The notes below the pieces were generated by a model. It worked only from the letters and a program-made list of their open reading frames with translations, did no database searches and was not told where the DNA came from. A program made the position numbers and the translations under genes. A stretch of DNA of 64,000 bases from an uncultured Dehalococcoidia bacterium (GTDB taxonomy: Bacteria > Chloroflexota > Dehalococcoidia > SHYB01): positions 10,858 to 74,857 of the forward strand of contig CAZKTO010000004.1 in NCBI GenBank assembly GCA_964555685.1, given 5' to 3'. Below are positions 1 through 64,000 of this stretch, one piece after another. Numbering within the stretch: the first letter of the stretch is position 1; each line of letters opens with the position of its first letter.

Positions 1-173
1 CCGAGGTCGATATCGAACCGGGCGAGCAGGAAGACGATGAGCAGGACGGCGACGGCCAGGCTGATGAGGGTCGCGAGGGTGAGGGTGCGTCTCCGGATGG
101 ACGGCGGGCGGGCGCCGGTGGCTTCCAGGGCCTGCTCTGAGCCTGTGGAAGGGGTCTCGTCCTCGTTGGCCAT
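1..173 (-). CDS. 5' part of a membrane-protein gene that runs off the left edge (MANEDETPSTGSEQALEATGARPPSIRRRTLTLATLISLAVAVLLIVFLLARFDIDL...)
   Basis: Own minus-strand translation: ATG at 173..171, a polar head, then one clear hydrophobic helix. It starts 19 nt after the rsmG stop. It is absent from the ORF track because there is no stop inside the window. Confidence 0.45.
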   Translation of the reverse strand, partial: MANEDETPSTGSEQALEATGARPPSIRRRTLTLATLISLAVAVLLIVFLLARFDIDL

Positions 174-191
174 GTCCGGTGCCACGGCCTC

Positions 192-923
192 TCAGGACAG
201 GGGGCGCTTGGCCGGGACGCCGGCGCGGCGGGGGTAGGCGCCGGGCGTCGGCGCGACCTTGTCGATGAGGACGAGGATGCGTCCGTCCTCCAGGCCCGGC
301 GCGGCCACGGGCCGCGCCTCGCGCAGCCGCCCGCCGAGGAGTTCGATGGCCCGCCGGGCGCGCGTCAGCTCGCTCGCGATCTCCCCCTTCTTCATGGCGA
401 CGACGGTCCCGGCCACAGCGCAGAAGGGCAGCGTCAGCTCGGCCAGGGTGGGCATGGGCGCCAGCGCCCGCGCGACGACGATCTCGTAGGCCTCGCGCCG
501 CCCGGGATCCCGCGCCACGTCCTCGGCTCGCCCGGCGATGACCTCGACGCCCACAAGCTCCAGCTCAGCCACCACGTGCCGGAGGAAGGCGCACTTCTTC
601 CGCGTCGCCTCCAGGAGCGTTAGGAGCATGCCGGGGAAGGCGATCTTGAGGGGGATTCCGGGGAACCCGGCGCCGGCGCCCACGTCCAGCAGGCGCGCGG
701 AAGGGCCCAGCCGGCCGGGGAGGGCCAGGGCGACCGTGAGCGAGTCCAGGAAGTGCTTGGTCTGGATGTCGTCCCAGGAGTCGATGGCGGTGAGGTTCAT
801 GCGCCGGTTCCAGTCGAGGAGCGCGCGGCCGAAACGCTCGAACTGCTCGGCCTGGCGCGGGCTGAGGGCGACGCCGATCTTGGCGGCCCCGGCGAGGAGG
901 AGGTCCACGGTGGGCGTTTCCAT
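192..923 (-). CDS. rsmG: 16S rRNA (guanine527-N7)-methyltransferase RsmG/GidB
   Basis: 243-aa ORF. It has the typical RsmG N-terminus (...LLDWNRRMNLTAI...IQTKHFLDSL) and the SAM motif LLDVGAGAGFPGIPLKI. Confidence 0.9.
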   Translation of the reverse strand: METPTVDLLLAGAAKIGVALSPRQAEQFERFGRALLDWNRRMNLTAIDSWDDIQTKHFLDSLTVALALPGRLGPSARLLDVGAGAGFPGIPLKIAFPGMLLTLLEATRKKCAFLRHVVAELELVGVEVIAGRAEDVARDPGRREAYEIVVARALAPMPTLAELTLPFCAVAGTVVAMKKGEIASELTRARRAIELLGGRLREARPVAAPGLEDGRILVLIDKVAPTPGAYPRRAGVPAKRPLS

Positions 924-1022
924 CGATCGGCGGGGCCTCGGGCGGAGGGCCGGCCCCGACTCGTCGGGGCGAAGCGCCCAGGATTATAGCATGGGGTGCT
1001 GGTGGCGCCACGGCGCAGCGGG

Positions 1023-3605
1023 TCAGCTCAGCCAGAACGTGGAGCCCTCGGGCGTCCGCTCGACCTCGATGCGGGTGGGGAACTGCTCCTTGAGCTCGTC
1101 GATGTGGGTGATGACGATGATGCACGCGAAGTCGTCGCGGATGGCGTTGATGGCCTCGACGACCTTGTCGCGCCCGGCCGGGTCCTGGGTGCCGAAGCCC
1201 TCGTCGATGAAGAGCGTCGGCAGGGGGGCGCCGGCGCGCCGCGCCAGGAGGCGTGAGAGGGCGATGCGCAGGGCCAGGTTGATGCGGTAGGTCTCGCCAC
1301 CGCTGAAGGTCTCGTAGCTGCGGGTGTACTCCCCATCGTGGATGGCGATCTCCAGCGTCTCCTTGACGCCCTCCTTAGTCTTGTAGCCGGTCTGCGTATC
1401 GAGCTTCACGTGCATCCGGTTGTCTGTCATGCGGCCCAGGAGCCGGTTGGCCTCGTCCTCGATCTCCGGCAGGGCCGACTCGATGATGAGGGCCTGGAGA
1501 CCGCGGCCGCCGAAGGCGGTGGCGAGCTCGTCGTAGACGCCCAGCTCGTCGGCGGCGCGGGCGAGGCTCTCGCGGCGGGCGGCCCACTCGCGCTGGCGCT
1601 GATCGAGGAGGTCGAGGTCGCGGCGGGCGGCGCCCAGGGCCTGGCGCAGGCCGCCGGCCTGGGCCGAGGCGTCGCCCTGGCGCGCCTCGGCGGCCTCGAG
1701 CTCCCGCGCGATGGCCGGGAGGGAGGCGGTCTCCCGGGCGAGTCTCTCGGCATCGGCGCCCAGCCGCGAGGCCTCGGCGTCCAGGCGCTCGAGCTCGTCG
1801 TGGGCGTCGTGGAGGGCCGTCCGGTCCTGGGGGAGCCGGCGGCGCGCCTCGTCCAGGGCGCGGCGCCGCTCCTCGAAGGGCTGGAGGCGCACCCGCTCCG
1901 ACTCGGCGGCCTCGTGGGCCGCTCGGTCGTAGGCGAGGGCGGCGATGGCGGCCGTCACCCCCTCGAGGGCCTGCTGGTCGTCGCGAGCGAAGGCGCCCTC
2001 GGCGTGACGCCCGCGGGCCTCGGCGAGGGCGGCCTCGGTGCGCGGGAGCCCTTCCTGGGCTTGGGCGGCATCGCGGGCGGCGACCTCGCGCTCGGCGACG
2101 CGGGCCTGCAGCCGGGGCCGCTCGGCGCGGAGATGGGCCTCCAGGTCCCGGAGCTCGCGCTTGACGCGCGCCTCTGCTTCCTGGAGCCCTTGCTCCTCCG
2201 CTTGGTTCGCCCGGTGGGCGGCGGCCCGCTCCTCGCCCTGGCGCTGGTAGTCGGCGAGGACGTGCTCGCAGCGGTCCTGGCCCAGGTCGGTGCTGCAGAG
2301 GGGACAGGTCCCGTGGCCGGCCCGCAGGCGCTCCATATTCGCCTTGACCTGGTCCATCTCCTGGCGGAGCTGGTCGTTGGCGGCGCGCAGGCCGGTGGCG
2401 CGGATGAGCGCCGCCTCGGCCTCGCCTCGGAGGGTGGAGAGGCGCTGCTCGGAGGCGTCGAGGGCGGCGAGGGCCTCGCGGGCCTGGGCGAGCTCGGCGG
2501 AGAGGGCAGGGAGGGCCGAGGCCCGGTCCCGGGCATCGCCGAGCCGCGATTCGATGAGGCGAGCCTGGGTGGCGAGCTCGGCGCGCCGCCGCTCGATGGC
2601 GCGCTCCAGGTCGTTCTTGCGATGGACGAGGTCGAGGTAGGCCCTGGCGGCGGCATCCAGGCGCTCCTTGCGGGCGCGGGCGTCCGTCAGACGGCGGTGG
2701 CCATCGGCGATGGCGTCTTCCTCGGCGAGGACGGCCTCGGCGGCGGCCACATCGCGCTCCAGGGCAGCGGCCCCTGAGCGGAGGCGCCCGGTCCGCGGGC
2801 CCAGATCGGCCAGGCGGTGGCGGGCGTCGTCCAGCATGGCCTGCTTGAGGGCGAGGGCGTCGCGAGCGGCGCGGCGCTCCCGGGCCAGGGCCTGGGCGGC
2901 CTCGAGCTCGGCCTGGGCGGCATCGAGCGCGCGCTGGACCTCGGTGGCGCGGGCCTCGTACTCGGGGCGGCGGGCGAGCTCGGCCTCGTCCTCGGCGATG
3001 CGCTCCTCGAGGGCGTGGCGCTCGGTGCGCAGGCGCCGGGCCTTCTCGCGGGCGCGCTCCTCCAGACGGTCGTAGTAGGCGAGGTCGAGGATCTCGGCCA
3101 GCACCTGCTTGCGCTGGTCCGGCGGCTTGAGGGTGAACTCGTCGGCCCGGCCCTGGACGAGGAAGGCGCTGTTGGTGAAGGTCTTGTAGTCCATGCGCAG
3201 GAGCTCGATGATCTTACGCTGGGTCTCGCGGACGGTGTTGGCGGTGATGGGCCGGTAGGGCTCATCCGGCGGCTCCGCCCCGGTGGCGGCGTGGAGCTCG
3301 AGGACGGTCTTGCCGGCCCGTCGGCCCGCCGAGCGCTCGCGCTTGCGGACGACCCGGTAGCGATGCCCGCGGGCCAGGAACTCCAGCTCCACCTCCATCT
3401 CATCGCGCCCCAGGTTGATCAGGTCGTCGTCGGAGCGGGCGCGGGCCTCGCCCCAGAGGGCCCAGGTGATGGCGTCCAGGAGGGCCGATTTGCCGGCGCC
3501 GTTGGGGCCGCACAGGCAGGCGATGTGGATGTTATCCAGGAGGAGCGGCGGGACGTTGTCCCGGTAGCACATGAAGTTGCGGAGCCGGAGCTTGAGGGGG
3601 ATCAT
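1023..3605 (-). CDS. sbcC: SbcC/Rad50-family SMC-like ATPase (double-strand-break/hairpin nuclease subunit)
   Basis: N-terminal Walker A (CGPNGAGKSALLDAITWALWG), a very long Ala/Glu/Arg coiled coil with a central CxxC zinc hook (GTCPLCSTDL), and C-terminal signature/Walker B (FSGGETYRINLALR...LFIDEGFG). Start taken at MIPLKLRL (ATG at 3605). No sbcD is adjacent. Confidence 0.85.
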   Translation of the reverse strand: MIPLKLRLRNFMCYRDNVPPLLLDNIHIACLCGPNGAGKSALLDAITWALWGEARARSDDDLINLGRDEMEVELEFLARGHRYRVVRKRERSAGRRAGKTVLELHAATGAEPPDEPYRPITANTVRETQRKIIELLRMDYKTFTNSAFLVQGRADEFTLKPPDQRKQVLAEILDLAYYDRLEERAREKARRLRTERHALEERIAEDEAELARRPEYEARATEVQRALDAAQAELEAAQALARERRAARDALALKQAMLDDARHRLADLGPRTGRLRSGAAALERDVAAAEAVLAEEDAIADGHRRLTDARARKERLDAAARAYLDLVHRKNDLERAIERRRAELATQARLIESRLGDARDRASALPALSAELAQAREALAALDASEQRLSTLRGEAEAALIRATGLRAANDQLRQEMDQVKANMERLRAGHGTCPLCSTDLGQDRCEHVLADYQRQGEERAAAHRANQAEEQGLQEAEARVKRELRDLEAHLRAERPRLQARVAEREVAARDAAQAQEGLPRTEAALAEARGRHAEGAFARDDQQALEGVTAAIAALAYDRAAHEAAESERVRLQPFEERRRALDEARRRLPQDRTALHDAHDELERLDAEASRLGADAERLARETASLPAIARELEAAEARQGDASAQAGGLRQALGAARRDLDLLDQRQREWAARRESLARAADELGVYDELATAFGGRGLQALIIESALPEIEDEANRLLGRMTDNRMHVKLDTQTGYKTKEGVKETLEIAIHDGEYTRSYETFSGGETYRINLALRIALSRLLARRAGAPLPTLFIDEGFGTQDPAGRDKVVEAINAIRDDFACIIVITHIDELKEQFPTRIEVERTPEGSTFWLS

Positions 3606-3691
3606 GGCCTGCTCGGGGTGGTGACAAAGACGAACGCGGGGCGATTGTAGCACGGGCCCAACCCCGCCCCGACAAGTCGGGGTGCGCTGCC

Positions 3692-3744
3692 GCCCTCTCC
3701 CCCTGCCCCCTCTCCGGATCGGAGAGGGGGCAGGGGGAGAGGGC
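3692..3744. repeat. Perfect palindrome with 25-nt arms and a 3-nt centre (GCCCTCTCCCCCTGCCCCCTCTCCG gat CGGAGAGGGGGCAGGGGGAGAGGGC)
   Basis: Checked base by base. It lies in the divergent gap between sbcC and the mutase gene. The arm sequence is related to hairpin 1 of the type-A repeats. Confidence 0.95.
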
Positions 3745-3968
3745 AGGACCCCGCCGCTTGTAACCTGTCAGGGCGCTTTTAGGGGAGCGAGTCGGAGGGA
3801 GGGGGCCAAACCTGTTGCACCGGCCCTCCTTCATTGACACTCCTGCGGCCCGTTGGTAGACTAGCCCCAGCACCAGCCCTTCTCGATCATCGCCGGCCTC
3901 TTCCGGTCGCGGGCGACGCGCGGAGGGCGAGGAATCGCGGGGCCACCGGTCCAACGCTAGGGGGCCGA

Positions 3969-5657
<1,689 letters not shown>

Positions 5658-5703
5658 GCCGGCGCCAGCGCCATCCCCGCGATCGGTCACTGAGGAGGGT
5701 GCC

Positions 5704-6888
5704 ATGAAGATGACTCTGTCCATCCTGAAGGCCGATGTGGGCTCCATCGGCGGCCACACCAAGCCCTCGGCCAAGATGCTCGAGGCCGTTCGCAGCGCTG
5801 TCTGGGAGGCCCGCGGCAAGGGGCTCCTCGCCGATGGCTTCGTCTCCCACACGGGCGACGACATCGCTATCGTCTGCTCGCACCGGCGGGGCGTCAACGA
5901 CCAGGACATCCACCAGTTCGCCTGGAAGGCCTTTATCGATGCCACGGGCATCGCGGCGGCCCACGGGCTGTATGGGGCCGGCCAGGACCTGCTGGTCGAT
6001 GCGCCCAGCGGCAATATCCGCGGCGCCGGCCCCGCCGTGGCCGAAATCGAGTTCGAGCACAACCCGGTCAAGACCAACAAGGTCCGCCCCGCCGAGTCCT
6101 TCATGGTCTTCGCCGCCGACAAGTGCGGCCCCGGCGCCTACAACCTTCCCCTCTTCCTCACCTTCGCCGACCCCATGTACTGTGCCGGCCTCATGCTCCC
6201 TAAGATGATCAAGGGCTTCACCTTCCGCATCATCGACATGAACAACACCGCCGGCGATAGCGTCATCGAGCTCAGCGCCCCTGAGGACTCCTACCACATC
6301 GCGATGCTGCTCCGGGACAACGAGCGCTTCGCCATCGAGTCCATCACCTCCCGCACCGATGGCGAATGGGCCGTCTCCATCTCCGCCACGCGCCTCCACA
6401 ACATCGCCGGCGCCTACACCGGCAAGGACGATCCGGTGGCCCTCGTCCGCAACCAGGGCCTCTTCCCGGCGCCGGAGGAGATCCTCTCGGCGTTCACCAA
6501 GGCCCACTACGTCGGCGGCGACGCCCGGGGCTCCCACGTCATGCCCCTTATGCCGGTGGCCATAAACACGCCCGTCACCGGCATCTACTGCCTGCCCATC
6601 GTCTCCTGCGTCGGCTTCTCGCTGGACGCCGCGGGCAACTTCGCCGACAGCTTCTGCGACTTCTTCGACAACGTGGCGTGGGACGCCGTGCGCCTCAAGG
6701 CCCAGGAGAAGGCCCTCGCCATGCGCGAGCAGGGCTGGTCCGGCGTCGCCATGCTCCCCTACGACGAGCTGGAGTACAGCGGCTTCCGCCAGACGATGGA
6801 TGGCCTCCTCAAGCGATTCAGCGTGCCCCAGGACGGCCGGGGCAAGGTCATGAAGGGCGCCTCCGTCGAGACGGCGGCCAAGCGGTAG
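5704..6888 (+). CDS. Bifunctional fructose-1,6-bisphosphate aldolase/phosphatase (class V, archaeal-type FBPase)
   Basis: MKMTLSILKADVGSIGGHTKPS... is the characteristic N-terminus of this family. The length (~394 aa) fits, and GAGGAGG lies just upstream of ATG 5704. Confidence 0.85.
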   Translation: MKMTLSILKADVGSIGGHTKPSAKMLEAVRSAVWEARGKGLLADGFVSHTGDDIAIVCSHRRGVNDQDIHQFAWKAFIDATGIAAAHGLYGAGQDLLVDAPSGNIRGAGPAVAEIEFEHNPVKTNKVRPAESFMVFAADKCGPGAYNLPLFLTFADPMYCAGLMLPKMIKGFTFRIIDMNNTAGDSVIELSAPEDSYHIAMLLRDNERFAIESITSRTDGEWAVSISATRLHNIAGAYTGKDDPVALVRNQGLFPAPEEILSAFTKAHYVGGDARGSHVMPLMPVAINTPVTGIYCLPIVSCVGFSLDAAGNFADSFCDFFDNVAWDAVRLKAQEKALAMREQGWSGVAMLPYDELEYSGFRQTMDGLLKRFSVPQDGRGKVMKGASVETAAKR

Positions 6889-7012
6889 GGCCTGAGCCCT
6901 TCAGGGTGCTGAGAAAGAGGTGTGCAGAGGGGCCAAGCCCCTTTGCCGGGGGTTAAAGGGGGTGTCTTTCAGCATCCTGCTAAGGCCTGCCCATCCCTGC
7001 GTGAGATGAGCC

Positions 7013-7267
7013 ATGAAGCATGTCGGCCTGTCCGGTCTCGACGCCCTAGACGATGTCCTGAGCGCGTTGCGGGCCTTTCCCCAACTGAAAGAAAAGAAGC
7101 GTGGGATTTTCTACCGGAAGTCCATCGCCTTCCTGCACTTTCACGAAGACCCCTCCGGCCTCTATGCCGACGTAAAGAACGGAGAGGACTTTGAACAGGT
7201 TCCGGTAAGTACACCGCAGCAACGCCAGGCGCTTCTCAAATGTGTGGGACGCCTGCTATCTCGCTAG
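7013..7267 (+). CDS. Hypothetical 84-aa protein, visibly AT-richer than its neighbours
   Basis: The ORF alone. The composition differs from flanking genes and no family was confidently recognised. Confidence 0.45.
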   Translation: MKHVGLSGLDALDDVLSALRAFPQLKEKKRGIFYRKSIAFLHFHEDPSGLYADVKNGEDFEQVPVSTPQQRQALLKCVGRLLSR

Positions 7268-7321
7268 ATTGGGTTTCGTGGAATTGGCTATGATTGGGAT
7301 GCACGGCTAGGGGCGCTGAAT

Positions 7322-7473
7322 GAAGCTTCCCGCAGCTTGCTGCGGGGCTTCTGGTGTCCGAACAATCGTGATCACAGCAGGAAGAGTATGGCCCTCTCCC
7401 TCCTGTCCCTCTCCTGCAAGGAGAGGGACGATACCCCCTTCCTCTTTAGGCAAGGGGGCCAGGCGGTTAGGGC
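7322..7473 (+). repeat. Composite repeat: GAAGC..CCGCAGCTTGCTGCGG..CTTC hairpin plus a type-A bipartite element (7391..7473)
   Basis: Near-identical inverted copy at 62312..62464. The type-A core is also close to the 18130..18215 copy. Confidence 0.85.
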
Positions 7474-7586
7474 TCAAGCCCCATCCAAATCCGTGCGAAT
7501 CTGCGTAATCTGCGGATCGAGCGCCATTTCCGCCGTTAGGGTAGACTAGGGCGTTGTGGGCTGCGCGAGCCCTTCACAGGCGCACC

Positions 7587-8624
7587 ATGCCAACCAAAAC
7601 CGCTGATAGAACCGGGACCACCCTCGACCGCCTCGGGCGGCCGCTGCACGACCTGCGCATCTCGGTCACGGACCGGTGCAACTTCCGCTGCACCTACTGC
7701 ATGCCCGCCGAGGTCTACGGCGAGCGCTACGAGTTCCTCCCCAAGCGCGAGATCCTCACCTACGAGGAGATCGCCCGCGTCGCCCGGCTCTTCGTCCGGC
7801 TGGGCACGCGCAAGATCAGGCTCACGGGCGGTGAGCCCCTGGTCCGCGAGGGCCTCGAGCGCCTGGTCGCCCTGCTGGCGCCCATCGAGGGCCTGGAAGA
7901 CCTGGCCGTGACCACCAACGGCTACCTCCTGGCCGCCAAGGCCCGCGCCCTCAAGGACGCCGGGCTCCAGCGCATCACGGTGAGCCTGGACACGCTGGAC
8001 GACGCCATCTTCGGCCAGATGAACGGCCGCGGCTTCGGCGTCCAGCGCGTGCTGGAGGGGATCGAGGCGGCCCGGGAGGCGGGCATGACGCCCGTCAAGG
8101 TGGACGCCGTCGTCCAGCGGGGCGTCAACGATCACACCCTCGCCGGCCTGGCCCGCCACTTCAAGGGGACGGGCGTCATCGTCCGCTTCATCGAGTTCAT
8201 GGACGTGGGCAACCTCAACGGCTGGCGCCTCGACCAGGTCGTCCCGTCAGCGGAGGTCGTGGCCCGCATCAACGCCGTCTTTCCCATCGAGCCCGCCGAG
8301 CCCAACTACTTCGGCGAGGTGGCCGAGCGCTGGCGCTACCGGGACGGCTCGGGCGAGATCGGCGTCATCTCATCGGTGACGCAGCCCTTCTGCCATAGCT
8401 GCACGCGCGCGCGGCTTTCGCCCAAGGGCGAGGTCTACACCTGCCTCTTCGGTACCCAGGGGCGCGACGTGCGCGGGCCGCTGCGCGCTGGGGCCTCGGA
8501 CGACGACCTGCTCTCGCTCCTCTCCGGCGTCTGGGCCGCCCGGACCGACCGCTACTCCGAAATCCGCGCCTCCCTCACGCGGCCCGCCGGCAAGAAGATC
8601 GAGATGTACCAGATCGGCGGGTAG
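7587..8624 (+). CDS. moaA: GTP 3',8-cyclase MoaA (radical SAM, molybdopterin biosynthesis)
   Basis: [18 protein letters not shown] (CxxxCxxC), LTGGEPLVR, and the C-terminal second-cluster cysteines ([20 protein letters not shown]). Confidence 0.9.
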
Positions 8625-8651
8625 CCGGGTGGTGAGGCGACCTGCGGATTC

Positions 8652-8688
8652 ACCCCTTCCCTGTAGGGAAGGGGCCGGGGGTTAGGTC
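8652..8688 (+). repeat. Half type-A element (hairpin 2 plus the GGGGGTTAGG end)
   Basis: ACCCCTTCCCtgtaGGGAAGGGGCCGGGGGTTAGGTC matches the right half of the full copies. Confidence 0.7.
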
Positions 8689-8869
8689 ATCGGCAGCAAA
8701 CTCCTCATCGCCACCACGAACAAAGGCAAGCTCCGCCCCCTTTGTGTCATTGCGAGGAGTCCCGATGCAATCGGGACAGAGCCTGCCCCGAGTCTTTCCG
8801 AGGGGTGGCAATCTCGGCCGTCGTCATGCTGAAACTTCTCATCGCCACCACCAACAAAGGCAAGCTCCG
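8686..8869 (+). repeat. ~50-bp direct duplication of the rdgB 5' end (8686..8735 and 8820..8869) bracketing an 84-bp CATTGCGAG-type hairpin insert (8736..8819)
   Basis: AAACTCCTCATCGCCACCACGAACAAAGGCAAGCTCCG versus AAACTTCTCATCGCCACCACCAACAAAGGCAAGCTCCG (36/38 identical), plus weaker similarity over the 12 nt upstream. Confidence 0.85.
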
Positions 8870-9443
8870 TGAGTACGCCGAGATGGCGCGGGGCCTCCCC
8901 GTCGAGCCCGTCACCCTCGCCGAGGCCGGCATCGAGGCGGACGTGGAGGAGACGGGCGCCACCATCGCCGAGAACGCCGTGCTCAAGGCCCGCGAGTACG
9001 CCCGCCGCTCGGGGATGCTTACCCTGGCCGACGACTCGGGCCTCGAGGTCGACGCCCTGGGCGGCGAGCCCGGCCCCCGCTCGGCCCGCTACGCCGGCGA
9101 GGGCGCCTCCGACGAGGAGCGCGTCCGCTATCTGCTTCAACAGCTCGCGGGCGTGCCCGAGGGGCGGCGAGGGGCCCGCTTCCGCTGCGTCATCGCCGTC
9201 GCCACGCCCGATCTCGAGGTGCGGACCAGCGAGGGCACCTGCGAGGGCGTGATCGCCCGCGAGCCACGGGGCCAGGGCGGCTTCGGCTACGACCCCGTCT
9301 TCTTCCTCCCCGAGCTGGGGCGGCACATGGCCGAGTTCCCCCTGGACGAGAAGAACCGCATCAGCCACCGGGGCCGGGCTATGGCCGGCGCGCGGGCGAT
9401 TGTCGCGGAGTTGGCGAAGCGCCAAGATCGACTTGTACGCTAG
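8826..9443 (+). CDS. rdgB: dITP/XTP pyrophosphatase RdgB (HAM1 family)
   Basis: MLKLLIATTNKGKLREY..., LADDSGLEVDALGGEPG.RSARY, GFGYDPVF and ISHRG motifs. Confidence 0.9.
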   Translation: MLKLLIATTNKGKLREYAEMARGLPVEPVTLAEAGIEADVEETGATIAENAVLKAREYARRSGMLTLADDSGLEVDALGGEPGPRSARYAGEGASDEERVRYLLQQLAGVPEGRRGARFRCVIAVATPDLEVRTSEGTCEGVIAREPRGQGGFGYDPVFFLPELGRHMAEFPLDEKNRISHRGRAMAGARAIVAELAKRQDRLVR

Positions 9444-9467
9444 CCAGGGCAGACGTAACCTGAAGCT

Positions 9468-10466
9468 ATGATCGAGATCTACACGGACGGGGCGTGCCTC
9501 AATAACCCCAAGGGCCCCGGCGGCTGGGCGGCCATCGTCATCGAGGACAGACGCCGGACCGCCTACTCCGGCGGGCCCATCCAGGGGACGACGAACCAGC
9601 GCATGGAGGTCCAGGCCGCCATCGAGGGGCTCTCGCGCACGGCCCCGGGCTCGCTTGTGACCGTCTACAGCGATAGCGAGTACCTAGTCAACACCATGAC
9701 CAAGGGCTGGAAGCGGCGCGTCAACCTCGACCTGTGGGCCAAGCTCGATGCGCTGGTGGCCGAGCGCCAGGCCGGCTTCCAGTGGGTCAAAGGCCACGAC
9801 GGTCACCCCGTCCAGGAGGAGGCCGACCGCCTGGCCACCAGCCGCGCCGCCGGCAGGGGCGCCGCCAACCCCGACGCGTCGGGGTCCCTTGGCTCGAGCG
9901 AGCACGCTTCGCCTGCCGATGCTGCGCGGGGCTCGCATCGACCTCACCCCACCCCGACAGGCCGGGGCTCCGCCGCGGCTGGCGCAGGACGCCCCGCCCT
10001 CTCCCACGTGGACGAGCAGGGCCGCGCCCGTATGGTCGACATCTCCGCCAAGGCCGATAGCGAGCGCGTCGCCATCGCCAAGGGGCGCGTCGTCATGGCC
10101 CCCGAGACGCTGGCCCTCATCCGGTCGGGCAAAACGGCCAAGGGCGACGTCCTGGCCGTCGCGCGCGTGGCTGGCGTCATGGGCGCCAAGCGCACCCCAG
10201 ACCTCATCCCCCTCTGCCACCCGCTGCTCCTGACCGGCATCGCCGTCGACTTCGCGTTCGACGAGGCCCAAAGCGCCATCGAGATCACGGCTACGGTCAG
10301 GACCACGGGCAAGACGGGCGTGGAGATGGAGGCGATGACCGCCGTTTTGGTCAGCGCCCTGACTATCTACGACATGGCCAAGGCCGCCGACCGCCGCATG
10401 CGCATCGAGGCCGTGCGCCTGGTGCGCAAGAGCGGCGGCAAGAGCGGCGAGATCGTGCTGGAGTAG
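9468..10466 (+). CDS. Single ORF fusing ribonuclease HI (aa ~1-130) to cyclic pyranopterin monophosphate synthase MoaC (aa ~178-332)
   Basis: RNase H catalytic-residue contexts are present ([27 protein letters not shown]). A ~45-aa Gly/Ala/Pro/Ser linker follows, then MoaC ([18 protein letters not shown]...IPLCHPL...[10 protein letters not shown]...IYDMAKA). Confidence 0.85.
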
Positions 10467-10471
10467 CCGGC

Positions 10472-10627
10472 GTGCCGGCGCGGCTGCGGATGTGGCTGTC
10501 GCTCGCCGCCGCGTGGGGCGCGGCCCTGGCCGCCCTCTACCTGCACCCGGCGCTCTGGGCCCTCTTCGCGCTGGTGCTCGGCGCCCTCGTCTACGAGCGG
10601 GCCCGCGCCTGGGGGTCCGGCCGCTAG
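10472..10627 (+). CDS. Possible 51-aa two-helix membrane peptide (VPARLRMWLSLAAAWGAALAALYLHPALWALFALVLGALVYERARAWGSGR)
   Basis: Own translation. It is below the 60-aa cut-off of the ORF track. Support is its hydrophobicity and GC3-rich codons only. The alternative ATG is at 10490. Confidence 0.3.
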   Translation: MPARLRMWLSLAAAWGAALAALYLHPALWALFALVLGALVYERARAWGSGR

Positions 10628-10631
10628 TGGC

Positions 10632-11042
10632 TCAGAACGAGTACTTCTTCCCCCGCTGCCGCTGCTCGTCCAGCAGGGCCGCCAGCTCCCGGACGGCGTG
10701 GTGGGCGTACGGGATATAGTCCTCGGGTGGCATCTCCACGCGCTTCACCGAATCGTCCCGCGTCAGCCCCATATCGAACCCTGCGCCCGGCGCCTGCACC
10801 TTCAGCGAGAACTCGTACATCTCCCCGTCCGGGCAGACGACGATGCAGCCCCGGTCCGCCTTCTGCGCGCCCCCGGGCTCCGCCTCGATGGCCCGCACCT
10901 CGGTGCTGCCCAGGAAATAGGGGAAGGGCGCCAGCTCCTGGGCCATGGCCACGACGATCTCGTGCAGCTCCGCGGCCAGTCGCTGCACGCTCTCCTGTGC
11001 CCGCCGCACCTGGGCCTGCGGGTTGAACTCCTGCTCCGGCAT
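10632..11042 (-). CDS. Hypothetical protein (136 aa, starts MPEQEFNPQAQV...)
   Basis: Coding-like composition. The ATG at 11042 is preferred over the longer ORF, whose head is Arg/Pro-rich junk. Confidence 0.6.
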   Translation of the reverse strand: MPEQEFNPQAQVRRAQESVQRLAAELHEIVVAMAQELAPFPYFLGSTEVRAIEAEPGGAQKADRGCIVVCPDGEMYEFSLKVQAPGAGFDMGLTRDDSVKRVEMPPEDYIPYAHHAVRELAALLDEQRQRGKKYSF

Positions 11043-11155
11043 CGGGTCGCTCCTGCGCAATGCGCGACGCTGAGAGGATGCACCGAGCATTATACCCAGA
11101 CGCGCCTGCGGGCGCCCTTGACGCCCGCCCGGCCCCTGCGTACGATAGGGCCGCA

Positions 11156-11179
11156 ACCCCCACCCAGGGGGTAGGGGTA
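11156..11179 (+). promoter_or_regulatory. Candidate CsoR operator (ACCCCC-n5-GGGGGT followed by AGGGGTA) just upstream of the csoR RBS
   Basis: GC-rich inverted repeat seen directly. CsoR operators are known to be C/G-tract pseudo-palindromes. The assignment is an inference. Confidence 0.3.
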
Positions 11180-11190
11180 AGGAGGATGCC

Positions 11191-11457
11191 ATGCGGAGCG
11201 ACGTCCGGTCCCAAGCCCTCAAGCGCATGGCCTACATCGAAGGCCACCTGGCCGGCGTGCGGAGGATGGTCGAGGACGACCGCTACTGCGTGGACGTCCT
11301 CAAGCAGACCCACGCCATCCGCCGCGCCATCGAGAGGCTCGAGGCCATGCTGCTGGAGTCCCATCTCGAGACCTGCGTCGTCGACGGCATCAAGGATGGC
11401 CGCGAGCGCCAGATCGTCGACGAGCTGCGGGAGCTCTACGGCGTCGGCGGCCGGTAG
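11191..11457 (+). CDS. csoR: CsoR/RcnR-family metal-sensing repressor (copper-sensitive operon repressor)
   Basis: 88 aa with RMAYIEGHLAGVRRMVEDDRYCVDVLKQTHAIRRAIE, the typical CsoR helix bundle carrying the C-H-C ligand pattern. Confidence 0.9.
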   Translation: MRSDVRSQALKRMAYIEGHLAGVRRMVEDDRYCVDVLKQTHAIRRAIERLEAMLLESHLETCVVDGIKDGRERQIVDELRELYGVGGR

Positions 11458-11494
11458 AAGGGGTGGCCCAGGTCCTTGTTCCTCGAAACTTGTT

Positions 11495-11644
11495 CCCAGA
11501 ACCTATTGCAAAACGAGTCGGTGAGCCCAATCGCTGTCACCCTGAGCCCGTCCCCGGGCGAAGGGTCTGGGGTGGGGAACCTCCCCCAAGCCCCAGATTC
11601 TTCGCCTAACGGCTCAGAATGACACTTTTGCAACCAGCACTAGC
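11495..11644 (-). mobile_element. ~150-bp hairpin MITE with CTAG..GGTTGCAAA termini (copy 1, reverse orientation)
   Basis: Its reverse complement aligns along its length with 50366..50543 and 19558..19700. The internal long imperfect hairpin is GTCATTCTGAGCC..GGCGAAGAATCTGGGG / CCCCAGACCCTTCGCC..GGCTCAGGGTGAC. Confidence 0.8.
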
Positions 11645-13810
11645 ATGATGAAGGCGCATCCCTCGGTAGCTGCCCCGGCCTCTGGAAGCGGGTCCGGAAG
11701 AGCGAAGGACCCGATCTGCGGGATGATCATCGAGAGGTCCACCGCGCTGACGGCCGAGCGGAGCGGGCGTACCTACTACTTCTGCGCCCCCAGCTGCCTC
11801 CGCACCTTCGAGTCTCCCGAACGGGAGCTGAAGGCGATGCGTACTCGAGTCACGATCGCGTTGGCGGGCGTTCTTGCGATCGCGATCATGCGGGCTGCTG
11901 CTTTCATCGCGCTCGCGGCCGGCGCCACCATCGTCACGTGGGTGCCGATCCCTGCGTTGCCATGGCTCACCTGGGGCCGGTGGCTGTTCATCCTGGTTAC
12001 CCCTGTGCAGTTCATTGGCGGTTGGTCCTTTTACAAAGGGGCCTGGACAGCGATCCAGACCCGCAACATCAACATGGACTTCCTGATCGCCCTGGGCACG
12101 ACGACGGCCTACCTGTACAGCGTAGCGGTGGTCTTTTTCCCCGGCGTGCTCCCCGTTGACATCGAGGAGCGAGACGTCTACTTCGAAGTCTCCGCGGTAA
12201 TCATCGCCTTCGTGCTGCTTGGCAAGTATATGGAGGAGGCGATCAAGAAACGCTCCTCTGCCGCGGTCCGGAAGCTCATGGATCTGCGCCCGGCAACGGC
12301 ACACGTCATCCGCGATGGCGTGGAGGTGGAGATCCCGGCCGAAGCGATCATGGTGGACGAGGTCGTGGTGGTGCGGCCAGGGGAGAAGATCCCGACCGAT
12401 GGCGCGGTCGTCGAGGGCAGCTCGGCTGCGGACGAGTCGATGCTCACCGGGGAGTCGATGCCAGTGGAGAAGGGGGTCGGCGCGCTGGTCATCGGTGGCA
12501 CGTTGAACCAGACTGGCCTCCTGCGTTTCCGGGCGACGCGCGTGGGCGCCGAAACCGCGCTCGCGCAGATCATCAAGCTGGTGGAGGAGGCGCAGGCCAG
12601 CACGGCGCAGGTGCAGCGCCTTGCGGACCGGGTTTCGAGCTACTTCGTCCCGGCGGTGGTCGCGATTGCTGTGCTCTCGTTCGGAGGATGGTGGAGCGCC
12701 GACGAGTTTCCGAAGGGATTGCTCGCGTTCATCGCGGTCTTGATCATCGCCTGCCCGTGCGCGCTTGGCATCGCCACGCCCGCCGCCCTCATGGTCGGCG
12801 TCGGCAAAGCAGCGGAGGCCGGTATTCTGATTCGGGGCGCGGAGGTCCTGGAGCGCGCGCAGAAGCTCACAACGATCGTCTTCGACAAGACCGGGACGCT
12901 CACTCGCGGTCAGCCTGCCGTGACCGACGTGCGGCCACTGGCTGAGTGGTCCGAGCCGGAACTTCTTCGCTTCGCCGCTGCCGTCGAAGCGGGCTCGGAG
13001 CATCCCCTGGCGCGCGCGATGGTGGGCGCAGCGACACTCCGTGGTCTGGAGCTTCCGGCTGTCACGCAGTTCGAGGCGATTCCGGGGCACGGCATCCGCG
13101 GCCAGGTAGCGGGACATGCTGTCATCCTGGGGAATCGCCGCCTGCTGGCGAGGGAGAGGATCGATGCCTCGCCCGCCGAAGAAGCGATGGCCGGCCTCGA
13201 GGGGCAGGGGAAGACCGCGATGCTGGTCACGGTGGATGGAAGGCTCGCAGGCATCATCGCCGTGGCGGATACCATCAAACCAGAGGCGCAGGAAGCGCTG
13301 GCAGCACTGCGACGCGACCGCATAACCCTCATCCTCCTCACCGGTGACAACCCCCGAACGGCGCACGCGATCGCGCGGGAGCTGGGGATTGACCGCGTCA
13401 TCGCGGAGGTGCTGCCCGCCGACAAGGCGGAGGTTATCCGCAAACTGCAGCAGCAGGGCGAGGTGGTGGGCATGGTCGGCGACGGTGTGAACGACGCCCC
13501 CGCATTGGCGACTGCGGACATCGGAATCGCGATCGGCTCTGGGTCCGATGTCGCGAAGGAGACCGGCGGCATCATTCTGATCAAGGACGACGTCCGGGAC
13601 GTGCCCACGAGCATTCGCATCTCGCGGGCGACGATGCGCAAGATCAAACAGAACCTGTTCTGGGCGTTGGCCTACAACACAGCGGCGATCCCGATCGCGG
13701 CCGTCGGACTCCTGAACCCGATCATCGCCGCCGCGGCCATGGCGCTGAGCTCACTATCCGTCGTCGTCAACTCTGCCCTCCTCAAGCGGGCAAAGCTCTC
13801 CGATCACTGA
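11645..13810 (+). CDS. copA: Copper-translocating P1B-type ATPase with an N-terminal YHS/TRASH metal-binding domain
   Basis: CPC motif ([13 protein letters not shown]), [17 protein letters not shown], and the N-terminal DPICGM...YYFCAPSC motif in place of an HMA domain. Confidence 0.9.
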
Positions 13811-13976
13811 CATTTCGAGCGATGCTCACGGAACCTGCACGCCCGCAAAGGAGCCGCATATACCTCTTTCACGCCCAGAGGCCAGGATTGTGATAGCTGA
13901 ACGATCATGGCCGGCGTGGTGTGAGGGTGAGGGTAGCTGGGTCTCGGATCGGCGTTTGGCGGACGAGGAGGACGCG

Positions 13977-14204
13977 ATGCATATGCGCGGACACGGCGAA
14001 CATGGCGCAAGGCGGAGCTGGCTGCGTGCGGGGCTGGCCGCAGTGATCGTGGCGGGGCTGGTCGTGGCCGTCGCGCTCGGCGTCTCCCCATGGATTCTCG
14101 CCATCGGCGCAATGGCCCTGATGCATCTCTTCATGCACATGCCCGGCGGCCATCGGCATGGCGGCGGCCACGATGGGCAGACCACACGGCATCGAGGCTG
14201 CTAA
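13977..14204 (+). CDS. Possible His/Met-rich two-helix membrane peptide (MHMRGHGEHG...MHLFMHMPGGHRHGGGHDG...)
   Basis: An internal ATG of the 13890 ORF gives His-rich termini flanking two hydrophobic helices, in copper-module context. No family was verified. Confidence 0.45.
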   Translation: MHMRGHGEHGARRSWLRAGLAAVIVAGLVVAVALGVSPWILAIGAMALMHLFMHMPGGHRHGGGHDGQTTRHRGC

Positions 14205-14225
14205 ATCGTTCACAGGAGGAATGAC

Positions 14226-14396
14226 ATGGCGTTCTGGTCGAAGCAGAAGGTGAAGGACCCGGTGTGCGACATGGAGGTCGACCCGAAGAAAGCCGCGGGC
14301 AGTCATGAGCACGGCGGCAAGACCTACTACTTTTGCAGCGTTGGCTGCAAGAACAACTTCGCCAAGGAGCCGGAAAAGTACCTGAAGGCGAAGTAG
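14226..14396 (+). CDS. 56-aa YHS-domain protein (MAFWSKQKVKDPVCDMEVDPKKAAGSHEHGGKTYYFCSVGCKNNFAKEPEKYLKAK)
   Basis: Own translation; not in the ORF track (<60 aa). AGGAGG lies 6 nt upstream. The DPVCxM...YYFCS.GC motif repeats the CopA N-terminal motif. Confidence 0.7.
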   Translation: MAFWSKQKVKDPVCDMEVDPKKAAGSHEHGGKTYYFCSVGCKNNFAKEPEKYLKAK

Positions 14397-14421
14397 CCGC
14401 CCCGTGAGGAAAGGAGAATCC

Positions 14422-14847
14422 ATGGCGACGATCCTCGTCCCCCTGGACGGCTCAGCGATCGCGGAGCGCGTGGTCGGCTTCCTCCAGCGCATGGTCGAAG
14501 CCGGAGACACGCTCCATTTCTTGACGGTCGAGGAGTTCTTGCCCCCGCCAAAGGAGCCAGGACGGATCGATTCCTTCCATGAGGGGCGGATGCAGGCGCT
14601 TCAACGCTACTGCGTGCCCCTGCTGGCGAGGGGCATCAAGGCCCAGGCGGTTCTCCGCTACGGAAACCCTGGGGACACGATCCTCAAGTATGCCGACGAG
14701 GTCGGTGCCGGCACCATCCTCATCAGCAGCCACGGACGGACCGGCTTGCAGAAGGCCCTCTATGGGAGCGTTGCGGGCAAGGTGCTGGCACATTTCCGCG
14801 GCGAAGTGATTCTTGTTCGTCCGCGCCGCGAGGCGTTGCAGCCATGA
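14422..14847 (+). CDS. Universal stress protein (UspA family)
   Basis: MATILVPLDGS..., ...ILISSHGRTGLQKALYGSVAGKVL... . AAGGAGA lies 5 nt before ATG 14422. Confidence 0.85.
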   Translation: MATILVPLDGSAIAERVVGFLQRMVEAGDTLHFLTVEEFLPPPKEPGRIDSFHEGRMQALQRYCVPLLARGIKAQAVLRYGNPGDTILKYADEVGAGTILISSHGRTGLQKALYGSVAGKVLAHFRGEVILVRPRREALQP

Positions 14848-14939
14848 CCCACGCTCCAGTCGATAGATCCGCGAGGCCCAGGAAACGGGGATTGCTGCTC
14901 CTGCTGTCGGCAGTCCCCCTTGTCGTGGCCGCGTCTCCA

Positions 14940-15371
14940 TCACCCCGCCAGCCCCTCCCTCACGTCCGGACCCGCGCAGGCCTCCGAGAGGCACGAGACG
15001 CTATCGATGTACTCCCGCCAGTAGACGATCTTGCCGTTGCGCACGCGCGCCACGATGGCGTCGTCGGCCTGGCTCACCTCCCCCGACTCTCGGTTCACGT
15101 CCGACCAGCGCCACTCCACCGCCGCGCTCTCCCTATCGATGACGATGCGCCGAATCCGTACCCGCGTGTCGCGGAACTGGGCGAAGTACTCCAGGGCCGC
15201 CCGCCGCACCTGCTCGCGGCTCGCCAGGCGCACCCTCGGCACGATGAACTGGCATCGGGCCGCGAAGGCCCCGGCGATGGCCTCGGCGTCGCCGCGAGCC
15301 CACGCCCTCGCCTGGGCGCGCACCAGGGCGCGCAGTCCGTCGGAGTCCATTCGTCGCGCAGGCATCGTCAC
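14940..15371 (-). CDS. SnoaL/NTF2-like (ketosteroid-isomerase-fold) protein
   Basis: 143 aa with the pattern W..GD.eAia..F..d......v....G...v...........v.....i......a.ve......g.....d.a......ngkI...reY. Confidence 0.65.
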   Translation of the reverse strand: MTMPARRMDSDGLRALVRAQARAWARGDAEAIAGAFAARCQFIVPRVRLASREQVRRAALEYFAQFRDTRVRIRRIVIDRESAAVEWRWSDVNRESGEVSQADDAIVARVRNGKIVYWREYIDSVSCLSEACAGPDVREGLAG

Positions 15372-16063
15372 GCCCTCCCGTACACGGGGATGGCCCCGCC
15401 GGAGATGATCCGCGCCTTGTCACTCACGAGAAACGCGATGACGCCGGCTACCTGCTCGGTCTTCGGCCAGATGCTCGGGTCCACGTCCGGCATGGCGCGC
15501 CGGTTGGCCGGCGTGTCCATCGTCGAAGGCAGAATGGCGTTCACCGTGATGCCGTCGTCCAGCCACTCCTCGCCCAGCGAGAGGGCCAGGTTCGCCACCG
15601 CCGCCTTCGTGGCGGCGTAGACGGCGCTGCCAGGCCCGCCCTTGAAGGCGCCCCGCGCTCCGATGAGCACCACCGCGGCGCCGTTTGGGCTTCGCTTCAG
15701 GTAGGGATGCGCCTCCCGCAGCGCCACGATGGCCGACTTCAGGTTCATCCGGATCAGCGTATCGATCTGCTCCGGCGGAATCTCGGCGATGGGCCCGCCC
15801 TCGTAGCCGCCCGCGCAGCAGACCATCGCCGCCAACGGTCCGCCCACCTTCTTCAGTATCCTGCGCACCGCCGCGGGATCGGTGAGCTCGACGGTGTGCA
15901 CTGGTATCCCCCGGAAGTCTGGCAGCCCCTTGAACCGGCGGGCGTCCTCGCCGGTCTCGGAGGTTACGTGCACCTGGAATCCGGCAGCCGTCAGCGCTCG
16001 GGTGACCGACCCTCCCAGGGCTCCCGTCCCGCCCGTTACCAGAGCCTTTGGTTGTCTCGGCAT
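15368..16063 (-). CDS. Short-chain dehydrogenase/reductase (SDR)
   Basis: ALVTGGTGALGGSV (TGxxxGxG), YAATKAAV catalytic Y-x3-K, overlap-coupled to the SnoaL-like gene. Confidence 0.85.
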   Translation of the reverse strand: MPRQPKALVTGGTGALGGSVTRALTAAGFQVHVTSETGEDARRFKGLPDFRGIPVHTVELTDPAAVRRILKKVGGPLAAMVCCAGGYEGGPIAEIPPEQIDTLIRMNLKSAIVALREAHPYLKRSPNGAAVVLIGARGAFKGGPGSAVYAATKAAVANLALSLGEEWLDDGITVNAILPSTMDTPANRRAMPDVDPSIWPKTEQVAGVIAFLVSDKARIISGGAIPVYGRA

Positions 16064-16097
16064 TCAGCGCCTCCCATCCAGGACCGTGTTATTGCGG

Positions 16098-16141
16098 GCC
16101 CCTTCCCCAAAGACGAAGGAAGGGGGATCAGGGGTTAGGTC
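16098..16141 (+). repeat. Half type-A element (degenerate hairpin 2 plus GGGGTTAGGTC)
   Basis: GCCCCTTCCCCaaagacgaaGGAAGGGGGATCAGGGGTTAGGTC. Confidence 0.6.
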
Positions 16142-16144
16142 GTT

Positions 16145-17011
16145 CTACTGCCCCCATCGGCCCGAGGGCGTCATCCGCCAGCCGGCCGCGGCTATCGTCC
16201 CGCCGCCGACGTGGATCGTCTCGCCCGTAATCCACTCGGACAGGTCCGAGGCCAGGAAGATCGCCGCCCCGCCGAAGTCCTCCGGGTAGCCCCGGCGGCT
16301 CAGGGGCACCTGGGGCAGCGGCTCCTTCGAGTCGAAGAGGGGAGCCATCTCCAGGATGCCCGGCGTCACCGTCACGTCCGGCGCGATCTCGTTGACGCGG
16401 ATGCCCAGCGGCGCCACCTCGAGCGCCAGGCTCTTGGTGAAGTTCGCTAGCCCGGCCTTCGCTGCCGCGTAGGGCGTGTACCCCGGCGCCCCGCGGTACG
16501 CCTCGATAGTCGTGAAGTTGATGATGCAGCCCGCCCCCTCTCCGGCACGGAGAGGGGGCGGGCTGCCTGCGGCGGGCCGGGGATGAGGGTAGCCCTTGGT
16601 CCTGGCGGCTTGCATGGCCCGCACGGCGCCCCGGCTCCAGCGCATCGCCTGGACCAGATTCAGGTCGATGGCGTTCATCCACTCCTCGTCCGTCATCGCC
16701 ATGAAGTCCTTGTGGATCGTCCCGCCCAGGTTGTTCACCATGATGTCCAGCCGGCCCAGCTGGCGCACCGTCTCCCCGATGACGCGGTCCACCGTGGCCT
16801 GCTGGCGGCAGTCGGCGGCGAAGGCCAGCGCCTTCCGGCCCAGGGCCCGCACCTCCTGCGCCGCCTCCTGGAGCTCCCGCTCCTTCAGATCAACCAGCAC
16901 GATGTGGGCGCCGAAGGCGGCCAGGCACCGGGCCACCGCCCGCCCGATCCCTCCCGCCGACCCAGTCACGATGGCGACGCGGTCCGTGATCAGGGCCTTT
17001 TGCGGATTCAT
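16145..17011 (-). CDS. SDR oxidoreductase, tandem paralogue 1, carrying a 21-aa repeat-derived insertion
   Basis: VTGSAGGIGRAV, YAAAKAG. It is collinear with 17031..17876 except for the extra YPHPRPAAGSPPPLRAGEGAG. Confidence 0.85.
   Translation of the reverse strand: MNPQKALITDRVAIVTGSAGGIGRAVARCLAAFGAHIVLVDLKERELQEAAQEVRALGRKALAFAADCRQQATVDRVIGETVRQLGRLDIMVNNLGGTIHKDFMAMTDEEWMNAIDLNLVQAMRWSRGAVRAMQAARTKGYPHPRPAAGSPPPLRAGEGAGCIINFTTIEAYRGAPGYTPYAAAKAGLANFTKSLALEVAPLGIRVNEIAPDVTVTPGILEMAPLFDSKEPLPQVPLSRRGYPEDFGGAAIFLASDLSEWITGETIHVGGGTIAAAGWRMTPSGRWGQ
16529..16591. repeat. 63-nt in-frame insertion inside the SDR CDS, containing a perfect 15-nt-arm palindrome (16529..16563: GCCCGCCCCCTCTCC ggcac GGAGAGGGGGCGGGC)
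   Basis: The hairpin core CCCCTCTCCGGCACGGAGAGGGG is identical to hairpin 1 of the 18000 copy. The paralogue lacks exactly these 21 codons. Confidence 0.85.
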
Positions 17012-17030
17012 GACGCTCCCTTCCCTCTGT

Positions 17031-17876
17031 TCACTCCAGTGGCCTGCCCGAGTAGACCTGGGCGCTCACGCCGTCGGTGCTCCAGTGGCCCGAGGGCGTC
17101 AGCTTCCAGCCGGAGGCGGCGTTGGTCCCGCCGCCCACGTGGATCGTCTCGCCCGTCACCCACTCGGACATCTCCGAGGCGAGGTAGAGGGCGGCGCCGG
17201 CGTGGTCCTCGGGCCGGCCCCGGCGGCGCATGGGGATGTGGCTTGGGATGCCCGCCTTCTCCCAGTCCGGCCGCAGCTTGAGGACGCCGGGAGTCACCGT
17301 CGCGTCGGGCGCGATGGCGTTGACCCGGATGCCCCACGGCGAGAGCTCGAGGGCCATCGTCTTGGTGAAGTTGGCCAGGCCGGCCTTGGCGGCGGCGTAG
17401 GGCGCGTAGCCCGGCGCCGCCCGGTACGCCTCGATCGTCGTCACGTTGATGATGGAGCCTCGCGTCTTCCGCTCCATCATCACCTGAGCCGCCGCCTTCG
17501 TCCACCGGAACGCCTGGACCAGGTTCTTGTCCACCGACTCCATCCACTGGTCCTCCGTCATCTCCATGAAGAGCTTCCGGATGGAGCCGCCGGCGTTGTT
17601 GACCATCACGTCGATCCGTCCCAGCTCCCGGACCGTCTCCGCGATGACCCGCTCGACGGTCGTCTGCTGGCGGCAGTCGGCGGCGAAGGCCAGGGCCTTC
17701 CTCCCATGCCCGCGCACCTCGCGCGCCGCCTCCTGGAGCTCCTGGCTCTTGATGTCCACCATGACCACGTGCGCCCCGTACTCGGCGTAGCAGCCCGCGA
17801 TGGCGCGGCCGATCCCTCCGGCGGCCCCGGTGACGATGGCGACGCGGTCGGTCAGCACGGCCTTCTCTTGGTACAT
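17031..17876 (-). CDS. SDR oxidoreductase, tandem paralogue 2
   Basis: VTGAAGGIGRAI, NNAG, YAAAKAG. It is highly similar to 16145..17011. Confidence 0.9.
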   Translation of the reverse strand: MYQEKAVLTDRVAIVTGAAGGIGRAIAGCYAEYGAHVVMVDIKSQELQEAAREVRGHGRKALAFAADCRQQTTVERVIAETVRELGRIDVMVNNAGGSIRKLFMEMTEDQWMESVDKNLVQAFRWTKAAAQVMMERKTRGSIINVTTIEAYRAAPGYAPYAAAKAGLANFTKTMALELSPWGIRVNAIAPDATVTPGVLKLRPDWEKAGIPSHIPMRRRGRPEDHAGAALYLASEMSEWVTGETIHVGGGTNAASGWKLTPSGHWSTDGVSAQVYSGRPLE

Positions 17877-17999
17877 CTCGGCTGCCTCCTCGGCGATGGT
17901 TCGGGCCCGGCCCTCCCCGACAGGTCGGGGTCCACGATGGCGTTCGCGGAGCCCGGGCGCGCCCCATGATACCAGCCGCGCGAAGGCCCGCCCGGCTCA

Positions 18000-18114
18000 C
18001 TGCCCTCTCCCCCGTCCCCTCTCCGGCACGGAGAGGGGCGCACCGTATCCCCCTTCCCTCGCAGGGAAGGGGGCCAGGAGGTTAGGGCCGGTCTTGCCAC
18101 CAGAGTTTAGGCAT
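18000..18114 (+). repeat. Type-A bipartite element (18000..18089) plus a 25-nt tail identical to the 5' end of the thiolase-like gene
   Basis: CTGCCCTCTCCCCCGTCCCCTCTCCggcacGGAGAGGGGCGCACCGTATCCCCCTTCCCtcgcaGGGAAGGGGGCCAGGAGGTTAGGGCC, then GGTCTTGCCACCAGAGTTTAGGCAT. Confidence 0.9.
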
Positions 18115-18129
18115 CCTGTGCAGCCCTCG

Positions 18130-18215
18130 CTGCCCTCTCTCTCCTGTCCCTCTCCTGAAGGGAGAGGGACGATACCCCCTTCCTCTTTAGGGAAGGGGGC
18201 CAGGGGGTTAGGTCC
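18130..18215 (+). repeat. Type-A bipartite element (variant shared with 7391 and 62312)
   Basis: CTGCCCTCTCTCTCCTGTCCCTCTCCtgaagGGAGAGGGACGATACCCCCTTCCTCTTTAGGGAAGGGGGCCAGGGGGTTAGGTCC. Confidence 0.9.
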
Positions 18216-18297
18216 GCCCTTGACCCTTTCCTGGGCCCACTCTACAATCCGCCTCAGAGAGGCGGCCCGGTCCCCCGCGCCGCCCAAGGAGGCGACC

Positions 18298-19560
18298 ATG
18301 GGGCGAACCATCTTCAAGAAGGCCAACCTGATCGACGGCGAGCACCCTGCTCGTAAGAATGTCACCGTCGTCGTCGAGGGCGAGCGCATCGCCAGCGTCA
18401 CGGCAGGCCAGGAGCCGGCGCCGAGGCCGGGGGACCAGGTCTACGACCTGGGGGGCCGCACGCTGATGCCGGGCATGGTGCTCTGTCACTACCATCCCTC
18501 CTACCACAAGATCGGCACCTTCGGCGGCCCCATCGATCTGCAGTACCAGCCGCCCACGCTGGCCATGATCGCCGCTCGCAACGCCCAGACGACCATCGAG
18601 TGCGGGTTCACGTCAGCCGTCGGCGCCGGCACCATCCACAACATCGATGTGGCCCTCCGCGAGGCCATCGACATGGGGATGATCACGGGGCCCCGCATCA
18701 TGGCCTCGGGCCGTGATCTGGTGACCACCGGCAGCCAGGTCGGCGGATGGCCCTGGTGGTGGCAGGTGGGCCTCGAGGGCGTCGCCAGAAGGTGCGACGG
18801 GCCCGAGGAGTTCCGCAAGGCCGTGCGGGAAGAGGTGGACAAGGGCGTCGAGATGATCAAGCTCTACCCCACCGTGGGCCATCCCGGGCCGTGGCCTGAG
18901 GACCGGATGAACATCACCGTCGAGGAGATGCGCGCCGCCGCCGAGGCCGTCCACGAGCGCGGCAAGAAGATCCGCGCCCACGTGGCCTCCAAGAAGGCGA
19001 TCCTGGCATGCTGCGCCACGGGGATCGATGTCATCGACCACGCCGACGCCATCGACGGCGAGTGCGTCGATGCGATCCTGCGCACGGGCGCGTACCTCGT
19101 GCCGAGCTGCCTGTACCCGGAGTCGGTGCTGGAGGAGGCGCGGCGCCGCGGCGAGGCGGACCGCCCCCGCTATCGCCAGGCTCAAGAGACGCTGGACCGC
19201 TTCTACGGCGTGCTGCCGGAGGTCAATGCCGCCGGCGTCAAGCTCGTCCTCGGCGACGACTACGGCACGGCGACGCTCCCCCACGGCGACTACGCCAAGG
19301 AGATGACGCTCTATGTCCAGCGCGTCGGCATCGCGCCCCTCGATGTCCTCCGCTGGGCGACCAAGAACGGCGCGGAGCTTATGGGCATGGGTGACCAGCT
19401 CGGCACTATCGAGCCGGGCAAACTGGCCGACCTCCTGGTCGTCGACGGCGACCCGACGGCCGATATCGCCGTCCTCCAGGACACCGCGCGCCTCCACGCC
19501 ATTATGAAGGGTGGCGCCTTCGTCAAGAACGAGCTCGCCAACGCTGGTGGCGGGCGCTAG
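18298..19560 (+). CDS. Metal-dependent amidohydrolase-family protein
   Basis: MGRTIFKKANLIDG...DLGGRTLMPGMVLCHYH... followed by typical TIM-barrel hydrolase features. AAGGAGG lies upstream of ATG 18298. The 166 aa upstream in the track ORF are translated repeats. Confidence 0.8.
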   Translation: MGRTIFKKANLIDGEHPARKNVTVVVEGERIASVTAGQEPAPRPGDQVYDLGGRTLMPGMVLCHYHPSYHKIGTFGGPIDLQYQPPTLAMIAARNAQTTIECGFTSAVGAGTIHNIDVALREAIDMGMITGPRIMASGRDLVTTGSQVGGWPWWWQVGLEGVARRCDGPEEFRKAVREEVDKGVEMIKLYPTVGHPGPWPEDRMNITVEEMRAAAEAVHERGKKIRAHVASKKAILACCATGIDVIDHADAIDGECVDAILRTGAYLVPSCLYPESVLEEARRRGEADRPRYRQAQETLDRFYGVLPEVNAAGVKLVLGDDYGTATLPHGDYAKEMTLYVQRVGIAPLDVLRWATKNGAELMGMGDQLGTIEPGKLADLLVVDGDPTADIAVLQDTARLHAIMKGGAFVKNELANAGGGR

Positions 19561-19700
19561 AACTGGTTGCAAACGTGTCATTCCGAGCCGTCAGGCGAGG
19601 GGTCTGGGGAGGGGAGGTCCTCCCCTCCCCAGACCCCTCAGCCGCAGACGGCCTCGGGGTGGCAGGGACTCGGCCGTTTGGCGAGTTTTGCAATGGGTTG
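19558..19700 (+). mobile_element. CTAG..GGTTGCAAA hairpin MITE, copy 2 (more diverged; contains a 43-nt perfect palindrome at 19597..19639)
   Basis: TAGAACTGGTTGCAAACGTGTCATTCCGAGCCG...GAGTTTTGCAATGGGTT. Its first TAG is the amidohydrolase stop codon. Confidence 0.75.
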
Positions 19701-19714
19701 CAGTACTCAGTCAC

Positions 19715-19991
19715 GGTAGATTTGAAAGACCGACTGTGCAGTTCTCACTGCCCTCTCCCCCGTCCCCTCTCCGACACGGAGAGGGGCGCTCCGTATTCCC
19801 CCTTCCCTCGCAGGGAAGGGGGCTAGGGGGTTAGGGCCGAGGCACGGTGGATTTGAAAGACCGACTGTGCAGTTCTCACTGCCCTCTCCCCCGTCCCCTC
19901 TCCGACACGGAGAGGGGCGCACCGTATTCCCCCTCCCTCGCAGGGAAGGAGCCAGGCGCCGTCCTGAGCCTGCCGAAGGAGGGTTAGGGCC
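19715..19991 (+). repeat. Tandem duplication of a ~131-bp unit, each unit being a 33-nt flank plus a type-A element (cores 19748..19838 and 19879..19991)
   Basis: GGTAGATTTGAAAGACCGACTGTGCAGTTCTCACTGCCCTCTCC... repeats at 19846 with 1 mismatch in the flank. Unit 2 carries an extra GCCAGGCGCCGTCCTGAGCCTGCCGAAGGAG segment that is also present in the 34003 copy. Confidence 0.9.
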
Positions 19992-20103
19992 GAAGCAGGG
20001 CTTCACCCTCACCCCGGCAGGCCGGGGTGAGTGAGGGCCTGAGTGCGGTCGCCCATGCCCCGCCCGCCTCGCGCTCTCGTCACACCGCCTTGAAGGGGGT
20101 CCC

Positions 20104-20895
20104 ATGGAGCTGACGCTGCTAGGCCTGAGAGAGAAGGTCGCCCTGGTCACCGGCGGCGCCATGGGCATCGGCAAGGCCAGCGCTCTCTACCTGGCCCGGG
20201 CCGGATGCCACGTCGCCATCGCCGATATCGATGGCGAGGGCGCCCGCAAGACCGCCGCCGAGGTGAAGGACCTTGGCCGCCGCGCCATCGCCGTCACCGC
20301 TGACGTGCGCAGCCAGCAGGGGATCGATCTCATGATCGCCCGGGCGGCGCAGGACCTGGGCCGGCTGGACGTGGCGGTCAACAACGTCGGCGGGCTGGCG
20401 GGCCACTACCTCATGCCGTTCCTGGACGTCACCCCCCAGGTCTACGACGACATCGTCGCCAACAACCTGCGGGCCACCTTCTGGTGCTGCATGGCCGAGG
20501 CCAAGGCCATGATCGCCCGCAAGAGCGGCGGCGCCATCGTCAACATCGCCTCCATCGCCGGCATGCGAGGCGTCCAGCGGAACGCCCCCTACGCGGCGGC
20601 CAAGGCGGGCATCATCAACCTCACCCAGAGCCTCGCCCTGGAGCTGGCCGCCCACGGCATCCGCGTCAACGCGGTGGCCCCGGGCACCACCATCACGGAG
20701 AAGGGCGAGGCCGGCGAGCGGGAGGGCCGGTTCAAGCCCGTGGCCGAGGCGAACCCGATGTAGCGCGCGGGCCGGCCCGACGACCAGGCCGGCGCGGTCC
20801 TCTTCCTCGCTTCGGAGCTGGCGAAGTACGTCAACGGCCATACCCTCGTCGTCGATGGCGGACATTCGGCCGCGATGCCGGTGGTCGCGCCGTAG
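20104..20895 (+). pseudogene. SDR oxidoreductase interrupted by a single in-frame TAG at 20761..20763 (pseudogene, sequencing error or read-through)
   Basis: The track ORF ends ...EANPM*. The same frame continues [33 protein letters not shown], which aligns residue for residue with the C-terminus of the downstream paralogue. Confidence 0.75.
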
Positions 20896-20947
20896 AAGCT
20901 GCCGCCCCCACAGGTCGGGGCGTGGGGGCCGCTCCCAGGAGGTGCCG

Positions 20948-21739
20948 ATGGAGCAATCGCTGCTGGGCCTGAAGGATAAGGTCGCCCTCGTCACCGGCGG
21001 CGGCCAGGGCATCGGCCGGGGCTGCGCCCTCATGCTGGCGAAGGCCGGTTGCCACGTCGCCGTCGCCGACCTCGATCTCGCCCTGGCCCGCAGGACCGTT
21101 CAGGAGATCAAGGCCCTCGGGCGCAGGGGCCACGCCATCCAGGCCGACGTCCGCACCCAAGGGGGCATCGAGGCCATGGTCCGCGGCGCCGTCCAGCGCC
21201 TCGGCGGGCTCGACGTCTGCCTCAACAACGTCGGCGGCCTCGTAGGCCACCGGCCCACGCCCTTCCTCAAGACCACGCGAAAGTCCTACGGCGACATCGT
21301 CGCCAACAACCTGGAGGCGACGTTCTGGTGCTGCATGGCCGAGTCCAAGAGCCTGATCGCTCGCAAGGTGCGGGGCGTCATCATCAACGTCTCCTCGGTC
21401 GCGGGCATCCGCGCGACGATGAACATCTCGCCCTACGGCGCGGCCAAGGCCGGCATCATCAACCTGACCCAGGTGCTGGCTCTCGAGCTGGCGCCCCATG
21501 GCATCCGCGTCAACGCCATCGCGCCCGGCACGACTGCCACGGAGCGCTACCGCGACCGCTACGAGGCCGGCGGCTTCCGTGACGTCGAGGAGGCCAACCC
21601 CATGAAGCGCCTGGCGCAGCCCCAGGACCTGGGCGGCGCGGCCGTCTACCTCGCCTCCGATCTCGCGGCCTACGTCACCGGCCAGACCATCGTCGTCGAT
21701 GGCGGCATCTCCCTGGCGACGCCGCGCCCCGCGCCGTGA
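20948..21739 (+). CDS. SDR oxidoreductase (intact tandem paralogue of 20104..20895)
   Basis: VTGGGQGIGRG, NNVGG, YGAAKAG, ...YVTGQTIVVDGG. AGGAGG lies upstream of ATG 20948. Confidence 0.9.
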   Translation: MEQSLLGLKDKVALVTGGGQGIGRGCALMLAKAGCHVAVADLDLALARRTVQEIKALGRRGHAIQADVRTQGGIEAMVRGAVQRLGGLDVCLNNVGGLVGHRPTPFLKTTRKSYGDIVANNLEATFWCCMAESKSLIARKVRGVIINVSSVAGIRATMNISPYGAAKAGIINLTQVLALELAPHGIRVNAIAPGTTATERYRDRYEAGGFRDVEEANPMKRLAQPQDLGGAAVYLASDLAAYVTGQTIVVDGGISLATPRPAP

Positions 21740-21811
21740 AGGCTCCTCGGGAAGACCTACAGAGACTTGCACAGAGAACTAAACCCGTGCAGCGTCCGTG
21801 GTTCCAGCAGT

Positions 21812-21853
21812 CCCCCCTTCCCTAAGTAGGGAAGGGGGCTAGGGGGTTAGGGC
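21812..21853 (+). repeat. Half type-A element, followed by a separate 10-bp-stem hairpin (21869..21897)
   Basis: CCCCCCTTCCCtaagtaGGGAAGGGGGCTAGGGGGTTAGGGC. Confidence 0.65.
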
Positions 21854-22000
21854 TAGCAACCCCCGGCCCTCATCCCCCGTTGGGAAGGGGGGATGAGCCC
21901 CACCTCTCCCTGGCTCCTTGCCCCCGCGCGCATCGGGAGCTAGGATTGAAACGGCCAGTCGCGGGCGCCGCCGACGCCCTCCCGCGCGCCAAGGAGCCCC

Positions 22001-22795
22001 ATGAGCCACGAGACCATCCTCTACGAGAAGACGGGCCACAAGGCGGTCATCACGCTCAACCGCCCGCAGGCCCTGAACTCCTTCAACCGCGCCATGTCGC
22101 GGGAGCTGGTGGCCGCCTGGAACGAGATCAAGCGCGACGAGGACGTGTGGGTCGTCATCCTCACCGCATCGGGCGACCGGGCCTTCTGCGTCGGCGTGGA
22201 CACCAAGGAGAGCACCAAGGAGACGGAGACGATGAGCCAGTTCCAGCGCTGGAAGGAGGTCCCCGGCTCCCAGCTCACGGCCCGCCAGAACGGCTGCTGG
22301 AAACCCGTCATCACGGCCGTCAACGGCATGTGCTCCGGCGGCGGCTTCTACTTCGTCGGCGATAGCGACATCGTCATCTGCTCGGAGAGCGCAACCTTCT
22401 TCGATCCGCACGTCACGTACGGACGCGTCGCCGCGCTCGAACCCATCGCCCTTACCCGGCGCATGCCCTTCGGCGAGGTCATGCGCATCGCCCTCATGGG
22501 CTCGGCCTGGCGCATGTCCGCCCAGCGGGCCCACCAGGTCGGCCTGGTCCAGGAGGTCGTCCCCCCGCCCCAGCTCATGCCGAAGGCCCACGAGATGGCG
22601 GACGTCCTGGCCGAGCTGCCGCCCCTGGCCCTGGCCGGGACCGTTGAGGCTCTCTGGAAGTCGCTGGAGATGGACCGCCAGGCCGCCCTCGACTTCGGGC
22701 TCCTGGTCGCCCAGCGCAACACCTTCACCGAAGACCACGTCGAAGGGCGCAGAGCGTTCATTGAGAAGCGCAAGCCGCAGTACAAGAACCGCTAG
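22001..22795 (+). CDS. Enoyl-CoA hydratase/isomerase (crotonase family)
   Basis: AVITLNRPQALNSF..., VVILTASGDRAFCVGVD..., ITAVNGMCSGGG. Confidence 0.9.
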   Translation: MSHETILYEKTGHKAVITLNRPQALNSFNRAMSRELVAAWNEIKRDEDVWVVILTASGDRAFCVGVDTKESTKETETMSQFQRWKEVPGSQLTARQNGCWKPVITAVNGMCSGGGFYFVGDSDIVICSESATFFDPHVTYGRVAALEPIALTRRMPFGEVMRIALMGSAWRMSAQRAHQVGLVQEVVPPPQLMPKAHEMADVLAELPPLALAGTVEALWKSLEMDRQAALDFGLLVAQRNTFTEDHVEGRRAFIEKRKPQYKNR

Positions 22796-22841
22796 CCGCC
22801 CCCGCCCGCCCCGCCACGGCGCGCCGGCCCCCCGGCGCAGC

Positions 22842-23561
22842 ATCCTGGGCGTCTTCGCCCACCCGGACGACGAGACCTCCGGCGCTGGCGGCACCTTCAC
22901 CAAGTACGCCCGCCTGGGCGTGCGGGTAGCCGTCGCCACCGCCACCCGCGGCGAGCAGGGACACCTGGGCACCGGCGGCCTCGCCATCGCCCGCGAGGAC
23001 CTGCCCACCGTCCGCGAGCGCGAGCTCCGCTCGGTCCTCCGCCTCTACGGCGCGCGGCCGCCTGTGCTCCTGGGCTACCGCGACCAGGAGGTGAAGGACG
23101 CCGGCTTCGAGGAGATCGTGGGCCGCGTCCTCGCGGCCATGGCCAAGGCGAGGCCCGATATCGTCATCACCTTCGGGCCCACGGGCATCTCCGGCCACGA
23201 CGACCACATCGCCGTCCACCGCGCCACCGTCGAGGCCTTCCACCGCTATCGCCGGTCCCGTCCCCAGAGGGACGAGAGCTCGCCGCGCCTCTTCTACGTC
23301 GCCATCCCCAAGGACCTGGCGAAACGGTTCGGGCTGGACCTGGATGGGCCCGAGACGGAGCCCCACGTCATCGTGGACATCAGCGACACGGCGGCGGTGA
23401 AGGTCCGGGCGCTCCGGACCTACCGGTCGCAGGAGGACGCCCAGCGGCTCGCCGGCCTCTTCGAGCAGCGCGCCCCAAAGATAGAGGCCTTCCACCAGGC
23501 CTACCCGGCGGCGCCCAACGGCCAGGTGCGCGGCGGCTTCTGGGACGAGGACACGGCCTGA
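22842..23561 (+). CDS. PIG-L/LmbE-family deacetylase; start codon unresolved
   Basis: ILGVFAHPDDETSGAGGT..., ITFGPTGISGHDDHIAVH. No ATG/GTG/TTG lies in frame between the crotonase stop and the conserved AHPDDE motif, so the coordinate is the in-frame ATC/CTG just before it. Confidence 0.7.
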   Translation: MLGVFAHPDDETSGAGGTFTKYARLGVRVAVATATRGEQGHLGTGGLAIAREDLPTVRERELRSVLRLYGARPPVLLGYRDQEVKDAGFEEIVGRVLAAMAKARPDIVITFGPTGISGHDDHIAVHRATVEAFHRYRRSRPQRDESSPRLFYVAIPKDLAKRFGLDLDGPETEPHVIVDISDTAAVKVRALRTYRSQEDAQRLAGLFEQRAPKIEAFHQAYPAAPNGQVRGGFWDEDTA

Positions 23562-23616
23562 CCCGGCGCTCAGTCAACTTGATTCTTTGAATCGTGGCAG
23601 AGATGGCTTGACTACT

Positions 23617-24047
23617 CCCTCGTCGTTGCGAGGGCGTCTTCGCCCGTGGCAACCTGGTGGGGTGGCGGCGGCCTGCCTGGGCTGAGGAAGGCGGGGAATG
23701 GGCAAGACCTTCTTTGTGTACATCATGACCAACCCCAGGAAGACCGTGCTCTACACCGGTGTGACGAATGACCTCGCCCGCCGTGTCTATGAGCACAAGG
23801 AGAAACGTGCCCCCGGCTTTGCCTCACGGTACAACGTGACGGACCTTGTCTATTATGAGGTGGCCGAAACCGCCGAAGCTGCCATTGCCCGCGAGAAGCA
23901 GGTGAAGGCAGGCTCTCGTCGGCGCAAGATCGATCTCATTCGGAGGATGAACCCGGCCTGGCGGGACCTGAGCGGTGAGTTGTGAGGGCCCCGCCACCCC
24001 ACCAGATTGCTTCGCCCCGATGATCTCGGGGCTCGCAACGACGAGGG
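23617..24047 (+). mobile_element. 431-bp cassette: GIY-YIG ORF bounded by ~52-57-bp imperfect terminal inverted repeats (23617..23668 and 23991..24047)
   Basis: The left end reads CCCTCGTCGTTGCGAGG...CTGGTGGGGTGGCGG. The reverse complement of the right end reads CCCTCGTCGTTGCGAGC...CTGGTGGGGTGGCGG. The outer 16 nt and inner 15 nt are identical. Confidence 0.6.
23698..23985 (+). CDS. Small GIY-YIG nuclease-superfamily protein (UPF0213-like)
   Basis: FFVYIMTNPRKTVLYTGVTNDLARRVYEHK...LVYYE...A.AREKQVK. Confidence 0.85.
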   Translation: MGKTFFVYIMTNPRKTVLYTGVTNDLARRVYEHKEKRAPGFASRYNVTDLVYYEVAETAEAAIAREKQVKAGSRRRKIDLIRRMNPAWRDLSGEL

Positions 24048-24134
24048 GGTGCCGCTTTACGGGCGGATAGGGTTCGGAACTGAATCTTAACTATTCAACA
24101 AACTAACGTGACTGAGTACTAGAGGGTCGGGGCC

Positions 24135-24737
24135 CTACACCGTCAGATCGAACGCCTGGATCACGCCGTCCACCATCAGCCGGACCGCGATGGCCGCCAG
24201 CAGCAGGTTCGCGATCTTGGACATGGCGCGCAGGCCGCCCTTGCCCAGCACCGCCGTTACCACGTCCGCGAACCGGAAGATCAGCCACGCCGCCGCGATG
24301 TTGGCGACGAACGCCAGGGCCACGGCGCCGTCGCCATAGCGGTCCGAGAGGAGGAGCAGCGTCGCCAGGGTGCCTGGCCCCGCCGTCAGCGGCGTGCCGA
24401 TGGGCACCACCGCGATCATCTCCCGCCGGTCGGGCACGTCCACGAGCCGCCCGCCCACCAGGTCCCTGAGCGCCAGCGCCAGGAGCACGATTCCCCCGGC
24501 GATGGCGAAGTGGTCCACCTCGATGTCCAGCAAGTCCAGGACGGCCTGCCCCAAAAAAAGGAACGCGAAGCCCAGGACCGTCGCCGTCGCCAGGGCGATG
24601 TTGATGAGCCGCATGCGCTCCTTGGGCGCCGAGCCTTCCAGCAGGCCCAGCACGATGGGCAGCGTGCCGATGGCGTCGATGGCCACCAGGAGCGGCACGA
24701 ACGCCAGCAGGAACTCCTTGCCGAACCCCTCGCTCAA
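24135..24737 (-). CDS. MarC-family (UPF0056) integral membrane protein
   Basis: LLAFVPLLVAIDAIGTLPIVLGL... with multiple TM segments. Start guessed at in-frame TTG 24737, because the longer ORF overlaps the CoA-transferase gene. Confidence 0.75.
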   Translation of the reverse strand: MSEGFGKEFLLAFVPLLVAIDAIGTLPIVLGLLEGSAPKERMRLINIALATATVLGFAFLFLGQAVLDLLDIEVDHFAIAGGIVLLALALRDLVGGRLVDVPDRREMIAVVPIGTPLTAGPGTLATLLLLSDRYGDGAVALAFVANIAAAWLIFRFADVVTAVLGKGGLRAMSKIANLLLAAIAVRLMVDGVIQAFDLTV

Positions 24738-24762
24738 CGCCCGCTCCGCGCGCCGTGACGCC

Positions 24763-27342
24763 TCACTGCAACACCCCCAGCGCATCCAGCTCGTCGACGC
24801 GCCGGGGCGGCAGGCCCAGCTCCCGCTCCAGCGCATCCCGCGTGTGCTCGCCCAGGAGCGGCGTCCCCCGTTGCACCACGTGCGGCGAGCGGCTCATCAG
24901 CCATGGCGGGCGCATGCTCACCGGCCGGCCCAGCTTGGCGTGATCGAGGGTCAGGAAGAGCCCGCGCTCCTTCAGGTGCGGGTCCTCGGCGATGCGCCGG
25001 TTGCTCATGGACGGCATGGCGGCCACGCCCGCCGATTGGAGCAGCCGCGTCACCTCGTCGGGCGTCTGGCCCCCCGTCCACGCCGCCACCACCGCCTCCA
25101 GCTCGCTCTGGCGCTGGCGGCGGCCGGCCGCCGTCGCGAACCGGGCGTCGCGGGCCAGGTCCTCGCGGCCCATGGCCAGGCACAGGGCCCGCCACTCCTC
25201 GTCGGTCGCCACGGCGACGCTCACCCACTGGTCAGACCCCGACACGTCGGGGCGCCCCGCGCACCGGAAAACGCCGTGGGGCGCCATCCGCGGGTGGCCG
25301 TTGCCCAGCCGCGGCGGGAGCCGGTTCGCCAGGCCGACCTCGGCGAAGGTGTGCCCGAAGAGGCAGGCGATGGAGCCGTACGAGGCCATGTCGATGTGGC
25401 GCCCCCGGCCGGTGCGCGCTCGTTCCAGGAGCGCCGCCAGGACCGCCAGGGCGATGGTGGCCCCCGCTCGCATGTCCAGAGGCAACTGGAGGAGCGCCGG
25501 CGGGCCGTCCGGGTAGCCCGTGATGGCGCTGAGCCCGCTCAGCCCGGAGAAGACGGCGGCGACGCCGGGGTAATCTTTCTGGGGCCCCGCCGGGCCGAAG
25601 CCCGAGGCCGAGACGGTGACGATCGAGGGGTTCATCTGGCGGAGCACGCCGTGCCCCAGGCCCAGGTCCTCCATGACCCTTGGCCGCATGTTGTCCACCA
25701 CCGCATCGGAGATGCGGACCAGGTCGTGCACCAGCTCTAGCGCCTCGGGCCGCTTCACGTCCAGCGCCACGCTGCGCTTGTTCCAGTTGAGCGCGTGAAA
25801 GTCAGGCGAGGCATCGGGGTCGCTCCCGGACACGACGACGAAGTCCAGGTAGCGGGCGATGTCCAGCCGCTGGCGCGACTCGATCTTGATGACGTCCGCC
25901 CCCAGGCATGCCAGCAGGTGCGTGGCGATGGGCCCGGCGGCCACCCACGTGAACTCGACGATGCGATAGCCCGCCAGCGGTAGAAGGGGACCCTTCGGCA
26001 AGATAGGTCCTTCCCCTTCGAGACTCAGGGTCAGGACTCGCTTCGCTCGGCTCAGGGCAGGCTCTGACCCCACCCCGACAGGTTGGGCCGACTCGCCGGC
26101 CTTCCCGGCACGGGAAGGGGGCAGCCGTGGACCCGGTCCCTGGCCTTCGGCCGGCCCCTCGCCTTTGGGGGAGGAGAGGCCGAACTCGTCCAGGACCTGC
26201 TCCGTATGCTCGCCCAGACGCGGCGCACGCGGAAGGAGGCCGCTGGCGCCGGGCAGGAAAGAGAGGGGCCTGGGCAGCGTCACGCGACGCCCGCCGGGCG
26301 CCTCGACCTCGCCGAAGAGGCCGATGGCCTTCGCCTGGGGCGCCTTGAGCACCTTGTCCGCCGTGGGGAACCAGGCCACGAGCATCCCCCGGCTCTCCAG
26401 CATCTCGAAGACCTCTTCCCCCGTCTTGTCCGAGAGCCAGGCGATGATCTCCGGGTGGACGGCGGGCAGGTTCGCCCGGCGCTGGGCCGCGGTGACGAAG
26501 CGCGGCTCCTTCACCCACTCGGACCGGCCCATGAGCGCGGCCAGCCGCTCCCACTGCTCCTGCCGGTGAAAGGTCAGGAAGACCCACCCGTCCTTGCACG
26601 GGAAGAGCGTCGTGTTGGGCACCTCAACGGTGTAGCGGCCCGAGAGCTGGCCGCGGTTCAGCCAGAGGTCCATGGCGATCCGGGAGGCGTAGACCTCGGC
26701 CTCCCAGCGCGACAGGTCGATGTGCTGGCCGGCGCCGTGGGCGTCCCGGACGAAGAGGGCGGCCAGCACCGCGTCGGCGGCGAGCAGCCCCGCCGTGTAG
26801 TCGGCGATGAGGCCGCCCGCCTGCATCGGCGGACGCCGCGCGTAGACCTGCGGCGGGTGTCCGATGACCGGGGGCAGCATGTACGCCTCGCCGCCCGCGT
26901 GGGCGATGGTGAGGCTCTCGGCCCGCCATCCGGCGCAGGGGCCCGTCTGCCCGAAGGGCGTGATGGAGACCTGGACTAGCGACGGATTACCGGCGCTCAA
27001 CGACGCGTAGTCGAGCCCGAGACGCCGGGCCTCCTCCGGCGCCAGGTCGTCGATGAGCACACCGGCCCGGGCGGCCAGACGGCGCAGGGTCTCGCGCCCC
27101 TCGGCGCCGCGCCAGTCGAGGGCCACGCTCTCCTTGCCGGCGTTGCAGTAGAGGTAGAGCCCGCTGCACTCGGGGTCGGGGCCCGTGAGGGGGAAGGGCC
27201 CGTGCGCCCGCGACGGGTCGCCGCCGGTGGGCTCCTCGATCTTGACGACCCGCGCGCCCAGCTCGGCCAGCAGCCGCCCGCAGTAGGGCCCGGCCACGTG
27301 GGAGGCGAGCTCCAGGACAAGCGCGCCGGCTAGCGGTTGCAC
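24763..27342 (-). CDS. 859-aa tandem fusion of two family-III (CaiB/BaiF) CoA-transferase modules joined by a ~55-aa repeat-derived linker
   Basis: Module 1 starts MQPLAGALVLELASHVAGPYCGRLLAELGARVVKIE. Module 2 starts ...LPLAGYRIVEFTWVAAGPIATHLLACLGADVIKIE. There is no stop between them. The linker DNA (~26002..26175) contains GGCTCAGGGCAGGCTCTGA-type repeat sequence. Confidence 0.8.
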   Translation of the reverse strand: MQPLAGALVLELASHVAGPYCGRLLAELGARVVKIEEPTGGDPSRAHGPFPLTGPDPECSGLYLYCNAGKESVALDWRGAEGRETLRRLAARAGVLIDDLAPEEARRLGLDYASLSAGNPSLVQVSITPFGQTGPCAGWRAESLTIAHAGGEAYMLPPVIGHPPQVYARRPPMQAGGLIADYTAGLLAADAVLAALFVRDAHGAGQHIDLSRWEAEVYASRIAMDLWLNRGQLSGRYTVEVPNTTLFPCKDGWVFLTFHRQEQWERLAALMGRSEWVKEPRFVTAAQRRANLPAVHPEIIAWLSDKTGEEVFEMLESRGMLVAWFPTADKVLKAPQAKAIGLFGEVEAPGGRRVTLPRPLSFLPGASGLLPRAPRLGEHTEQVLDEFGLSSPKGEGPAEGQGPGPRLPPSRAGKAGESAQPVGVGSEPALSRAKRVLTLSLEGEGPILPKGPLLPLAGYRIVEFTWVAAGPIATHLLACLGADVIKIESRQRLDIARYLDFVVVSGSDPDASPDFHALNWNKRSVALDVKRPEALELVHDLVRISDAVVDNMRPRVMEDLGLGHGVLRQMNPSIVTVSASGFGPAGPQKDYPGVAAVFSGLSGLSAITGYPDGPPALLQLPLDMRAGATIALAVLAALLERARTGRGRHIDMASYGSIACLFGHTFAEVGLANRLPPRLGNGHPRMAPHGVFRCAGRPDVSGSDQWVSVAVATDEEWRALCLAMGREDLARDARFATAAGRRQRQSELEAVVAAWTGGQTPDEVTRLLQSAGVAAMPSMSNRRIAEDPHLKERGLFLTLDHAKLGRPVSMRPPWLMSRSPHVVQRGTPLLGEHTRDALERELGLPPRRVDELDALGVLQ

Positions 27343-27415
27343 GATCGCACCGCGGCCTTCGCGTGCGTGGCGTCTGGGTGGTTCATGGGTGGGCGAAGAG
27401 ACGGCTCCCGCGGCC

Positions 27416-27856
27416 TTACGCCTTCCGCCACTGGGGCAGGCTGATGTCCGGCGCCACGTCCTCGAACGTCACCTGGACCGGCATCCCGATGCGCACCTCG
27501 GCGGGCCTCACGTCCATGAGCCGCCCCACCATGAAAACGTTCCCCTCGTCCAGCTTGACCACGGCCACTGGCAGCGGCACCTTGTCGGCGAAGTACGGCA
27601 GCACCGGGTGGTAGGCGATGGTGTAGCTCCACACGATGCCCCGGCCGCTCATGGGGGCCCACTCGTAGCGCATCGAGTGGCAGTCGGGGCAGGCCGGACG
27701 CGGGTAGTAGCGGTAGCTCCGGCAGTCGGAGCAGCGCTGGATGCGCAGCTCGTGCCGTCGGCAGTGCTCCCAGAACTCGTGGTTGTCCCACCCCGGCTGG
27801 GGCAGCGGCAGGCCGGCGTAGGGCGCGAAGGGTGCGTTGGGGTTGGTCTGTGGCAT
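27416..27856 (-). CDS. DUF35 protein (rubredoxin-like Zn ribbon plus OB fold), partner type for thiolase-like enzymes
   Basis: CSDCRSYRYYPRPACPDC zinc ribbon followed by GRGIVWSYTI...VAVVKLDEG..MPVQVTFE. Confidence 0.85.
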   Translation of the reverse strand: MPQTNPNAPFAPYAGLPLPQPGWDNHEFWEHCRRHELRIQRCSDCRSYRYYPRPACPDCHSMRYEWAPMSGRGIVWSYTIAYHPVLPYFADKVPLPVAVVKLDEGNVFMVGRLMDVRPAEVRIGMPVQVTFEDVAPDISLPQWRKA

Positions 27857-27865
27857 GACGGTGTT

Positions 27866-28330
27866 TTACCTCTCCCCCTTCCCCTCTCCCGCAGGGAGAG
27901 GGGCGATCTGTGTTCCCCCTTCCCGCGCCGGGAAGGGGGCCAGGGGGTTAGGTTCCACGCTGGCTAGGTCAGCGATCCGAGCTAGAACGGCAGCGAGGTT
28001 TGCCCTGATGTCCCTGTTCGGCACGCGGAGAATCCTCAGATCTCGGGCCGCGAGGAGCTGATCACGCGCCGCATCATATTCCTTTTGACGTTGGTGGCTC
28101 GGACTATCCACTTCCACAACAAGGGATGCCGCGTGACAGTAGAAGTCTACGATAAAGCCATCGATCACTTGCTGGCGGCGGAAGTGGAGGCCGTGCAGTC
28201 GGTTAGCCCGTATCGCCTGCCAGAGAGTCTGTTCCTCTGGTGTCATATAGCGGCGCAACGACTTGGCAGCCTCAAGCTTCTCGGCTGCTACCTTTTGTCC
28301 GACCACTACTCCACGTCTTTCCATACGCAA
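27866..28330 (-). CDS. DUF559 (Vsr/restriction-endonuclease-like fold) protein, AT-richer, with its C-terminus read out of a type-A repeat
   Basis: LRRYMTPEEQTLWQAIRANRLHGLHFRRQQVIDGFIVDFYCHAASLVVEVD...RDQLLAARDLRILRV is typical DUF559. The last ~30 aa (NPLAPFPAREGG...) are repeat translation. Confidence 0.8.
   Translation of the reverse strand: MRMERRGVVVGQKVAAEKLEAAKSLRRYMTPEEQTLWQAIRANRLHGLHFRRQQVIDGFIVDFYCHAASLVVEVDSPSHQRQKEYDAARDQLLAARDLRILRVPNRDIRANLAAVLARIADLASVEPNPLAPFPAREGGTQIAPLPAGEGKGER
27869..27956 (+). repeat. Type-A bipartite element
   Basis: CCTCTCCCCCTTCCCCTCTCCcgcagGGAGAGGGGCGATCTGTGTTCCCCCTTCCCgcgccGGGAAGGGGGCCAGGGGGTTAGGTTCC. Confidence 0.9.
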
Positions 28331-28340
28331 CCTTGTTCGA

Positions 28341-28428
28341 CCTCTCCCCCGGCCCCTCTCCTGAATGGAGAGGGGCGCACCGTATCCCCCCCTTCCCCAC
28401 TGGGGAAGGGGGACGGGGGGTTAGGTCC
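28341..28428 (+). repeat. Type-A bipartite element
   Basis: CCTCTCCCCCGGCCCCTCTCCtgaatGGAGAGGGGCGCACCGTATCCCCCCCTTCCCCactGGGGAAGGGGGACGGGGGGTTAGGTCC. Its TTA (28421..28423) is the thiolase-like gene's stop codon on the other strand. Confidence 0.9.
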
Positions 28429-29611
28429 CCCTCCTCAAGATAAACGCTCCCGTGGGGTCGCTGTTGGCCGCCATGACGACGACGGCGCGGGCGTTGGGCG
28501 CCTGCGTCGTCGAGGCGCCGCGGATCTGGCGCACCGCCTCTAGCACGTTGTTGAAGCCGTGGATGAAGGCCTCCGAGTGCTGCCCGCCGTGGGTGTTCAG
28601 GGGCAAGCGGCCGCCGGGCCCCTCGAGGGCGCCGCCCTCGGAGAAGGGGCCGGCCTCGCCCCGGCCGCAGAAGCCCAGGTCCTCGAGGGCCAGGAGCGCC
28701 ATGGGCGTGAAGTGGTCGTAGACGTACGCCGCGGCGATATCCTTGTGCTTGAAGTCCGACTGCTCGAAGAGCCTTCGGCCCAGGCCCGCGGCCATGCGGT
28801 CGCGCGGGAAACGGAACCAGTCGCTGAGCTGGTAGTGGGCCGGCTGCACGTGCTGGGCGAAGGCGTGGACCACGGCCGGCGGCTGCGGCATGCTCCGGGC
28901 CTCCTCGGCGCGCGAAAGCACGACGGCGCAGGCCCCGTCCGTCTCGATGCAGCAGTCGAGGAGGCGCAGCGGGTCGGCGATCATGCGCGATTGGTGGTGG
29001 TCCTCCGGGGTGATGGGCGTGCGCATGACGGCGTTGGGGTTGCGGGAGGCGTGCTTGCGTAGCGCCACGGCCACGTTGGCGAAGTGGTCCTCCGTCCAGC
29101 CGTAGTCGTGCATGAGGCGCCGGGCGATGACCGCCATCTCCTGCGCCGGGCTCTGGATGCCGAAGGGCACGTGGTACTGGCCGTGGCTCGCGATGCGCGG
29201 CTCGACCTTCTCCCACGGGCGCCCGCCCTCGCTCGTACCGGGGCCGAAGACGGACCTGCGCCCCCTCGCCCGCGAACGGTAGGCGACGAGGTGCCTGCAC
29301 AGCCCGGCGGCGACGCCCAGCGCCCCGTGTCCAACGACAGCGGCGTAGGCCCCGCCCCCGTGGGGCTGCGTGACATAATAGCCGGCGTTCCCGATGCCGA
29401 GGAGCTGGTAGAGGTGGTTGTTCAGCCCCTCCACCTGGAGGTTGTAGCAGGAGACGCCATCAATGTCTCTGGGTGTGAGGCCCGCGTCGGCGATGGCCTT
29501 GAGGATGGCCTCGGCGGCCATGCTCCACTCGGACCGGTTCAGCCCCTTCCCGTACTCGGTCTGGCCGATGCCGGTGATGGCGACCCCGTCTTGCCACCAG
29601 AGTTTAGGCAT
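28421..29611 (-). CDS. Thiolase-like protein (SCP-x/Ltp-type, 396 aa), paralogue 1
   Basis: MPKLWWQDGVAITGIGQTEYGK..., ...DCCIETDGACAVVL..., ...LNTHGGQHSEAFIHG... . ATG 29611 is preferred because upstream is repeat DNA. Confidence 0.85.
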   Translation of the reverse strand: MPKLWWQDGVAITGIGQTEYGKGLNRSEWSMAAEAILKAIADAGLTPRDIDGVSCYNLQVEGLNNHLYQLLGIGNAGYYVTQPHGGGAYAAVVGHGALGVAAGLCRHLVAYRSRARGRRSVFGPGTSEGGRPWEKVEPRIASHGQYHVPFGIQSPAQEMAVIARRLMHDYGWTEDHFANVAVALRKHASRNPNAVMRTPITPEDHHQSRMIADPLRLLDCCIETDGACAVVLSRAEEARSMPQPPAVVHAFAQHVQPAHYQLSDWFRFPRDRMAAGLGRRLFEQSDFKHKDIAAAYVYDHFTPMALLALEDLGFCGRGEAGPFSEGGALEGPGGRLPLNTHGGQHSEAFIHGFNNVLEAVRQIRGASTTQAPNARAVVVMAANSDPTGAFILRRGT

Positions 29612-29618
29612 GCTTATC

Positions 29619-29732
29619 GCCCTCTCCCCCAACCCCTCTCCTGAAGGGAGAGGGGCGATTCCCCCTTCCCTACCAGGGAAGGGGGCCAGGGGGTTAGGGT
29701 CTCCCCCGGTCCTGCCACCAGAGTTTGGTCAT
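29619..29732 (+). repeat. Type-A element (29619..29701) plus a tail that duplicates the thiolase 5' end (29708..29732)
   Basis: GCCCTCTCCCCCAACCCCTCTCCtgaagGGAGAGGGGCGATTCCCCCTTCCCtaccaGGGAAGGGGGCCAGGGGGTTAGGGTC ... GGTCCTGCCACCAGAGTTTGGTCAT. Confidence 0.9.
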
Positions 29733-29741
29733 GCTGGTTCC

Positions 29742-30443
29742 TTACGGCCGGCTCCGATAACACGTGTCACACAACGGCTTCGCATATGTCACCATCGTCT
29801 CTTTGCCGCAAGCGTGGCAGAACTTCTCCGGGTAGTTCTCGTTTTTCCACTGTGCCCACTCGTTGTAGCAATTGTCACAAAGCGGCTTCTCTTGGTCTAA
29901 GGCAATGTCAGCGCGACAGCGGATGCAGACGCCCTCAGGGGCTCTCGGATCACGGGCGCGGGCGCTTGGTCGGCTGGTTTGCTGTTGAACGTTCTCCACC
30001 GGCTCAGCGAGGCGCCTTAATGTGTTGTCCACGTAATCACGGATGTGTGTTTGAAGCGCTGGGTCAGCTACAAGGATCGCGATCTCTCGCGAATTCGCGA
30101 ACGACCCTTTGGTGAAGTTAATAGAGCCGATGACCACCGAATGTTCATTGAGATATATCTTCGCGTGTAGACCAGGGACGGATTGAACCTTTATCCGGTT
30201 CTCCTGCAACCATTCGATGTCGGCCCGCCGATCCAGTTGTTTTTGGGGGTCGTCCTCATACCTGACCAAGAACTCGACACGTACGCCGGATTTTGCTGCT
30301 ATACGTAATTCGTCTTTTGCATGGCCCCATAGGCCCAGGTAAGGAGTGACAATGACGGCGTGCCGTTTGGCGTCGCGGATAACACCGAGCACCGCAGAAT
30401 CGACTTCATCGTCCGAATAGAACGCCTTTCGGGATTGCTCCAT
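29742..30443 (-). CDS. Phospholipase-D-fold (HKD) nuclease-like protein with a C-terminal four-CxxC zinc-ribbon region; clearly AT-richer than its neighbours
   Basis: GLHAKIYLNEHSVVIGSINFT (H-x-K-x4-D/N...GS.N). The C-terminus reads CIRC...CDNC...CHAC...CDTC. It starts 7 nt after the stop of the upstream thiolase-like gene. Confidence 0.75.
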   Translation of the reverse strand: MEQSRKAFYSDDEVDSAVLGVIRDAKRHAVIVTPYLGLWGHAKDELRIAAKSGVRVEFLVRYEDDPQKQLDRRADIEWLQENRIKVQSVPGLHAKIYLNEHSVVIGSINFTKGSFANSREIAILVADPALQTHIRDYVDNTLRRLAEPVENVQQQTSRPSARARDPRAPEGVCIRCRADIALDQEKPLCDNCYNEWAQWKNENYPEKFCHACGKETMVTYAKPLCDTCYRSRP

Positions 30444-30450
30444 AAGAACT

Positions 30451-31641
30451 CTACTCCTTCCTCAGAATAAACGCCCCCGTCGGGTCGCTGGAGGCCGCCG
30501 AGACGACGACGGCCTTGCAGTCCGGCGCCTGCGTCGTGGACGTCCCGCGGACCTGGCGCACCGCCTCGGTCACGTTGTTCATCCCGTGGATGAACGCCTC
30601 CGAGTGCTGCCCGCCGTGGGTGTTCAGCGGCAGCCGCCCGCCCGGCCCCTCCAGCGCGCCGCCCTCCGAGAACGCCCCACCCTCGCCGCGACTGCAGAAG
30701 CCCAGGTCCTCGAGGGCCAGCAGCACCATCGGCGTGAAGTGGTCGTAGACCATCACCGCGCCGATGTCATTGGGCTTGAGATCGGACATGGCCCACAGGC
30801 GCCGTCCCAGCTCGAGGGCCATCGTGTCGCGGCCGTGCCGCCACCACTCGGTTAGGTGATAGTGGGCCGGCTGCGTGTGCTGCGCGACGGCGTGGATGAT
30901 GGCCGGCCTGTGTCTCAGGTTGCGCGCCTCGCCGGCCCGCGACACGACGACCGCCACGGCGCCGTCCGTCTCGATGCAGCAGTCGAGGAGGCGCAGCGGG
31001 TCGGCGATGATGCGCGACTGGTGATGGTCCTCGCGCGTGATGGGGCCGCGCGGCCTCATGACGGCGTGGGGGTTGCGGACGGCGTGCTTGCGCAACGCGA
31101 TGGCGACGCTGGCGAAGTGCTCCTCGGTGTAGCCGTAGTCGTGCATGAGGCGCCGGGCGATGACGGCCATCTCCTGCGCGGGGCTCTGGATGCCAAAGGG
31201 TACGTGGTACTGGCCCGTGCCGGGGATGCGCGCCGCCACCTTCTCCCACGGACGCCCGCCCTGGTCCGACCCGGGGCCGAAGACGGACTTGCGCCCCCGC
31301 GCCCGCGACCGGAAGCAGACGACGTGGTTGCACAGGCCCGCCGCGACCCCCAGCGCCGCCGAGATGACGACGCCTGCGTAGCTCCCGCCCCCGTGGGGCT
31401 GGTCGGCGTAGTAGCCGATCTCGCCCAGGCCGATCGTCTGGTGGAGCTGGTTCTCCCACTCGTCCTGGATGTGGTAGCGGACGACGCCGTCGATCTGCTC
31501 GGGCCGCAGCCCCGCGTCGTCGATGGCCTTGAGGATCGCCTCGGCGGCCATGTCCATGACGCTGCGGTTCAGCCCCTGGGAGAAGGCCGTCTGGCCGATG
31601 CCGGTGATGGCGGCCTTATCCTGAATGGGGCTCTTGGGCAT
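30451..31641 (-). CDS. Thiolase-like protein (SCP-x/Ltp-type), paralogue 2
   Basis: MPKSPIQDKAAITGIGQTAFSQ... . It is collinear with 28421..29611 over its whole length. Confidence 0.85.
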   Translation of the reverse strand: MPKSPIQDKAAITGIGQTAFSQGLNRSVMDMAAEAILKAIDDAGLRPEQIDGVVRYHIQDEWENQLHQTIGLGEIGYYADQPHGGGSYAGVVISAALGVAAGLCNHVVCFRSRARGRKSVFGPGSDQGGRPWEKVAARIPGTGQYHVPFGIQSPAQEMAVIARRLMHDYGYTEEHFASVAIALRKHAVRNPHAVMRPRGPITREDHHQSRIIADPLRLLDCCIETDGAVAVVVSRAGEARNLRHRPAIIHAVAQHTQPAHYHLTEWWRHGRDTMALELGRRLWAMSDLKPNDIGAVMVYDHFTPMVLLALEDLGFCSRGEGGAFSEGGALEGPGGRLPLNTHGGQHSEAFIHGMNNVTEAVRQVRGTSTTQAPDCKAVVVSAASSDPTGAFILRKE

Positions 31642-31665
31642 GGGGTTCTTAGAAGAATTCCTTAG

Positions 31666-31881
31666 CTACGCGGCCCCTACTTCAACAAACTCCCCTTGGG
31701 AGCTGGGCGTTGGGACAGGCAGTCCCTGCCGCTGGAGATCCTCGATGTGCAACTTGATAGCCTCGCGGATGAGCCGCAGCAACTCCTTCCGGGTCTCTCC
31801 GATGGCTATGCACCCCGGAAGGTCCGGAACATGTGCGCCCCAACTCGTCTTGCCCCTCTCGACTACTACCATGTACCGCAT
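31666..31881 (-). CDS. hicB: HicB-family antitoxin
   Basis: MRYMVVVERGKTSWGAHVPDLPGCIAIGETRKE...IKLHIEDL. An alternative GTG at 31896 overlaps the hicA stop. Confidence 0.85.
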   Translation of the reverse strand: MRYMVVVERGKTSWGAHVPDLPGCIAIGETRKELLRLIREAIKLHIEDLQRQGLPVPTPSSQGEFVEVGAA

Positions 31882-31892
31882 GACGGCCTGCC

Positions 31893-32081
31893 TCACTTCT
31901 TCAAGCCAGCCTGTTTGAGCGCGGAGTTCAAGGTGCCCGGCGGGATCTCAAGGCTCGGTTTCCCAGCTACGGTCACAGTCCCCACCTTACCCGGGTGCTT
32001 GTACTGGCGATGGCTGCCTTTGGTTCGCACCAATCGCCACCCCTCCTTCTCTAGAAGCCGGATCAATTCTCTGACCTTCAA
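31893..32081 (-). CDS. hicA: HicA-family mRNA interferase toxin
   Basis: MKVRELIRLLEKEGWRLVRTKGSHRQYKHPGKVGTVTVAGKPSLEIPPGTLNSALKQAGL is the classic HicA sequence. Confidence 0.9.
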   Translation of the reverse strand: MKVRELIRLLEKEGWRLVRTKGSHRQYKHPGKVGTVTVAGKPSLEIPPGTLNSALKQAGLKK

Positions 32082-32216
32082 GAGTCTCCCAGCGCCGGCT
32101 CATCCTCCTCTTAACGCTCTGAATCAGCAGGCGAAACCGCGCCGTGTGCAGCGGCTGCGCGTGTTTGCTCATTGGTCAAGGTGCGTGCTCTTTCAGGATT
32201 GACCGTCCTGACATGC

Positions 32217-33419
32217 TCAGAGCACGCCGCGCTCGCGGAGGCCGGCGATCTGCTCCCACGAGTACCCGAACTCCTGGAGGACCTCCTCCGTGTGCTGCCC
32301 GAACTCCGGCGCCGCGCTCCGGGCCTGCGCCGGCGTCTCGCTCAGCTTCACCGTCACGCCCACCTGCCTCAGCTTGCCATGCACCGGGTGGGGCACCTCC
32401 GTCACGTAGTTGTTGGCGATGACCTGGGGGTCCTTCGGGATGTCCTCGTGCGTCTGCACCGGCCCGGCGATGATGCTCCGGGCCTTGAGCAGGCGCACCC
32501 ACTCGTCCCGCGGCCGGTTGGCAAAGAGCCGGTCCAGGGTCTCGATCAGCGGCTTGCAGTTGCCGTACCGCGTCAGGTGGTCCTTGAAGCGCGGGTCCTC
32601 CAGCAGCTCCGGCGCCCCGATGACTTCGCAGAAGTCGGCCCAGTAGCGGTCCGATTGGTTGCATCCCAGCGCGATCCACTTGCCGTCGCTGCACCGGTAG
32701 AGGTTCCACAGAGGGTTGCCGGCCTCCTGGCGCCGCCCGTGGGTGAACAGGTTCCCCGCCATGAGGTAGAAGTTCAGGGCCATGGCCTGGAGCGTGAGCT
32801 GTCCGCCGAGCTGGGAGGTCTGCACGTGCTGCCCCACGCCGAACCGCTCCCGCGCCACCAGCGCCGACATGATGCCGTACGCCAGGATGATGGCGCCGGT
32901 CTGATCGGCCAGGCCGCCGGCGACCTTGTACGTGACCTCTTCATCGGGCGTGGACATGAGCCACGTGAACCCGCCGCGGGCCTGGCCCACGATGTCGAAG
33001 ACCGGGTCGCGGGCGTCGGGCCCCAGGTCGCCCAGGCCCGTCACGGACCCGTAGATGATGCGCGGGTTCACCTTCCGCACGCTCTCGTAGCCGACGCCCA
33101 GCTTCTCGACGACGCCCAGGCGGAAGTTCTGGGTCACCACGTCCGCCTTCTTCGCCATCGCCATGAAGATATCGCGCCCCTCTGGACTCTTCAGATTGAG
33201 CGTCATGCTCCGCTTGTTACGGTTCATGGTCTCGAAGTACACGTTGATGGGGCGCGGCTTGGGCGATCGGGCGCTCATGGCGCGGCCGGGGTCGCCGTTG
33301 ACCGGGTCCTCGATCTTGATGACGCTGGCTCCCATGTCCGAGAGCATGGTCGTCGCGAAGGGGCCGTTCTGCCAGATGGTCATGTCGAGGACGGTGATGC
33401 CGTCGAGGGGTGAAGGCAT
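32217..33419 (-). CDS. Family-III (CaiB/BaiF) CoA-transferase
   Basis: MPSPLDGITVLDMTIWQNGPFATTMLSDMGASVIKIE.... ATG 33419 chosen. Confidence 0.85.
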   Translation of the reverse strand: MPSPLDGITVLDMTIWQNGPFATTMLSDMGASVIKIEDPVNGDPGRAMSARSPKPRPINVYFETMNRNKRSMTLNLKSPEGRDIFMAMAKKADVVTQNFRLGVVEKLGVGYESVRKVNPRIIYGSVTGLGDLGPDARDPVFDIVGQARGGFTWLMSTPDEEVTYKVAGGLADQTGAIILAYGIMSALVARERFGVGQHVQTSQLGGQLTLQAMALNFYLMAGNLFTHGRRQEAGNPLWNLYRCSDGKWIALGCNQSDRYWADFCEVIGAPELLEDPRFKDHLTRYGNCKPLIETLDRLFANRPRDEWVRLLKARSIIAGPVQTHEDIPKDPQVIANNYVTEVPHPVHGKLRQVGVTVKLSETPAQARSAAPEFGQHTEEVLQEFGYSWEQIAGLRERGVL

Positions 33420-33563
33420 GGACGCTCTCTCCCGGTCCGCATCCGCCTGAGGAGGACGGCGGGCACCCGGCGACGCCGGAGGCTCGCGCGACAGAGTAGA
33501 TCGTGGGGCTACTCTAGCCCTGGCCTCGGCGGATGTCAACGCACGCCTCCGAGCCAGAGGTCT

Positions 33564-33989
33564 TTACGTGGTGAGGTCTTCCATCAGCTCAACAGGCAGG
33601 CCGTCCGGGTCGGCCACGTAGAAGCTGCGCTTGCCGCCCGGCAGCCGCTCGATAGGCGAGACGAAGGCGCTCCCGCACGCCAAGGCCAACTCCCGCCGCC
33701 GCTGGAAGTCCGGCGCGTTGAAGCACAGGTGGGGGTTGCCGCCGCGCCGGTGATGCAGGGTCAGCGCCTCGCCGCCGGCGGCCAGGTACTGCACCAGCTG
33801 GAGCGTGAAGCCCCCGAGGGTCAGCTGCGCCACGCGGATGCGGGCCCCTTCGTTGCCCGTCAGCCGGTCGAACCACGGCCCGCCCGTCTCGTTGCGCCGG
33901 CCTTCCGTCATGCCGGCGACGTCCCGGTAGAAGGCGACCGACGCCCCCAGGTCTCGCACGGTCAGGCCCATGTGGTTCAGGGTGGCCAT
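33564..33989 (-). CDS. VOC-family (glyoxalase/bleomycin-resistance/dioxygenase fold) protein
   Basis: MATLNHMGLTVRDLGASVAFYRDV...GGNPHLCF...RSFYVADPDGLPVEL. The rest of the 467-aa track ORF is out-of-frame overlap with the next gene. Confidence 0.8.
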   Translation of the reverse strand: MATLNHMGLTVRDLGASVAFYRDVAGMTEGRRNETGGPWFDRLTGNEGARIRVAQLTLGGFTLQLVQYLAAGGEALTLHHRRGGNPHLCFNAPDFQRRRELALACGSAFVSPIERLPGGKRSFYVADPDGLPVELMEDLTT

Positions 33990-34002
33990 GGATGCGGCTG
34001 CC

Positions 34003-34114
34003 GCCCTCTCCCCCAGCCCCTCTCCTGAGCGGAGAGGGGCGCACCGCGTTCCCCCTTCCCTTGCAGGGAAGGGGGCCAGGCGCCGTCCTGAGCTTGTCGA
34101 AGGAGGGTTAGGGC
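34003..34114 (+). repeat. Type-A element, long variant with the extra GCCAGGCGCCGTCCTGAGC..GAAGGAG segment
   Basis: GCCCTCTCCCCCAGCCCCTCTCCtgagcGGAGAGGGGCGCACCGCGTTCCCCCTTCCCttgcaGGGAAGGGGGCCAGGCGCCGTCCTGAGCTTGTCGAAGGAGGGTTAGGGC. Confidence 0.9.
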
Positions 34115-34120
34115 TCTGTC

Positions 34121-35374
34121 CTACCCTATCTTCACCTCGGTCGATATGATCCCCCGCGCCTTGAGGTCTGTGAGCTCGGCGTTGGAGAGGCGCAGCACCT
34201 CGCCGAAGACGAAGTCGTTGTCCTCGCCCAGCGTTGGGGGCGCCTTGCGCGCCTTGACGGGCGTCCGGGAGAGGATGGCCGGGAAGCCGTAGTAGGGATG
34301 CCGCCCGCCGTTCACGGGCCGGTCGATCCATTGGATGAAGTCGCGGGCCTTGAGCTGGGGGTCGTGGACGATGCTGGCCGCGTTGTTGGCGGCCCCCGCG
34401 GGCACGCCGCGAGATTGGAGCAGCGTCATGACCTCGCGCGGCTCCCGCTCGCGCGTCCATGCGGCGATGGGCTCCCGCAGCGCGGCCTCGTTCTGCCAGC
34501 GGCTCAGGGCGTCGGCGAAGCGCGCGTCCTTGGCGAGCTCTGGGCGTCCCATCGCCCCGCACAGCGCCTGGAACTGCGCGTCCGTCTGCACCGTGATGGC
34601 CACCCACTGGTCCTGGCCCCCTTCGGCAGGGCTCAGGGCAGGCTTGCAAGGGAAGGCCCCGTGGGGAGCCCACGCCGGGTGCCGGTTGGCGTCCCGCTCC
34701 CGCACCCGTCCGTTCATCGTATAGTCCAGGATGGCGGCGGCGTTCAGGTAGGACGCCCCCTCGGTCGTCGAGAAGTCGATGTACTGGCCCTGGCCCGTCC
34801 GGCGCCGGTGCTCCAGCGCGATGAGGACGGCCACGGCCGCGTACATCCCGCCGATGGGGTCGGTCATGGCCGAGTGGGCGATGGGCTCCCGGTCCGCGTA
34901 GCCGCTCATGTACGTGATCCCGGAGGCCTCCTCGAACTGTGGCCCGAAGCCCACGTAGTGCTCCCACGGCCCCCCGTGCCCGAAGCCGGGCATCGAGAGC
35001 AGGACCGCTGTGGGATTGGCCCGCCGCACGAACTCGTAGCCGAGGCCCAGGTTCTTGATCACGCGGGTGCTATAGTTCTCGGCCACCACGTCGCTCACGC
35101 TGATCAGGCGGCGCAGCAGCTCCAGCCCTTCGGGCTTCCCGAGGTCGAGCGTACAGCCGTATTTGTTGACGTTGGTGCCGTTGAAGATGGGCGCCCACTC
35201 CCAGAAGTTGGGGCGGCCCGCCCCGGCGCCCTGCGTCCGCACGCTATCGCCCCGGCCTGCGGGTTCGACCTTGATGACCTGCGCGCCCAGGTGGCCCAGG
35301 AACTGGGTGCTGAAGGGGCCGGCCCAGAACTGGGTCAGGTCGGCCACCCGCACGCCCGAGAGAGGAAGGCTCAT
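34121..35374 (-). CDS. Family-III CoA-transferase
   Basis: MSLPLSGVRVADLTQFWAGPFSTQFLGHLGAQVIKVE.... Confidence 0.9.
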   Translation of the reverse strand: MSLPLSGVRVADLTQFWAGPFSTQFLGHLGAQVIKVEPAGRGDSVRTQGAGAGRPNFWEWAPIFNGTNVNKYGCTLDLGKPEGLELLRRLISVSDVVAENYSTRVIKNLGLGYEFVRRANPTAVLLSMPGFGHGGPWEHYVGFGPQFEEASGITYMSGYADREPIAHSAMTDPIGGMYAAVAVLIALEHRRRTGQGQYIDFSTTEGASYLNAAAILDYTMNGRVRERDANRHPAWAPHGAFPCKPALSPAEGGQDQWVAITVQTDAQFQALCGAMGRPELAKDARFADALSRWQNEAALREPIAAWTREREPREVMTLLQSRGVPAGAANNAASIVHDPQLKARDFIQWIDRPVNGGRHPYYGFPAILSRTPVKARKAPPTLGEDNDFVFGEVLRLSNAELTDLKARGIISTEVKIG

Positions 35375-35378
35375 GGCG

Positions 35379-36587
35379 TTACAGCACCCCCTGCTCGGAG
35401 AGGATCACCAGCTCGTCTTTGGAGAGGCCCAGCCGCCCGCAGTAGACCGCCTCGTTGTCGTCGCCCAGGGCGGGCGCCGGACGGGAGAGCCGCCAGGGCG
35501 TCTGCGCCAGGTTGAACGGGCGGCCAGGGCCGGTGACGGGGCCCGTGGCCCGGGTCCCCAGGTCGGTGAAGAAGCCGCGGGCGTTGAACTGGGGATTCTT
35601 CGCCACGTCCTCGGCGCTGGCCACCTTGACCATCGGGATCCGCAGCTCCTGCCCGCGGGACACGATCTCCTCGGCCGGGCGCTCCAGGAACCAGGGCGCG
35701 AGGATGGCCATCGCCTCGTCGGCGTGCTCGATGCGGGCCAGCGGCGTCGCGAAGCGCGGGTCGTCCTGCAGGTGCGACATATCCAGCAGCACCGTCAGGT
35801 ACTCCCACTGGTGCTGAAGCATCGTATAGAACCCGATGTACCCGTCCTTGCACCGCACGATGGAGATGGGGAAGCGGTTGCCGGAGCGCGGCATGAGCAC
35901 GTTCCGGTACGAGTAGCCCAGGGCCGTCGAGGGGAGCGCCGTGATGAGCGACTCGAGCACCGAGACGTCGGCCCGCTGGGCGCCCGTCTCGTCGCGGCCG
36001 TAGAGCGCCCCCAGCGTCGCGCTGGCGGCGTTGAGCCCGGCCACGAACTCGCTCACGTCTTCGCCCGCCCGCAGCGGCTCTCGCCCCGGCAGGCCCATGC
36101 TGATCATCAGGCTCCCCAGCGCCCACTGTACCAGGTCCGTCCCCTGGTAATCGCGGTACGGGCCCGACTGGCCGAAGTCGCTGATGGACGTGACGATCAG
36201 GCGCGGGTTCGCCTGCTGGAGCGCCTCGCCCGCGAGGCCCCACGCCGCCAGGACGCCCGGCCGCATCGTCTCAACGAGGACGTCGGTGTCCCGCAGCAGC
36301 TCCCTGAAGATGACGGCGCCCGTGGCCGTGGAGGGGTCGAGCGTCACGCTCCGCTTGTTGGTGTTCAGGAAAAGATGGAGGCCTCCGGCCTCTGCGTCGA
36401 TGCGGTCGCCGCGGAAGGGGCCCGCGCGCCGAACGGGGTCGCCCGCCACCGGCGGCTCGACCTTGACGACCTCGGCCCCGAAGTCGGCCAGGAACTTGGC
36501 GCAGAAGGCCCCCGCGATACGGTCGCTGAGTTCAATGATGCGTAAATGCTGGAGGGCCTGGTCCGGCATGTGATGGTTCCCGTTCAC
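35379..36587 (-). CDS. Family-III CoA-transferase
   Basis: ...LQHLRIIELSDRIAGAFCAKFLADFGAEVVKVE.... The start is either GTG 36587 or ATG 36569. The stop is 4 nt from the next gene's start. Confidence 0.85.
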   Translation of the reverse strand: MNGNHHMPDQALQHLRIIELSDRIAGAFCAKFLADFGAEVVKVEPPVAGDPVRRAGPFRGDRIDAEAGGLHLFLNTNKRSVTLDPSTATGAVIFRELLRDTDVLVETMRPGVLAAWGLAGEALQQANPRLIVTSISDFGQSGPYRDYQGTDLVQWALGSLMISMGLPGREPLRAGEDVSEFVAGLNAASATLGALYGRDETGAQRADVSVLESLITALPSTALGYSYRNVLMPRSGNRFPISIVRCKDGYIGFYTMLQHQWEYLTVLLDMSHLQDDPRFATPLARIEHADEAMAILAPWFLERPAEEIVSRGQELRIPMVKVASAEDVAKNPQFNARGFFTDLGTRATGPVTGPGRPFNLAQTPWRLSRPAPALGDDNEAVYCGRLGLSKDELVILSEQGVL

Positions 36588-36851
36588 TCTTTGAGAGACC
36601 CTTCGCTGACCGCCACGCTCGGCTCGCGGCTTCGGCTCAGGACTCGCGGAGTCTACCCTGAGCCTGACGAAGGGCTCGGCTCGACGACGCGGAGATGGCC
36701 GAGGGCCTGCGGGGCCCTGACCTCCTTGCTCTCCTTCGGCAGGCTCAGGACAGGCTCTTCCATGGCTGGCAAGGGGGCGCCTCCGCCTCTCTCTGCGCCG
36801 GCGAGGGGTCCGATCGTGGGCATCGCCATCATCGCCCGTCTTGCTCAGCGG

Positions 36852-37658
36852 CTACCGCATCTTGAAGTTCGCCTTGCGCTTCTCGGCGAAGGCCTTGAGC
36901 CCTTCCTTGGCGTCCTCGCTCTCGAAGCAGACCTTGGAGTGCAGGCTCTCGATGTAGTAGGCGATGTCCGTCGGTACCCCCTGGGTCAGCAGCACGGAGC
37001 GTTTGATGGCCTGGAGCGAGATGGGGCCGTTGGCCTTCATCCGCTCGGCGTAGTTCATGGCCGCCGGCATGAGGTCCTTGAGGGGGACGACCTTGTTGAC
37101 CAGGCCGCAGTTGTAGGCCTCCTGGGCGGTGACGCGTCCGCCGCTCCCGCCCACCAGGAGGAGCTCCATGGCCCAGGCGTAGGGGATCTGGCGCGGCAGG
37201 CGCACGGTCGTCCCGCCGCCGGGGAAGAGCCCCCAGCGGACCTCGGCCACGGCGAAGGTGGCGTGCTCGGCGGCGACCCGAATGTCCGTGCCGCACAGCA
37301 GCTCCATCCCCCCGGCGATGCAGAAGCCGTTGACGGCGGCGATGACCGGCTTGTACAGGTCGAAGCCCTTGAGCACCAGGGGCACCGTGGTGTCGAACTT
37401 GGGAGCGGCAGGCTTCCGGTGCGTGCCCTCCACGGCCTTGGGGATGAAGGTCTTGAGGTTGCCGCCCGCGCTGAAGGCCTTGTCGCCCGCGCCGGTGACG
37501 ATGGCCACGATGACCTTGGGGTCGTCGCGCACGTCGATGAAGGCCCGGGTCATCCCCTCGCTGATCTCGTCGTCCATGGCGTTCAGGGTCTCGGGTTTGT
37601 TCATGGTGATGATGGCGATGCCATCGCGCTTTTCATAGATCACGGCAGGTCCGGGCAT
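36852..37658 (-). CDS. Enoyl-CoA hydratase/isomerase (crotonase family)
   Basis: IAIITMNKPETLNAM..., AIVTGAGDKAFSAGGN..., IAAVNGFCIAGG. Confidence 0.9.
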   Translation of the reverse strand: MPGPAVIYEKRDGIAIITMNKPETLNAMDDEISEGMTRAFIDVRDDPKVIVAIVTGAGDKAFSAGGNLKTFIPKAVEGTHRKPAAPKFDTTVPLVLKGFDLYKPVIAAVNGFCIAGGMELLCGTDIRVAAEHATFAVAEVRWGLFPGGGTTVRLPRQIPYAWAMELLLVGGSGGRVTAQEAYNCGLVNKVVPLKDLMPAAMNYAERMKANGPISLQAIKRSVLLTQGVPTDIAYYIESLHSKVCFESEDAKEGLKAFAEKRKANFKMR

Positions 37659-37682
37659 GGGGTCACCTCGTCTGCGGATATC

Positions 37683-38858
<1,176 letters not shown>

Positions 38859-38886
38859 CAGATCACCTCGTCCTTGCGTCCATCTC

Positions 38887-38921
38887 CCCATCCCTTCACG
38901 GAAGGGGTAGGGGGTTAGGTT
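38887..38921 (+). repeat. Half type-A element; its TTA (38915..38917) is the stop codon of the ACAD gene on the other strand
   Basis: CCCATCCCTTCacGGAAGGGGTAGGGGGTTAGGTT. Confidence 0.6.
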
Positions 38922-40039
38922 GCCAATGCTGCGCCCACCTGTGCCCGGTACATATCGAGGCCGCCGAAGAGCGACTCCCACGCCTTGGCGCGCCGGAAGT
39001 AGAGCTGCGGGTCCGTCTCCTTCGCCAGGCCGATGCCGCCGTGGATCTGGATCCCCGTCCGCGTCATCCGGTTGTAGGCCGTCGAGACCCAGACCTTGGC
39101 CATGGCCACCTCTTCGGCGCAGGGCCGGCCCTCGCTCAGCTTCCAGCAGAGGTCGTAGGTCACCAGCCGGACCGTCTCCGCGTCCGCGTACATGTTGGCG
39201 GCGTGGTGCTGCACGGCCTGGAACCGGCCGATGGGCTGGCTGAACTGGACCCGCTTCTTGGCGTACTCCACGCTGATCTCCAGCACGGCCTGGGCGCCGC
39301 CCGCCGCCTGCGCGCACTGCCCGCCGATAGCCCAGTCCATCGTCCGCTGGACGATGGGCCAGCCTCCGTTGACCTCGCCGAGCACCCGGTCCTTGGGCAC
39401 GTGGAGGTCCTGGAACGTTACCTCGAAGTGCCGCTCCAGGCTCATGGGCTTCAGCGGCTGCATCGATATCCCGGGCGCGCTCCCGTCCACGATGAAGACG
39501 GTGACGTCGTTCTCGCCTGAGCCGGTCCGGGCCGCGCACAGGATGTGCCGCGCGACGCGGGCGTTCTCGACGAAGAGCTTCGTTCCGCTCAGACGGAACC
39601 CGCCTCGGTCCGGCGCCGCCCGCATCTGGATCCCCTGGGCCGACCAGCTGCCGCCATCTTCCAGGACCCCGAAGGTCATGATCGCCTCGCCCGTGGCCAC
39701 CTGCGGCAGGATCGCCCGCTTCTGCTCCGCCGACCCGAAGTGCGCGAGGGGCAGCCCGCCCAGCACCACCGTCGAGAAGATGGGCACCGGCGCGATGGCG
39801 CGTCCCACCTCCTCGAGCAGCACCGCGAGGTCGAGGAACGATCCGCCGGCGCCGCCGTGCTCGGCCGGGAAGGGCAGCCCCAGCCAGCCCAGACCGGCGA
39901 TACGCTTCCACAGCTCCGGGGCGTAGCCCTGCGGGTCCTCCTCCATCTCGCGGACGAGGCTCTTGGGCGCATGCTTCTCGAAGAGATCGCGGGCCGTCCT
40001 GCGCAGGAGCTCCTGCTCTTGAGAGAAGCTGAAGTCCAT
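38915..40039 (-). CDS. Acyl-CoA dehydrogenase-family protein, divergent C-terminus (possible partner subunit of 37683..38858)
   Basis: MDFSFSQEQELLRRTARDLF..., ACAD-like middle domain. The C-terminus (...HGGIGLAKETDPQLYFRRAK...) lacks the ...EIQ... motif seen in the other two ACADs. Confidence 0.85.
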   Translation of the reverse strand: MDFSFSQEQELLRRTARDLFEKHAPKSLVREMEEDPQGYAPELWKRIAGLGWLGLPFPAEHGGAGGSFLDLAVLLEEVGRAIAPVPIFSTVVLGGLPLAHFGSAEQKRAILPQVATGEAIMTFGVLEDGGSWSAQGIQMRAAPDRGGFRLSGTKLFVENARVARHILCAARTGSGENDVTVFIVDGSAPGISMQPLKPMSLERHFEVTFQDLHVPKDRVLGEVNGGWPIVQRTMDWAIGGQCAQAAGGAQAVLEISVEYAKKRVQFSQPIGRFQAVQHHAANMYADAETVRLVTYDLCWKLSEGRPCAEEVAMAKVWVSTAYNRMTRTGIQIHGGIGLAKETDPQLYFRRAKAWESLFGGLDMYRAQVGAALAT

Positions 40040-40160
40040 GGTCGCCGGCCTCTTGAGCGTGGGTGCTATGATGGGGCTGCCCCGGGAGGGCGCGGGCGGC
40101 CGGGCGCAGAGCCGCAACAGTATAGCACAGCCCTTCCGCCCGCCTGATGGAGGCGACCTA

Positions 40161-40667
40161 ATGACCTACGAGAGAACCCCATCCTCTCAGGCCGCTCAGG
40201 CCAGCGAGGCGTACCCCCAGCCCCTGCCTCTCCCCGACCTCGATAGCCAGCCCTACTGGGACGGCTGCCGCCGCCACGAGCTCCTCCTCCAGCGCAACAA
40301 GCTCACCGGCCAGTTCCGCTTCCCGCCGGGGCCCATGGTAGCCATCCCCGGCCAGGCCGAGTGGGAGTGGGTGAAGGCCAGCGGCCGCGGCGCCGTGTAC
40401 AGCTTCTGCGTCGTCCACTACCCGGCGCACCCGCACTTCCGGAGCAAGGTCCCCTACGTCGTCGCCATCATCGACTTGGAGGAGGGAGCGCGCATCGTCG
40501 GCAACATGCCGGGCGTCAAGGAGACGGACGTCCGCATCGGCATGCCCGTCGAGGTCTACTTCGAGGACGTCGCGCCGGACGCGGCGCTGCCGCAGTTCAG
40601 GAAGGCGGAGAGAGACCCTTCGCTCGCCCCTTCGGGGACTCAGGGCTACGGCTCTGGGCAAGCCTAA
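40161..40667 (+). CDS. DUF35 OB-fold protein (zinc-ribbon cysteines not retained)
   Basis: PYWDGCRRHELLLQRNKLTGQFRFPP...GRGAVYSFCVVHY...VVAIIDLEEG...MPVEVYFE is collinear with 27416..27856. The last ~20 aa and the TAA stop come from repeat DNA. Confidence 0.75.
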   Translation: MTYERTPSSQAAQASEAYPQPLPLPDLDSQPYWDGCRRHELLLQRNKLTGQFRFPPGPMVAIPGQAEWEWVKASGRGAVYSFCVVHYPAHPHFRSKVPYVVAIIDLEEGARIVGNMPGVKETDVRIGMPVEVYFEDVAPDAALPQFRKAERDPSLAPSGTQGYGSGQA

Positions 40668-40850
40668 CTCCCCTGGCTCCCTTCCCATTCACGAAAGGGG
40701 CATTGGTCGCTCCTCTCAAAGGCGGGGTTCTGACAATGATGGGGGCTCCAAGGGGGTCACCCCCTTGGCGGGGGTCTGGGGGACACCCCCCAGAGTCGAA
40801 TCGATTCCCCCTCTCCGTCCTCGATGGAGAGGGGCCAGGGGGTGAGGGTG
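40663..40850. repeat. Composite repeat patch: a reverse-oriented degenerate half type-A, a CCAAGGGGGTcaCCCCCTTGG hairpin, and a hairpin-1-like unit CCCCTCTCC..GGAGAGGGGCCAGGGGGTGAGGG
   Basis: Read directly. The boundaries are approximate. Confidence 0.55.
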
Positions 40851-41717
40851 ACCAAGCTCATCATCGAAGCGGCCATCAACGAGGCGGTCACCAAGGAGCA
40901 GAACCACAACGCCCCCTACGGGCCCGAGGAGATCGCCGCCGACGCCATCGAGTGCGCCCGCGCGGGGGCCTCCATCGTCCACTTCCACGCCCGCGACCCC
41001 GCCACCGGCGACCAGCGCTGGACCGATCACGCCCTCTACGCCCAGGCCATGACGCTCATCCAGCGCGACTGCGACGCCATCCTCTACCCCACCTACGCCG
41101 CGCGCCTCCCCGTCGGCGAGCGCTACCAGCACGTCGAGGCCCTGGGCCGCGAGCGCGCCGTCCGCTTCGAGATGGGCACCATCGATCTCGGCGCCGTCAA
41201 TATGGCCTCCTTCGACCCGCTCACCAGGACGCTGGGCCGCGACTTCGTCTACGATAACTCCCACGCCGCCGTCCTGCGGTTCCTGGAGATCGCCAAGGAG
41301 ACCGGCATCATCTACAACCTGGGCATCCGCGAGCCCGGCCACCTGCGCCACGCCCTGGCCTACCACCAGATGGGCCTCCTGCGCGAGCCCCTCATCCTCA
41401 AGCTCTTCTTCACCGACCATCATCCGTACGGCCTCCCGCCGACGGTCAAGGGCCTCCAGGCCTATATCGACATGATTCCGGCGGACCTGCCGCACGTCTG
41501 GTTCATCCAGAGCTACGGCCCCAGCCACACGATGATGCAGGGCCTGGCCATCTCCCTGGGCGGGCACGTCCGCACCGGCATCGGCGATAATCCCAGGCTG
41601 GACGGGCGGCAGATGACCTCGGCCCAGCAGGTCGAGAAGTTCGCCGGCATCGCGAGACGGCTGGGGCGCGAGGTCGCCTCCCCGGCCGAGGCGCGCAGGC
41701 TGCTGGGGGTGAGGTAA
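40848..41717 (+). CDS. 3-keto-5-aminohexanoate cleavage enzyme family (BKACE/DUF849)
   Basis: VTKLIIEAAINE...ASIVHFHARDP...GHVRTGIGDN are typical BKACE blocks. Start guessed at GTG 40848, because ATG 40824 lies inside a repeat hairpin. Confidence 0.8.
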   Translation: MTKLIIEAAINEAVTKEQNHNAPYGPEEIAADAIECARAGASIVHFHARDPATGDQRWTDHALYAQAMTLIQRDCDAILYPTYAARLPVGERYQHVEALGRERAVRFEMGTIDLGAVNMASFDPLTRTLGRDFVYDNSHAAVLRFLEIAKETGIIYNLGIREPGHLRHALAYHQMGLLREPLILKLFFTDHHPYGLPPTVKGLQAYIDMIPADLPHVWFIQSYGPSHTMMQGLAISLGGHVRTGIGDNPRLDGRQMTSAQQVEKFAGIARRLGREVASPAEARRLLGVR

Positions 41718-41730
41718 GAAGGGAGCGATC

Positions 41731-42432
41731 ATGCTGCGACGAGTCATGGCCATCAAGATCAAGGACGGTGTCCCGCCCGAGCGGGTCCGGGAGTTCGAGG
41801 ACGCGCTCCGGGAGACGCCCCAGCGCATCGCCGGCGTCTCCCGTGTCTGGCTGGGGCGCAACATCCCGCAGCCCCACGAGTGGACCATGGTCTGGGACGT
41901 GGCCTTCGACGGCCAGCGGGGGATCGACGAGTACAACCGGCACCCGTACCACCTGGAGCGCCTGGCCTCCTTCTACCGGCCGGGGCCGCAGCAGCTCGTC
42001 GAGCGGGCCTCCTTCGTCACCTTCGAGCCCTACGCCGGCGAGACGCCGAAGCCTGGCATGAAGGAGTTTATCAAGCGCACCCTCGTCATCGGCATCGTCC
42101 CCGGGACGCCGCCCGAGCGGGTCCGGGAGTTCGAGGAGCGGCTGACGCAGATGCCCCGCTACATCAAGGGGATCAAGAACTGGGCCATGAGCCGCAACGG
42201 CCAGGCCAAGGAGGTCTCAGCGGGCCAGGCGAAGGACGTGGTGTGGACGCACGTCTGGGAGCAGGAGTACGAGAGCGCGGCCGGGTTCGACGACTACATG
42301 ACGCACCCGTTCCACTGGGGCGTCGTGGACCTCTACTTCGACCGGGACGCGCCGGTTCAGGTGGCCAACCGCTGGATCCACGTCTACTACCCGTGCGAGA
42401 GGACGATCCTGGGGCACACGGGCGGGAGGTAG
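41731..42432 (+). CDS. Tandem Dabb (stress-responsive alpha/beta-barrel) domain protein
   Basis: There are two internal repeats: ...PPERVREFEDALRETPQRIAGV..W.. and ...PPERVREFEERLTQMPRYIKGIKNW.... Confidence 0.7.
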   Translation: MLRRVMAIKIKDGVPPERVREFEDALRETPQRIAGVSRVWLGRNIPQPHEWTMVWDVAFDGQRGIDEYNRHPYHLERLASFYRPGPQQLVERASFVTFEPYAGETPKPGMKEFIKRTLVIGIVPGTPPERVREFEERLTQMPRYIKGIKNWAMSRNGQAKEVSAGQAKDVVWTHVWEQEYESAAGFDDYMTHPFHWGVVDLYFDRDAPVQVANRWIHVYYPCERTILGHTGGR

Positions 42433-42472
42433 GGGGACGAGCAGTACTGGTGAGCTACGATTGCGAAAGTGG

Positions 42473-43048
42473 TTATACTTCGGTCCAGATTGCAAGGGAG
42501 AGCCAGGCTGCCGCCACCAGCAAGGGCAGCCCATACGGCGCCGCATGCCCTGGCCTGCCCAGGAGTGAGCGTACTGGCTCGGAACATTTGAGCAACCATT
42601 GATCAATGGGGCTTGAAGGATTTTTCTCCCACTCTTTGAGAAAATCCTCGAGCTCTTGCTGGCTATCGGGGGTTAGATTTTTCTTGATTTCGTCCTTCAG
42701 TCCCGGATTGTTGGCCACGTTGATTGCGATGCTCTTGAGCATTCCTAACTGGGACTCAATCTGCCGTTGGCGCAAAAAGAGCATTTGACCGATTTGAAGA
42801 CTTCTGGCAACGAACGGTAGCAATATGAGTTGGCTGGCAACCGCCGCGCCCGCAAGGAGCCATGTCATACGTCCTATTTCGTCAGCATTGGTAGCCACGA
42901 CGCCTAATGCGATAATCCACCCGGCTGAGAATAAGGACACGGAGTTCCATAGCCAATTTCCCTTATTGGTCGCCTCGTCCTGGCATTCTCGGTATTCGAC
43001 TAACAGCGCGTCCTGTCGTTGCTTATTGCCCGGAGTCTGCTCCATCAA
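42473..43048 (-). CDS. Orphan membrane protein (191 aa, 2-3 predicted TM helices), markedly AT-richer than the flanks
   Basis: ORF plus hydrophobic segments (WLWNSVSLFSAGWIIALGVV; WLLAGAAVASQLILLPFV; LPLLVAAAWLSLAIW). No family recognised. Confidence 0.6.
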   Translation of the reverse strand: MMEQTPGNKQRQDALLVEYRECQDEATNKGNWLWNSVSLFSAGWIIALGVVATNADEIGRMTWLLAGAAVASQLILLPFVARSLQIGQMLFLRQRQIESQLGMLKSIAINVANNPGLKDEIKKNLTPDSQQELEDFLKEWEKNPSSPIDQWLLKCSEPVRSLLGRPGHAAPYGLPLLVAAAWLSLAIWTEV

Positions 43049-43171
43049 GTTCTGACCTCCCCGGCCCGCCCGCCACGACCGGCCGGCCGCCGCTCCCGGG
43101 CCTGCTGGGCGCGGCGCGCCGTGCCCTTACAAGCTCCGAAACCCTTCGTGTCTTTGAGTCTTTGTGGTGAA

Positions 43172-44137
43172 CTACTCTTGGGATAGCGGGGCTGCGGCGG
43201 CCAGGGGCAGGGGGCGCTTGCGGCTCTGGTGCGCCTCCCGCGCCCGCTCCCACATCCGGCAGAAGGCGCACAGCTCGGTCGTCGTCGGCTCGCCGCACTG
43301 CGAGCACTCGCCCAGCGAGACCTGGTCGCTCGCCAGGATGAGGGGCCGCGCCCGGTCCAGGAAGCCCTGGAGGAACTGCGCCTTCGTCCCCGGCGACTCC
43401 GCCTCGATGGCGTTCAGCGCCTCCTTGTAGGCGATGGACTGGGCGCCCTGGGCGTTGGGGCACTCCTCCTCGATGTAGTCGATGCGACGCAGCAGCGTGT
43501 AGCAGAGCGTCTCCCGCTCCGTGAAGGTGTAGAGCGGCTTCACCTTCCTCGCGAGCTTGGCGTGGGTGCTCTCCAGCACGGGCGACTGCCGCGCCAGGTA
43601 GCCCATCTGCCAGTGGAGCACGTTCCCCATGAGCGTGGCCACCTCGTCGTCCAGGTTGTGGCCGGTGGCGAGGACGTCGAAGCCCAGCTCGTGGGCGGCC
43701 TGGTTCGTCACATAGCGCTTCGTCAGCCCGCACCCGGAGCACGGCACGCGCCGCAGCGCCTTGGAGAGCTCCGTGATCCCCATCTCGCCGGCGCCGTGCT
43801 CCTGCCGCACGTCCTTCACGATGAGCCGCCCGCTGACCTTCGCGGCGAAGGCCTCGGCCCTCTCCCGCGACCGCCGCGAGTAGTCGCCGATGCCCAGGTC
43901 GATGTAGAGCGCGGTCGTCTCGTACCCCAGGCGGATGAGGATGTCCCAGAGCGCCAGGCTATCCTTGCCGCCCGAGACGGCGATGAGGACCTTCTGCTCC
44001 CGCGTGAACATCTTCTTGGAGTGGATGTTCCGCTCCACGTGCGTCTGGAAGAAGTCGAGGTAGTGGGGGCCGCAGTAGGCGGAGTTGTGGCGGCGCAGCT
44101 CCACCTGGGCCCGCTCGCCGCACTTGGAGCAGCGCAT
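43172..44137 (-). CDS. ttuA: TtuA/NcsA-type tRNA 2-thiolation PP-loop ATPase
   Basis: N-terminal CSKC...CGPH zinc finger, PP-loop AVSGGKDS, central PCSGCG, and C-terminal CSQCG...CAFC. Confidence 0.85.
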   Translation of the reverse strand: MRCSKCGERAQVELRRHNSAYCGPHYLDFFQTHVERNIHSKKMFTREQKVLIAVSGGKDSLALWDILIRLGYETTALYIDLGIGDYSRRSRERAEAFAAKVSGRLIVKDVRQEHGAGEMGITELSKALRRVPCSGCGLTKRYVTNQAAHELGFDVLATGHNLDDEVATLMGNVLHWQMGYLARQSPVLESTHAKLARKVKPLYTFTERETLCYTLLRRIDYIEEECPNAQGAQSIAYKEALNAIEAESPGTKAQFLQGFLDRARPLILASDQVSLGECSQCGEPTTTELCAFCRMWERAREAHQSRKRPLPLAAAAPLSQE

Positions 44138-44139
44138 GG

Positions 44140-44340
44140 CTACACGCCTCCGGAGATGGCCGAGACGATCTCGATAGTCTCGTCGTCCCTGACATAGGCG
44201 TCGCGGGTAAGGAGCGCCTCGCCCTGGACGACGATGAACGTCTCGGGGTTCAGGCCGAGCTCCTTGAGCAGGTCCCTGACGGGCCGGTTGCCGTGCAGCT
44301 CCAACTCGCGGCGGCGCGGGTTACGAATGATGACCTTCAT
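44140..44340 (-). CDS. ThiS/MoaD/TtuB-like ubiquitin-fold sulfur carrier ending ...ISGGV
   Basis: 66 aa, beta-grasp-like sequence, a Gly-Gly one residue before the stop. It is adjacent to ttuA (2-nt gap). Confidence 0.75.
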   Translation of the reverse strand: MKVIIRNPRRRELELHGNRPVRDLLKELGLNPETFIVVQGEALLTRDAYVRDDETIEIVSAISGGV

Positions 44341-44425
44341 GGCTCCTCGGCGGCCCTGGATGCGGGCGTCCCGATAGTGGACTTCTGATTATAAGAGATC
44401 GGCCGGACCGCCCACAAACGGAGTC

Positions 44426-44509
44426 GCCCTCTCCCCCATCCCCTCTCGTGAAGGGAGAGGGGCGATTCCCCCTTCCCTCCCAGGGAAGAGGGAGCTAGGA
44501 GGTCAGGGC
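44426..44509 (+). repeat. Type-A bipartite element (slightly degenerate)
   Basis: GCCCTCTCCCCCATCCCCTCTCgtgaagGGAGAGGGGCGATTCCCCCTTCCCtcccaGGGAAGAGGGAGCTAGGAGGTCAGGGC. It contains the stop (44495..44497) of the next gene. Confidence 0.85.
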
Positions 44510-44977
44510 TTTCGCCAGCGCCACGAACTCCCGCCGGATGCTCGCCTTGGGCAGCGTCACGACCAGGTAGCCCTCGCCGTCCGTCTGGAACGACGACTCC
44601 ACGTTCAGCCGCTGGACCAGCCCCGCCTTCACCTCATCGAGCTTCGGCTGCGGCAGCGCGGCAAGGGCCGCCGTCACCGCCCTGGACGGACGGCCGTCCA
44701 GCGCGCGGTCGATCTCCCGGCGCAGCAGCGACTGGTGGGCGCCCCGGCGGTGCATCTCGCCGAGGGTCTTCATGTGGTCCTGGATATAGCACCCGCCGAA
44801 GTACATCATGCGGCAGTCCGCGCCCTGCCAGACCTCGTCCCACTGGCGCTTGGGCTCCAGGCCGCGCTCCGCCAGATAGGTCTTCACCTCGGCGTCCTCC
44901 GGGTCCGGCGCACCCTTGTTGAAGACGAGGAAGACCGAGTACATGTTGAAGTCTTTGGGCTCGATGCGAACGAACAT
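44495..44977 (-). CDS. Hypothetical protein (160 aa, MFVRIEPKDFNMYSVFLVF...)
   Basis: AAGGAGGGAG lies upstream of ATG 44977 and the composition is coding-like. No family recognised. Confidence 0.65.
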   Translation of the reverse strand: MFVRIEPKDFNMYSVFLVFNKGAPDPEDAEVKTYLAERGLEPKRQWDEVWQGADCRMMYFGGCYIQDHMKTLGEMHRRGAHQSLLRREIDRALDGRPSRAVTAALAALPQPKLDEVKAGLVQRLNVESSFQTDGEGYLVVTLPKASIRREFVALAKALTS

Positions 44978-44996
44978 GCGCTCCCTCCTTCGCCCC

Positions 44997-45066
44997 GCCC
45001 TCTCCCTCGTTCCCCTCTCCGGGCCGGAGAGGGGGGAACACCCCTTCTCGCGCCGGGAAGACGGGC
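44997..45066 (+). repeat. Degenerate type-A-like element
   Basis: GCCCTCTCCCTCGTTCCCCTCTCCgggcCGGAGAGGGGGGAAC..CCCCTTCTCgcgccGGGAAGACGGG. Confidence 0.55.
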
Positions 45067-45087
45067 GGGCACAGAGGCCCGCCCCTA

Positions 45088-46293
45088 CTACGCGCCCTGC
45101 CCCAGCCCCAGTCCGCGCCGGGCGATGATGCTCCGCTGGATCTCGGACGTGCCGCCGCCGATGGTGATCCCCCGCTGCGTCAGATAGATCTTCTCCCCCT
45201 TGCCGCGCAGGACGGCGTGCGGCGTTCCCTTCTTGAGCTGGCTGTAGAGGCCCGTGGCCTCCATCACCACTTGGGACAGCCGCTGGCACATCTCGGAAGC
45301 GAACAGCTTGGAGACGGAGGACTCGTAGCTGGGGTCACCGTACGTCTGCAACCACGCCACGCGGTACGCCAGCAGCCGCGCCACCCGTAGTTCGATGGCC
45401 ATCTCAGCGAGCTTGTGCCGAAGCGCAGGATTCGACCGGAGCGGCTGGAGCCCGTTGACGCCGCGCTTCACCAGGTCCTGCACCTCGTCAAAATACTCTT
45501 GGCTGATCAGCACGTGGCGGATGAACGAGCGCTCGTTGTTCAGCGTGGTGGTAGCCACGTACCAGCCCCGGTTCTTCTGGCCGATGAGGTTGGACCTGGG
45601 GACGCGAACGTTGTCCAGGAAGACCTGGTTGAAGGAGTGGACGTCATTGATGTTGACCAGGGGGGTGTGGGTGATCCCCGGACTCTCCATGTCCACGACC
45701 ATGTAGCTGATGCCCTTGTGCTTGGGGGCTTCGGAGTCGGTCCTGGCGATGAGGGTGCCCCACTTGGCCTTGTGGGCGTTGGACGTCCAGATCTTGACGC
45801 CATTGACCACGAAGAAGTCACCGTCCTCGACGGCGCGGGTCTGAAGGCCCGCCAGGTCCGAGCCAGCGTTGGGCTCGCTGAAGAGCTGGCACCACCGGTC
45901 TTCCGCCCGGGCGATGCCAGGCAGCCACCGGCTTTTTTGCTCCGGCGAGCCGTGGATCGCGATGGTGGGGCCCACGTTCATAATGGCAGCGTCGAGGGTA
46001 TAGGGCCGCGGGACGCGGTGGCGCGTCATCTCCTCGGCGAAGATGAGCTGCTCCATGGGCGTCCAGCCCAGGCCGCCGTACTCCTTGGGCCAGCGGGCTG
46101 TGAGCCACCCGCGGCCGCTCATTTTCTTGGCGAGTTGCTGTGCCACCCGGTCCTTGTAGTCGTCGCCGCCCTCTTCGTCGTCGCCGCCCTCCTCGGCGGT
46201 GCGGTCGAGCCAGCCGGCCGGTAGATTGGCCTTCAGGAATTCCTGGACCTCGCGGCGGAAGGCCTCTTGCTTCTCGGTGAACCGAAAGTCCAT
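45088..46293 (-). CDS. Acyl-CoA dehydrogenase (with an in-frame EEGGDD-EEGGDD tandem duplication near the N-terminus)
   Basis: MDFRFTEKQEAFRREV..., LFSEPNAGSDLAGL, GGGTSEIQRSIIA. Confidence 0.9.
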   Translation of the reverse strand: MDFRFTEKQEAFRREVQEFLKANLPAGWLDRTAEEGGDDEEGGDDYKDRVAQQLAKKMSGRGWLTARWPKEYGGLGWTPMEQLIFAEEMTRHRVPRPYTLDAAIMNVGPTIAIHGSPEQKSRWLPGIARAEDRWCQLFSEPNAGSDLAGLQTRAVEDGDFFVVNGVKIWTSNAHKAKWGTLIARTDSEAPKHKGISYMVVDMESPGITHTPLVNINDVHSFNQVFLDNVRVPRSNLIGQKNRGWYVATTTLNNERSFIRHVLISQEYFDEVQDLVKRGVNGLQPLRSNPALRHKLAEMAIELRVARLLAYRVAWLQTYGDPSYESSVSKLFASEMCQRLSQVVMEATGLYSQLKKGTPHAVLRGKGEKIYLTQRGITIGGGTSEIQRSIIARRGLGLGQGA

Positions 46294-46578
46294 CGTGCGC
46301 TCCTCTTGCTGCTCTTGGGGGAATCCAGAGGGGGCAGGCTCTGAGCCGAAGCCCCGAGCCCGGCGTGGGGGTCTTGGCGAAGGAGGGCGAGGGCAGCGTG
46401 CTCCATTCTACCTCGGCATGCCCAGGCCCCGCTGCGCCGGTGGGAGGCGCCGGCGCCGTTGCGGGCTGGTCCGGGCTGGCTGGCGTCTGCGACGACTGGC
46501 AGGCTATGAATAGCACGACCAGGGGTGTGAGCAGGACGAGCCAGCGACGTGGCGAAGGCAGGCGTGGCATGTGCTTTT

Positions 46579-46640
46579 CAGACGTTTGTGTGGGCTGGAG
46601 ATTGCCATGTCCGCCTGCGGCGGACTCGCAATGACAGGGG
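46579..46640 (+). repeat. Solo copy of the GAGATTGC...GGACTCGCAATGAC hairpin repeat (related to the right TIR of the GIY-YIG cassette)
   Basis: CAGACGTTTGTGTGGGCTGGAGATTGCCATGTCCGCCTGCGGCGGACTCGCAATGACAGGGGG, to be compared with 50107..50174 and 24003..24047. Confidence 0.65.
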
Positions 46641-46760
46641 GCGGAAGGCGCGGACCTGGGCCTGGTAGGACTGCTCGTCAGGGGAGAAGGAGAAGTCCCC
46701 GGATTGGTGTTCCCCCTCACCCACCCGCCTGAGGCGGGTGGGTGAGGGCTGCCCCTGCTG

Positions 46761-48017
46761 CTACCACACGCACCCGGGCGTATCGGCGGCGAACTCCGTC
46801 TTCATGGGCGTCGGCTTCGTATCGCACGTGGGGATGACCGCGGGCCCGCGCGTCCGCGAGGGCAGGAGCACGCTGGCCGTGCCGGGCGTGGCGATCTCGC
46901 CGCGCTGGTTCTCGCACCACACGTCCAGATCGACGACGTTCCGGGGCCCGTCCTGGTACGCCTTCGTCACCTTGGCCTTGATCCACTGGACGTCGCCGTG
47001 GTAGTTGAACCGCCGCGACTGGTCCGACTCCTTCCACACGTAGCCGTCGTCGCCGGCCCAGTTGGTCAGGTAGTGGAGGACCCAGTTGGTGCGCATGACG
47101 CCGTAGTCGTAGGCTCGCGGGTTGCCGACCTTTTTGGCGCGCGCGTCGTCCCAGTGGACACGCTGGGCCGGCTCCCAGTAGCCGTACTCGTTCTTGGTGT
47201 AGAAGGCCGGGATGCGCTTGCGGTTCTGGTAGCCGAGCTTGAGGGGCGCGATGCGGAAGACGCCCCAGCCCCAGCCCTGGTGCCAGCCCATGATCTCGAG
47301 GGTCGTGAGGGGGCCCTTGACCATGGTGGGCATCTCCATCCCCTCGCGCACGTCCTCCCAGTAGAGCGTGTTGGTCCCGCGGCGGAACTCGTTCTCGTAC
47401 GCCCTGTCGATCTCCGCCAGCTCCTCTTGCGTCCAGACCTTGGGCTCGATCTTCATGTACTTACCCGTCTTCTCGGACGCCTCCCGCTCGACGTGGAAGA
47501 AGTAGTAGCGGTAGATGCCCACGAGCTCGCTCTTCTGGTTGATGAACTCCTTGCGGTGGTGGACGATGACGGCCTTGCCGCCGCCGAACTCGCTGCGCTT
47601 CTCCTGGACGTCCTCGATGAAGTAGTTCATCCGCACCCGGTCGCCGGGGAGGATGGGGCGCAGGAACTCCCAGCCGGAGCCCGACTGGTAGTTGGGGACG
47701 CCGCGCAGGGCGCCGGCGCCGGCCTCGCGCACCTTGGGCGGGATGCGCGGCACAGTGGTCTGGCCCAGCGTCGTCATGTAGTGGGGCGCGCCGATGATGC
47801 TGCCCCAGCGCGTCTTCTTACCGTAGTCGGGGTCGGTGAAGAGCGGATTGTCGTCGCCGAGGCCGTTGGCGAAGTGGCGCATGGTGTCCAGGTGCGCCTC
47901 CGTGTTGAAGGGCGGCGGCTCTGGGATCAGGACGCCGATGCGGTTGCGCATCGCCTGCACGCCCTCGGGCGTGATCTTGCCCTTCATCTCCGTGTCTTCG
48001 ACGGGGTTGGTGGTCAT
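46761..48017 (-). CDS. MaoC-like double-hotdog acyl dehydratase/enoyl-CoA hydratase, paralogue 1
   Basis: RHFANGLGDDNPLFTDPDYGKKTRWGSIIGAP (MaoC N-terminal-type motif), 418 aa. AAGGAG lies upstream of ATG 48017. Confidence 0.8.
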   Translation of the reverse strand: MTTNPVEDTEMKGKITPEGVQAMRNRIGVLIPEPPPFNTEAHLDTMRHFANGLGDDNPLFTDPDYGKKTRWGSIIGAPHYMTTLGQTTVPRIPPKVREAGAGALRGVPNYQSGSGWEFLRPILPGDRVRMNYFIEDVQEKRSEFGGGKAVIVHHRKEFINQKSELVGIYRYYFFHVEREASEKTGKYMKIEPKVWTQEELAEIDRAYENEFRRGTNTLYWEDVREGMEMPTMVKGPLTTLEIMGWHQGWGWGVFRIAPLKLGYQNRKRIPAFYTKNEYGYWEPAQRVHWDDARAKKVGNPRAYDYGVMRTNWVLHYLTNWAGDDGYVWKESDQSRRFNYHGDVQWIKAKVTKAYQDGPRNVVDLDVWCENQRGEIATPGTASVLLPSRTRGPAVIPTCDTKPTPMKTEFAADTPGCVW

Positions 48018-48153
48018 GGGGCTCCTTCGACTGACATTGTTCTACCTTCCACTCGCCAAAGGCCAAAAGCTGGGGGACATCAGATCTGCTGTACATGTGT
48101 CCCCACCCAAAACGGCTCCGGCCTTCTGGGCCTCTCTGAGCTTACCGGAGATC

Positions 48154-48600
48154 TTAGGCCTCCACATCAATCCTCAAGAGGTGTCGAACTTTCCTCTCCA
48201 TTTGCAGACAACCGACAAGCGATTCCACTCGAGGTGGGACGCAATTCGAAAGTCCGATCAACTCTCGCGAGGCTTCAATCACCTTTTCACGGTCATGAAC
48301 CAGCCGAATCAATTGGAAAAACCGATACCACCTGAGTGTTTGAGCCGAGGCTCTTAAAGCTGCTGCAAGTCTGCGTAATTCATCCTGGGCGCGAATTAAT
48401 CTGTCCCGCGTGAGGTCTGTATAAGGCACTCCGTCCGGTAAAGGATTTGAATACTCGCGAGCGTGCACAACCAATGCTTGCGCAATCTCTTCGACAGTAC
48501 GGGCTTGGAATCGAATTCGTTCGATAAAAAGCACCACGACAATCTGTCCTAGCACAAAGACCGCTCCGGCGGCGACAGCCGATATCAATCCTTGGGTCAT
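48154..48600 (-). CDS. Orphan protein (148 aa, one N-terminal TM helix plus a helical domain), AT-richer than the flanks
   Basis: The ORF alone. It sits between the two MaoC paralogues. No family recognised. Confidence 0.55.
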   Translation of the reverse strand: MTQGLISAVAAGAVFVLGQIVVVLFIERIRFQARTVEEIAQALVVHAREYSNPLPDGVPYTDLTRDRLIRAQDELRRLAAALRASAQTLRWYRFFQLIRLVHDREKVIEASRELIGLSNCVPPRVESLVGCLQMERKVRHLLRIDVEA

Positions 48601-48663
48601 ATGTTTTGAGATACCCCAACGTCCCCGTTCATTAACCCACCACCTTCACCTGGTAGGGCGCTG

Positions 48664-48750
48664 GCCCTCACCCCTGGCCCCTCTCCTACCAGGAGAGGGG
48701 AGCGCGTGTTCCCCCTTCCCATTTAGGGAAGGGGGCTGGGGGTTAGGGCC
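48664..48750 (+). repeat. Type-A bipartite element bracketed by a ~25-nt duplication of the MaoC-2 3' end
   Basis: GCCCTCACCCCTGGCCCCTCTCCtaccaGGAGAGGGGAGCGCGTGTTCCCCCTTCCCatttaGGGAAGGGGGCTGGGGGTTAGGGCC. The flanks are 48636..48660 and 48755..48779. Confidence 0.9.
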
Positions 48751-50001
48751 CTATTCCACCACCTTCACGCTGTACGGCGTCAGGAACTCCGAGGGCTTGT
48801 GCTCGCCCGTCTCGCCGGGCAGGACGACGGGGCCCGCCTCCCGCGAGGGCAGGATCACCGTCGCCGTGCCGGGCGCCGTGATCTCCCCGCGCTGGTTCTC
48901 GACCCACACCTCCAGGTCCGCCATCCGGTGCTTGCCCTCGATGCGCTTCCGGACGATCTTCGCGTGCACCCACGAGGTGTCGCCCGTGTAGTTGAACCGG
49001 CGGATCTGGTCCGACTGCCGGTAGAGCCAGGCGTCGTCCCCCATCCAGCTGGTGATGAGGTTGACCATCCAGTGGGTGCGCATATTCCCGTAGTCGTACG
49101 AGCGGGGGTTGCCCACCTTTCGCGCCCGGGCGTCCTCCCAGTGCACCCGCTGAGCGCAGTCCCATGCGCCGTACTCGTTCTTCGTGTAGAAGGCCGGGAC
49201 GCGCCTCCGGTTCTTGTAGCCCATGCGCAGGGCGGCCACGCCGAACATCGCTCCGAAACCGCGCCCCGAGTGCCAGAGGATGACGTCCGTTACCGTGAGG
49301 GGCCCCCGCACGATGGCGGGCAGCTCCTCGCCCTCCCGCACGTCCTCCCAGGAGCGCGGCTCCCTGCCGCGCAGCGTCTCCCGCTCGTACGCCTCGTCGA
49401 TCTTTGCCAGGTCCTCGTCGGTGTACCTGGGCGCCTCGATGGCGGCGTACTTCCCCTTCTTCTCGGAGGCCTCGCGCTCGACGTGGAAGAAGTAGTTACG
49501 CTGGATGGCGACGAGCTCGTCCCGCTGGTTGATGAACTCGTGCTTGTGATGGACAACAGCCGCCGTGCCGCCGCCGAACTCGCTGCGCTTCTCCTCGACC
49601 TTCGAAAGATAGTAGCGCTGGGAGAGCCGGTCGCCCGGGCAGACGGGCCGGAGCCACGTCCACTCGGTGCCGGAGAGGTAGTTGGGCACGCCGCGCAGGG
49701 CCCCGGCGCCCTTGGCCCGGACGTCCGGCGGGATGGGCGGCGCGACGGAGATGCCCATGGTGCTCGCGTAGCCCGGCGCGCCGATGACGCCGCCCCAGCG
49801 GGTCTTGGCCGCGTACTGGGGGTCGCACCAGAGCGGATTGTCGTCGCCGTAGGAGTGGGCCTGGTGGCGGATCGTGTCCTCGGAGGCGACGGTGTTCCAG
49901 GGCCGGTCCTGGGGGATGAGGATGCCGATGCGCGCCCGCATCCGCTCGATCCCCTCGGGCGTGATCGTTCCCTGCATCTCCTCGGGCTGCTTCTCGGCCA
50001 T
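48751..50001 (-). CDS. MaoC-like double-hotdog acyl dehydratase/enoyl-CoA hydratase, paralogue 2
   Basis: Collinear with 46761..48017 (RHQAHSYGDDNPLWCDPQYAAKTRWGGVIGAP). ATG 50001 with GAGGAG 5 nt upstream is preferred over GTG 50013. Confidence 0.8.
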   Translation of the reverse strand: MAEKQPEEMQGTITPEGIERMRARIGILIPQDRPWNTVASEDTIRHQAHSYGDDNPLWCDPQYAAKTRWGGVIGAPGYASTMGISVAPPIPPDVRAKGAGALRGVPNYLSGTEWTWLRPVCPGDRLSQRYYLSKVEEKRSEFGGGTAAVVHHKHEFINQRDELVAIQRNYFFHVEREASEKKGKYAAIEAPRYTDEDLAKIDEAYERETLRGREPRSWEDVREGEELPAIVRGPLTVTDVILWHSGRGFGAMFGVAALRMGYKNRRRVPAFYTKNEYGAWDCAQRVHWEDARARKVGNPRSYDYGNMRTHWMVNLITSWMGDDAWLYRQSDQIRRFNYTGDTSWVHAKIVRKRIEGKHRMADLEVWVENQRGEITAPGTATVILPSREAGPVVLPGETGEHKPSEFLTPYSVKVVE

Positions 50002-50106
50002 GGCGCTCCTCACCCCGGTGCGATATCGGCGCCATTATAGGCGGCCCGGCGAGGTATCGCCATCGCGGGCGGGGTTCGTGGTGGGGTTAGCGTGGCGTGT
50101 TGTGTT

Positions 50107-50174
50107 CAGAGGTTTGTGCGGGCTGGAGATTGCTTCGTCCCGACTCGTCGGGACTCGCAATGACGAAAAGGGGG
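50107..50174 (+). repeat. Solo copy of the GAGATTGC...GGACTCGCAATGAC hairpin repeat
   Basis: CAGAGGTTTGTGCGGGCTGGAGATTGCTTCGTCCCGACTCGTCGGGACTCGCAATGACGAAAAGGGGG. Confidence 0.65.
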
Positions 50175-50365
50175 CACGGAGAGGGGCTTGCGTGACGGGC
50201 GGGCACCCTTCGGCTTCCCCTGTCGCTGACCGCCACGCTTCCCGCCACGCTTTGCTCGCGGCTTCGGCTCAGGGCGCGGCTACGGCTCAGGGCTTCGGCT
50301 AAGAACAGGGCAGGCTCCGGCCCGCCCCTACATAATGCATCAGGCCGGGGCAGGGTCCCGCTTCC

Positions 50366-50543
50366 CTAGAACTGGTTGCAAAGTAGGGGCGGGTCTCAGA
50401 CCCGCCCCTACGATAGTGTCATTCTGAGCCGCTAGGCGAAGAATCTGGGGAGGATGAGGCCGCCCCGCCCCAGACCCTTCGCCCGGGGACGGGCTCAGGG
50501 TGACAAGGTTGGGCTCGCTCGTTCGTTTTGCAATAGGTCCTAG
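50366..50543 (+). mobile_element. CTAG..GGTTGCAAA hairpin MITE, copy 3 (carries an extra nested GTAGGGGCGGGTCTcaGACCCGCCCCTAC hairpin)
   Basis: CTAGAACTGGTTGCAAAG...GTCATTCTGAGCCGCTAGGCGAAGAATCTGGGG...CCCCAGACCCTTCGCCCGGGGACGGGCTCAGGGTGAC...CGTTTTGCAATAGGTCCTAG. The terminal CTAG holds the stop of the next gene. Confidence 0.8.
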
Positions 50544-50857
50544 CCCTTGGAGTATCTCTTGAGCGCCTTGGCGATATCGGGCCCTGCCTTGGCCAGGTCC
50601 TCCGGCGTCATGACCGGGATGAACTCGACGGTCGCGTTCATATAGAGGAAGAAGGGCTCCGCGATGGATGGAATCTTGGAGGCGTCGTCCATGTTCACGA
50701 CGATGTACGCGCCCCGCTTGCCGTCCTCGGCGGCGAAGTAGGCCGCCTCCGCCTTGATCTCCTTGAGTATCTGCTGCATGGTCTTGCCGAATTTGGGGTC
50801 GGCGATCATCTTGTTGCCGGCCTCGGTGGGGATGCTGACCTTCAAGAGAAAACGCAC
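50540..50857 (-). CDS. Small conserved-looking hypothetical protein (105 aa, MRFLLKVSIPTEAGNKMIADPKFGK...)
   Basis: Clean ORF with coding-like composition. The family is not confidently recalled. Confidence 0.7.
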   Translation of the reverse strand: MRFLLKVSIPTEAGNKMIADPKFGKTMQQILKEIKAEAAYFAAEDGKRGAYIVVNMDDASKIPSIAEPFFLYMNATVEFIPVMTPEDLAKAGPDIAKALKRYSKG

Positions 50858-51194
50858 GATGGACCTCCGTGTGGAACAGTGTGGCCGGTACGCCGGCGTG
50901 CACGATGGTAGGGATAGCGCCCGTCCTTGTCAATGCGGGGCGCCCCGCTCGCAGGGTCGTTCGGTTGTCCTGGGAACCCTTTCTTGACAGAAAGGTGTTC
51001 CCAGACCCTCCCAAAGAACCTTAGGCGTGGAGGAGCGAGGGGGGTGGGCCCCCAGGGCCCACCCCCCTCGCTCCTCCACCTCTAGAGTTTTCTGGAAGGG
51101 GCCTGGGGAAAGCCTCTTTGTCAAAAGAGGTTTCCCTAGAATAATCGAAGGGCCTTGGCCCCGCTCGGACTGGCCCGCCTGCGGCGGGCGGCGC

Positions 51195-52103
51195 CTAGAT
51201 CGCCAGCGCCAGCTGCGCCTGCGGCGCGACGCTCAGGGCGCCCTGCGGCTCCATCGTGCGCTGCTCGTGGCCGAACCCGTACCGCTCCCGCAGCTCCGCC
51301 ATCCGCTCATCGATGCGGTCCTTGTAGTCCCAGGGCGCGTAGGCCCCTGGGTAGAGCCGCTGGTAGCGCCCCAGCAGCTCCGGGTAGTCCGAGCGCAGGA
51401 ACTCGCCGAAGTGCTCCTTGACGCTCCCCTGCAGGCGCAGCACGGCGTGGCCCAGGAAGCGCGCCCCGTGCGCCGCCGCGGCCCGCGCCACCTCTTCCAG
51501 CGCGCGCGGGCTGTCGGTGATCCCCGGCACGATGGGCGCCAGCAGCACCCCCGCGTTCACGCCCGCCGCGGCCAGACGCTCCATCGCTCGCAGGCGCTGC
51601 CGGGGCGGCGGCGTCCCAGGCTCGATGCGGCGCCACGCCTCCTCGTCCAGCGTCGTCACGCTGTGGCAGACGGTGCAGGAGGCCCGCCGCGAGAGCGCCG
51701 CCAGCACGTCCGCGTCCCGTACGATCATCGTCCCCTTGGTCACGATGGCGACGGGCGTCCGGAAGTCGCGCAGCGCCTCCAGGATGCCCCGCGTGATCCG
51801 GAACTTGCCCTCGATGGGCTGGTAGGGGTCCGTGGCCGTCCCCAGGGTGACGGTCTCCCGCCGCCACGAGGGCCTCGAGAGCTCCAGCCGCAGCACCTCC
51901 GGCGCGTTCACCTTCACGAAGATCACACTCGTGAAGTCCGCGCCCGCGTCCAGGTCGAACTGGGCGTGGTAGCGCCGCGCGAAGCAGTAGTGGCAGCTGT
52001 GCACGCAGCCGCGGTACGGGTTGATGGACCAGGCGAAGTCCATCCCCCGGACGCGGTTGAGGACGGACTTGCAGCGGACCTCTTCGTACGTCGTCTTTGC
52101 CAT
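51195..52103 (-). CDS. Radical SAM protein of the SplB-like ('DNA photolyase-like', Rv2578c-type) group
   Basis: INPYRGCVHSCHYCFAR (CxxxCxxC) and TATDPYQP... blocks. Confidence 0.85.
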   Translation of the reverse strand: MAKTTYEEVRCKSVLNRVRGMDFAWSINPYRGCVHSCHYCFARRYHAQFDLDAGADFTSVIFVKVNAPEVLRLELSRPSWRRETVTLGTATDPYQPIEGKFRITRGILEALRDFRTPVAIVTKGTMIVRDADVLAALSRRASCTVCHSVTTLDEEAWRRIEPGTPPPRQRLRAMERLAAAGVNAGVLLAPIVPGITDSPRALEEVARAAAAHGARFLGHAVLRLQGSVKEHFGEFLRSDYPELLGRYQRLYPGAYAPWDYKDRIDERMAELRERYGFGHEQRTMEPQGALSVAPQAQLALAI

Positions 52104-52279
52104 AGCGCGTTTCGCTTCGCTGGTTCGATGACGGGCCAGCGTATGCTAGAACAAACGTTCTGGCAAGGTGCGCCTGTCGCCGCTTGGGCGGCGGCCCTTA
52201 GGCCCGTTGACATCCCTCATCCATCTTCCTATCCTCCTGTAAAGCGTGCCCACGCCCTCTCGCCGCCAGGAGGTCGCCC

Positions 52280-53416
52280 ATGACCAGCGCATCGCGCCTC
52301 TCCAAGCAAGAGCTCTACGATGAGCTTCAGCAGCGCCCTCACATCCGGCGCTACCGCGAGGGCGACTACCGTCCCGGCCCGTGGTTCACGGCCAAACCCG
52401 GCACGGAAGACTGGGCGTCCTGGGGCATCAAGGCCAAGCCCAGCCGCCGGGGCCTCACGCTCATGGACATCGAGGCCGTCTCCAACACGCCCGCGCCGGA
52501 CGTGGCGCCTCCCGTCATGGTCACCCGCGGCGGCGCCTGGCGCCGGGACGCCCCCCCGCGCCAGTGGGAGGTCAATGAGAAGCACCTCGTCTGGACGGAC
52601 AGCATCGCCAGCCTGTACGAAGAGGGCGTCTCGCGCCAGTGGTCCGCGACGCGGGACATCCCGTGGGACCGGCTCACCACGCTCCCTCCAGAGGTGGAGC
52701 GGGCCTTCTGCCAGGTGATCAGCCACCTGGCCACCGTGGAGTACACCGCCAACGACTCCATCGCTCCCTGGGCCGCCAAGATCAACACCACCTTCCACGA
52801 GGTCAAGTTCTTCCTCTACCAGCAGATGTACGACGAGGCGCGCCACTCGGAGGTCTTTCGGAAGCGCGCGCTGGCGGGCGGCGGCGGCCTGGGCGTGGCC
52901 AACGCCTACGTGCCCGGCCAGCCCCTCTCCGGCCAGGCCAACCCGGTCCGCCAGGCCCTGAACAACGACTACAACGCCCTCTCCTACTACATGCACTTCC
53001 TTTCGGAGGGCATCTTCCTGGACAACTTCCGTTTCGGCGAGTACCTGGCCCAGACGGAGGTGGACAAGATCATCTTCCAGCGCGTGATGCAGGATGAGGC
53101 GCGGCACGTCTCCTACGGCGTCACGCGCCTCAAATACTACCTGGAGCACCATCCAGACCGGCCGCGGGCCATCGAGGAGATGCACGCCCTGATGGACGAG
53201 CTGGAGGCGCTCAAGCAGAGCGTGGACATGCTGAACCCGCAGCTGGTGGAGCCCTTGGCGGTCCTGGCGGGCGGCGGCCCCGACAAGATGGACAAGGGCA
53301 TGGACGTCTACCGCAAGGTGTGGGCCAAGGTGGTGGAGGAGTACCTGCGCCGCTGCGAGATCGCCGGCATCCCGCGCCGGGGCCGCACGCTGATGTTCGA
53401 GGAGCCGCCGTTCTAG
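52280..53416 (+). CDS. Ferritin-like diiron-carboxylate protein (putative oxygenase/oxidase)
   Basis: Two ExxH-containing helices (YDEARHSEVF and QDEARHVSYG), ~378 aa. AGGAGG lies upstream of ATG 52280. Confidence 0.7.
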   Translation: MTSASRLSKQELYDELQQRPHIRRYREGDYRPGPWFTAKPGTEDWASWGIKAKPSRRGLTLMDIEAVSNTPAPDVAPPVMVTRGGAWRRDAPPRQWEVNEKHLVWTDSIASLYEEGVSRQWSATRDIPWDRLTTLPPEVERAFCQVISHLATVEYTANDSIAPWAAKINTTFHEVKFFLYQQMYDEARHSEVFRKRALAGGGGLGVANAYVPGQPLSGQANPVRQALNNDYNALSYYMHFLSEGIFLDNFRFGEYLAQTEVDKIIFQRVMQDEARHVSYGVTRLKYYLEHHPDRPRAIEEMHALMDELEALKQSVDMLNPQLVEPLAVLAGGGPDKMDKGMDVYRKVWAKVVEEYLRRCEIAGIPRRGRTLMFEEPPF

Positions 53417-53486
53417 TGCCTCACCCCCGGCCGGAGCCCCGCCCGGCGGGGCTCCGGGCAGGCTCTGAGCGCAGCCGAAGGGGCCA

Positions 53487-53526
53487 CCCCCTCTCCGGGT
53501 CGGAGAGGGGGCAAGGGGGAGAGGGC
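53487..53526. repeat. Hairpin repeat CCCCCTCTCCGggtCGGAGAGGGGG plus CAAGGGGGAGAGGGC (half of the 3692-type palindrome)
   Basis: Read directly. It lies in the gap before recA. Confidence 0.7.
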
Positions 53527-53644
53527 AGCGCGCCACGCGGCTCTTGCAGACCTCGAACGCGTGTGCTAAAGTCTCCCAGGCTCAGTTCAAGGCCGGACGC
53601 GGGCACGGCGCCGGGGCGCCGCGCCGGCAGAAGAGAGGGGTGCG

Positions 53645-54694
53645 ATGGATAGCGATAGGGATAAGGCACTCGAGATAGCCCTCGCGCAGATCGAAAAGCA
53701 GTTCGGCAAGGGCGCCGTCATGCGCCTGGGGGAGGCCTCCCAGCGCCTCACGATAGAGGCCATCCCCACCGGGTCCCTCTCGCTGGACCTGGCCACGGGC
53801 GTCGGCGGCGTCCCCCGCGGCCGCGTCGTCGATCTCTTCGGCGCCGAGTCGTCGGGCAAGTCCACCCTCGCGCTCCACATCATCGCCGAGGCGCAGCGCG
53901 CCGGCGGGCTCGCCGCCTACGTCGACGCCGAGCACTGCCTGGACCCGGCCTACGCCAAGCGCATCGGCGTCAACCTGGACCAGCTCTATATCTCCCAGCC
54001 GGACTTCGCCGAGCAGGCCCTCGAGATCACCGAGGCCCTGGTCCGCAGCGGCGCCATAGACGTCCTCGTGATCGACAGCGTCGCCGCCCTCGTCCCGCGC
54101 GCCGAGCTGGAGGGCGATATGGGCGACCCGCAGATGGGCCTCCAGGCCCGGCTCATGTCCCAGGCCCTGCGCAAGCTCACCGGCGCCATTAGCCGCACCC
54201 GCACCTGCGTCATCTTCATCAACCAGCTCCGCGAGAAGGTGGGCGTCTTCTTCGGCAACCCGGAGGTGACGCCAGGCGGCCGCGCCCTCAAGTTCTACGC
54301 CTCCATCCGCATCGACCTGCGCCGCATCGACTCCATCAAGCAGGGGCAGGAGACCATCGGCACGCGCGTGCGTGCGCGCGTCGTCAAGAACAAGGTTGCG
54401 CCCCCCTTTCGCGTCGCCGAGTTCGACATCATGTTCGACCGCGGCATCAGCAAGGAGGGCGATATGCTGGACCTGGGCGTCCAGCTCGACGTGGTGAAGA
54501 AGTCCGGCTCCTTCTTCACCTTCGGCGAGAGCAAGCTGGGCCAGGGGCGCGAGAACTCCAAGCAGTTCCTCTTCGAGCACCGCGACATCGCCGGCGCCAT
54601 CGAGCGGCAGATCCGGGCCGCCAGCTCGGACCTGGGTCCCCAGATCGTCGCCCCCGCCAAGGCCGACACCGGCGAGGATGCCGAGGGGTTCTAG
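53645..54694 (+). CDS. recA: Recombinase RecA
   Basis: [23 protein letters not shown], Walker A ([12 protein letters not shown]), [37 protein letters not shown]. Confidence 0.95.
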
Positions 54695-54772
54695 GGGTGG
54701 AAGGCCGCCGGGTGCCAGACCCCATGTGAAGACCGCAGCTCGGCCCGTTTGGACATAACGGATAGTCATACA

Positions 54773-55774
54773 ATGGGACAAGTCCGACACGAGGTCTCTA
54801 TCGAAGGTTCGCACTTCGAAAGGGCGAGCGCTCTCCTGCCGCCGGGTCTGTTTGAGTCCGTCAAGGCAGACGCCCAAAAGGTGATCCCTGCGTTGGCGAA
54901 GGACAAGAAGGTCACGGCCGCCATCGAACAGGTGGTTTGGCAGCTAGGCACTCGCCACGAGCTCTTTCGCGGAGACAGCCGGTCAATGGATGCGGTTCCC
55001 GATGAGAGCATTCACCTCGTGGTCACATCTCCCCCGTATTGGACCCTCAAGAACTACCCATCCCAAGCAGGGCAGTTGGGAGGCATCGATGGCTACGATG
55101 CCTTTCTTGTCGAGCTTGACAAGGCCTGGCGCCATGCCTATCGAGTGCTCGTACCTGGGGGCCGGCTGGTGGTTGTGGTGGGAGACGTTTGCTTGCCGCG
55201 CCGGTCCAACGGCAGGCACGTGGTCTACCCGCTGCACGCGAGCATCCAGGAGCACTGCCGGGCCATCGGCTTCGATAACCTGGGACCCATCATCTGGTAC
55301 AAGATCGCCAACGCGAAGTTTGAAGTTGAAAATGGCTCGCGGTTTCTTGGCAAGCCGTACGAGCCCAACGCGATCATCAAGAACGACATCGAGTACGTCC
55401 TGTTCCAGAGGAAACCAGGCAACTATCGTCAACCCAGCCTGCTTCAGCGCGTCCTATCGGTAATACCAGAGGACTGTCACCGGGAGTGGTTCCAACAAGT
55501 GTGGAACCTCGGTGGCGCATCCACCAGGCATCACCCCGCCCCCTTTCCATTGGCCCTTGCCGAACGCCTCATCCGCATGTTCTCCTTTGCGGGGGATACC
55601 GTTCTTGACCCGTTCATGGGAACGGGTACGACCAATCTCGCGGCTGCCCGCTGGGGGCGCAACAGCACCGGCTTCGAGATCAATGAAACGTATCTTGAGA
55701 TGGCACGTCGGCGCCTAGCCCACGCCAAGAGCCACCAATCGCGAATGACGGACCTTGTGTCCGAGGGTCAATGA
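54773..55774 (+). CDS. Beta-class amino DNA methyltransferase (N4-C/N6-A family; the SPPY motif suggests N4-cytosine)
   Basis: Motif IV (LVVTSPPYW) lies N-terminal to motif I (VLDPFMGTGTTNLAAARWGRNSTGFEIN). The stop overlaps the next ORF's ATG (ATGA). Confidence 0.85.
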   Translation: MGQVRHEVSIEGSHFERASALLPPGLFESVKADAQKVIPALAKDKKVTAAIEQVVWQLGTRHELFRGDSRSMDAVPDESIHLVVTSPPYWTLKNYPSQAGQLGGIDGYDAFLVELDKAWRHAYRVLVPGGRLVVVVGDVCLPRRSNGRHVVYPLHASIQEHCRAIGFDNLGPIIWYKIANAKFEVENGSRFLGKPYEPNAIIKNDIEYVLFQRKPGNYRQPSLLQRVLSVIPEDCHREWFQQVWNLGGASTRHHPAPFPLALAERLIRMFSFAGDTVLDPFMGTGTTNLAAARWGRNSTGFEINETYLEMARRRLAHAKSHQSRMTDLVSEGQ

Positions 55775-56500
55775 TGGCGGCCGGCCGGTCATCGCCGGTG
55801 TTCTCGGAAGCAGTCAGGGCGTTCTGGAAGACGAGGACTCTCCAGGCAGCCGGCCAGCGACAGCGCGGCAAGTCCGATCAAGGGGCTCGCGGTGCGGTGA
55901 CGGGCGGCCGACAGATGGACGGCTTTGCGAGAACCTTGTCCGAGGCCCTGCTCTCCGCTGGCGTGGGAAGCGGCGACATACACCGTCGCCGAAGGGTGGA
56001 GATCCCAGGGTATTACCGGCCCACAAAGCAGTGGGATTTGCTGGTCGTGGTCAAGGGAGCGCTCTTGGCGGCCATCGAGCTCAAGTCTCAGGTTGGCCCC
56101 TCCTTTGGCAATAACTTCAACAACCGCACCGAAGAGGCAATGGGGAGCGCCCTGGACACCTGGACCGCCTATCGTGAGGGTGCCTTCAGCGCCGCGCCTG
56201 CCCCATGGCTTGGCTACCTTCTTCATCTTGGAGAACTGTCCTCAATCGCGGACCTCAGTGAGAGTGCAAGAGCCACACTTTCGCGTGTTCCCGGAGTTTC
56301 GGGAAGCGTCTTACGCCAAGCGATACGAAGTCTTCTGCCGCAAACTGGTCCGAGAACGTCAATACAGCGCGGCGTGCTTCCTCATGGCGGACCGGCGTAA
56401 GGCAACCCACGAGCCCAACTACAGTGAACCAGCCAGAGACTTGTCGGCGGCGGTCTTCCTGAAGGAACTGCTCGCATCTGTCCGTGCTCGTGTTGGGTGA
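55771..56500 (+). pseudogene. PaeR7I/XhoI-like type II restriction endonuclease gene disrupted by a +1 frameshift near 56217..56224
   Basis: The frame of 55771 gives ...YYRPTKQWDLLVVVKGALLAAIELKSQVGPSFGNNFNNRTEEAMGSALDTWTAYREGAF...PWLGYL. The conserved continuation FILENCPQS...PHFRVFPEFREASYAKRYEVFCRKLVRERQYSAACFL is in the 55925 ORF frame. The family assignment is from memory. Confidence 0.7.
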
Positions 56501-56717
56501 CGGCTTTCCGGTTCTCTGAGTCTCAGCCCCCGCCTCCCGCCCGTTGACGTAATCACAACCCCGGCGTATAGTTTCCCTCCAAAGACGGGACACCCGCACC
56601 CTGCCCATGACGTAGGGGCCCGTGAGTACCCAGCGGGTCTCCCCCGGCGCCGCGACGGGCCCCCGTCCTCGGTGGTCCGCCCTCCGCCCAAGCGGCCCGT
56701 CCCGCACAGGAGGAAGA

Positions 56718-57863
56718 ATGGAGCGGCCCCAGTTCAAACCCCTTCGCCGGGCCTACGGTTTCGACGAGGTCTCCATCGTCCCCAGCGACGTCACCATCAA
56801 CCCTGACCAGACCAGTACCGAGCTTGCCATCGGCCCGCACACGATCAGGATCCCCGTCCTGGCCGCCGCTCTCGATGCCCTCGTCTCCCCCCAGACCGCC
56901 GTCCTCATGACCCAGTTGGGGGGCCTCGCCGTCATGAATATCGAGGGGCTCCAGGGCCGCTACGAGCGCCCCGACGAGGTCCTCCAGGAGATCGCCAGCG
57001 TCCCCCAGGCCCAGGCCACGGCCCTGCTCCAGAAGGTCTACTCCGCGCCCATCCAGGAGAGATACGTCGGCGAGCGCGTCCGTGAGGTGAAGCGCGGCGG
57101 CGGCCTCTGCGCCATCTCCATGACCCCCGCCAACACCAAGCGCCTGGCCCCAGCGGCCGTCGAGGCCGGCGCCGACATCGTCGTCATTCAGTCCACCGTC
57201 ACCACGGCCCGCCACATCTCCAAGAGCCCTCGGGGCCTCAGCATCTCCGAGCTCATCCGGCAGCTCAAGGTCCCCGTCATGGTCGGCAACGCCGTGAGCT
57301 TCAGCTCCGCCCTCGAGCTCATGGAGACCGGCGTTGACGGTCTCCTCGTCGGCGTCGGCCCCGGCGCCATCTGCACCACCCGCGAGGTCATCGGCGTCGG
57401 CGTCCCCCAGGTGACGGCCACGCTGGACTGCGCCGCCGCACGCCAGGAGTACTACCGGCACACCGGCCGCTACGTCCCCATCATCACCGATGGCGGCATC
57501 CGTACCGGCGGCGACCTGTGCAAGGCCATCGCCAGCGGGGCCGATGGCGTGATGCTGGGCTCCCAGCTCGCCACCTGCGCCGAGGCGCCGGGCCGCGGCT
57601 TCAGCTGGGGCATGGCCAGCCCCCACATGGACCTGCCGAGAGGCACCCGCATCAAGGTCGGCTCCAGGGGCCCGCTCAAGAAGATCCTCTTCGGTCCCGC
57701 CTCCGTCTCCGATGGCACCGAGAACTACGTGGGCGCCCTCAAGACCTGCATGGGCTACTGCGGCGCCCCCACCATCCGCGACCTCCAGCGCTGCGAGCTG
57801 ATCATCGCCCCCGCCATCCGCACCGAGGGCAAGTATCTCCAGCTCACCCAGAACCTGAACTAG
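56718..57863 (+). CDS. GuaB3-type IMP-dehydrogenase-related protein (no CBS insert)
   Basis: YGFDEVSIVPSD..., ...GVGPGAICTTREV.GVGVPQ..., ...IITDGGIRTGGDLCKAIASGADGVMLGS. AGGAGG lies upstream of ATG 56718. Confidence 0.85.
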   Translation: MERPQFKPLRRAYGFDEVSIVPSDVTINPDQTSTELAIGPHTIRIPVLAAALDALVSPQTAVLMTQLGGLAVMNIEGLQGRYERPDEVLQEIASVPQAQATALLQKVYSAPIQERYVGERVREVKRGGGLCAISMTPANTKRLAPAAVEAGADIVVIQSTVTTARHISKSPRGLSISELIRQLKVPVMVGNAVSFSSALELMETGVDGLLVGVGPGAICTTREVIGVGVPQVTATLDCAAARQEYYRHTGRYVPIITDGGIRTGGDLCKAIASGADGVMLGSQLATCAEAPGRGFSWGMASPHMDLPRGTRIKVGSRGPLKKILFGPASVSDGTENYVGALKTCMGYCGAPTIRDLQRCELIIAPAIRTEGKYLQLTQNLN

Positions 57864-57974
57864 GGACGGGGGACCAGGAGCCGCCACCTCATTTCTTGGC
57901 TGTCCATCCCCAGTCCCAAGCTCCGAGACCCTACTGAGGCGTGCATTGTGCGCTAAACCAGCCCTGTTTCATCT

Positions 57975-58059
57975 TCTCTCTCCCCTGGCGGGAGAGAGCC
58001 AGAGAGAGGGGGATCACCCTCTCCCTAGCCCTCTCCCGTCGAGGGAGAGGGAGTTTAGT
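57975..58059 (+). repeat. Type-B double-hairpin repeat (CTCTCCCCtggcGGGAGAG ... CCCTCTCCCgtcgaGGGAGAGGGAGTTTAG)
   Basis: Second copy in the same orientation at 60381..60469. Confidence 0.75.
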
Positions 58060-58120
58060 GGTCAGCGCACTCCTCTGTAATTCCTGGTCCATCCCCAGTC
58101 CCTGCTCCAGGAGGCCCGGC

Positions 58121-58903
58121 GTGGACTACCAGACTATCAAGTACGAGAGTGTCGGCGACCACATCGTCCTCGTCACGCTGAACCGCCCCGAGCGCGCCAA
58201 CGCCCTCAACCGCACCCTCTTCGAGGAGCTGGACGACGCGACCAGGAAGATCGAGCGGGACAAGGACGTCCACGTCTGGATGCTGACGGGCGCCCCCCGG
58301 CCCGACGGCCGGCCCTGGTTCACCGCCGGCGCCGACCTCAAGGCCCACGGCGAGGTTGGGCCCACGCCCCACTGGCTCGCGAACGAGGTCCTCAACCGCA
58401 TCGACTCCATGCCCAAGCCCTCCATCGCCGTCATCGATGGCTTCTGCACCACCGGCGGCATGGAGCTCATCCTCAGCCTCGACCTTCGCGTCGCCTCCGA
58501 GACGGCCCAGTTCTGCGATTGGCACCTCAAGAACACCGGCGCCGGCATCGGCGGCTGGGGCGCCGCCACCCGCCTCTCCCGCCTCGTCGGCCTCGACAAG
58601 GCCAAGGAGCTCCTCCTCACCGGCATCGTTATCGATGGGAAAGAGGCCCACCGCATCGGCCTGGTCAACCGTGTCTTCCCGCCGGCCAAGCTCATGGAGG
58701 GCGCCCTGGAGATGGGCAAGACCGTCGCCGGGATGCGGCCCGATGGCGTCCGCCTCACCATGGGCTTCCTTGAGTCGCAGCGCGATATGGACCTCCACGA
58801 GGCGCTCCACTGGGCCGATACGGTCGACGGCTACATGGGCATCAACCGCCGCTTCACCGACATGACGCAGCGCTTCGAAGAGCGCCAGAAGGCCAAGCCG
58901 TAG
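58121..58903 (+). CDS. Enoyl-CoA hydratase/isomerase (crotonase family)
   Basis: IVLVTLNRPERANAL..., IAVIDGFCTTGG. GTG 58121 is preceded by CAGGAGG. The upstream part of the track ORF is repeat translation. Confidence 0.85.
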   Translation: MDYQTIKYESVGDHIVLVTLNRPERANALNRTLFEELDDATRKIERDKDVHVWMLTGAPRPDGRPWFTAGADLKAHGEVGPTPHWLANEVLNRIDSMPKPSIAVIDGFCTTGGMELILSLDLRVASETAQFCDWHLKNTGAGIGGWGAATRLSRLVGLDKAKELLLTGIVIDGKEAHRIGLVNRVFPPAKLMEGALEMGKTVAGMRPDGVRLTMGFLESQRDMDLHEALHWADTVDGYMGINRRFTDMTQRFEERQKAKP

Positions 58904-58982
58904 CGCCCGCCCGCCGTAGGCGGGTGCTGGGACTGCAGGGGCGGCCGGCGCTCACGTCTCAGGCGATGCAAGCGATCCTCCC

Positions 58983-59942
58983 ATGACGACCCCCCGCGTC
59001 CACATCGCCGGCTCCCTGGCCTACGACCGCATCATGGACTTCCCCGGCCGCTTCGCTGACCACATCCTGCCGGACAAGGTCCACATGCTGAACGTCAGCT
59101 TCACCGTGAACGGCATGGTCGAGCGCCCCGGTGGAACGGCGGGCAACATCGCCTACGCCCTGGCGCTCCTGGGCGAGCGGCCCGTCATCATGGCCACCAT
59201 CGGCCACGACCACCAGCGCTACTTCCAGTGGCTCGATAGCTGCGGCATCTCCACGGAAGGCATCCGCGTTATCGAGGACGAGTTCACCGCCTGCGCCCAC
59301 ATCACCACCGACCTCTCGGACAACCAGATCACCGGCTTCAACCCCGGCGCCATGAAGCGTACTTCCGACTACGACCTCTCTCATGTGCCCGCCTCCGGGA
59401 CCGTCGTCGTCATCGCTGCCGGCAACGTCGAGGACATGACGTGCTACCGGGACGTCTGCCGCCAGCGTGGCATCGACTACATCTTCGACCCTGGCCAGTC
59501 GCTCCCCATCTGGGAGCCCAAGGCCCTCGCCCGGGCCATCGAGGGCGCCCGCGTGCTCATCTCCAACGACTACGAGCTGGAGATGATCATGAGCCGCACC
59601 GGCCTGACGAAGGGCGACCTCCTGGCCCGCACCGGCGCCGTCATCACGACCAGGGGCGAGCACGGGTCTGTCGTCTCTACTCGTGACGGCGAGGTCCACG
59701 TCCCGGCCGTCAAGCTGGCGCGGCCGCCCATCGATCCCACGGGCGCCGGCGACGCCTATCGGGGTGGGCTGGTCAAGGCTCTCGTCACTGGCAAAGGCCT
59801 CATCGAGGGCGCGAGGATGGGGTCCGTCTGCGGCTCCTTTGCCGTCGAGCGCCAGGGGACGCAAACGTACACCTTCACCCCCGCCGAGTTCGAGGCACGC
59901 TACCGCGCGACGTATGGGTACGCGCCCGCCAAGCTGGCGTAG
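58983..59942 (+). CDS. PfkB-family carbohydrate/nucleoside kinase
   Basis: ...PGGTAGNIAYALALLG..., C-terminal DPTGAGDAYRGG signature. Confidence 0.85.
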   Translation: MTTPRVHIAGSLAYDRIMDFPGRFADHILPDKVHMLNVSFTVNGMVERPGGTAGNIAYALALLGERPVIMATIGHDHQRYFQWLDSCGISTEGIRVIEDEFTACAHITTDLSDNQITGFNPGAMKRTSDYDLSHVPASGTVVVIAAGNVEDMTCYRDVCRQRGIDYIFDPGQSLPIWEPKALARAIEGARVLISNDYELEMIMSRTGLTKGDLLARTGAVITTRGEHGSVVSTRDGEVHVPAVKLARPPIDPTGAGDAYRGGLVKALVTGKGLIEGARMGSVCGSFAVERQGTQTYTFTPAEFEARYRATYGYAPAKLA

Positions 59943-59976
59943 CTGGCCCCGCGACGACGGCGCCGACCTTCGCCGC

Positions 59977-60303
59977 TCAGAGCCCCACGGATAGGCCCGA
60001 GGCGTCCCGCCTGAGCTCGCGCACCTCCACGATGGCGTCCGTGTTCAGGGGCCCGTAGATGTGCGGGAACGGCTCGGCGTCGCCCGCCTCCTCCTCGCGG
60101 ATCTCCGCCCGCACCCGCGCCCGCGCGATGCACAGGACCGCCACCCGCTCATGCTGGCGAAAGAGGCGGTTCGCCACCCGCAGCGCCTGGGCGGCGCTCC
60201 CCGCCGCGTGGATGAACCCCTGTTGTTCGAGGCTCGGCGGCCGGTACTCCGCCTGCGCCAGTACGCCCGGGGCCTCCGCCGCGGGAAGCAGGTGAAAGAT
60301 CAA
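59977..60303 (-). CDS. DUF952-family protein
   Basis: MIFHLLPAAE...PPSLEQQGFIHAAG..Q......RLF.....VAVLCI......AEIREE.......FPHIYGPLN. Confidence 0.75.
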   Translation of the reverse strand: MIFHLLPAAEAPGVLAQAEYRPPSLEQQGFIHAAGSAAQALRVANRLFRQHERVAVLCIARARVRAEIREEEAGDAEPFPHIYGPLNTDAIVEVRELRRDASGLSVGL

Positions 60304-60380
60304 GGATGCACTGCATTCCTCAATGACCAGCAGGGGCCTTGCCCAAAAAGTGGTGGCGCTAAGCCCGGACCCTCACACCT

Positions 60381-60469
60381 CCTCTCCGCTGGCGGGAGAG
60401 GACAAGAGGAGAGGGGGAATTGGCCACCCTCTCCCCAACCCTCTCCCGTCGAGGGAGAGGGAGTTTTGA
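60381..60469 (+). repeat. Type-B double-hairpin repeat, copy 2
   Basis: CCTCTCCGctggcGGGAGAGG...CACCCTCTCCCCAACCCTCTCCCgtcgaGGGAGAGGGAGTTTTGAG. Confidence 0.75.
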
Positions 60470-60542
60470 GGCAAAGCCGACCAGCAGGTAAGAGGGCGGG
60501 CCTCACAGCGCCGGCAGGCGCCTGAACGTTGTGCCGATCACC

Positions 60543-61061
60543 CTACAGATTCTCGCGCAGGTACCGCCCGCGATAGCCCTCGCTGGCCTCTCGCTCCAGC
60601 CGGAAGAAGACGAGCTGGAGCACCCGCGCGTTCCGCTCCAGCACGAACCCCTGTGGGTTGTAGACGACCATCAGGCTCTCGGACCGGCCCGAGTAGCCCG
60701 CGTCCCACACCGCCGTGTGGAGGGCCACGCCGCACCGCAGCAGGCTCGAGCGGGTACGCCCCATCGCCGCGAGATCGAGCGGCAGGTGCACCACCTCGTT
60801 CATGGTGATGAGGTAGGCGCCGGGCGAGAGGTGCGCCCGGCCCGCCTCGTCGAACGGGACCGGCTCCCGCTCCGAGAGGCGGCGGGCCTCGTTGGAGAAG
60901 CCGGCGGCCCCGGGCGAGGTCAGGCGGGCCGCCTCTCGCGCCGTGAGGTCGATCCCGTTGGGCTGGAGCTGGGTCTCGGCGTCCAGCAGCCCCTCGACGA
61001 GCGGCGGCGTACCCCGCATGCGTTCAAGGATGGACTGTCGGTCGAGGAGCGCGCCGGCCAT
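60543..61061 (-). CDS. dCTP deaminase/dUTPase-superfamily protein
   Basis: LQPNGIDLT..., ...TAVWDAGYSGRSESLMVVYNP.GFVLERNARVLQLVF. ATG 61061 chosen. Confidence 0.7.
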   Translation of the reverse strand: MAGALLDRQSILERMRGTPPLVEGLLDAETQLQPNGIDLTAREAARLTSPGAAGFSNEARRLSEREPVPFDEAGRAHLSPGAYLITMNEVVHLPLDLAAMGRTRSSLLRCGVALHTAVWDAGYSGRSESLMVVYNPQGFVLERNARVLQLVFFRLEREASEGYRGRYLRENL

Positions 61062-61311
61062 GGGCCCTCCACGGCGTCGCACGGTGCGCCTACTATAGCA
61101 GCCCAAGGTGTCGCCTGCGCGCAATAGGGGCGCACCCCCTACAGGATGACAGGGGGCGGCGGACACCCGGCTGCGCACCAGCCTCCGGTGGGCCCGCCTG
61201 CGGCGGGCCCACCTACACGTGATACGTTGCCCGTTGCGACGCCCTGCCCTTCTTGTCGGCGCTGCCGGCTGGTACAATCACGCCGTTCCAGCCTGTCGCG
61301 GAGGTGATCCT

Positions 61312-62130
61312 GTGCTGACCAAAGACCAGCTCACTGTGCCCACGGTCAAGGAGATGTTCGATCTCGCCCGGCGCATCCACAAGGGCGAGGGCATGTCCTA
61401 CTGGATCGAGCCCGAGACCGTCCCGTCCAAGGAGTACCGCGACCGCATCGCCGCTATCCTCCTGCGGCACGGCCTCCTGGAGAGCTCCGGCGGGCCCGCC
61501 TTCTTCAATCTCATCCGCTACGCTCCCCATCCCCGCGTCGGCGAGGCCCTCTGCGACATCGCTCTCGACGAGGTCCGGCACGGCCGCATGCTCCTGGAGT
61601 GCCTGGACCCCTTCGGCGTCGAGTACCGGGCCGCCTTCCGCGAGATGGTCGCCGCCGACTACCGTGCGCGCATGCACCGGGTCGGCATGTCCACCGCCCG
61701 CGGCGAGCCGTCCAGCTGGGCCGACGTCCTCGCCTTCACCATGCTCATCGATCCCGCCGGCATCCTCATCGTCGGCATGCGGCTCCTCAGCAACTACGGT
61801 CCCCTGGCCCGCGCCAGCGCCCGCACGCTGCTCGACGAGGAGGGGCACGCAGCCTTCTGGGAGCGCTGGGGCCAGGACCATCTCGCCAGCGCCGCCGGGC
61901 GTGCCGAGGTCCAGGCCTCCGTCGACCGTTTCATGGCCACCTCCCTTGGCACCCTCGGCCGGCCCAAGGCCGTCAACGCCAACTTCGCTCGTGAGCAGGA
62001 GCTGGGCATCTGGAAGATCGACCCCGGCGAGCTCCAGCCCGTGCTCAAAGCGATGCTCCAGCGCTCCATCGAGCCGCTGGGCCTGCGCGTGCCGGAGGTC
62101 GCCCCGGACTACGGGGCGGCGTTCTGGTAG
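61312..62130 (+). CDS. Ferritin-like diiron protein resembling PaaA/PaaC-type (phenylacetyl-CoA epoxidase subunit) proteins
   Basis: DEVRHGRML and DEEGHAAFW helices. GTG 61312 is preceded by GGAGGTG. Confidence 0.6.
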   Translation: MLTKDQLTVPTVKEMFDLARRIHKGEGMSYWIEPETVPSKEYRDRIAAILLRHGLLESSGGPAFFNLIRYAPHPRVGEALCDIALDEVRHGRMLLECLDPFGVEYRAAFREMVAADYRARMHRVGMSTARGEPSSWADVLAFTMLIDPAGILIVGMRLLSNYGPLARASARTLLDEEGHAAFWERWGQDHLASAAGRAEVQASVDRFMATSLGTLGRPKAVNANFAREQELGIWKIDPGELQPVLKAMLQRSIEPLGLRVPEVAPDYGAAFW

Positions 62131-62311
62131 CTTGCGGCTGTCTCAACTGTCATAAAAGAGGCCGCTGGATACCCGCCCCGACGCATCGGGGCGGGCGGAA
62201 AGCGGCTCCCCGCCGAAGGCGGGGGCTCCGGAAGGGTTTGCCTTGGTGGCACGGTACACAACACGGCGGACGTTACTCCCCTGGCGATCTCTTGGATTTT
62301 GGGCTGGCAAG

Positions 62312-62464
62312 GCCCTAACCCCCTGGCCCCCTTCCCTAAAGAGGAAGGGGGTATCGTCCCTCTCCTCGCAGGAGAGGGACAGGAGGGAGAGGGCCGCATG
62401 GCTCGTGCCGCAATCGCGATTATTGAGGCACCCAGAAGCCCCGCAGCTTGCTGCGGGGTGCTTC
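62312..62464 (-). repeat. Composite repeat (type-A element 62312..62394 in reverse orientation plus the GAAGCCCCGCAGCTTGCTGCGGGG..CTTC hairpin); inverted copy of 7322..7473
   Basis: The reverse complement of 7322..7473 aligns along the whole length with only scattered mismatches in the spacer. Confidence 0.85.
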
Positions 62465-62768
62465 ACTCTGAGCCCCGACGTGTCGGGGCGAAGAATCTGG
62501 GAGTGGGGTGGGGTTCTCACTCCCCTCTGCTCTGGAAGGGCCCCGCCCCAGATGCTTCGTCGAGGACTCCTCAGCATGACAGGGGCCAGCGGGCTCGTTG
62601 ACCGCACTGGTGTATGAATTAGGCCCTCTTGACAATTCTCCGGCGTTGTTGCAAACTTGATTTGAGACTAGTTCAAAACCGGGTCTGCATTCCGCGTACG
62701 GAGCGGCGCCAGCGACTCTCTCGGGTCCGCGGCGCCTGCGGGATGCGGCACCCACGGAGGAGGATCGC

Positions 62769-63152
62769 ATGGCTCGGATCCCGCACGTCAATGAGGCCTC
62801 CCGCCAGCTCGATCTCACGCTGGCGCGTATCCCTGTGCTCCTGGGCAACTGGACCGGGAGCATCGTCCGCGTCCCGCTCATCGGCATCCAGCTGGCCACC
62901 CACCTCCTCACGGTCCCGCTGCTGGGCATGCAGGTGATGACGGGCATCATCGGCCAGATGGTCACCCGGCTCGACGCCGTCGTCGAGGCGCAGTCGGGCG
63001 GGCGCGACGCCTACGGGCGCGAGCAGGACACGGGCGACTACGCCCGCCGCCTGGGCGACATGCTGGGCGGCGAGGAGCCGGCCCCGCAGCCACGGCGGCC
63101 CGAGGTGACCTCGGCTCGCGCTCCTCGCGCTGCGGCTGGCGAGGCTCGGTAG
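62769..63152 (+). CDS. Hypothetical protein (127 aa)
   Basis: The ORF alone. The N-terminal two thirds look protein-like (hydrophobic helix IPVLLGNW...LLTVPLLGMQVMTGIIG), and the C-terminus is low complexity. Confidence 0.4.
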   Translation: MARIPHVNEASRQLDLTLARIPVLLGNWTGSIVRVPLIGIQLATHLLTVPLLGMQVMTGIIGQMVTRLDAVVEAQSGGRDAYGREQDTGDYARRLGDMLGGEEPAPQPRRPEVTSARAPRAAAGEAR

Positions 63153-63347
63153 CACAGACCTTAGACGGCGGCGGGCGTCACGCCAACCCGGAGCGCCCGC
63201 CCCAACGAGATCGGACCGGCCTGGCCGCTGCCCCGCCGCAGGCGGGCGGCCCTCCGCCTCCACCACGGGCGGGCCGGTAGAGCGCCGCGACCGCGAAGCG
63301 ACCCTTCGCCCTCGCGGCGCTGCCTTTGGGGGAGCGGAGGCCCGGGC

Positions 63348-64000
63348 CTAGGCCGGCCCCTCGGCGTCGCGGACGGCCCGCACGAAGGCGCGGATGAGGG
63401 CCGGGTCCTTCGCGCCGTCCCGCTCGACGCCGCTGGAGACGTCCACGCCCCAGGGATGGACGAGGCCGACGGCCTCGCCCACGTTCGCGGGGGTCAGGCC
63501 GCCCGCCAGGAGCAGGTCGAACTCCCGGGCTAGCGCCTGCGCCGTCGTCCAATCGAACGTCGCGCCGGACCCGCCGTAGCGCCCGCCGAGCTTCGTGTCG
63601 AGCAGGGGCAGGGCGCCGCGCTCCCGCAGCCGCGCGAGCGTCGCCCGCGCGCCGGGCACGGACACCTCCGGAGGCTGGTGCGCGGGAACGTGGACGGCCT
63701 TGATCGCCGGCCTTCGGACCAGCGCCAGGTCGTCCTCCGGCTCGTCGCCGCTGAGCTGGACATAATCGAGATCGAGCGCCTCGGCCGTCCGGTTGATCTC
63801 GCCGGGCGCGGCGTTGGCGAAGACGCCCACGAGCTTCGGGGCGCGGGGACCGAGCCGCCGCACCGCCTCGACGATGGGCCGCGCCCGGTCGATGGTGAGC
63901 CGGCGTGAGCTCTCGGCGAAGACGAGGCCGATGAAGCTGGCCCCGGCCTCCGCGGCGGCGAGGGCGTGGGCCGGCTGCGTCACTCCGCATATCTTGATCT
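63348..64000 (-). CDS. trpF: Phosphoribosylanthranilate isomerase TrpF, with the N-terminus running off the right edge
   Basis: The last in-window codons read ...IKICGVTQPAHALAAAEAGASFIGLVFA (the classic KICG.T start of TrpF), then ...VQLSGDE..., ...LLAGGLTPANV..., ...GVDVSSGVE. Confidence 0.85.
   Translation of the reverse strand, partial: IKICGVTQPAHALAAAEAGASFIGLVFAESSRRLTIDRARPIVEAVRRLGPRAPKLVGVFANAAPGEINRTAEALDLDYVQLSGDEPEDDLALVRRPAIKAVHVPAHQPPEVSVPGARATLARLRERGALPLLDTKLGGRYGGSGATFDWTTAQALAREFDLLLAGGLTPANVGEAVGLVHPWGVDVSSGVERDGAKDPALIRAFVRAVRDAEGPA

Follow-up and report, generated by a model that had tools for sequence, protein, structure and literature searches.

A Chloroflexota intergenic repeat of paired hairpin modules with outward, stem-mirroring tails, assignable to the BoxC/PIT/TMECO class

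The repeat family dispersed over a 64,000-nt stretch of DNA (the window) from a Chloroflexota MAG with a GC content of roughly 68% belongs, judging by its sequence architecture, with the BoxC/PIT/TMECO intrastrand-triplex repeats, a class already known; on that match, the family is not new. The new part is the back-to-back arrangement of two modules, CT and TT, with their tails out, which recurs nearly unchanged in very distant phyla. The reading favoured here, which appears reasonably probable, is that the repeat consists of paired purine-motif intrastrand-triplex modules, tails out, that lie between genes and multiply by copying, the structure being read in vivo.

The original prediction of a bipartite hairpin family is supported far beyond chance: every full copy contains two hairpins, and all 12 full copies and all five half copies listed in it were recovered in place. 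The full copies, 11 on the + strand and one on the − strand (62311-62394), reach nhmmer E-values of 1e-14 to 1e-23 in the window, and an independent repeat finder returned the identical set. The half copies (8652, 16098, 21812, 38887 and 40663) are single right-hand (TT) modules. Further copies, additional to those predicted, were detected at 44996-45077, 3690-3746, 40808, 53487, 57976-58051 and 60380-60461. In the window, the right-hairpin pattern is matched 19 times where 0.18 matches are expected, and there are 76 homopyrimidine/homopurine hairpins, compared with 2.4 in shuffles. Mirror tails number 23, compared with 0 in shuffles and with 9 direct-repeat tails. Triplex-type modules, in which a pyrimidine arm and its complementary purine arm are followed by a third block that is triplet-compatible in antiparallel register, amount to about 37 against 0 in shuffles. 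Chance is no explanation for the family. All copies are intergenic according to GC3 gene calls and Pfam, as listed below.

7391-7475, +: full copy, CT then TT module, tails outward, subfamily 1 (nhmmer E=9e-21); between FBPase_3 and MoaA; 94% identical to the 18132 copy and similar to the reverse complement of the 62311 copy
18002-18090, +: full copy, subfamily 2; unit 1 of a tandem pair upstream of an amidohydrolase gene
18132-18216, +: full copy, subfamily 1; unit 2 of the same pair
19750-19838, +: full copy, subfamily 2; unit 1 of a second tandem pair, on the downstream side of the amidohydrolase gene; its 45-nt upstream flank recurs at the 19881 copy
19881-19989, +: full copy with a 26-nt insert between TT purine arm and tail
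27867-27955, +: full copy (nhmmer); 10 nt separate the end of its CT tail (GGGGGAGAGGT on the − strand) from the ATG of the ChsH2-OB gene
28339-28430, +: full copy (nhmmer); its TT tail overlaps a − strand thiolase-like gene, whose TAA stop codon is the tail's TTA
29619-29702, +: full copy, subfamily 3 (nhmmer; DNA fold -30.4 kcal/mol, z -4.6); its CT tail, Shine-Dalgarno-like, lies 7 nt upstream of a thiolase-like ATG (MPKLWWQ)
34003-34113, +: full copy with a 26-nt insert as in 19881; 7 nt lie between its end and a CoA-transferase stop codon
44426-44512, +: full copy, subfamily 3, TT tail slightly decayed (nhmmer); 94% identical over 69 nt to 29617 (the 29619 copy)
44996-45077, +: degenerate 13th copy, CT module intact, TT module decayed (nhmmer)
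48664-48750, +: full copy (nhmmer), CT tail with T opposite A (GGGGTGAGGG); directly adjoins the stop codon of a MaoC-like gene
62311-62394, −: full copy (nhmmer) of subfamily 1; all other full copies are on the + strand
3690-3746, no strand assigned: single CT hairpin flanked left and right by mirror tails, a perfect 25-bp palindrome (fold -37 kcal/mol, z -8.8)
8652-8688, +: single TT module (half copy)
16098-16141, +: single TT module (half copy)
21812-21854, +: single TT module (half copy)
38887-38920, +: single TT module, degenerate, flanked by two acyl-CoA dehydrogenase genes
40662-40720, −: degenerate TT module (nhmmer E=3e-5)
40808-40850, +: single CT module, tail GGGGTGAGG
53487-53526, +: single CT module, 10-bp stem, perfect mirror tail
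57976-58051, no strand assigned: tails-in pair of CT modules, in topology like the E. coli BoxC pairs
60380-60461, no strand assigned: second tails-in pair

Read on its G-rich strand, each half consists of a homopyrimidine arm, a loop of 3-9 nt, a homopurine arm, a linker of 2-4 nt and a G-rich tail, and this tail is the mirror image of its own purine arm, with A or T permitted opposite A. The triplex-capable strand is − for the left (CT) half and + for the right (TT) half, and therefore both tails point outward. The stems of the full copies (type A) are CCCCTCTCC and CCCCCTTCCC. Stems and tails are matched as GGAGAGGGG with GGGGAGAGG, GGAGAGAGG with GGAGAGAGG, GGAGAGAGA with AGAGAGAGG, GGGGAGGGGG with GGGGGTGGGG, AGGAGAGGGA with AGGGAGAGG, and GGGAAGGGGG with GGGGGTT(A)GG. 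The TT tail requires a bulged A to serve as third strand, and this bulge counts against a triplex reading. The apparent 3' truncation of the 19881 and 34003 copies is due to the 26-nt insert between second purine arm and tail; a linker of that length likewise counts against a triplex.

Where the stem differs between variants or phyla, the tail differs with it. Within this genome, the stem (TCCCTCTCC) and the tail (CCCTCC) of subfamily 1 have changed together, and the stems themselves carry compensatory C-G to T-A changes. Mismatches to the own tail average 0.64, against 1.78 +/- 0.06 after permutation (none of 500 permutations gets as low), and the in-register comparison of tail and purine arm yields 13 double-change cells, a number reached by 0 of 500 shuffles and compared with 0-2 in slid controls; these statistics ignore phylogeny, and a handful of independent lineage changes underlie the covariation. 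The triplet census comprises 1172 G.G, 158 A.A, 276 T.A and 113 other combinations, so that A in the arm faces 158 A and 276 T in the tails. Such a use of A or T opposite A fits the purine motif, as far as sequence can indicate, and not a pyrimidine motif on the C-rich strand. When the G-rich strand is single-stranded, the hairpin could form and the tail could then lie antiparallel in its major groove, giving G.G-C, A.A-T and T.A-T triplets.

The G-rich arm and tail could also fold as a G-quadruplex instead of a triplex, and a very unlikely alternative is that the repeat is a G-quadruplex/i-motif element or the site of a host DNA-binding protein. The window TT tails (GGG AA GGGGG CCA GGGGG TTA GGG) do provide four G-tracts, and the sections of PMC4666352 on such sequences describe CD spectra resembling those of parallel G-quadruplexes; the CT tails, however, have GG tracts only, and a quadruplex needs neither the complementary C-rich arm nor the mirror symmetry. 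Strong cross-phylum sequence conservation is as expected of a conserved protein reader, but no candidate protein was found recurring next to copies. The position-specific A/T-for-A covariation follows the triplex rule and argues against both variants.

The outer 12-mers had been predicted to close a three-way junction. Their 10/12 complementarity was confirmed, and the three-way junction is the predicted minimum-energy fold of the single strand, with full copies at -29 to -31 kcal/mol (z -4.2 to -4.9) in DNA folds computed from Watson-Crick pairs only. A role as junction-closing helix explains the outer 12-mers less well than their reading as tails, each mirroring the stem of its own module: across phyla this helix depends on T.G oppositions, and single modules retain the tail without a partner. 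It is probably the single-stranded form that matters; the tail rule fits a purine-motif triplex, a structure of DNA but not of RNA according to the relevant part of PMC4666352.

Such a fold may also be considered at the RNA level, where a three-way junction or double hairpin would shield the 3' ends of upstream mRNA or influence a downstream ribosome binding site. The gene contexts lend this some substance: four of the six copies in − strand operons lie 0-40 nt after stop codons, Shine-Dalgarno-like CT tails precede two start codons by 7-11 nt, 11 contexts are convergent against 2 divergent, and of 34 single TT modules on viral contigs, 14 sit just upstream of a Shine-Dalgarno sequence and start codon in one orientation. 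The predicted fold is strong, and orientation relative to flanking genes is biased, the "antisense to genes" arrangement prevailing 10:4 in the window and ~28:11 in the pooled loci. Nevertheless, both orientations occur, the stems and loops are repeat-like rather than conserved-RNA-like, the outer helix needs T.G oppositions to hold across phyla, and the mirror tail has no role in the junction. No Rfam family matched at gathering score in the window or in eight copy-bearing loci, a permissive threshold returning only weak miRNA-like noise. No intrinsic terminator (a G+C-rich hairpin followed by a T-run) was present at any copy in 17-35 kb, and the passages of PMC4666352 on E. coli PIT elements describe promoter or terminator activity as absent. 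An RNA element is considered quite unlikely.

The near-uniform strand polarity of the original prediction held in part. A local bias does exist, with TT modules at 13 loci to 2, yet it is confounded with gene direction and absent elsewhere. Both − strand exceptions agree with the "antisense to genes" majority, and adjacent copies in other genomes show the same orientation in six cases and the opposite one in four.

Within the genome, the copies form dispersed subfamilies (1, 2 and 3). Fixation of all copies at orthologous sites, which would have spoken against the original prediction, is not what comparison with a syntenic relative (L235) revealed: the copies at 7391 and 8652 are missing there, the orthologous MoaA-Ham1 spacer has a different hairpin, and modules occur where the window has none. 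Dispersal together with such gain and loss indicates copy-and-paste turnover. The non-coding element would multiply by copying, with machinery encoded elsewhere. The triplex, or a protein reading it, may occur in vivo on DNA made transiently single-stranded by replication, transcription or repair, and may be what selection or the copying machinery sees.

Movement as single-stranded DNA by a Y1/HUH enzyme, the hairpins serving as the ends of a non-autonomous IS200/IS605-derived MITE or REP/RAYT-like element, was the mechanism originally suggested and is judged unlikely. The local strand bias, the dispersed subfamilies, the turnover against the relative, the two different subterminal hairpins and the lack of target-site duplication are all compatible with it. 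The diagnostic features of these systems, guide and target tetranucleotide (PMC6006769, PMC3733652), were nevertheless not found. No conserved tetra- or pentanucleotide abuts the left (5') end, where flanks are heterogeneous; no GT[AG]G or CGTC guide stands at the hairpin foot, where one strand has the C-rich tail and the other a variable spacer. As had been predicted, the ~50 window genes include no Y1/HUH gene, and phmmer found no match to RayT or IS200 TnpA among the 11,860 ORFs of 1.6 Mb surrounding ~170 copies. Neither a gene enclosed by a left and a right end nor, in the window or the 1.6 Mb of loci, a RAYT gene flanked by repeats was found. Single modules proliferate too, and the model leaves the mirror-tail rule unexplained. 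A classical DDE-transposon MITE is highly improbable. Its imperfect terminal inverted repeats would be the ends (G/A)CC(C/T)... and ...AGG(G/T)C, which match at 10/12 positions and extend 5-7 nt further in some planctomycete copies; against it, target-site duplications of at least 3-4 nt occur in 0 of 36 copies, no transposase is associated, and half elements are common.

Beyond the Chloroflexota, this tails-out dimer of a CT and a TT module is also present in Cyanobacteria (GC content 36-46%), Planctomycetota, Armatimonadota and Desulfonema, among others. In this cross-phylum set, ascertained by an 18-base right-tail pattern, tails-out pairs outnumber tails-in pairs 44 to 3; conservation of the right half is partly forced by the ascertainment, that of the left half is not. 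A further possibility, which we regard as doubtful, is that the dimer is a distinct cross-phylum selfish element recognised through its triplex and copied or moved on single-stranded DNA by a structure-specific enzyme. If so, it would define a new mobilisation class, and the tail-stem covariation would be the first evolutionary evidence of DNA triplexes read in vivo.

Among known systems, REP/BIME/REPIN sequences are likewise short intergenic hairpins, present as singles and inverted doublets just after genes, with within-genome subfamilies and no target duplication. The judgement that the family is not a textbook REP/BIME was borne out, since it lacks the GT[AG]G/CGTC guide and no RAYT was found; moreover, REPs are species-specific (PMC6006769, PMC3733652), whereas the window sequence is conserved across several phyla. 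Unlike in REPINs, the two halves do not pair into one long hairpin, and a stem-mirroring tail is present. The IS200/IS605-derived MITEs (PATEs) share two different subterminal hairpins, the absence of target-site duplication and possibly a strand bias, but differ in their conserved flanking tetranucleotide and cognate tnpA/tnpB, and half elements are common in the window family.

The closest likeness is to BoxC/PIT/TMECO, whose class II purine-motif intrastrand triplex architecture is described in the relevant sections of Holder et al. (2015, NAR 43:10126, PMC4666352); E. coli and other Proteobacteria carry these repeats (Hoyne et al. 2000, as cited there). According to the same sections, repeats of this class lie between genes, form inverted pairs of two types and are abundant in cyanobacteria, and triplex formation was shown in vitro; double-stranded TMECO formed no triplex, and in vivo DMS footprinting detected none. 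Shared with the window modules are the C-rich arm, loop, G-rich arm, ~3-nt linker and mirroring G-rich block, the intergenic location as singles and inverted pairs of two types, the highly conserved stems with variable loops, and the lack of an associated transposase. The strict TMECO consensus (CCCTCNCCC N3-6 GGGNGAGGG N3 GGGNGAGGG) matches two window modules, 58017-58051 and 60427-60461, each the right unit of a tails-in pair (57976 and 60380) resembling the E. coli BoxC pairs, and no half of the 12 type A copies. The type A copies differ in topology, being tails-out where the E. coli hrpB-mrcB BoxC pair is tails-in, in stem (CCCCTCTCC and CCCCCTTCCC vs CCCTCNCCC), in the T.A-T triplets and bulged A of the TT half, and in hosts (Chloroflexota, Cyanobacteria, Planctomycetota and others, as against Proteobacteria for BoxC/TMECO). 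The ITxF survey, as presented in the corresponding part of PMC4666352, reports abundant G/C-rich triplex motifs in Microcystis, Anabaena and Nostoc; these are probably the same family, and the Nostocales copies retrieved here are the identical two-module element. That part of the survey gives counts, whereas the bipartite CT+TT unit, its cross-phylum conservation and the tail-stem covariation are described here.

Searching with a nine-copy profile brings back every one of the 12 full copies in the original prediction (E = 1e-14 to 1e-23; 11 on the + strand and 1 on the - strand) together with its five half copies, and an independent repeat finder agrees with the copies so recovered. Each full copy of this type A repeat is a dimer in which a left CT module and a right TT module carry their tails outward (tails-out), and a half copy is a single TT module. 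All copies are intergenic. The right-hairpin pattern occurs 19 times in the window, versus 0.18 expected, while homopyrimidine/homopurine hairpins number 76 (a per-strand count) versus 2.4 in dinucleotide shuffles. Mirror tails are found 23 times in the window and 0 times in dinucleotide shuffles, and compare with 9 direct-repeat tails. A scan of the window for the triplex architecture returns about 37 modules; 12 to 13 tails-out dimers are present, and the other arrangements are given below.

Module arrangements in the window other than tails-out dimers (window positions)
8652, 16098, 21812, 38887, 40662: single TT modules
40808, 53487: single CT modules
3690-3746: double-tailed palindrome
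57976-58051; 60380-60461: two tails-in pairs

Copies 19881 and 34003 look truncated but are complete, their right tail being preceded by a 26-nt insert. This insert, CCAGGCGCCGTCCTGAGCYTGYCGAAGGAG, is identical in the two (19881-19989 and 34003-34113) and lies between the TT purine arm and the tail; it is either a small element itself or the mark of a recent common ancestor of both copies. The amidohydrolase gene (~18400-19560) has a same-orientation tandem pair of elements on each side, at 18002-18216 and 19750-19989, and these arrays have a related 41-45-nt inter-element spacer in common (...CTGTGCAG..CTC.CT); the gene looks enclosed by an array of two elements that is repeated directly on either side. 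At 19590-19645, 30 nt past its stop codon, lies a G/C-rich palindrome, perfect over 19 bp (GGGGTCTGGGGAGGGGAGG T CCTCCCCTCCCCAGACCCC), which has no T-run and is the source of weak miRNA-like Rfam noise. Two short palindromes of another kind, CCAAGGGGGTCACCCCCTTGG and TCTGGGGGACACCCCCCAGA, occupy 40740-40800, between the 40662 and 40808 modules.

Each half of the repeat combines a tail with a hairpin whose 5' arm is all pyrimidine and whose 3' arm is all purine. In the left half, the tail CCTCTCCCC(C) mirrors the adjacent arm CCCCTCTCC; in the right half, 2-3 nt separate GGGAAGGGGG from the GGGGG-TT(A)-GGG that comes after it. On the G-rich strand, the order in both halves is therefore a pyrimidine arm, a loop, a purine arm, a short linker and a G-rich block whose bases, in antiparallel register, can form G.G-C, A.A-T or T.A-T triplets. 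Stem variants differ, and the tails differ correspondingly: tail mismatches amount to 0.64 against the module's own stem versus 1.78 +/- 0.06 when tails are permuted among modules, the observed value being reached in 0 of 500 permutations. Stem and tail are likewise altered together in subfamily 1 of the window genome. In a cross-phylum alignment of 32 sequences, three tail positions change in step with the base pair that each would touch, giving 13 tail-stem double-change cells, a number reached in 0 of 500 shuffles, with slid controls at 0-2. This covariation is the main new argument for a putative constraint on triplex-capable geometry.

Opposite A, the tails have either A or T, which follows the rule of the purine motif and is incompatible with a pyrimidine motif on the C-rich strand; an RNA-capable, pyrimidine-motif triplex on that strand was rejected, as the tails have A where T is required. 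The three-way junction originally proposed is indeed the Watson-Crick minimum-energy fold. However, the tails are better explained by their own stems, because the closing helix of the junction is mismatched exactly at the positions where the stems differ and relies on T.G oppositions across phyla, and because single modules retain the tail without a partner.

Since three dispersed subfamilies, {7391, 18132, 62311rc}, {18002, 19750, 19881 and others} and {29619, 44426}, have loops and spacers in common, the sequences indicate that the repeats spread by copying rather than arose by convergence. Copies also turn over between relatives. Of 80 metagenomic loci (423 kb) with homology to the thiolase operon, only 1 contains the element. 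Comparison of insertion sites with a relative, L235, which is syntenic with the window over mutase (80% identical), FBPase, MoaA and Ham1, reveals element differences in both directions, in keeping with the mobility first suggested: L235 is without the 7391 copy and has a different hairpin at the position of the 8652 module, and its mutase-FBPase spacer contains CT modules, of which the window's spacer has none. At ~8700-8800 in the window and 10330-10440 in L235, part of the 5' end of the Ham1 coding sequence is duplicated, and a small hairpin repeat, GTCATTGCGAGGAGTCCCGATGCAATCGGGAC, comes next; this is a different short element, apparently inserted at the Ham1 gene start.

Movement as single-stranded DNA, as an IS200/IS605 or REP/RAYT-like element, had been put forward for the family, but on no feature that could be tested does the family qualify as such an element. 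A scan of the copies detected no target-site duplication, no long elements bounded by modules with ends enclosing a gene were found, and neither E. coli RayT nor an IS200 TnpA sequence had a phmmer match among the 11,860 ORFs of 1.6 Mb of copy-bearing loci. There is no transposase among the genes of the window, in line with the earlier remark on missing Y1/HUH transposases, and the family was rightly set apart from textbook REP/BIME, the GTAG/CGTC REP families and RAYT subclasses not fitting. The strand polarity invoked for the same mechanism is real locally, with TT modules at 13 independent loci on the + strand and 2 on the - strand (binomial p about 0.007), but within the window it is not separable from gene direction. 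Relative to flanking genes, TT modules in the window run antisense in 10 cases and sense in 4, the two exceptions on the - strand belonging to the antisense majority. By rough gene calls, the antisense:sense ratio is 12:6 in other genomes and 6:1 in viral contigs, or about 28:11 pooled with the window, and contexts are convergent in 11 cases and divergent in 2. In other genomes, neighbouring full copies share their orientation in 6 cases and have opposite orientations in 4. GC skew is negative throughout the window; a replichore inference from it was dropped, as gene strand confounds skew too strongly.

The window (GC ~68%) carries ordinary chromosomal genes, including gidB, sbcC, methylmalonyl-CoA mutase (70-80% identical to Dehalococcoidia/Chloroflexota MAG proteins), FBPase, moaA and recA, and is also rich in CoA-transferase, acyl-CoA dehydrogenase and thiolase paralogues. 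Tandem paralogue pairs with 70-84% DNA identity are found at 16145-17876 and 20104-21739 (both SDR/SDR), 28421-31641 (thiolase-like) and 46761-50013 (MaoC-like), and triplex-type elements 29619, 48664 and 16098 are placed between or beside tandem paralogues. Directly after recA, an N6/N4 DNA methylase and an XhoI-family restriction endonuclease, probably an acquired restriction-modification system, occupy 54749-56400, the stretch of lowest GC in the window (~63.5%).

Beyond the window, an 18-base pattern from the right half matched more than 117 stretches in a collection of species-representative genomes. Hosts among the matches listed include several classes of Chloroflexota, Nostocales and other Cyanobacteria (36-46% GC), Planctomycetota (Gemmataceae), Armatimonadota, Desulfonema, Bipolaricaulota and Gemmatimonadales. 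The left half, which lies outside the search pattern, is in the same arrangement in 80 of 136 matches listed, and close pairs among the matches listed are tails-out in 44 cases, tails-in in 3 and tandem in 10. The two-module unit is nearly unchanged in sequence in genomes from 36% to 75% GC and in at least six phyla. Genes recurring near copies at 117 of the loci listed belong to generic families only (histidine kinases, ABC transporters, methyltransferases, WD40, NACHT and Uma2, the last at 4 of the loci listed and judged not enriched). Three planctomycete loci (L005, L006, L059) have a terminal inverted repeat 5-7 nt longer, past the ACC...GGT ends (for example cgcaa|ACC...GGT|ttgcg), which suggests lineage-specific outer ends.

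The motif extends to 33 IMG/VR contigs, where it is usually a single TT module. In these viral contigs (L199-L231), the hairpin side of the TT module lies at most 40 nt upstream of an opposite-strand gene start in 16 of 34 cases, 14 of them with a Shine-Dalgarno site, and the tail side lies within the same distance of one in 5 of 34, 0 with such a site; the modules have an orientation-specific placement just 5' of ribosome binding sites. In the window, the TTA of a TT tail provides the TAA stop of a thiolase-like gene (28421-28423), and CT tails GGGGGAGAGG stand 7-11 nt 5' of the ATG of a thiolase-like gene (29600-29630) and of the ChsH2-OB gene (27856-27880). These CT tails resemble Shine-Dalgarno sites and are likely ribosome binding sites for the neighbouring genes. 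For annotation, the repeats inflate ORF calls, and adjacent genes take genuine stop codons, and likely ribosome binding sites too, from them. Tail-stem covariation under purine-motif rules, cross-phylum sequence constancy and turnover together argue that something reads the triplex-type structure, and the findings bear on whether DNA triplexes are of importance to bacterial cells; for testing such reading, the natural compensatory variants and the filled and empty sites offer concrete material.

Regarding known systems, Rfam gave no family match at the gathering score or at a permissive threshold, and a literature search by repeat sequence returned nothing relevant. Integron attC sites were considered, as GTTAGGT fits GTTRRRY, yet the left end has no inverse core, and housekeeping neighbours on both strands and the lack of an integrase also rule them out. 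BoxC/PIT repeats have been known for decades, to our knowledge without an accepted function or copying mechanism. The strict TMECO pattern has 2 matches in the window and 0 in shuffled sequence. The architecture of the repeat is described under the name BoxC/PIT/TMECO, with the pattern CCCTCNCCC N3-6 GGGNGAGGG N3 GGGNGAGGG, by Holder et al. 2015 (PMC4666352). According to that paper, E. coli K-12 has 23 copies, always intergenic, with five inverted pairs, each of two different types; the single strand forms a stable triplex in vitro, the triplex is undetected in duplex DNA and by in vivo DMS footprinting, and promoter or terminator activity is absent. The paper also associates the repeats with local instability and reports numerous G/C-rich triplex motifs in Microcystis, Anabaena and Nostoc. 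In contrast to the tails-out type A dimer, the E. coli BoxC pair at hrpB-mrcB, whose sequence was read directly, is tails-in. The window repeat is a new variant, tails-out, CT+TT and cross-phylum, of this known class of intrastrand-triplex repeats.

Follow-up and report, generated by a model that had tools for sequence, protein, structure and literature searches.

A G+C-rich hairpin repeat read in frame as a predicted surface loop of a short-chain dehydrogenase/reductase

Two neighbouring genes in the 64,000-nt stretch of DNA analysed here (the window) encode short-chain dehydrogenases/reductases (SDRs), one of which carries a palindromic segment that the other lacks. This raises the question of whether the segment is a native part of the enzyme or a repeat that has entered the gene, and of what the protein makes of it. 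The two genes, SDR_A and SDR_B, had been described in the initial annotation as collinear tandem paralogues, the former interrupted by 63 nt encoding 21 residues. BLASTP bears this out: the two proteins are 61% identical and their alignment contains a single gap of exactly 21 residues, which corresponds to Y141–G161 of SDR_A and to positions 16529–16591 of the window. The length of the segment is a multiple of three (21 codons) and it contains no in-frame stop, so that SDR_A stays open; its reading frame has neither stops nor frameshifts over the whole 288-residue ORF. Pfam assigns SDR_A to adh_short_C2 (1.3e-51) and adh_short (3e-43), both matches being broken in two at the insert, and the matches of the same two families to SDR_B are unbroken, one stretch each. 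The insert is located 20 residues ahead of the catalytic Tyr181-x3-Lys185, that is, shortly before this segment, as originally noted.

The comparison with orthologous SDRs, which the annotation had proposed as a check, yielded a site without the insert. A search of 5.8 billion proteins returned a single close orthologue, P0002, which has 267 residues (288 − 21) and is 84–85% identical to SDR_A outside the gap. Its contig (L016; NCBI GCA_964373685.1) is syntenic with the window, with genes for an amidohydrolase, SDR_B, SDR_A, a 231-aa SDR and CoA-transferases, and its empty site reads ...ACCGGGGGCTGCATC..., compared with ...ACCAAGGGC(63 nt)TGCATC... at the filled site of the window. In a 60-sequence alignment of SDR_A and 59 homologues (A2, also the input for AlphaFold2), 59/59 homologues have 3–4 residues where SDR_A has 25, and the SDR homologues from nine relatives of the same family and class all align with the 21-residue gap. 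The annotation had allowed for the segment being native, in which case orthologues in repeat-free genomes would carry it as well; 40 relatives hold 0–7 copies of the repeat each, which makes them effectively repeat-free, and the SDR homologues examined in such relatives are devoid of the segment. In L016, most intergenic spacers of the SDR locus do carry the repeat family, at positions not orthologous to those of the window; both lineages therefore possess the family, and only this one acquired a copy at the SDR site. The nearest named homologues of SDR_A come from Chloroflexi/Dehalococcoidia metagenome-assembled genomes, and a scan of the genome collection with SDR_A returned distant homologues only (≤38% identity).

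The filled allele was found once more, in a JGI metagenome contig (L017, JGI 3300010391, 4183 nt) that differs from the window at 11 positions (99.74% identity) and in which the insert and its junctions are identical. Two of the differences fall within SDR_A, one of them being non-synonymous (I204F). When metagenomes were scanned for the sequence 3′ of the insert, exactly or in degenerate form, neither an empty allele of a near-identical strain nor a further filled allele came up. These sequence comparisons support the interpretation of the 63 nt as an insertion, not native SDR sequence.

The inserted DNA is a copy of a dispersed repeat. Its 23-nt core, CCCCTCTCCGGCACGGAGAGGGG, had been reported as identical to hairpin 1 of the copy near position 18000, and it does recur there with 0 mismatches (16535–16557 and 18016–18038). 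At ≤3 mismatches, the core is found at 11 sites in the window, compared with 0 in 100 shuffles; a similarity between insert and repeat by chance is excluded. The genome that contains the window is a metagenome-assembled draft of 3.03 Mb in 170 contigs (68% G+C, 5.5% contamination), and the hairpin 1 pattern CCCTCTCC-N3-8-GGAGAGGG occurs in 186 copies in this 3.03-Mb assembly. A stricter pattern, CCCCTCTCC-N5-GGAGAGGGG, has 85 copies in this genome against 0–7 in each of the 40 relatives and, judged by these counts, the abundance of hairpin 1 is a lineage-specific burst. Read in the plus-strand sense, the family unit is composed of a left terminus (CCCTC[T/A]CCCCC), hairpin 1, a variable hairpin 2 and a right terminus (GGGGG[T/A][G/T]AGGG), the latter being the inverted complement of the former. 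Hairpin 2 occurs in subfamily variants (GGCCCGCC..GGCGGGCC, CCCCCTTCCC..GGGAAGGGGG, GGCCTACGGCC, CCCCGAC..GTCGGGG and others) and looks modular, as if hairpin cassettes had been swapped. In the family alignment, its slot holds at least five unrelated stem sequences, each self-complementary and at the same position before the terminus. Hairpin-1 copies are overwhelmingly intergenic, with about 1% deep within genes, a bias that fits either purifying selection against most insertions into genes or a preference of the repeat for spacers as insertion sites.

The copy in SDR_A departs from the family unit at several points (Table 1). It had been annotated as a hairpin inserted into the gene; the insertion of a repeat is confirmed, but the inserted unit is more than a bare hairpin, comprising hairpin 1, a degraded hairpin 2 and the right terminus. 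The palindrome is perfect, as described, although its arms measure 19 nt instead of 15 (16526–16544 and 16548–16566, 100% complementary). The inner 12 bp of this stem are the family hairpin 1, and the outer 7 bp are formed between native GCAGCCC (codons GGC TGC on the coding strand) and repeat-internal GGGCTGC. Folded as RNA, the insert region reaches −60.1 kcal/mol (z = −5.5 versus shuffles). When hairpin 2 of the insert is compared in register with the copies on C65, C1:59707, C23 and C64, its 5′ arm shows two substitutions, reading GGGCTGCC instead of GGCCCGCC. Those two substitutions abolish hairpin 2 and let the arm pair with the native GGC TGC codons, so that the stem of hairpin 1, otherwise 12 bp long, reaches 19 perfect bp. 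This extension would fit quasi-palindrome correction, a known replication-slippage process that perfects palindromes without selection.

[quoted passage not shown] A direct repeat, AGCCC, flanks the insert with its two copies 63 nt apart, and the placement of the insert is exact only to within sliding along these 5 nt. In this single case the repeat may represent a target-site duplication or a microhomology; target-site duplications are not consistent at other copies of the family. The best genomic match of the insert is an intergenic copy at C65:2892–2951, which is 87% identical across 60 nt. The insert showed no sign of a known RNA family or a terminator: its Rfam search gave no match at E ≤ 1, and the T-run sought 3′ of the stem as a terminator signature was absent. 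An intein or intron was rejected, as 21 Pro/Gly-rich low-complexity residues are far too short and have no splicing motifs.

Table 1. Positions of the SDR genes, of the parts of the insert and of related features. Coordinates are those of the window unless a contig (C) is given.
Feature	Position	Strand	Description
SDR_A	16145–17011	minus	288 aa, insert-bearing classical SDR; ORF, Pfam, AlphaFold2, Foldseek
SDR_B	17031–17876	minus	281 aa, uninterrupted tandem paralogue; reference
Insert	16529–16591	minus	63 nt in frame, encodes Y141–G161 (YPHPRPAAGSPPPLRAGEGAG); gap versus paralogue, empty orthologue site
Perfect stem	16526–16566		19 bp, 3-nt loop; inverted-repeat search, RNA fold
Hairpin 1 core	16535–16557		CCCCTCTCC-GGCAC-GGAGAGGGG, identical to 18016–18038
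Degraded hairpin 2	16561–16578		GGCTGCC-TGC-GGCGGGCC versus family GGCCCGCC-NNN-GGCGGGCC; in-register comparison
Right terminus of repeat	16579–16591		GGGGATGAGGGTA; family consensus GGGGG[T/A][G/T]AGGG
Direct repeat AGCCC	16528–16532 (left), 16591–16595 (right)		63 nt apart; sequence, filled-versus-empty alignment
Full-length repeat copy	18002–18088	plus	Left terminus, hairpin 1 (loop GGCAC), hairpin 2 CCCCCTTCCC...GGGAAGGGGG, terminus GGAGGTTAGGG
Half copy	16096–16141	plus	Hairpin 2 and terminus GGGGTTAGGT; lies in the spacer that separates SDR_A from the next SDR gene
Double CoA-transferase ORF (~900 aa), linker	~26005–26067 (C4:36862–36924)		In-frame repeat-derived GSEPALSRAKRVLTLSLEGEGP; heuristic screen
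PurH (AICAR transformylase/IMP cyclohydrolase)	C5:54735–54790		~41 extra residues, 350–390 (...FEGSGSGLAESTLSLSKGSAQDMSGQARGPAPTRERSAQG...), from a different dispersed repeat (CTGAGTCTGTCGAAGGG type)
Class II ribonucleotide reductase (RNR)	C81:6923–6943 and 7713–7777		Two in-frame segments: YSPSRTGKGPGVRAAG (hairpin-2/GGGGTTAGGG copy) and PSTKPALSEAEGLRARPEPAEGAG
UbiD-family decarboxylase	C8:24202–24227		In-frame hairpin repeat copy
RecF	C38:6837–6879		In-frame hairpin repeat copy
PheT	C73:3516–3535		In-frame hairpin repeat copy
IS200/RAYT-like Y1 transposase gene	C137:568–1521		317 aa, HUH motif HVHLL; better of two Y1_Tnp matches

The place of the added residues on the Rossmann fold, which the annotation had suggested modelling, was obtained with AlphaFold2. 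The model of SDR_A has a mean pLDDT of 92.5 and a pTM of 0.90, and residues 139–161 are predicted as a low-confidence coil (pLDDT about 60, <50 at 141–143) between helix 108–138 (αE) and strand 162–166 (βE), the remainder being confidently folded (>90). The top Foldseek matches of the model are classical SDRs such as FabG/KduD, with a target-normalised TM of about 0.9. In the SDR topology, the αE–βE turn is situated along the N-terminal edge of the sheet at the centre of the fold, clear of the cofactor cleft, and αE belongs to the dimer interface. By prediction, the insert thus lies in a surface segment compatible with the SDR fold, to which it would add a Pro/Gly-rich, disordered surface loop of 21 residues.

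All the features of a classical SDR are present in SDR_A: the TGxxxGxG cofactor motif (T16-G17...G21-I22-G23), the NNAG motif (N93-N94-x-G96), Tyr-x3-Lys with the catalytic Y181 and K185, and the Rossmann fold, the motif residues being intact and invariant in both alignments A1 and A2. Compared with its orthologue, SDR_A has a dN/dS of 0.15 (dS 0.68) and is therefore under purifying selection on average, a value that covers the whole period since the split, from which the time after the insertion is not isolable, and that is silent on selection in that time. The ratios of two neighbouring SDR genes at the locus are similar (0.22 and 0.17). We infer that the enzyme remains functional.

SDR_A is accompanied in this genome by other genes with repeats in frame. 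A heuristic screen, which took repeat hairpins lying within long ORFs and required a coding-like GC3 pattern to either side, placed 2/186 hairpin-1 copies deep in coding ORFs, namely SDR_A and a LuxC-type acyl-CoA reductase. It also returned copies of sister families in frame in further genes, and it picked up the repeat-derived segment in the linker of a double CoA-transferase. The identities of LuxC, UbiD, class II RNR, PurH, RecF and PheT are confirmed by Pfam, with domain matches that are interrupted or stretched in RNR and PurH. None of 12 relatives drawn from the same family, order and class has the extra residues of PurH. In RNR, the second segment amounts to 24 extra residues (420–443), absent in the closest orthologue (G006). 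The repeat-derived peptides of UbiD, RecF and PheT read ...DLTPWPPSPRGKGGEGSG..., ...EEPRLVGAPDD... and ...VRPDMSGRY..., respectively. The LuxC copy sits in a loop of variable length and was rejected as a clean insertion like that of SDR_A.

In our judgement, the 63 nt quite probably represent an inserted passenger that the enzyme tolerates as a disordered loop on its surface. A lineage-specific copy of the high-copy, G+C-rich nested-palindrome repeat, truncated at one end, would have entered the SDR_A coding sequence after the split from the nearest sequenced relative. Translation would read through this copy and produce a Pro/Gly-rich, 21-residue loop in the αE–βE turn, which normally has 3–4 residues, and the loop would be a selfish or neutral DNA passenger rather than a functional module. 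It is unlikely, though worth serious consideration, that the insertion instead crippled SDR_A, a redundant paralogue turning into a pseudogene whose frame would still be open only through recency and the chance length of 63 nt. The adjoining paralogue, 61% identical, could cover the function of the gene, and translation could be impeded by the perfect G+C stem of 19 bp that the mRNA would form (−60 kcal/mol). A loop of 21 residues is unusual for a turn of 3–4 residues in 59/59 homologues, and one of the two differences from L017 in the gene, I204F, is non-synonymous. However, the sequence has no stops or frameshifts and retains every catalytic and cofactor motif, the full fold is predicted with high confidence, and the identical insert allele is carried by two slightly diverged strains. 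Comparable inserts are, moreover, tolerated by the indispensable PurH and RNR of the same genome.

A functional role of the insert appears very unlikely, be it that the loop serves as a novel surface for interaction or regulation, or that the hairpin acts in the mRNA as a processing/stability site or translational pause. The peptide is of low complexity (Pro/Gly) and low pLDDT, the insert is confined to one lineage, and the RNA has neither an Rfam match nor a terminator-like T-run. The 19-bp perfect stem, extended by two substitutions that destroy hairpin 2 and pair the arm with native codons, could reflect structural selection, but quasi-palindrome correction would give a perfect palindrome without it. 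That the segment is native SDR sequence, or an artefact of repeat collapse or mis-joining in the assembly, is scarcely credible and largely refuted by the sequences at hand: the orthologue site is empty, the segment is absent from all homologues, the flanks align with the paralogue codon by codon and the same junctions are found in the independently assembled JGI contig, which has 11 SNPs. The concern about assembly stems from the nature of the data, a MAG draft of 170 contigs with 5.5% contamination, in which repeats can mislead assemblers.

For the passenger insertion, the absence of one terminus makes a simple cut-or-copy transposition of this exact unit unlikely. A full copy may have been inserted and then have lost about 12–15 nt of its left terminus, perhaps restoring the frame, or a partial copy may have arrived by a non-transpositional path, via template switching or illegitimate recombination. 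The SDR_A copy and the copy at 18016–18038, 1.4 kb upstream, have the loop GGCAC in common, are in the same orientation and agree at 27/28 nt overall. This loop is rare (4/186 hairpin-1 copies); the probability that a random pair has a common loop is 1.9%, and 2/40 adjacent pairs within 2 kb share loops. The shared loop hints at a local donor or gene conversion, and is suggestive only.

No convincing mobiliser of the family was found among the Y1_Tnp and DUF559 genes of this genome. Neither of the two Y1_Tnp (RAYT-like) genes is flanked by the hairpin family. The one on C137 is bordered on both sides by a different inverted repeat, which contains GCAAATACGCATGCCTGACCCCAGCC and is unrelated to the hairpin family, and a RAYT as mobiliser was rejected on present evidence, the arrangement not being that of a REP/REPIN–RAYT system. 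Of five DUF559 nuclease genes, the one in the window is bracketed by the repeat, another two each have a single copy in their vicinity and the remaining two lack it there, so that any association of DUF559 with the repeat family appears weak. A phage vehicle was also rejected, with the hairpin-1 pattern occurring in merely 6 stretches among 2.9 million viral contigs.

The insertion of repeats in frame is a phenomenon already known from Rickettsia and other bacteria. The Rickettsia palindromic elements (RPEs) were reportedly described by Ogata et al. (2000, Science 290:347). These elements are dispersed palindromes situated in frame in unrelated metabolic and housekeeping genes, where they are read through as an extra peptide compatible with the fold; this behaviour defines them, and other small repeats are likewise reported to show it (PMC10969869; PMC3184786). 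Like RPEs and the related Wolbachia palindromic elements, the repeat in SDR_A is dispersed, palindromic, in frame, absent from orthologues and predicted to be compatible with the fold. Its behaviour is RPE-like in that it is multi-copy and hairpin-forming, keeps the frame (21 codons), has an empty counterpart site and occupies what is predicted to be a surface segment. Unlike RPEs, which measure about 105–150 nt, the unit is 54–90 nt long, very G+C-rich and provided with a swappable second hairpin. The host is free-living, high-GC and probably a member of the Chloroflexota rather than an obligate intracellular alphaproteobacterium, and only about 1% of hairpin-1 copies are deep in genes, whereas RPEs are frequently intragenic. 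The family is probably not homologous to RPEs, from which it is set apart by size, composition, host and the modular hairpin 2.

Other classes of small repeats resemble the family in part. With bacterial MITEs it shares small size, the non-coding nature, a high copy number, a mostly intergenic location and terminal inverted repeats at the level of the family (PMC10969869; PMC11602168). The SDR_A copy has a possible 5-nt flanking direct repeat, a single case that could be microhomology, but is without one terminal repeat, and neither a cognate transposase among the Y1_Tnp and DUF559 genes nor a parent insertion sequence was found. With REP/REPIN elements and their RAYTs it has in common G+C-rich extragenic palindromes in high copy number, some copies ending in GGGTAG (PMC3733652). 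In contrast to these elements, the GTAG tag is inconsistent, the units are nested and multi-hairpin with inverted termini, and the Y1_Tnp genes are not flanked by this family.

The case of SDR_A alone opens no new biological question. What it does provide is a filled site with a clean empty counterpart: the two loci are syntenic, their proteins are 84% identical and both lineages have the repeat family. It indicates that enzyme genes of free-living bacteria can take up small G+C-rich hairpin repeats, which would then be translated as predicted disordered loops, as happens with RPEs in Rickettsia. In protein predictions from metagenomes, such inserts split domain matches and inflate the apparent diversity of loops. 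They also point to turns at the protein surface where additions are tolerated, and the αE–βE turn of SDRs would be such a site if the enzyme is active. More tentatively, coding sequences of a free-living, high-GC lineage, probably of the Chloroflexota, may have been colonised in an RPE-like manner, with the SDR_A insert as one visible case, a possibility that we regard as rather doubtful at present. A modular nested-hairpin family, expanded more than tenfold in this lineage only, would have settled in the reading frames of several housekeeping genes (PurH, class II RNR, UbiD, LuxC, the CoA-transferase linker and possibly RecF/PheT). No transposase would be recognisable behind its spread, which may have proceeded by local template switching, and quasi-palindrome correction would then have recruited host codons into the stem. 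The spacer between SDR_B and SDR_A also differs between the two lineages, being 85 nt long with a hairpin repeat in L016 (2543–2628) and 19 nt long and repeat-free in the window (17012–17030).

What the first reader, a model, noticed from the sequence alone, without database searches (positions are those of the whole stretch)
23617..24047. GIY-YIG gene packaged between ~55-bp inverted repeats whose solo copies are scattered through the window
The 95-aa GIY-YIG ORF is bounded by imperfect TIRs. The outer 16 nt (CCCTCGTCGTTGCGAG) and the inner 15 nt (CTGGTGGGGTGGCGG) are identical in inverted orientation. The right TIR (CAGATTGCTTCGCCCCGATGATCTCGGGGCTCGCAACGACGAGGG) is clearly homologous to the solo hairpin repeats at 46579..46640 and 50107..50174, and in reverse to the insert in front of rdgB (8736..8819). 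This is the relationship expected between an autonomous element and its MITEs. Small UPF0213-type GIY-YIG proteins are not established as transposases or homing enzymes of such repeats.
Basis: partly seen in the sequence, partly recalled or inferred. Interest (0 to 1): 0.6.

Follow-up and report, generated by a model that had tools for sequence, protein, structure and literature searches.

The report
Ssn nuclease gene with hairpin repeats
The small GIY-YIG gene between inverted hairpin repeats is a new example of the recently published Ssn system, in which a tiny nuclease cuts single-stranded DNA next to its own hairpin repeat; here it is also packed inside a 560-bp transposon-like unit present in several copies.

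Summary
A 95-aa GIY-YIG gene (23698..23985) lies between inverted hairpin modules. The 16-nt and 15-nt blocks are exact, and related solo hairpins are scattered through the window.

The pairing is already published as the Ssn/SRM system (Chenal et al. 2025, PMC11893778). The protein is 52% identical to the NTS-flanked 94-aa SsnA orthologue of Neisseria gonorrhoeae. The hairpins keep the determinants that paper mapped: GTC before the stem, ATT...AAT stem ends, and C plus YRG after it.

All roughly 9 ssn copies in this 3-Mb genome (an earlier scan note places it in Chloroflexota), in four protein families, carry such flanks. Stem letters covary and the hairpin type tracks the protein tree.

Three things go beyond the paper:
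- The repeats escape the paper's search pattern.
- The cassette sits in a larger unit (23563..24122) with outer inverted ends and CTAG flanks. The unit occurs 3-4 times, and gene-less mini-elements share its ends.
- Some solo hairpins are bracketed by 19-37-bp target duplications.

Mobility is likely, but no empty site was found. The outer layer looks like an IS5-type MITE, so Ssn need not be the transposase. Verdict: new member of a known kind, moderate interest.

The parts
23563..24122 (.). Whole repeated unit (about 560 bp). It fills the gap between the convergent PIG-L-family (LmbE-like) gene (stop codon at 23559-23561) and the MarC-family gene (stop codon at 24135-24137).
   Evidence: Copies on G000 contigs C21 (96%) and C38 (85%) align from about 23568 to 24049/24126 and then diverge. 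C30 holds a rearranged, frameshifted copy.
23563..23595 (+). Left outer terminal inverted repeat: a decayed CTAG-NN followed by CTCAGTCAACTTGATTC...
   Evidence: Inverted-repeat pair I2 (27 nt, 74%). The same terminus occurs at least 19-27 times in the genome, usually preceded by CTAG.
23622..23654 (+). Left SRM hairpin, GTCGTTGCGAG-GGCG-tctt-CGCC-CGTGGCAACC, with the cleavable orientation on the top strand.
   Evidence: The fold gives an alternative pairing. The architecture is supported by covariation.
23654..23668 (+).
   Evidence: Exact inverted copy at 23991-24005. It corresponds to the AATC-YRG tail of the published NTS.
23698..23985 (+). ssn gene: a 95-aa single-domain GIY-YIG nuclease.
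   Evidence: Pfam PF01541 at E 7.6e-16. AlphaFold2 pLDDT 90.7. The best fold matches are GIY-YIG proteins 1zg2, Slx1 and UvrC-N. It is 52% identical to the NTS-flanked 94-aa ORF of N. gonorrhoeae. dN/dS among paralogues is 0.16-0.38.
23991..24005 (-). G-rich 3' tail of the right SRM, read on the minus strand.
24005..24042 (-). Right SRM hairpin, GTCGTTGCGAG-CCCCGAG-atcat-CGGGG-CGAAGCAATC, with the cleavable orientation on the bottom strand.
   Evidence: Predicted ssDNA fold with an outer stem, an internal loop and a 7-bp inner stem.
24090..24122 (-). Right outer terminal inverted repeat, ending ...CGTGACTGAGTACTAG.
   Evidence: The same end is found on units with other hairpin types and on 152-267-bp gene-less elements.
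46600..46635 (-). Solo SRM hairpin of the subfamily with tail CTCCAGCCC.
   Evidence: (z -2.2).
50128..50164 (-). Solo SRM hairpin of the same subfamily.
8746..8813 (+). Composite double-hairpin SRM inserted in the 5' end of rdgB.
11596..11623 (-). Solo SRM of the ATTCT/AGAAT type (GTCATTCTGAGCCGTTAGGCGAAGAATC).
50418..50445 (+). Solo SRM of the ATTCT/AGAAT type.
62551..62580 (-). Solo SRM of the ATGCT/AGCAT type.

Best explanation
This is an Ssn/SRM cassette.

**What the parts are.** The 95-aa protein belongs to the Ssn family of single-domain GIY-YIG nucleases. The flanking ~35-nt modules are its cognate Ssn-related motifs (SRMs).

**How the nuclease most likely works.** By analogy with the characterised Neisseria, N. 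elongata, N. wadsworthii and Wolbachia enzymes (inferred here, not shown), the protein binds the hairpin only when the DNA is single-stranded, for example during replication, repair or DNA uptake. It reads the GTC just 5' of the stem and the C just 3' of it, and cuts a few nucleotides upstream. The two flanking SRMs are inverted. The cleavable strand is therefore the top strand at the left end and the bottom strand at the right end, and both cuts fall just outside the cassette.

**What is shown for this genome.** Four Ssn protein families coexist, each with its own covarying SRM type, together with about 80 SRM hairpins. This is a REP/RAYT-like nuclease-plus-repeat population.

**How the unit spread in this genome (inferred).** The cassette has been built into a 560-bp unit with ~30-bp outer inverted ends and CTAG flanks. 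This whole unit most likely spread to its 3-4 sites as a non-autonomous IS5-type MITE moved by a transposase acting in trans. Ssn itself probably did not move it. Separately, spread at the SRM level leaves 19-37-bp target duplications, and its mechanism is unknown.
For: **Homology**
- The protein is 52% identical (44/85, no gaps, E 1e-31) to a 94-aa GIY-YIG ORF of N. gonorrhoeae that has 8 NTS copies within 1 kb.
- It is only 29% identical to E. coli YhbQ.

**Fold and residues**
- The AlphaFold2 model has pLDDT 90.7 and a GIY-YIG fold.
- Y8, Y19, R29, H33 and E54 are invariant in 12 homologues.

**DNA determinants**
- The published NTS is CGTC-ATTCCC..GGGAAT-CYRG. The GTC governs cleavage and the C after the palindrome governs binding.
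- The modules here read (C)GTC-ATTSN..NSAAT-CTGG.

**Association**
- All 9 full ssn copies and the 2 short fragments in the genome have inverted SRM flanks.
- Both sides carry an SRM in 42 of 70 metagenomic loci and 37 of 78 named-genome loci. At least one side does in 61 of 70 and 69 of 78.

**Structure**
- Outer-stem pair 1 is Watson-Crick in 76 of 82 modules against 40.7 expected, with both G:C (33) and C:G (43) forms. Pair 2 is Watson-Crick in 66 of 82 against 35 expected.
- SRM type changes 3 times on the Ssn tree; the minimum in 1000 label shuffles was 7.

**Excess**
- The strict SRM pattern gives 39 hits against 0 for the reversed control.

**Selection**
- dN/dS is 0.16-0.38.

**Outer layer**
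- Unit boundaries are sharp in C4, C21 and C38.
- The termini CTAG|TACTCAGTCA occur at least 27 times, including on 152-162-bp elements with no SRM.
- The gene-less SRM doublets (M1) have CTNAG duplications.
- An 834-bp IS5-family IS flanked by CTAG is present in two 99.2%-identical copies.
Against: - No biochemistry exists for this protein.
- The published degenerate SRM search pattern does not match these hairpins: 0 hits in the window and 29 in the genome, with no shuffle control run.
- Single hairpins fold only modestly better than shuffles (z -1.0 to -2.2).
- No empty site or presence/absence polymorphism was found. The only other contig with this locus also carries the unit, and the held relatives are other genera without synteny at this site.
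- No transposase with matching ends was found in this 94%-complete assembly. The trans-mobilisation step is therefore an inference.
- Some relatives carry many SRMs with only a fragment or a divergent GIY-YIG gene.
Confidence: 0.78

Rival explanations
1. The unit is an autonomous mobile element whose only protein, the 95-aa GIY-YIG nuclease, mobilises both itself and the gene-less hairpin elements. It would do so by cutting at the hairpins in single-stranded DNA, with host repair or replication completing the move.
For: - The gene sits between inverted cognate sites, and the predicted cuts fall just outside both ends.
- The units are multicopy at 85-96% identity in unrelated contexts.
- Gene-less derivatives exist: inverted SRM doublets with a ~30-nt spacer in place of the gene, and solo arms.
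- The ssn units are the only coding elements found with these termini.
- A relative, G023, holds 22 copies, many with stop codons, which looks like a decaying selfish family.
- Homologues at 56-68% identity occur in more than 15 phyla.
- Solo SRMs carry 19-37-bp flanking duplications, which look like real insertion events.
Against: - GIY-YIG enzymes hydrolyse DNA and are not known to perform strand transfer (established knowledge of the superfamily).
- Elements with the same outer termini but no SRM have also spread (C82, C90, C14), so the end-recognising activity is not SRM-specific.
- The closest metagenomic relative (86% aa) lacks the outer ends.
- No empty site was found.
- The characterised Neisseria role is restriction of transforming ssDNA, not transposition.
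Confidence: 0.15
2. The gene and repeats are a domesticated host system with no current mobility. Ssn would restrict or process incoming or replicating single-stranded DNA at SRM sites, as proposed for Neisseria. The copies in this genome would be old duplications.
For: - The experimental role in N. meningitidis is modulation of natural transformation.
- The paralogues are under purifying selection.
- SRMs lie mostly between genes, at gene ends.
Against: - Copies are 96% identical with sharp ends at unrelated loci.
- Truncated and frameshifted copies exist on C30, C68 and C2.
- Distribution among relatives is patchy.
- Gene order breaks at exactly this intergenic gap in other genera.
- Identity across phyla exceeds 60%.
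Confidence: 0.2
3. The hairpins act as RNA elements, such as terminators, stabilisers or regulators of the small gene's transcript, and are not DNA sites.
For: They flank a gene and form stem-loops. G-T appositions in the right-hand stem would be tolerated in RNA.
Against: - There is no T-tract after the stems and no terminator call.
- There is no Rfam match.
- The two copies are inverted, so one transcript would carry two different strands of the motif.
- The invariant letters are exactly those needed for ssDNA binding and cutting by SsnA, which does not act on RNA.
- Most copies are solo and far from any ssn gene.
Confidence: 0.04

Closest known systems
Ssn nucleases with NTS/SRM hairpin repeats (SsnA of Neisseria meningitidis; Chenal et al. 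2025, Nat Commun 16:2388, PMC11893778)
   Same: - A single-domain GIY-YIG protein of about 94-95 aa, 52% identical to the gonococcal orthologue.
- The gene is flanked on both sides by inverted hairpin repeats with GTC-ATT...AAT-C-YRG.
- Many solo copies occur in the genome.
- Protein and repeat types are inherited together.
   Different: - The stems here are bipartite (a 4-5-bp outer stem, an internal loop, then a 5-13-bp variable inner stem) and start ATTGC or ATTCT rather than ATTCCC. They escape the published search pattern.
- Four cognate pairs share one genome.
- The cassette is nested in a 560-bp unit with outer inverted ends and CTAG flanks.
- There is no functional data for this organism, which is not known to be naturally transformable.
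REP/REPIN sequences with RAYT transposases (REPtrons)
   Same: - One small nuclease gene is flanked by inverted copies of a hairpin repeat that is also scattered in tens to hundreds of solo and doublet copies.
- Recognition is of folded single-stranded DNA.
- Doublets resemble REPINs.
   Different: - RAYTs are HUH/Y1 enzymes that form covalent intermediates.
- This protein is a GIY-YIG hydrolase with no known strand-transfer chemistry.
IS5-family insertion sequences (IS427/IS1031-type) and their MITEs
   Same: - Outer terminal inverted repeats.
- CTAG or CTNAG at both flanks.
- 150-270-bp gene-less relatives share the termini.
- An 834-bp IS5-family IS with CTAG flanks lives in the same genome.
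   Different: - The unit carries no transposase.
- Its termini (GTACTCAGTCAAC) differ from those of the resident IS (GGTTCTGTTGACATTG).
- Its cargo is a nuclease with its own recognition sites.
UPF0213 proteins (E. coli YhbQ; B. halodurans BH0048, PDB 1zg2)
   Same: About 95-100 aa, single-domain GIY-YIG. 1zg2 is the best structural match (Foldseek E 2.8e-4).
   Different: Only 26-29% identity. YhbQ is a single-copy gene; no flanking hairpin repeats are known to me for it, and its flanks were not examined here.

Membership tests
Ssn / SRM system (Chenal et al. 2025) | Single-domain GIY-YIG protein of about 94 aa | tested here: met
   The protein is 95 aa. PF01541 covers residues 5-77. The AlphaFold2 model has pLDDT 90.7 with a three-strand-plus-helices fold. 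The top PDB fold matches are GIY-YIG domains.
Ssn / SRM system (Chenal et al. 2025) | Homology to Neisseria SsnA (the paper's criterion is tblastn E < 1e-10) | tested here: met
   tblastn E 8e-15 in a 7.3-Gb database. Pairwise: 52% identity, E 1e-31. The subject is the 94-aa ORF of N. gonorrhoeae with 8 NTS copies within 1 kb. That this ORF is the SsnA orthologue is inferred from its length and NTS context. The N. meningitidis sequence itself was not on hand.
Ssn / SRM system (Chenal et al. 2025) | Assignment to CDD family cd10448 | not testable with these tools
   No CDD library is available. NCBIfam gave no hit.
Ssn / SRM system (Chenal et al. 2025) | Conserved GIY and YIG tyrosines and metal-binding Glu | tested here: met
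   Y8, Y19, R29, H33 and E54 are invariant in 12 homologues. Mapping them to catalytic roles follows general knowledge of GIY-YIG enzymes.
Ssn / SRM system (Chenal et al. 2025) | Hairpin repeats flanking the gene on both sides in inverted orientation | tested here: met
   The same holds in 42 of 70 and 37 of 78 related loci.
Ssn / SRM system (Chenal et al. 2025) | Repeat carries GTC 5' of the palindrome, ATT...AAT stem ends, and C (then YRG) 3' of it | tested here: met
   The features are present in both flanks and in about 80 genomic copies.
Ssn / SRM system (Chenal et al. 2025) | Match to the published degenerate SRM search pattern | tested here: not met
   0 matches in the window and 29 in the genome, with no shuffle control run. 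The pattern requires YY after GTCWY and a short continuous stem. This is a limit of the search pattern, not of the biology.
Ssn / SRM system (Chenal et al. 2025) | Genome-wide excess of solo repeats | tested here: met
   39 strict matches against 0 for the reversed control. 78-82 hairpin modules by a looser scan.
Ssn / SRM system (Chenal et al. 2025) | Site-specific cleavage of ssDNA only, upstream of the repeat | not testable with these tools
   This needs the purified protein and oligonucleotide assays.
RAYT / REP | HUH-Y1 (IS200/IS605-like) transposase | tested here: not met
   The only Pfam match is GIY-YIG.
IS5-family MITE | Terminal inverted repeats with CT(N)AG target and short duplication | tested here: inconclusive
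   The inverted repeats and the CTAG/CTNAG flanks are present. Without an empty site, a duplication cannot be told apart from element ends.
IS5-family MITE | A cognate full-length IS with the same ends | tested here: not met
   No pair of these termini encloses a transposase. The DDE_Tnp_1 genes in the genome have other ends. The assembly is fragmented and 94% complete.
Free-standing GIY-YIG homing endonucleases (I-TevI, Seg) | A separate DNA-binding domain, with double-strand cleavage of a gene-less allele | tested here: not met
   The protein has 95 aa and consists of the catalytic domain only. Cleavage was not testable.
UPF0213 (YhbQ/BH0048) | Close sequence relationship to YhbQ | tested here: inconclusive
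   29% identity over 78 aa. The best fold match is 1zg2. The protein is much closer to SsnA (52%).

The most novel reading that the evidence does not exclude
The SRM-ssn-SRM cassette, and the solo SRMs bracketed by 19-37-bp target duplications, may be products of a transposition-like process driven by the 95-aa GIY-YIG ssDNA nuclease together with host replication or repair. That would be a class of prokaryotic mobile DNA outside the DDE, HUH, serine and tyrosine transposase classes. In this genome it would have additionally hitch-hiked on IS5-type MITE ends.
Probability: 0.15. Interest if true: 0.8.

Novelty: new member of a known kind. Interest (0 to 1): 0.36.

Why it matters
Ssn enzymes are the only known site-specific nucleases that cut single-stranded DNA exclusively, and each enzyme-repeat pair is a potential molecular tool. 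This genome offers four co-resident pairs with readable recognition sites, including a bipartite-stem variant that the published search pattern misses. Surveys based on that pattern may therefore undercount the family.

The authors of the Ssn paper noted that the gene-between-repeats layout looks like an insertion sequence, but they left mobility open. This genome provides concrete test objects:
- near-identical 560-bp units;
- gene-less doublets;
- solo hairpins with long target duplications.

It also carries a caution. Part of the apparent mobility may belong to an unrelated IS5-type layer.

Tried and rejected
- Rfam scan of the window: no family matched.
- NCBIfam: no hit.
- PDB sequence search: no hit.
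- The published SRM pattern does not match these repeats.
- Empty-site search:
  - Relatives in the held genomes belong to other genera. The two flanking genes are not adjacent in them.
  - The only other contig encoding the identical protein has the same arrangement.
  - Exact look-ups of the two neighbouring proteins found nothing.
- Boundary mapping from pairs of related metagenomic cassettes was uninformative, because the hairpin interiors differ.
- Search for a transposase with the unit's termini:
  - No pair of termini is spaced like an IS.
  - PF13359 is absent.
  - The PF01609 genes have other ends.
- Promoter and terminator scan of the unit found nothing useful.
- Phage collection: no homologue.
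- Literature searches for GIY-YIG with MITE or inverted repeats found only eukaryotic or organelle cases. No follow-up paper on Ssn mobility was found.
- The idea that TGAcTGAgtacTAG at the ends is a designed three-frame stop was dropped, because the other terminus families lack it.

Full report
**Observation**

The window holds a 95-aa ORF at 23698..23985 (+) that matches Pfam GIY-YIG (PF01541, E 7.6e-16). It is bracketed by inverted repeats.
- CCCTCGTCGTTGCGAG lies at 23617-23632, with its exact reverse complement at 24032-24047.
- CTGGTGGGGTGGCGG lies at 23654-23668, with its exact reverse complement at 23991-24005.

The elements at 46600-46635, 50128-50164 and 8746-8813 carry the same module, GTCATTGCGAG-hairpin-GCAATC. 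Three more copies with other stem letters lie at 11596, 50418 and 62551.

**The whole genome**

The window is C4:10858-74857 of a 3.03-Mb, 68% G+C, 170-contig assembly. An earlier scan note places it in Chloroflexota; I did not check this.

tblastn finds 9 full GIY-YIG copies and 2 short fragments, in four families:
- C4, C21 and C38 at 87-100% identity, plus a frameshifted C30 copy;
- C50, C70 and C99, with fragments on C68 and C2, at about 53% identity to the window copy;
- C31 at 49%;
- C83 at 48%.

Every copy is flanked by inverted hairpin modules, and the stem letters differ between families:
- GATTGC...GCAATGAC;
- GATTCA...AGAATGAC;
- GGATTCT...TGAATGAC;
- GGATTCCGAG...CTCGGAATGAC.

A scan for GTC-ATT...AAT-C modules with an internal stem finds about 80 copies. 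A strict pattern gives 39 hits against 0 for the reversed control.

**What it is**

That paper shows the following.
- SsnA of N. meningitidis is a 94-aa single-domain GIY-YIG protein. It binds the NTS repeat CGTCATTCCCGCGMAVGCGGGAATCYRG only as single-stranded DNA and cuts a few nucleotides upstream.
- The three nucleotides before the palindrome (GTC) govern cleavage. The C right after the palindrome governs binding.
- 71% of ssnA homologues have at least one related motif (SRM) nearby, and 42% have one on both sides.

The modules here are the same thing read on the other strand: CYRG-ATT..AAT-GAC(G).

I tested membership directly. A tblastn search of the plasmid collection hit two N. gonorrhoeae chromosomes filed there. 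The matched locus encodes a 94-aa ORF surrounded by 8 NTS copies within 1 kb. The window protein is 52% identical to that ORF (44/85, no gaps, E 1e-31). It is only 29% identical to E. coli YhbQ, the UPF0213 type member.

The AlphaFold2 model (pLDDT 90.7) has the GIY-YIG fold. Its best PDB matches are 1zg2 (a UPF0213 protein), Slx1 and the UvrC N-terminal domain. Y8, Y19, R29, H33 and E54 are invariant in 12 homologues.

The one feature not met is the paper's degenerate SRM search string, which finds none of these repeats. The stems here start ATTGC or ATTCT and are bipartite: an outer stem, an internal loop and a variable inner stem.

**Evidence that the hairpin and the pairing are functional**

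- The first outer-stem pair is Watson-Crick in 76 of 82 modules (40.7 expected), with both G:C (33) and C:G (43) forms. The second pair is Watson-Crick in 66 of 82 (35 expected).
- The 82 modules use 46 different inner-stem arms.
- Single hairpins are only modestly more stable than shuffles (z -1.0 to -2.2), so covariation carries the argument.
- On a tree of 88 Ssn proteins, the adjacent SRM type changes 3 times. No label shuffle out of 1000 gave fewer than 7 changes.
- The paralogues are under purifying selection (dN/dS 0.16-0.38).
- The family is very large and widely spread:
  - the top 80 genomic hits are 56-68% identical and lie in more than 15 phyla;
  - an SRM lies on both sides in 42 of 70 and 37 of 78 loci, and on at least one side in 61 of 70 and 69 of 78.

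**A second, outer layer**

Alignment of the C4, C21 and C38 copies shows that similarity starts at ...CTCAGTCA(A/T)CTTGATTC (23569) and ends at ...CGTGACTGAGTACTAG (24122). It does not start and end at the hairpins. The unit is about 560 bp and fills the gap between two convergent genes.

The termini CTAG|TACTCAGTCA...TGACTGAGTA|CTAG occur at least 27 times in the genome. They bound gene-less elements of 152-267 bp. Some of these contain inverted SRM doublets (C32:25488-25641), and some contain no SRM at all (C82, C90, C14).

The second ssn family sits in about 610-bp units with ends GAGCCTATCCGAAAACC next to CTNAG.

A roughly 190-bp gene-less element occurs in 6 copies. It has two inverted SRMs about 30 nt apart between the ends GAGAGTGTGTGAGAAG. 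Its flanks repeat CTNAG: CTAAG/CTAAG and CTCAG/CTCAG.

The closest metagenomic relative (86% aa) has SRM-ssn-SRM but no outer ends. Most other relatives have inverted arms of only 35-75 nt. The outer layer is therefore specific to this lineage.

CTAG and CTNAG flanks with inverted ends are what I know from IS5-family elements. An 834-bp IS with a frameshifted DDE_Tnp_1 gene and CTAG flanks is present twice at 99.2% identity. Its ends (GGTTCTGTTGACATTG) differ from the unit's, however, and no transposase with matching ends was found.

Elements without any SRM share the termini. The activity that recognises the termini is therefore unlikely to be Ssn. I infer that the 560-bp unit spread in this genome as a MITE-like passenger. 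This is an inference.

**Signs of insertion at the SRM level**

The rdgB insert lies between two copies of the gene's first ~12 codons (a 37-bp repeat). Three other solo SRMs are bracketed by direct duplications:
- 27 bp at C8:36218, which includes the stop codon of the upstream gene;
- 27 bp at C75:10513;
- 19 bp at C67:5463.

For comparison, 5 of 500 random control positions showed a repeat of 18 bp or more.

Long, variable duplications are not what DDE transposases leave. They hint at a different insertion route, possibly at single-stranded gaps.

**Distribution among relatives**

Of 30 related genomes, 11 have an ssn match at E <= 1e-5.
- SRM-rich genomes mostly have one.
- G028 has 46 SRMs and only a weak, divergent GIY-YIG gene without SRM flanks.
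- G026 has 220 SRMs and only a 41-aa fragment plus a weak match.
- G023 has 22 ssn hits, many with stop codons.

This mirrors REP/RAYT dynamics, in which the repeats outlive the gene.

**Mechanism**

- *Shown elsewhere and inferred here:* Ssn binds the folded SRM in single-stranded DNA and cuts just 5' of GTC.
- *Follows from the sequence:* with inverted SRMs, the top strand is cut at the left edge and the bottom strand at the right edge of the cassette.
- *Unknown:* whether these cuts serve restriction of incoming ssDNA (as in Neisseria), maintenance or homing of the cassette into SRM doublets, or transposition.

I put about 0.78 on the Ssn/SRM identity together with the layered reading, and 0.15 on Ssn itself being the mobilising enzyme.

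**Verdict**

The finding is real, but the core biology was published in 2025. It is a new member of the Ssn/SRM kind with some unreported features:
- a bipartite SRM variant;
- four cognate pairs in one genome;
- nesting in CTAG-flanked MITE-like units;
- long target duplications at solo copies.

Interest is moderate.

Noticed in passing
window 8698-8869: A 37-bp direct duplication of the rdgB start (AAACTYCTCATCGCCACCACSAACAAAGGCAAGCTCCG) brackets the 95-nt SRM double hairpin. The downstream copy carries the working ATG, so the gene stays intact.
   Followed up: partly
G000 C8:36190-36300, C75:10470-10600, C67:5400-5540: Three more solo SRMs lie between direct duplications of 27, 27 and 19 bp. 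The C8 case duplicates the last 8 codons and the stop codon of the upstream gene. Such long, variable duplications are unusual for bacterial transposons.
   Followed up: partly
G000 C90:5845-6026, C76:8020-8201, C29:5175-5356, C16:23492-23673, C16:~3306-3800, C24:32289-32467: A ~190-bp gene-less element has ends GAGAGTGTGTGAGAAG and CTNAG on both flanks. It encloses two inverted SRMs about 30 nt apart, like a REPIN or an ssn unit that lost its gene.
   Followed up: partly
window 19700-19715; G000 C82:149-305, C90:4027-4183, C14:25200-25361, C32:25488-25641, C9:14468-14670, C35:8877-9143: A mosaic MITE family of 152-267 bp has termini CTAG|TACTCAGTCA...TGACTGAGTA|CTAG, with at least 27 termini in the genome. 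The interiors differ: some hold SRMs, others hold unrelated CCCCCGTGACGGGGG hairpins. Read outward, the terminus TGAcTGAgtacTAG has stop codons in all three frames.
   Followed up: partly
G000 C21:1179-2012 and C21:24714-25547: Two 99.2%-identical copies of an 834-bp IS5-family insertion sequence. It carries a two-frame DDE_Tnp_1 transposase and the ends GGTTCTGTTGACATTG, and is flanked by CTAG on both sides.
   Followed up: partly
window 23563-23697 versus G000 C38 and C21 copies: The 130-nt left arm of the unit is 97.6% identical between the C4 and C38 copies, while synonymous sites of the gene differ by dS 0.40. The arm is either under strong constraint or homogenised by gene conversion.
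   Followed up: no
window 50956-51020 (G000 C4:61813-61877) and at least 10 other contigs: An unrelated ~80-nt repeat, GGGTCGTTCGGTTGTCCTGGGAACCCTTTCTTGACAGAAAGGTGTTCCCAGACCCTCCCAAAGAACCTTAGGCGTGGAG, is present in at least 11 near-identical copies.
   Followed up: no
relative genome G023 (many contigs): There are 22 matches to the Ssn protein. Many have in-frame stop codons or lie at contig ends, which looks like a burst followed by decay.
   Followed up: no
G000 C99:4990-5259: One copy of the second ssn family has Asp in place of the GIY-motif tyrosine (YYVDIM against YYVYIM in its paralogues), so it is probably inactive.
   Followed up: no
PLSDB records NZ_CP119140.1 and NZ_CP119142.1: Two 2.17-Mb N. 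gonorrhoeae chromosomes are filed as plasmids in the plasmid collection, with almost no annotation.
   Followed up: no

Follow-up and report, generated by a model that had tools for sequence, protein, structure and literature searches.

How did a single reading frame come to hold two family III CoA-transferases, and what part did the repeat DNA at their junction play? The locus lies in a 64,000-nucleotide stretch (hereafter the window; G000:C4:10858-74857) of a 3.03-Mb MAG with 170 contigs and 5.5% contamination, from an uncultured Dehalococcoidia (Chloroflexota) bacterium. The original prediction described two neighboring CaiB/BaiF genes that were fused when an inserted repeat deleted the stop codon of the first. 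Our analysis leads to a different history: with high confidence, this is an anciently fused two-domain CaiB/BaiF CoA-transferase whose linker was later lengthened by in-frame dispersed repeats. Feature coordinates are collected in Table 1.

The minus-strand ORF at 24763..27342 runs from a GTG to its stop, is open throughout, and encodes 859 aa, which should yield one product of 92 kDa. As had been predicted, the chain holds two complete CaiB/BaiF modules: Pfam finds two full CoA_transf_3 domains (PF02515) in two stretches (E = 3.4e-183). Module 1 is also short at its C terminus, as claimed. Its last residues are ...LGEHTEQVLDEFG, and the final helix seen in module 2 (residues 846-854 in the AlphaFold model) and in the three stand-alone CaiB paralogues of the window (at 32217-36587) is absent. 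A decaying gene was considered and rejected: on either side of the linker GC3 is 0.9-1.0, the frame has no stop or frameshift, and the predicted fold is confident.

Table 1. Features of the two-domain CoA-transferase locus and related loci; coordinates without a prefix are those of the window
Feature	Coordinates	Strand	Basis
Two-domain (tandem) family III CoA-transferase, 859 aa	24763..27342	-	ORF, Pfam, full-length homologues
Module 1, residues 1-392, partner-type half, without terminal helix	26167..27342	-	Pfam, PDB matches
Module 2, residues 453-859 plus stop, catalytic-type half	24763..25986	-	PDB match to BbsEF chain B
Inter-module linker, residues 393-452, predicted disordered	25987..26166	-	GC3, pLDDT, spacing
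72-nt dispersed repeat, in frame, residues 427-450	25992..26063	not assigned	genome copies; X5 contig
Second, older repeat-like linker segment	26064..26125	not assigned	genome matches; common to X5 relative
In-frame TTG, codon 448, preceded by GAAGGGGAAGGA	25999..26001	-	inside 72-nt element; absent from empty-site allele
Asp623, module 2	codon 25474-25476	-	aligned to D178 of BbsEF chain B
D181, module 1 acid at catalytic position	codon 26800-26802	-	alignment
MarC-family membrane protein, downstream	24135..24836	-	Pfam PF01914; also follows the closest relative's gene (L023)
ChsH2/DUF35-type zinc-ribbon and OB-fold protein, upstream	27416..27856	-	Pfam PF01796, PF12172
SCP2-type thiolase-like protein, upstream	28421..29632	-	Pfam PF22691
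Orthologous fusion, 905-aa frame	G008:C1:504731-507139		genome search
purH (AICARFT/IMPCHase), in-frame insert of ~35-45 aa	G000:C5:53641-55296; repeat C5:54712-54752		Pfam, GC3
Homoserine-dehydrogenase-like gene, in-frame insert	G000:C2:83247-85133; repeat C2:84612-84638		GC3 0.92 / 0.93

The linker differs from the modules in composition, conservation, and predicted structure. Residues 393-452 have a noncoding-like composition: GC3 in these codons is 0.68, compared with 0.92 for the whole gene, and the bulk G+C of the window is also 0.68. In a full-length alignment of 117 tandem proteins (the 859-aa query and 116 homologues), the linker columns show no conservation and span 22-76 aa. The spacing between H379 and L456 is 76 aa in the query, the longest in the set; in all but a few of the 117 proteins it is 22-45 aa, with a median of about 30. 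An AlphaFold2 model of the whole chain falls below a pLDDT of 50 solely in residues 404-447. The linker includes the peptide stretch VLTLSLEGEGPILPK.

The join does consist of repeat DNA that is read through without a stop, as originally described. Searched against the genome, 25985-26185 had 26 matches. Finer BLAST resolved a core at 25991-26068 with up to 19 copies per position; counting partial ones, about 20 further copies of this core occur elsewhere in the 3.03-Mb genome. Both motifs that had been quoted from the join recur more often than in shuffled sequence. The description of this DNA as intergenic in type is a fair one, since 13 of the 21 other matches have no spanning ORF and lie outside long open frames, and most of the rest are in frames of low GC3. 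The copies form a mosaic family whose sub-modules are combined differently from one copy to another. Next to the core, the segment 26064-26122 has two to three further genome copies, with matches at G000:C36:26902-26960 and in contigs C76 and C19.

A join inside a repeat raises the question of whether the assembled sequence is right. If a MAG contig had been mis-joined, or an indel lost in the repeat, the true locus would be two genes or a frameshifted one. The genome is fragmented into 170 contigs with 5.5% contamination, the repeat core is present in many copies (depth about 160 vs. 5), and at 26020/26021 a 1-nt indel distinguishes other copies from this one. We nonetheless consider such an artefact extremely unlikely. 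Contigs from three metagenomes (runs X1, X2, and X3) of two studies back the linker sequence, the support consisting of assembled Logan contigs rather than raw reads. In X3, which comes from another study, a single contig spans 25914-26160 with no differences. In X1, probably the source sample, exact unitigs tile the linker stretch, and one of them (25688-26031) passes the indel site while carrying this copy's own variants at 25997 and 26000. X2 is exact over 26037-26188. At the level of assembled contigs, the linker thus contains no stop or frameshift, in agreement with the original prediction. A chimeric join is also unlikely because both halves are closest to the same fused orthologues and the closest relative keeps the MarC gene downstream; a relative found in run X5 is fused as well. 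An assembly chimera at the repeat itself was rejected on the orthology of both halves, the conserved synteny, and the spanning contigs.

Run X5 is a metagenome from a further study. Its 427-nt contig is about 97% identical to this locus and joins 25868-25991 directly to 26064-26350. What it leaves out is exactly 72 nt (25992-26063), encoding EPALSRAKRVLTLSLEGEGPILPK (residues 427-450) in our sequence, so that the contig represents an empty-site allele in which the frame is kept. The join in this allele, rebuilt from the flanks and the listed substitutions (5 of 11 mismatches) rather than read through as a full frame, would be ...QPVGVGS followed by GPLLPLAGYRIVEF. The 72-nt element is therefore polymorphic for presence and absence between the two populations, with a clean empty site. 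Two alleles alone do not polarise the change, which may be an insertion or a precise deletion of 72 nt. The same contig lacks 18 nt (six codons) at 26134-26151, again in frame, and small in-frame indels of this kind appear to shape linker evolution as well.

A search for inverted and direct repeats in 25900-26300 found no terminal inverted repeats and no target-site duplication, and comparison with X5 shows only 1 nt shared at the junction. RNA and DNA folding gave no hairpin or palindrome beyond chance in the linker or the 72-nt unit when compared with shuffles (z-scores of -0.62, -0.57, +0.29, and -0.87), with short local stems only. The Rfam scan of 25850-26300 returned no family. We note that the ends of the element can pair with flank sequence that the empty-site allele retains: GAAGGGGAC with GTCCTTCCCCTTC (25983-25991 and 26007-26019), and GGGTCAG with CTGACCC (26028-26034 and 26064-26070). 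This pairing might point to a preferred target, to recombination with the remnant of an older repeat, or to chance alone.

The age of the fusion can be judged from its distribution among relatives, which in our genome scan are Dehalococcoidia MAGs. Genomes of sister genera within the family carry their best matches to modules 1 and 2 side by side in a single open frame, in the same order and at 59%-62% identity. These sister-genus orthologues join their modules by about 20 residues (e.g., ...LTEVGQPNSVVPTSPTRRGGPTLPLEGVRILEF) and have the same truncated module 1 end. Besides the 905-aa frame in Table 1, further fused loci are present in five genomes (G010, G001, G011, G012, and G014). Seven database proteins (P0002-P0008) of 802-836 aa share the tandem layout at 50%-69% identity. 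The original prediction had proposed a search for other tandem CaiB proteins of about 850 aa; among 8000 candidates scored from a large protein database, at least 656 had this tandem layout and a length near 800 aa. Among the 120 matches listed, lengths are 783-857 aa and nearly all cover 96%-100% of the query. The genome itself has about 109 stop-to-stop CaiB/BaiF ORFs, eight of them tandem fusions; many of the others form adjacent pairs.

These data bear directly on the proposal that two adjacent CaiB genes became one only recently, through a repeat insertion that took away the stop and tail of module 1. The join is indeed repeat DNA, module 1 has no terminal helix, and unfused adjacent CaiB pairs exist in relatives' genomes (L013 and L020). 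However, repeat-free orthologues are already fused and end module 1 at the same truncated point, the X5 gene is fused though it is without the 72-nt element (its frame being reconstructed), at least 656 homologues are tandem, and the class is already in the literature (PMC6006322). We conclude that the fusion is much older than the repeat, since it is found in repeat-free orthologues, in hundreds of homologues, and in the X5 allele. A recent, repeat-driven origin is barely credible, and the claim that the insertion removed a stop codon and so made the fusion does not hold.

The fused architecture is in fact not new, being that of an old, common, and already described class. A class of two-domain enzymes whose linker is poorly conserved has been defined, with DddD and PtmU4 as characterised members and 2,401 homologues counted in 2017 (PMC6006322). 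DddD has two CaiB domains (PMC7174347), and the CaiB-type family is expanded in Chloroflexota (SAR202) (PMC5395668). Our protein has the traits of this class: two PF02515 domains in one chain, a poorly conserved linker, and a conserved catalytic Asp, which as in DddD and PtmU4 is conserved in one domain only. It differs in its linker, which consists of repeat DNA and exceeds twice the usual length. The likeness to DddD and PtmU4 is one of domain layout. The gene context here comprises thiolase-like, DUF35, and further CaiB genes, and neither an acyl-CoA synthetase partner nor DMSP genes were found near the two-domain gene. As an enzyme it is ordinary, one more uncharacterised member of a large named class, and it offers no new substrate handle.

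The X5 allele also bears on the supposed start of module 2. The original prediction gave module 2 a plausible start of its own, a TTG preceded by GAAGGGGAAGGA. An in-frame TTG with this Shine-Dalgarno-like motif exists, at a spacing of 6 nt, but it occupies 25999-26001 rather than starting at 26001. Nor can it be the start of a former gene: TTG and GAAGGGGAAGGA both lie wholly within the 72-nt element and are missing in the X5 allele, and we therefore regard them as a by-product of the repeat rather than the relic of a separate gene. The repeat could in principle have re-split the gene, with GAAGGGGAAGGA and the TTG driving internal initiation to produce a free 412-aa module 2 in addition to the fusion or instead of it. 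The motif, the in-frame codon, and the suitable 6-nt spacing would allow this. Yet GAAGGGGAAGGA is simply part of the repeat consensus, most repeat copies have CTG in place of TTG, and the orthologues and the X5 allele have neither element, which makes internal initiation very unlikely.

Structure prediction on the tandem, as the original prediction had suggested, gave a confident result. AlphaFold2, run on the 117-sequence alignment, yields a mean pLDDT of 91.7 and a pTM of 0.92, and in the model the two modules form a compact body, with the repeat-encoded segment as a flexible loop. Its best structural matches are chains B and D of BbsEF, the succinyl-CoA:(R)-benzylsuccinate CoA-transferase (PDB 9fn0, 9fol, and 9fun), with a TM score of 0.93 on the target and 35% identity. 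The two modules differ in their PDB matches. Module 2 is best matched by BbsEF chain B (2.9e-60; chain A, 1.2e-21). Module 1 is nearer to chain A (4e-36) than to chain B (1.4e-21), but nearer still to 4ed9 (1.9e-44), a homodimeric CaiB/BaiF protein, so it is not specifically BbsE-like. BbsEF may offer a parallel for two non-equivalent halves, although there they are separate polypeptides and here a single chain.

The catalytic positions of the two modules differ in conservation. D623 in module 2 aligns with D178 of BbsEF chain B and with the Asp of formyl-CoA transferase; the title of entry 9fol names a D178-CoA adduct. The D623 column is Asp in 116 of the 117 tandem proteins. At the corresponding position of module 1, D181, the column is variable (56 Asp, 42 Glu, and 19 other), and the closest relative has Gly. 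It follows that the protein is most likely a single-chain heterodimer with its conserved nucleophile in the C-terminal half, and the earlier reading of a single-chain pseudo-heterodimer was correct, given also the whole-chain pTM. Judging from the alignment, Asp623 should be the nucleophile that forms the acyl-anhydride and CoA-thioester intermediates. The two halves would be non-equivalent in the manner of the subunits of heteromeric BbsEF: the N-terminal half, whose own acid (Asp181) is not conserved in the family, would complete the interlocked pseudo-dimer as the partner.

The neighborhood gives a general indication of function. Thiolase-like, DUF35, SDR, and CaiB genes are seen around the locus, and the thiolase-like and DUF35 neighbors recall BbsAB of the bbs operon, though nothing seen here points to benzylsuccinate metabolism. 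The enzyme probably transfers CoA to a carboxylic acid within a minus-strand, beta-oxidation-like catabolic cluster. The two-domain CoA-transferase matches no NCBIfam equivalog above cut-off, and for this reason no substrate is assignable.

We next consider how the linker may have reached its present length. The fusion came first, with a short ancestral linker, and the repeat much later; in this lineage the linker then probably grew as dispersed repeat DNA, mostly of intergenic type, inserted in frame. The latest insertion may be the 72-nt unit, which near-identical relatives still either carry or lack. The 24 to about 45 inserted residues are most likely tolerated as a disordered surface loop and would be neutral. 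The linker would in this way hold a record of an ancestral state, an older repeat layer, a polymorphic 72-nt element, and a different repeat in a sister lineage.

That different repeat is found in P0002, the closest database relative (locus L023, on a contig of GCA_964373685.1; 66%-69% identity). Its linker (L023:1212-1418) contains another in-frame repeat, which has three short, G+C-rich hairpins and matches our genome 27 times. Because P0002 has a different repeat at the same site, the linker has been struck independently at least twice. The repeat family of our linker also occurs in frame elsewhere, in purH and in a homoserine-dehydrogenase-like gene, with GC3 of 0.85-0.93 flanking the inserts. 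In purH, Pfam reports the AICARFT domain as two stretches, split by the insert (...FPFEGSGSGLAESTLSLSKGSAQDMSGQARGP...; flanking GC3 of 0.92 and 0.85). The peptide SEPALSRAK is common to the homoserine-dehydrogenase-like insert and the CoA-transferase linker. The different repeats in two lineages, the polymorphic 72-nt unit, and the copies in purH and the homoserine-dehydrogenase-like gene lead us to suggest, tentatively, that in the linker of Chloroflexota two-domain CoA-transferases dispersed intergenic repeats could insert time and again, to be translated there as linker peptide.

A comparable case was reportedly described by Ogata and colleagues in 2000, in the form of Rickettsia palindromic elements (RPE) that lie in frame inside genes. 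Like RPE-, REP-, and MITE-like repeats, the present family is short, dispersed, mostly intergenic, and in frame in several genes; as with RPE, it sits at permissive surface or linker positions and adds a peptide without breaking the gene. Unlike RPE, it occurs in another phylum and is a mosaic of sub-modules rather than one defined palindrome. It also differs from REP, MITE, and RPE in folding no better than shuffles and in having no terminal inverted repeat, target duplication, or transposase partner shown.

Selfish repeats in these Dehalococcoidia may thus be routinely absorbed into coding sequence at permissive sites. If so, this would amount to an RPE-like, genome-wide remodelling of protein loops and linkers, essential proteins included, that is undescribed in this phylum, and it would bear on the origin of disordered linkers. 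For the annotation of such MAGs, it would mean that an unusually long linker or a split Pfam domain need not be an error. A repeat copy also lies just upstream of a leucyl-tRNA-synthetase-like start (G000:C2:108975-111836), where the stop-to-stop frame extends to 954 aa; this longer frame is an annotation trap.
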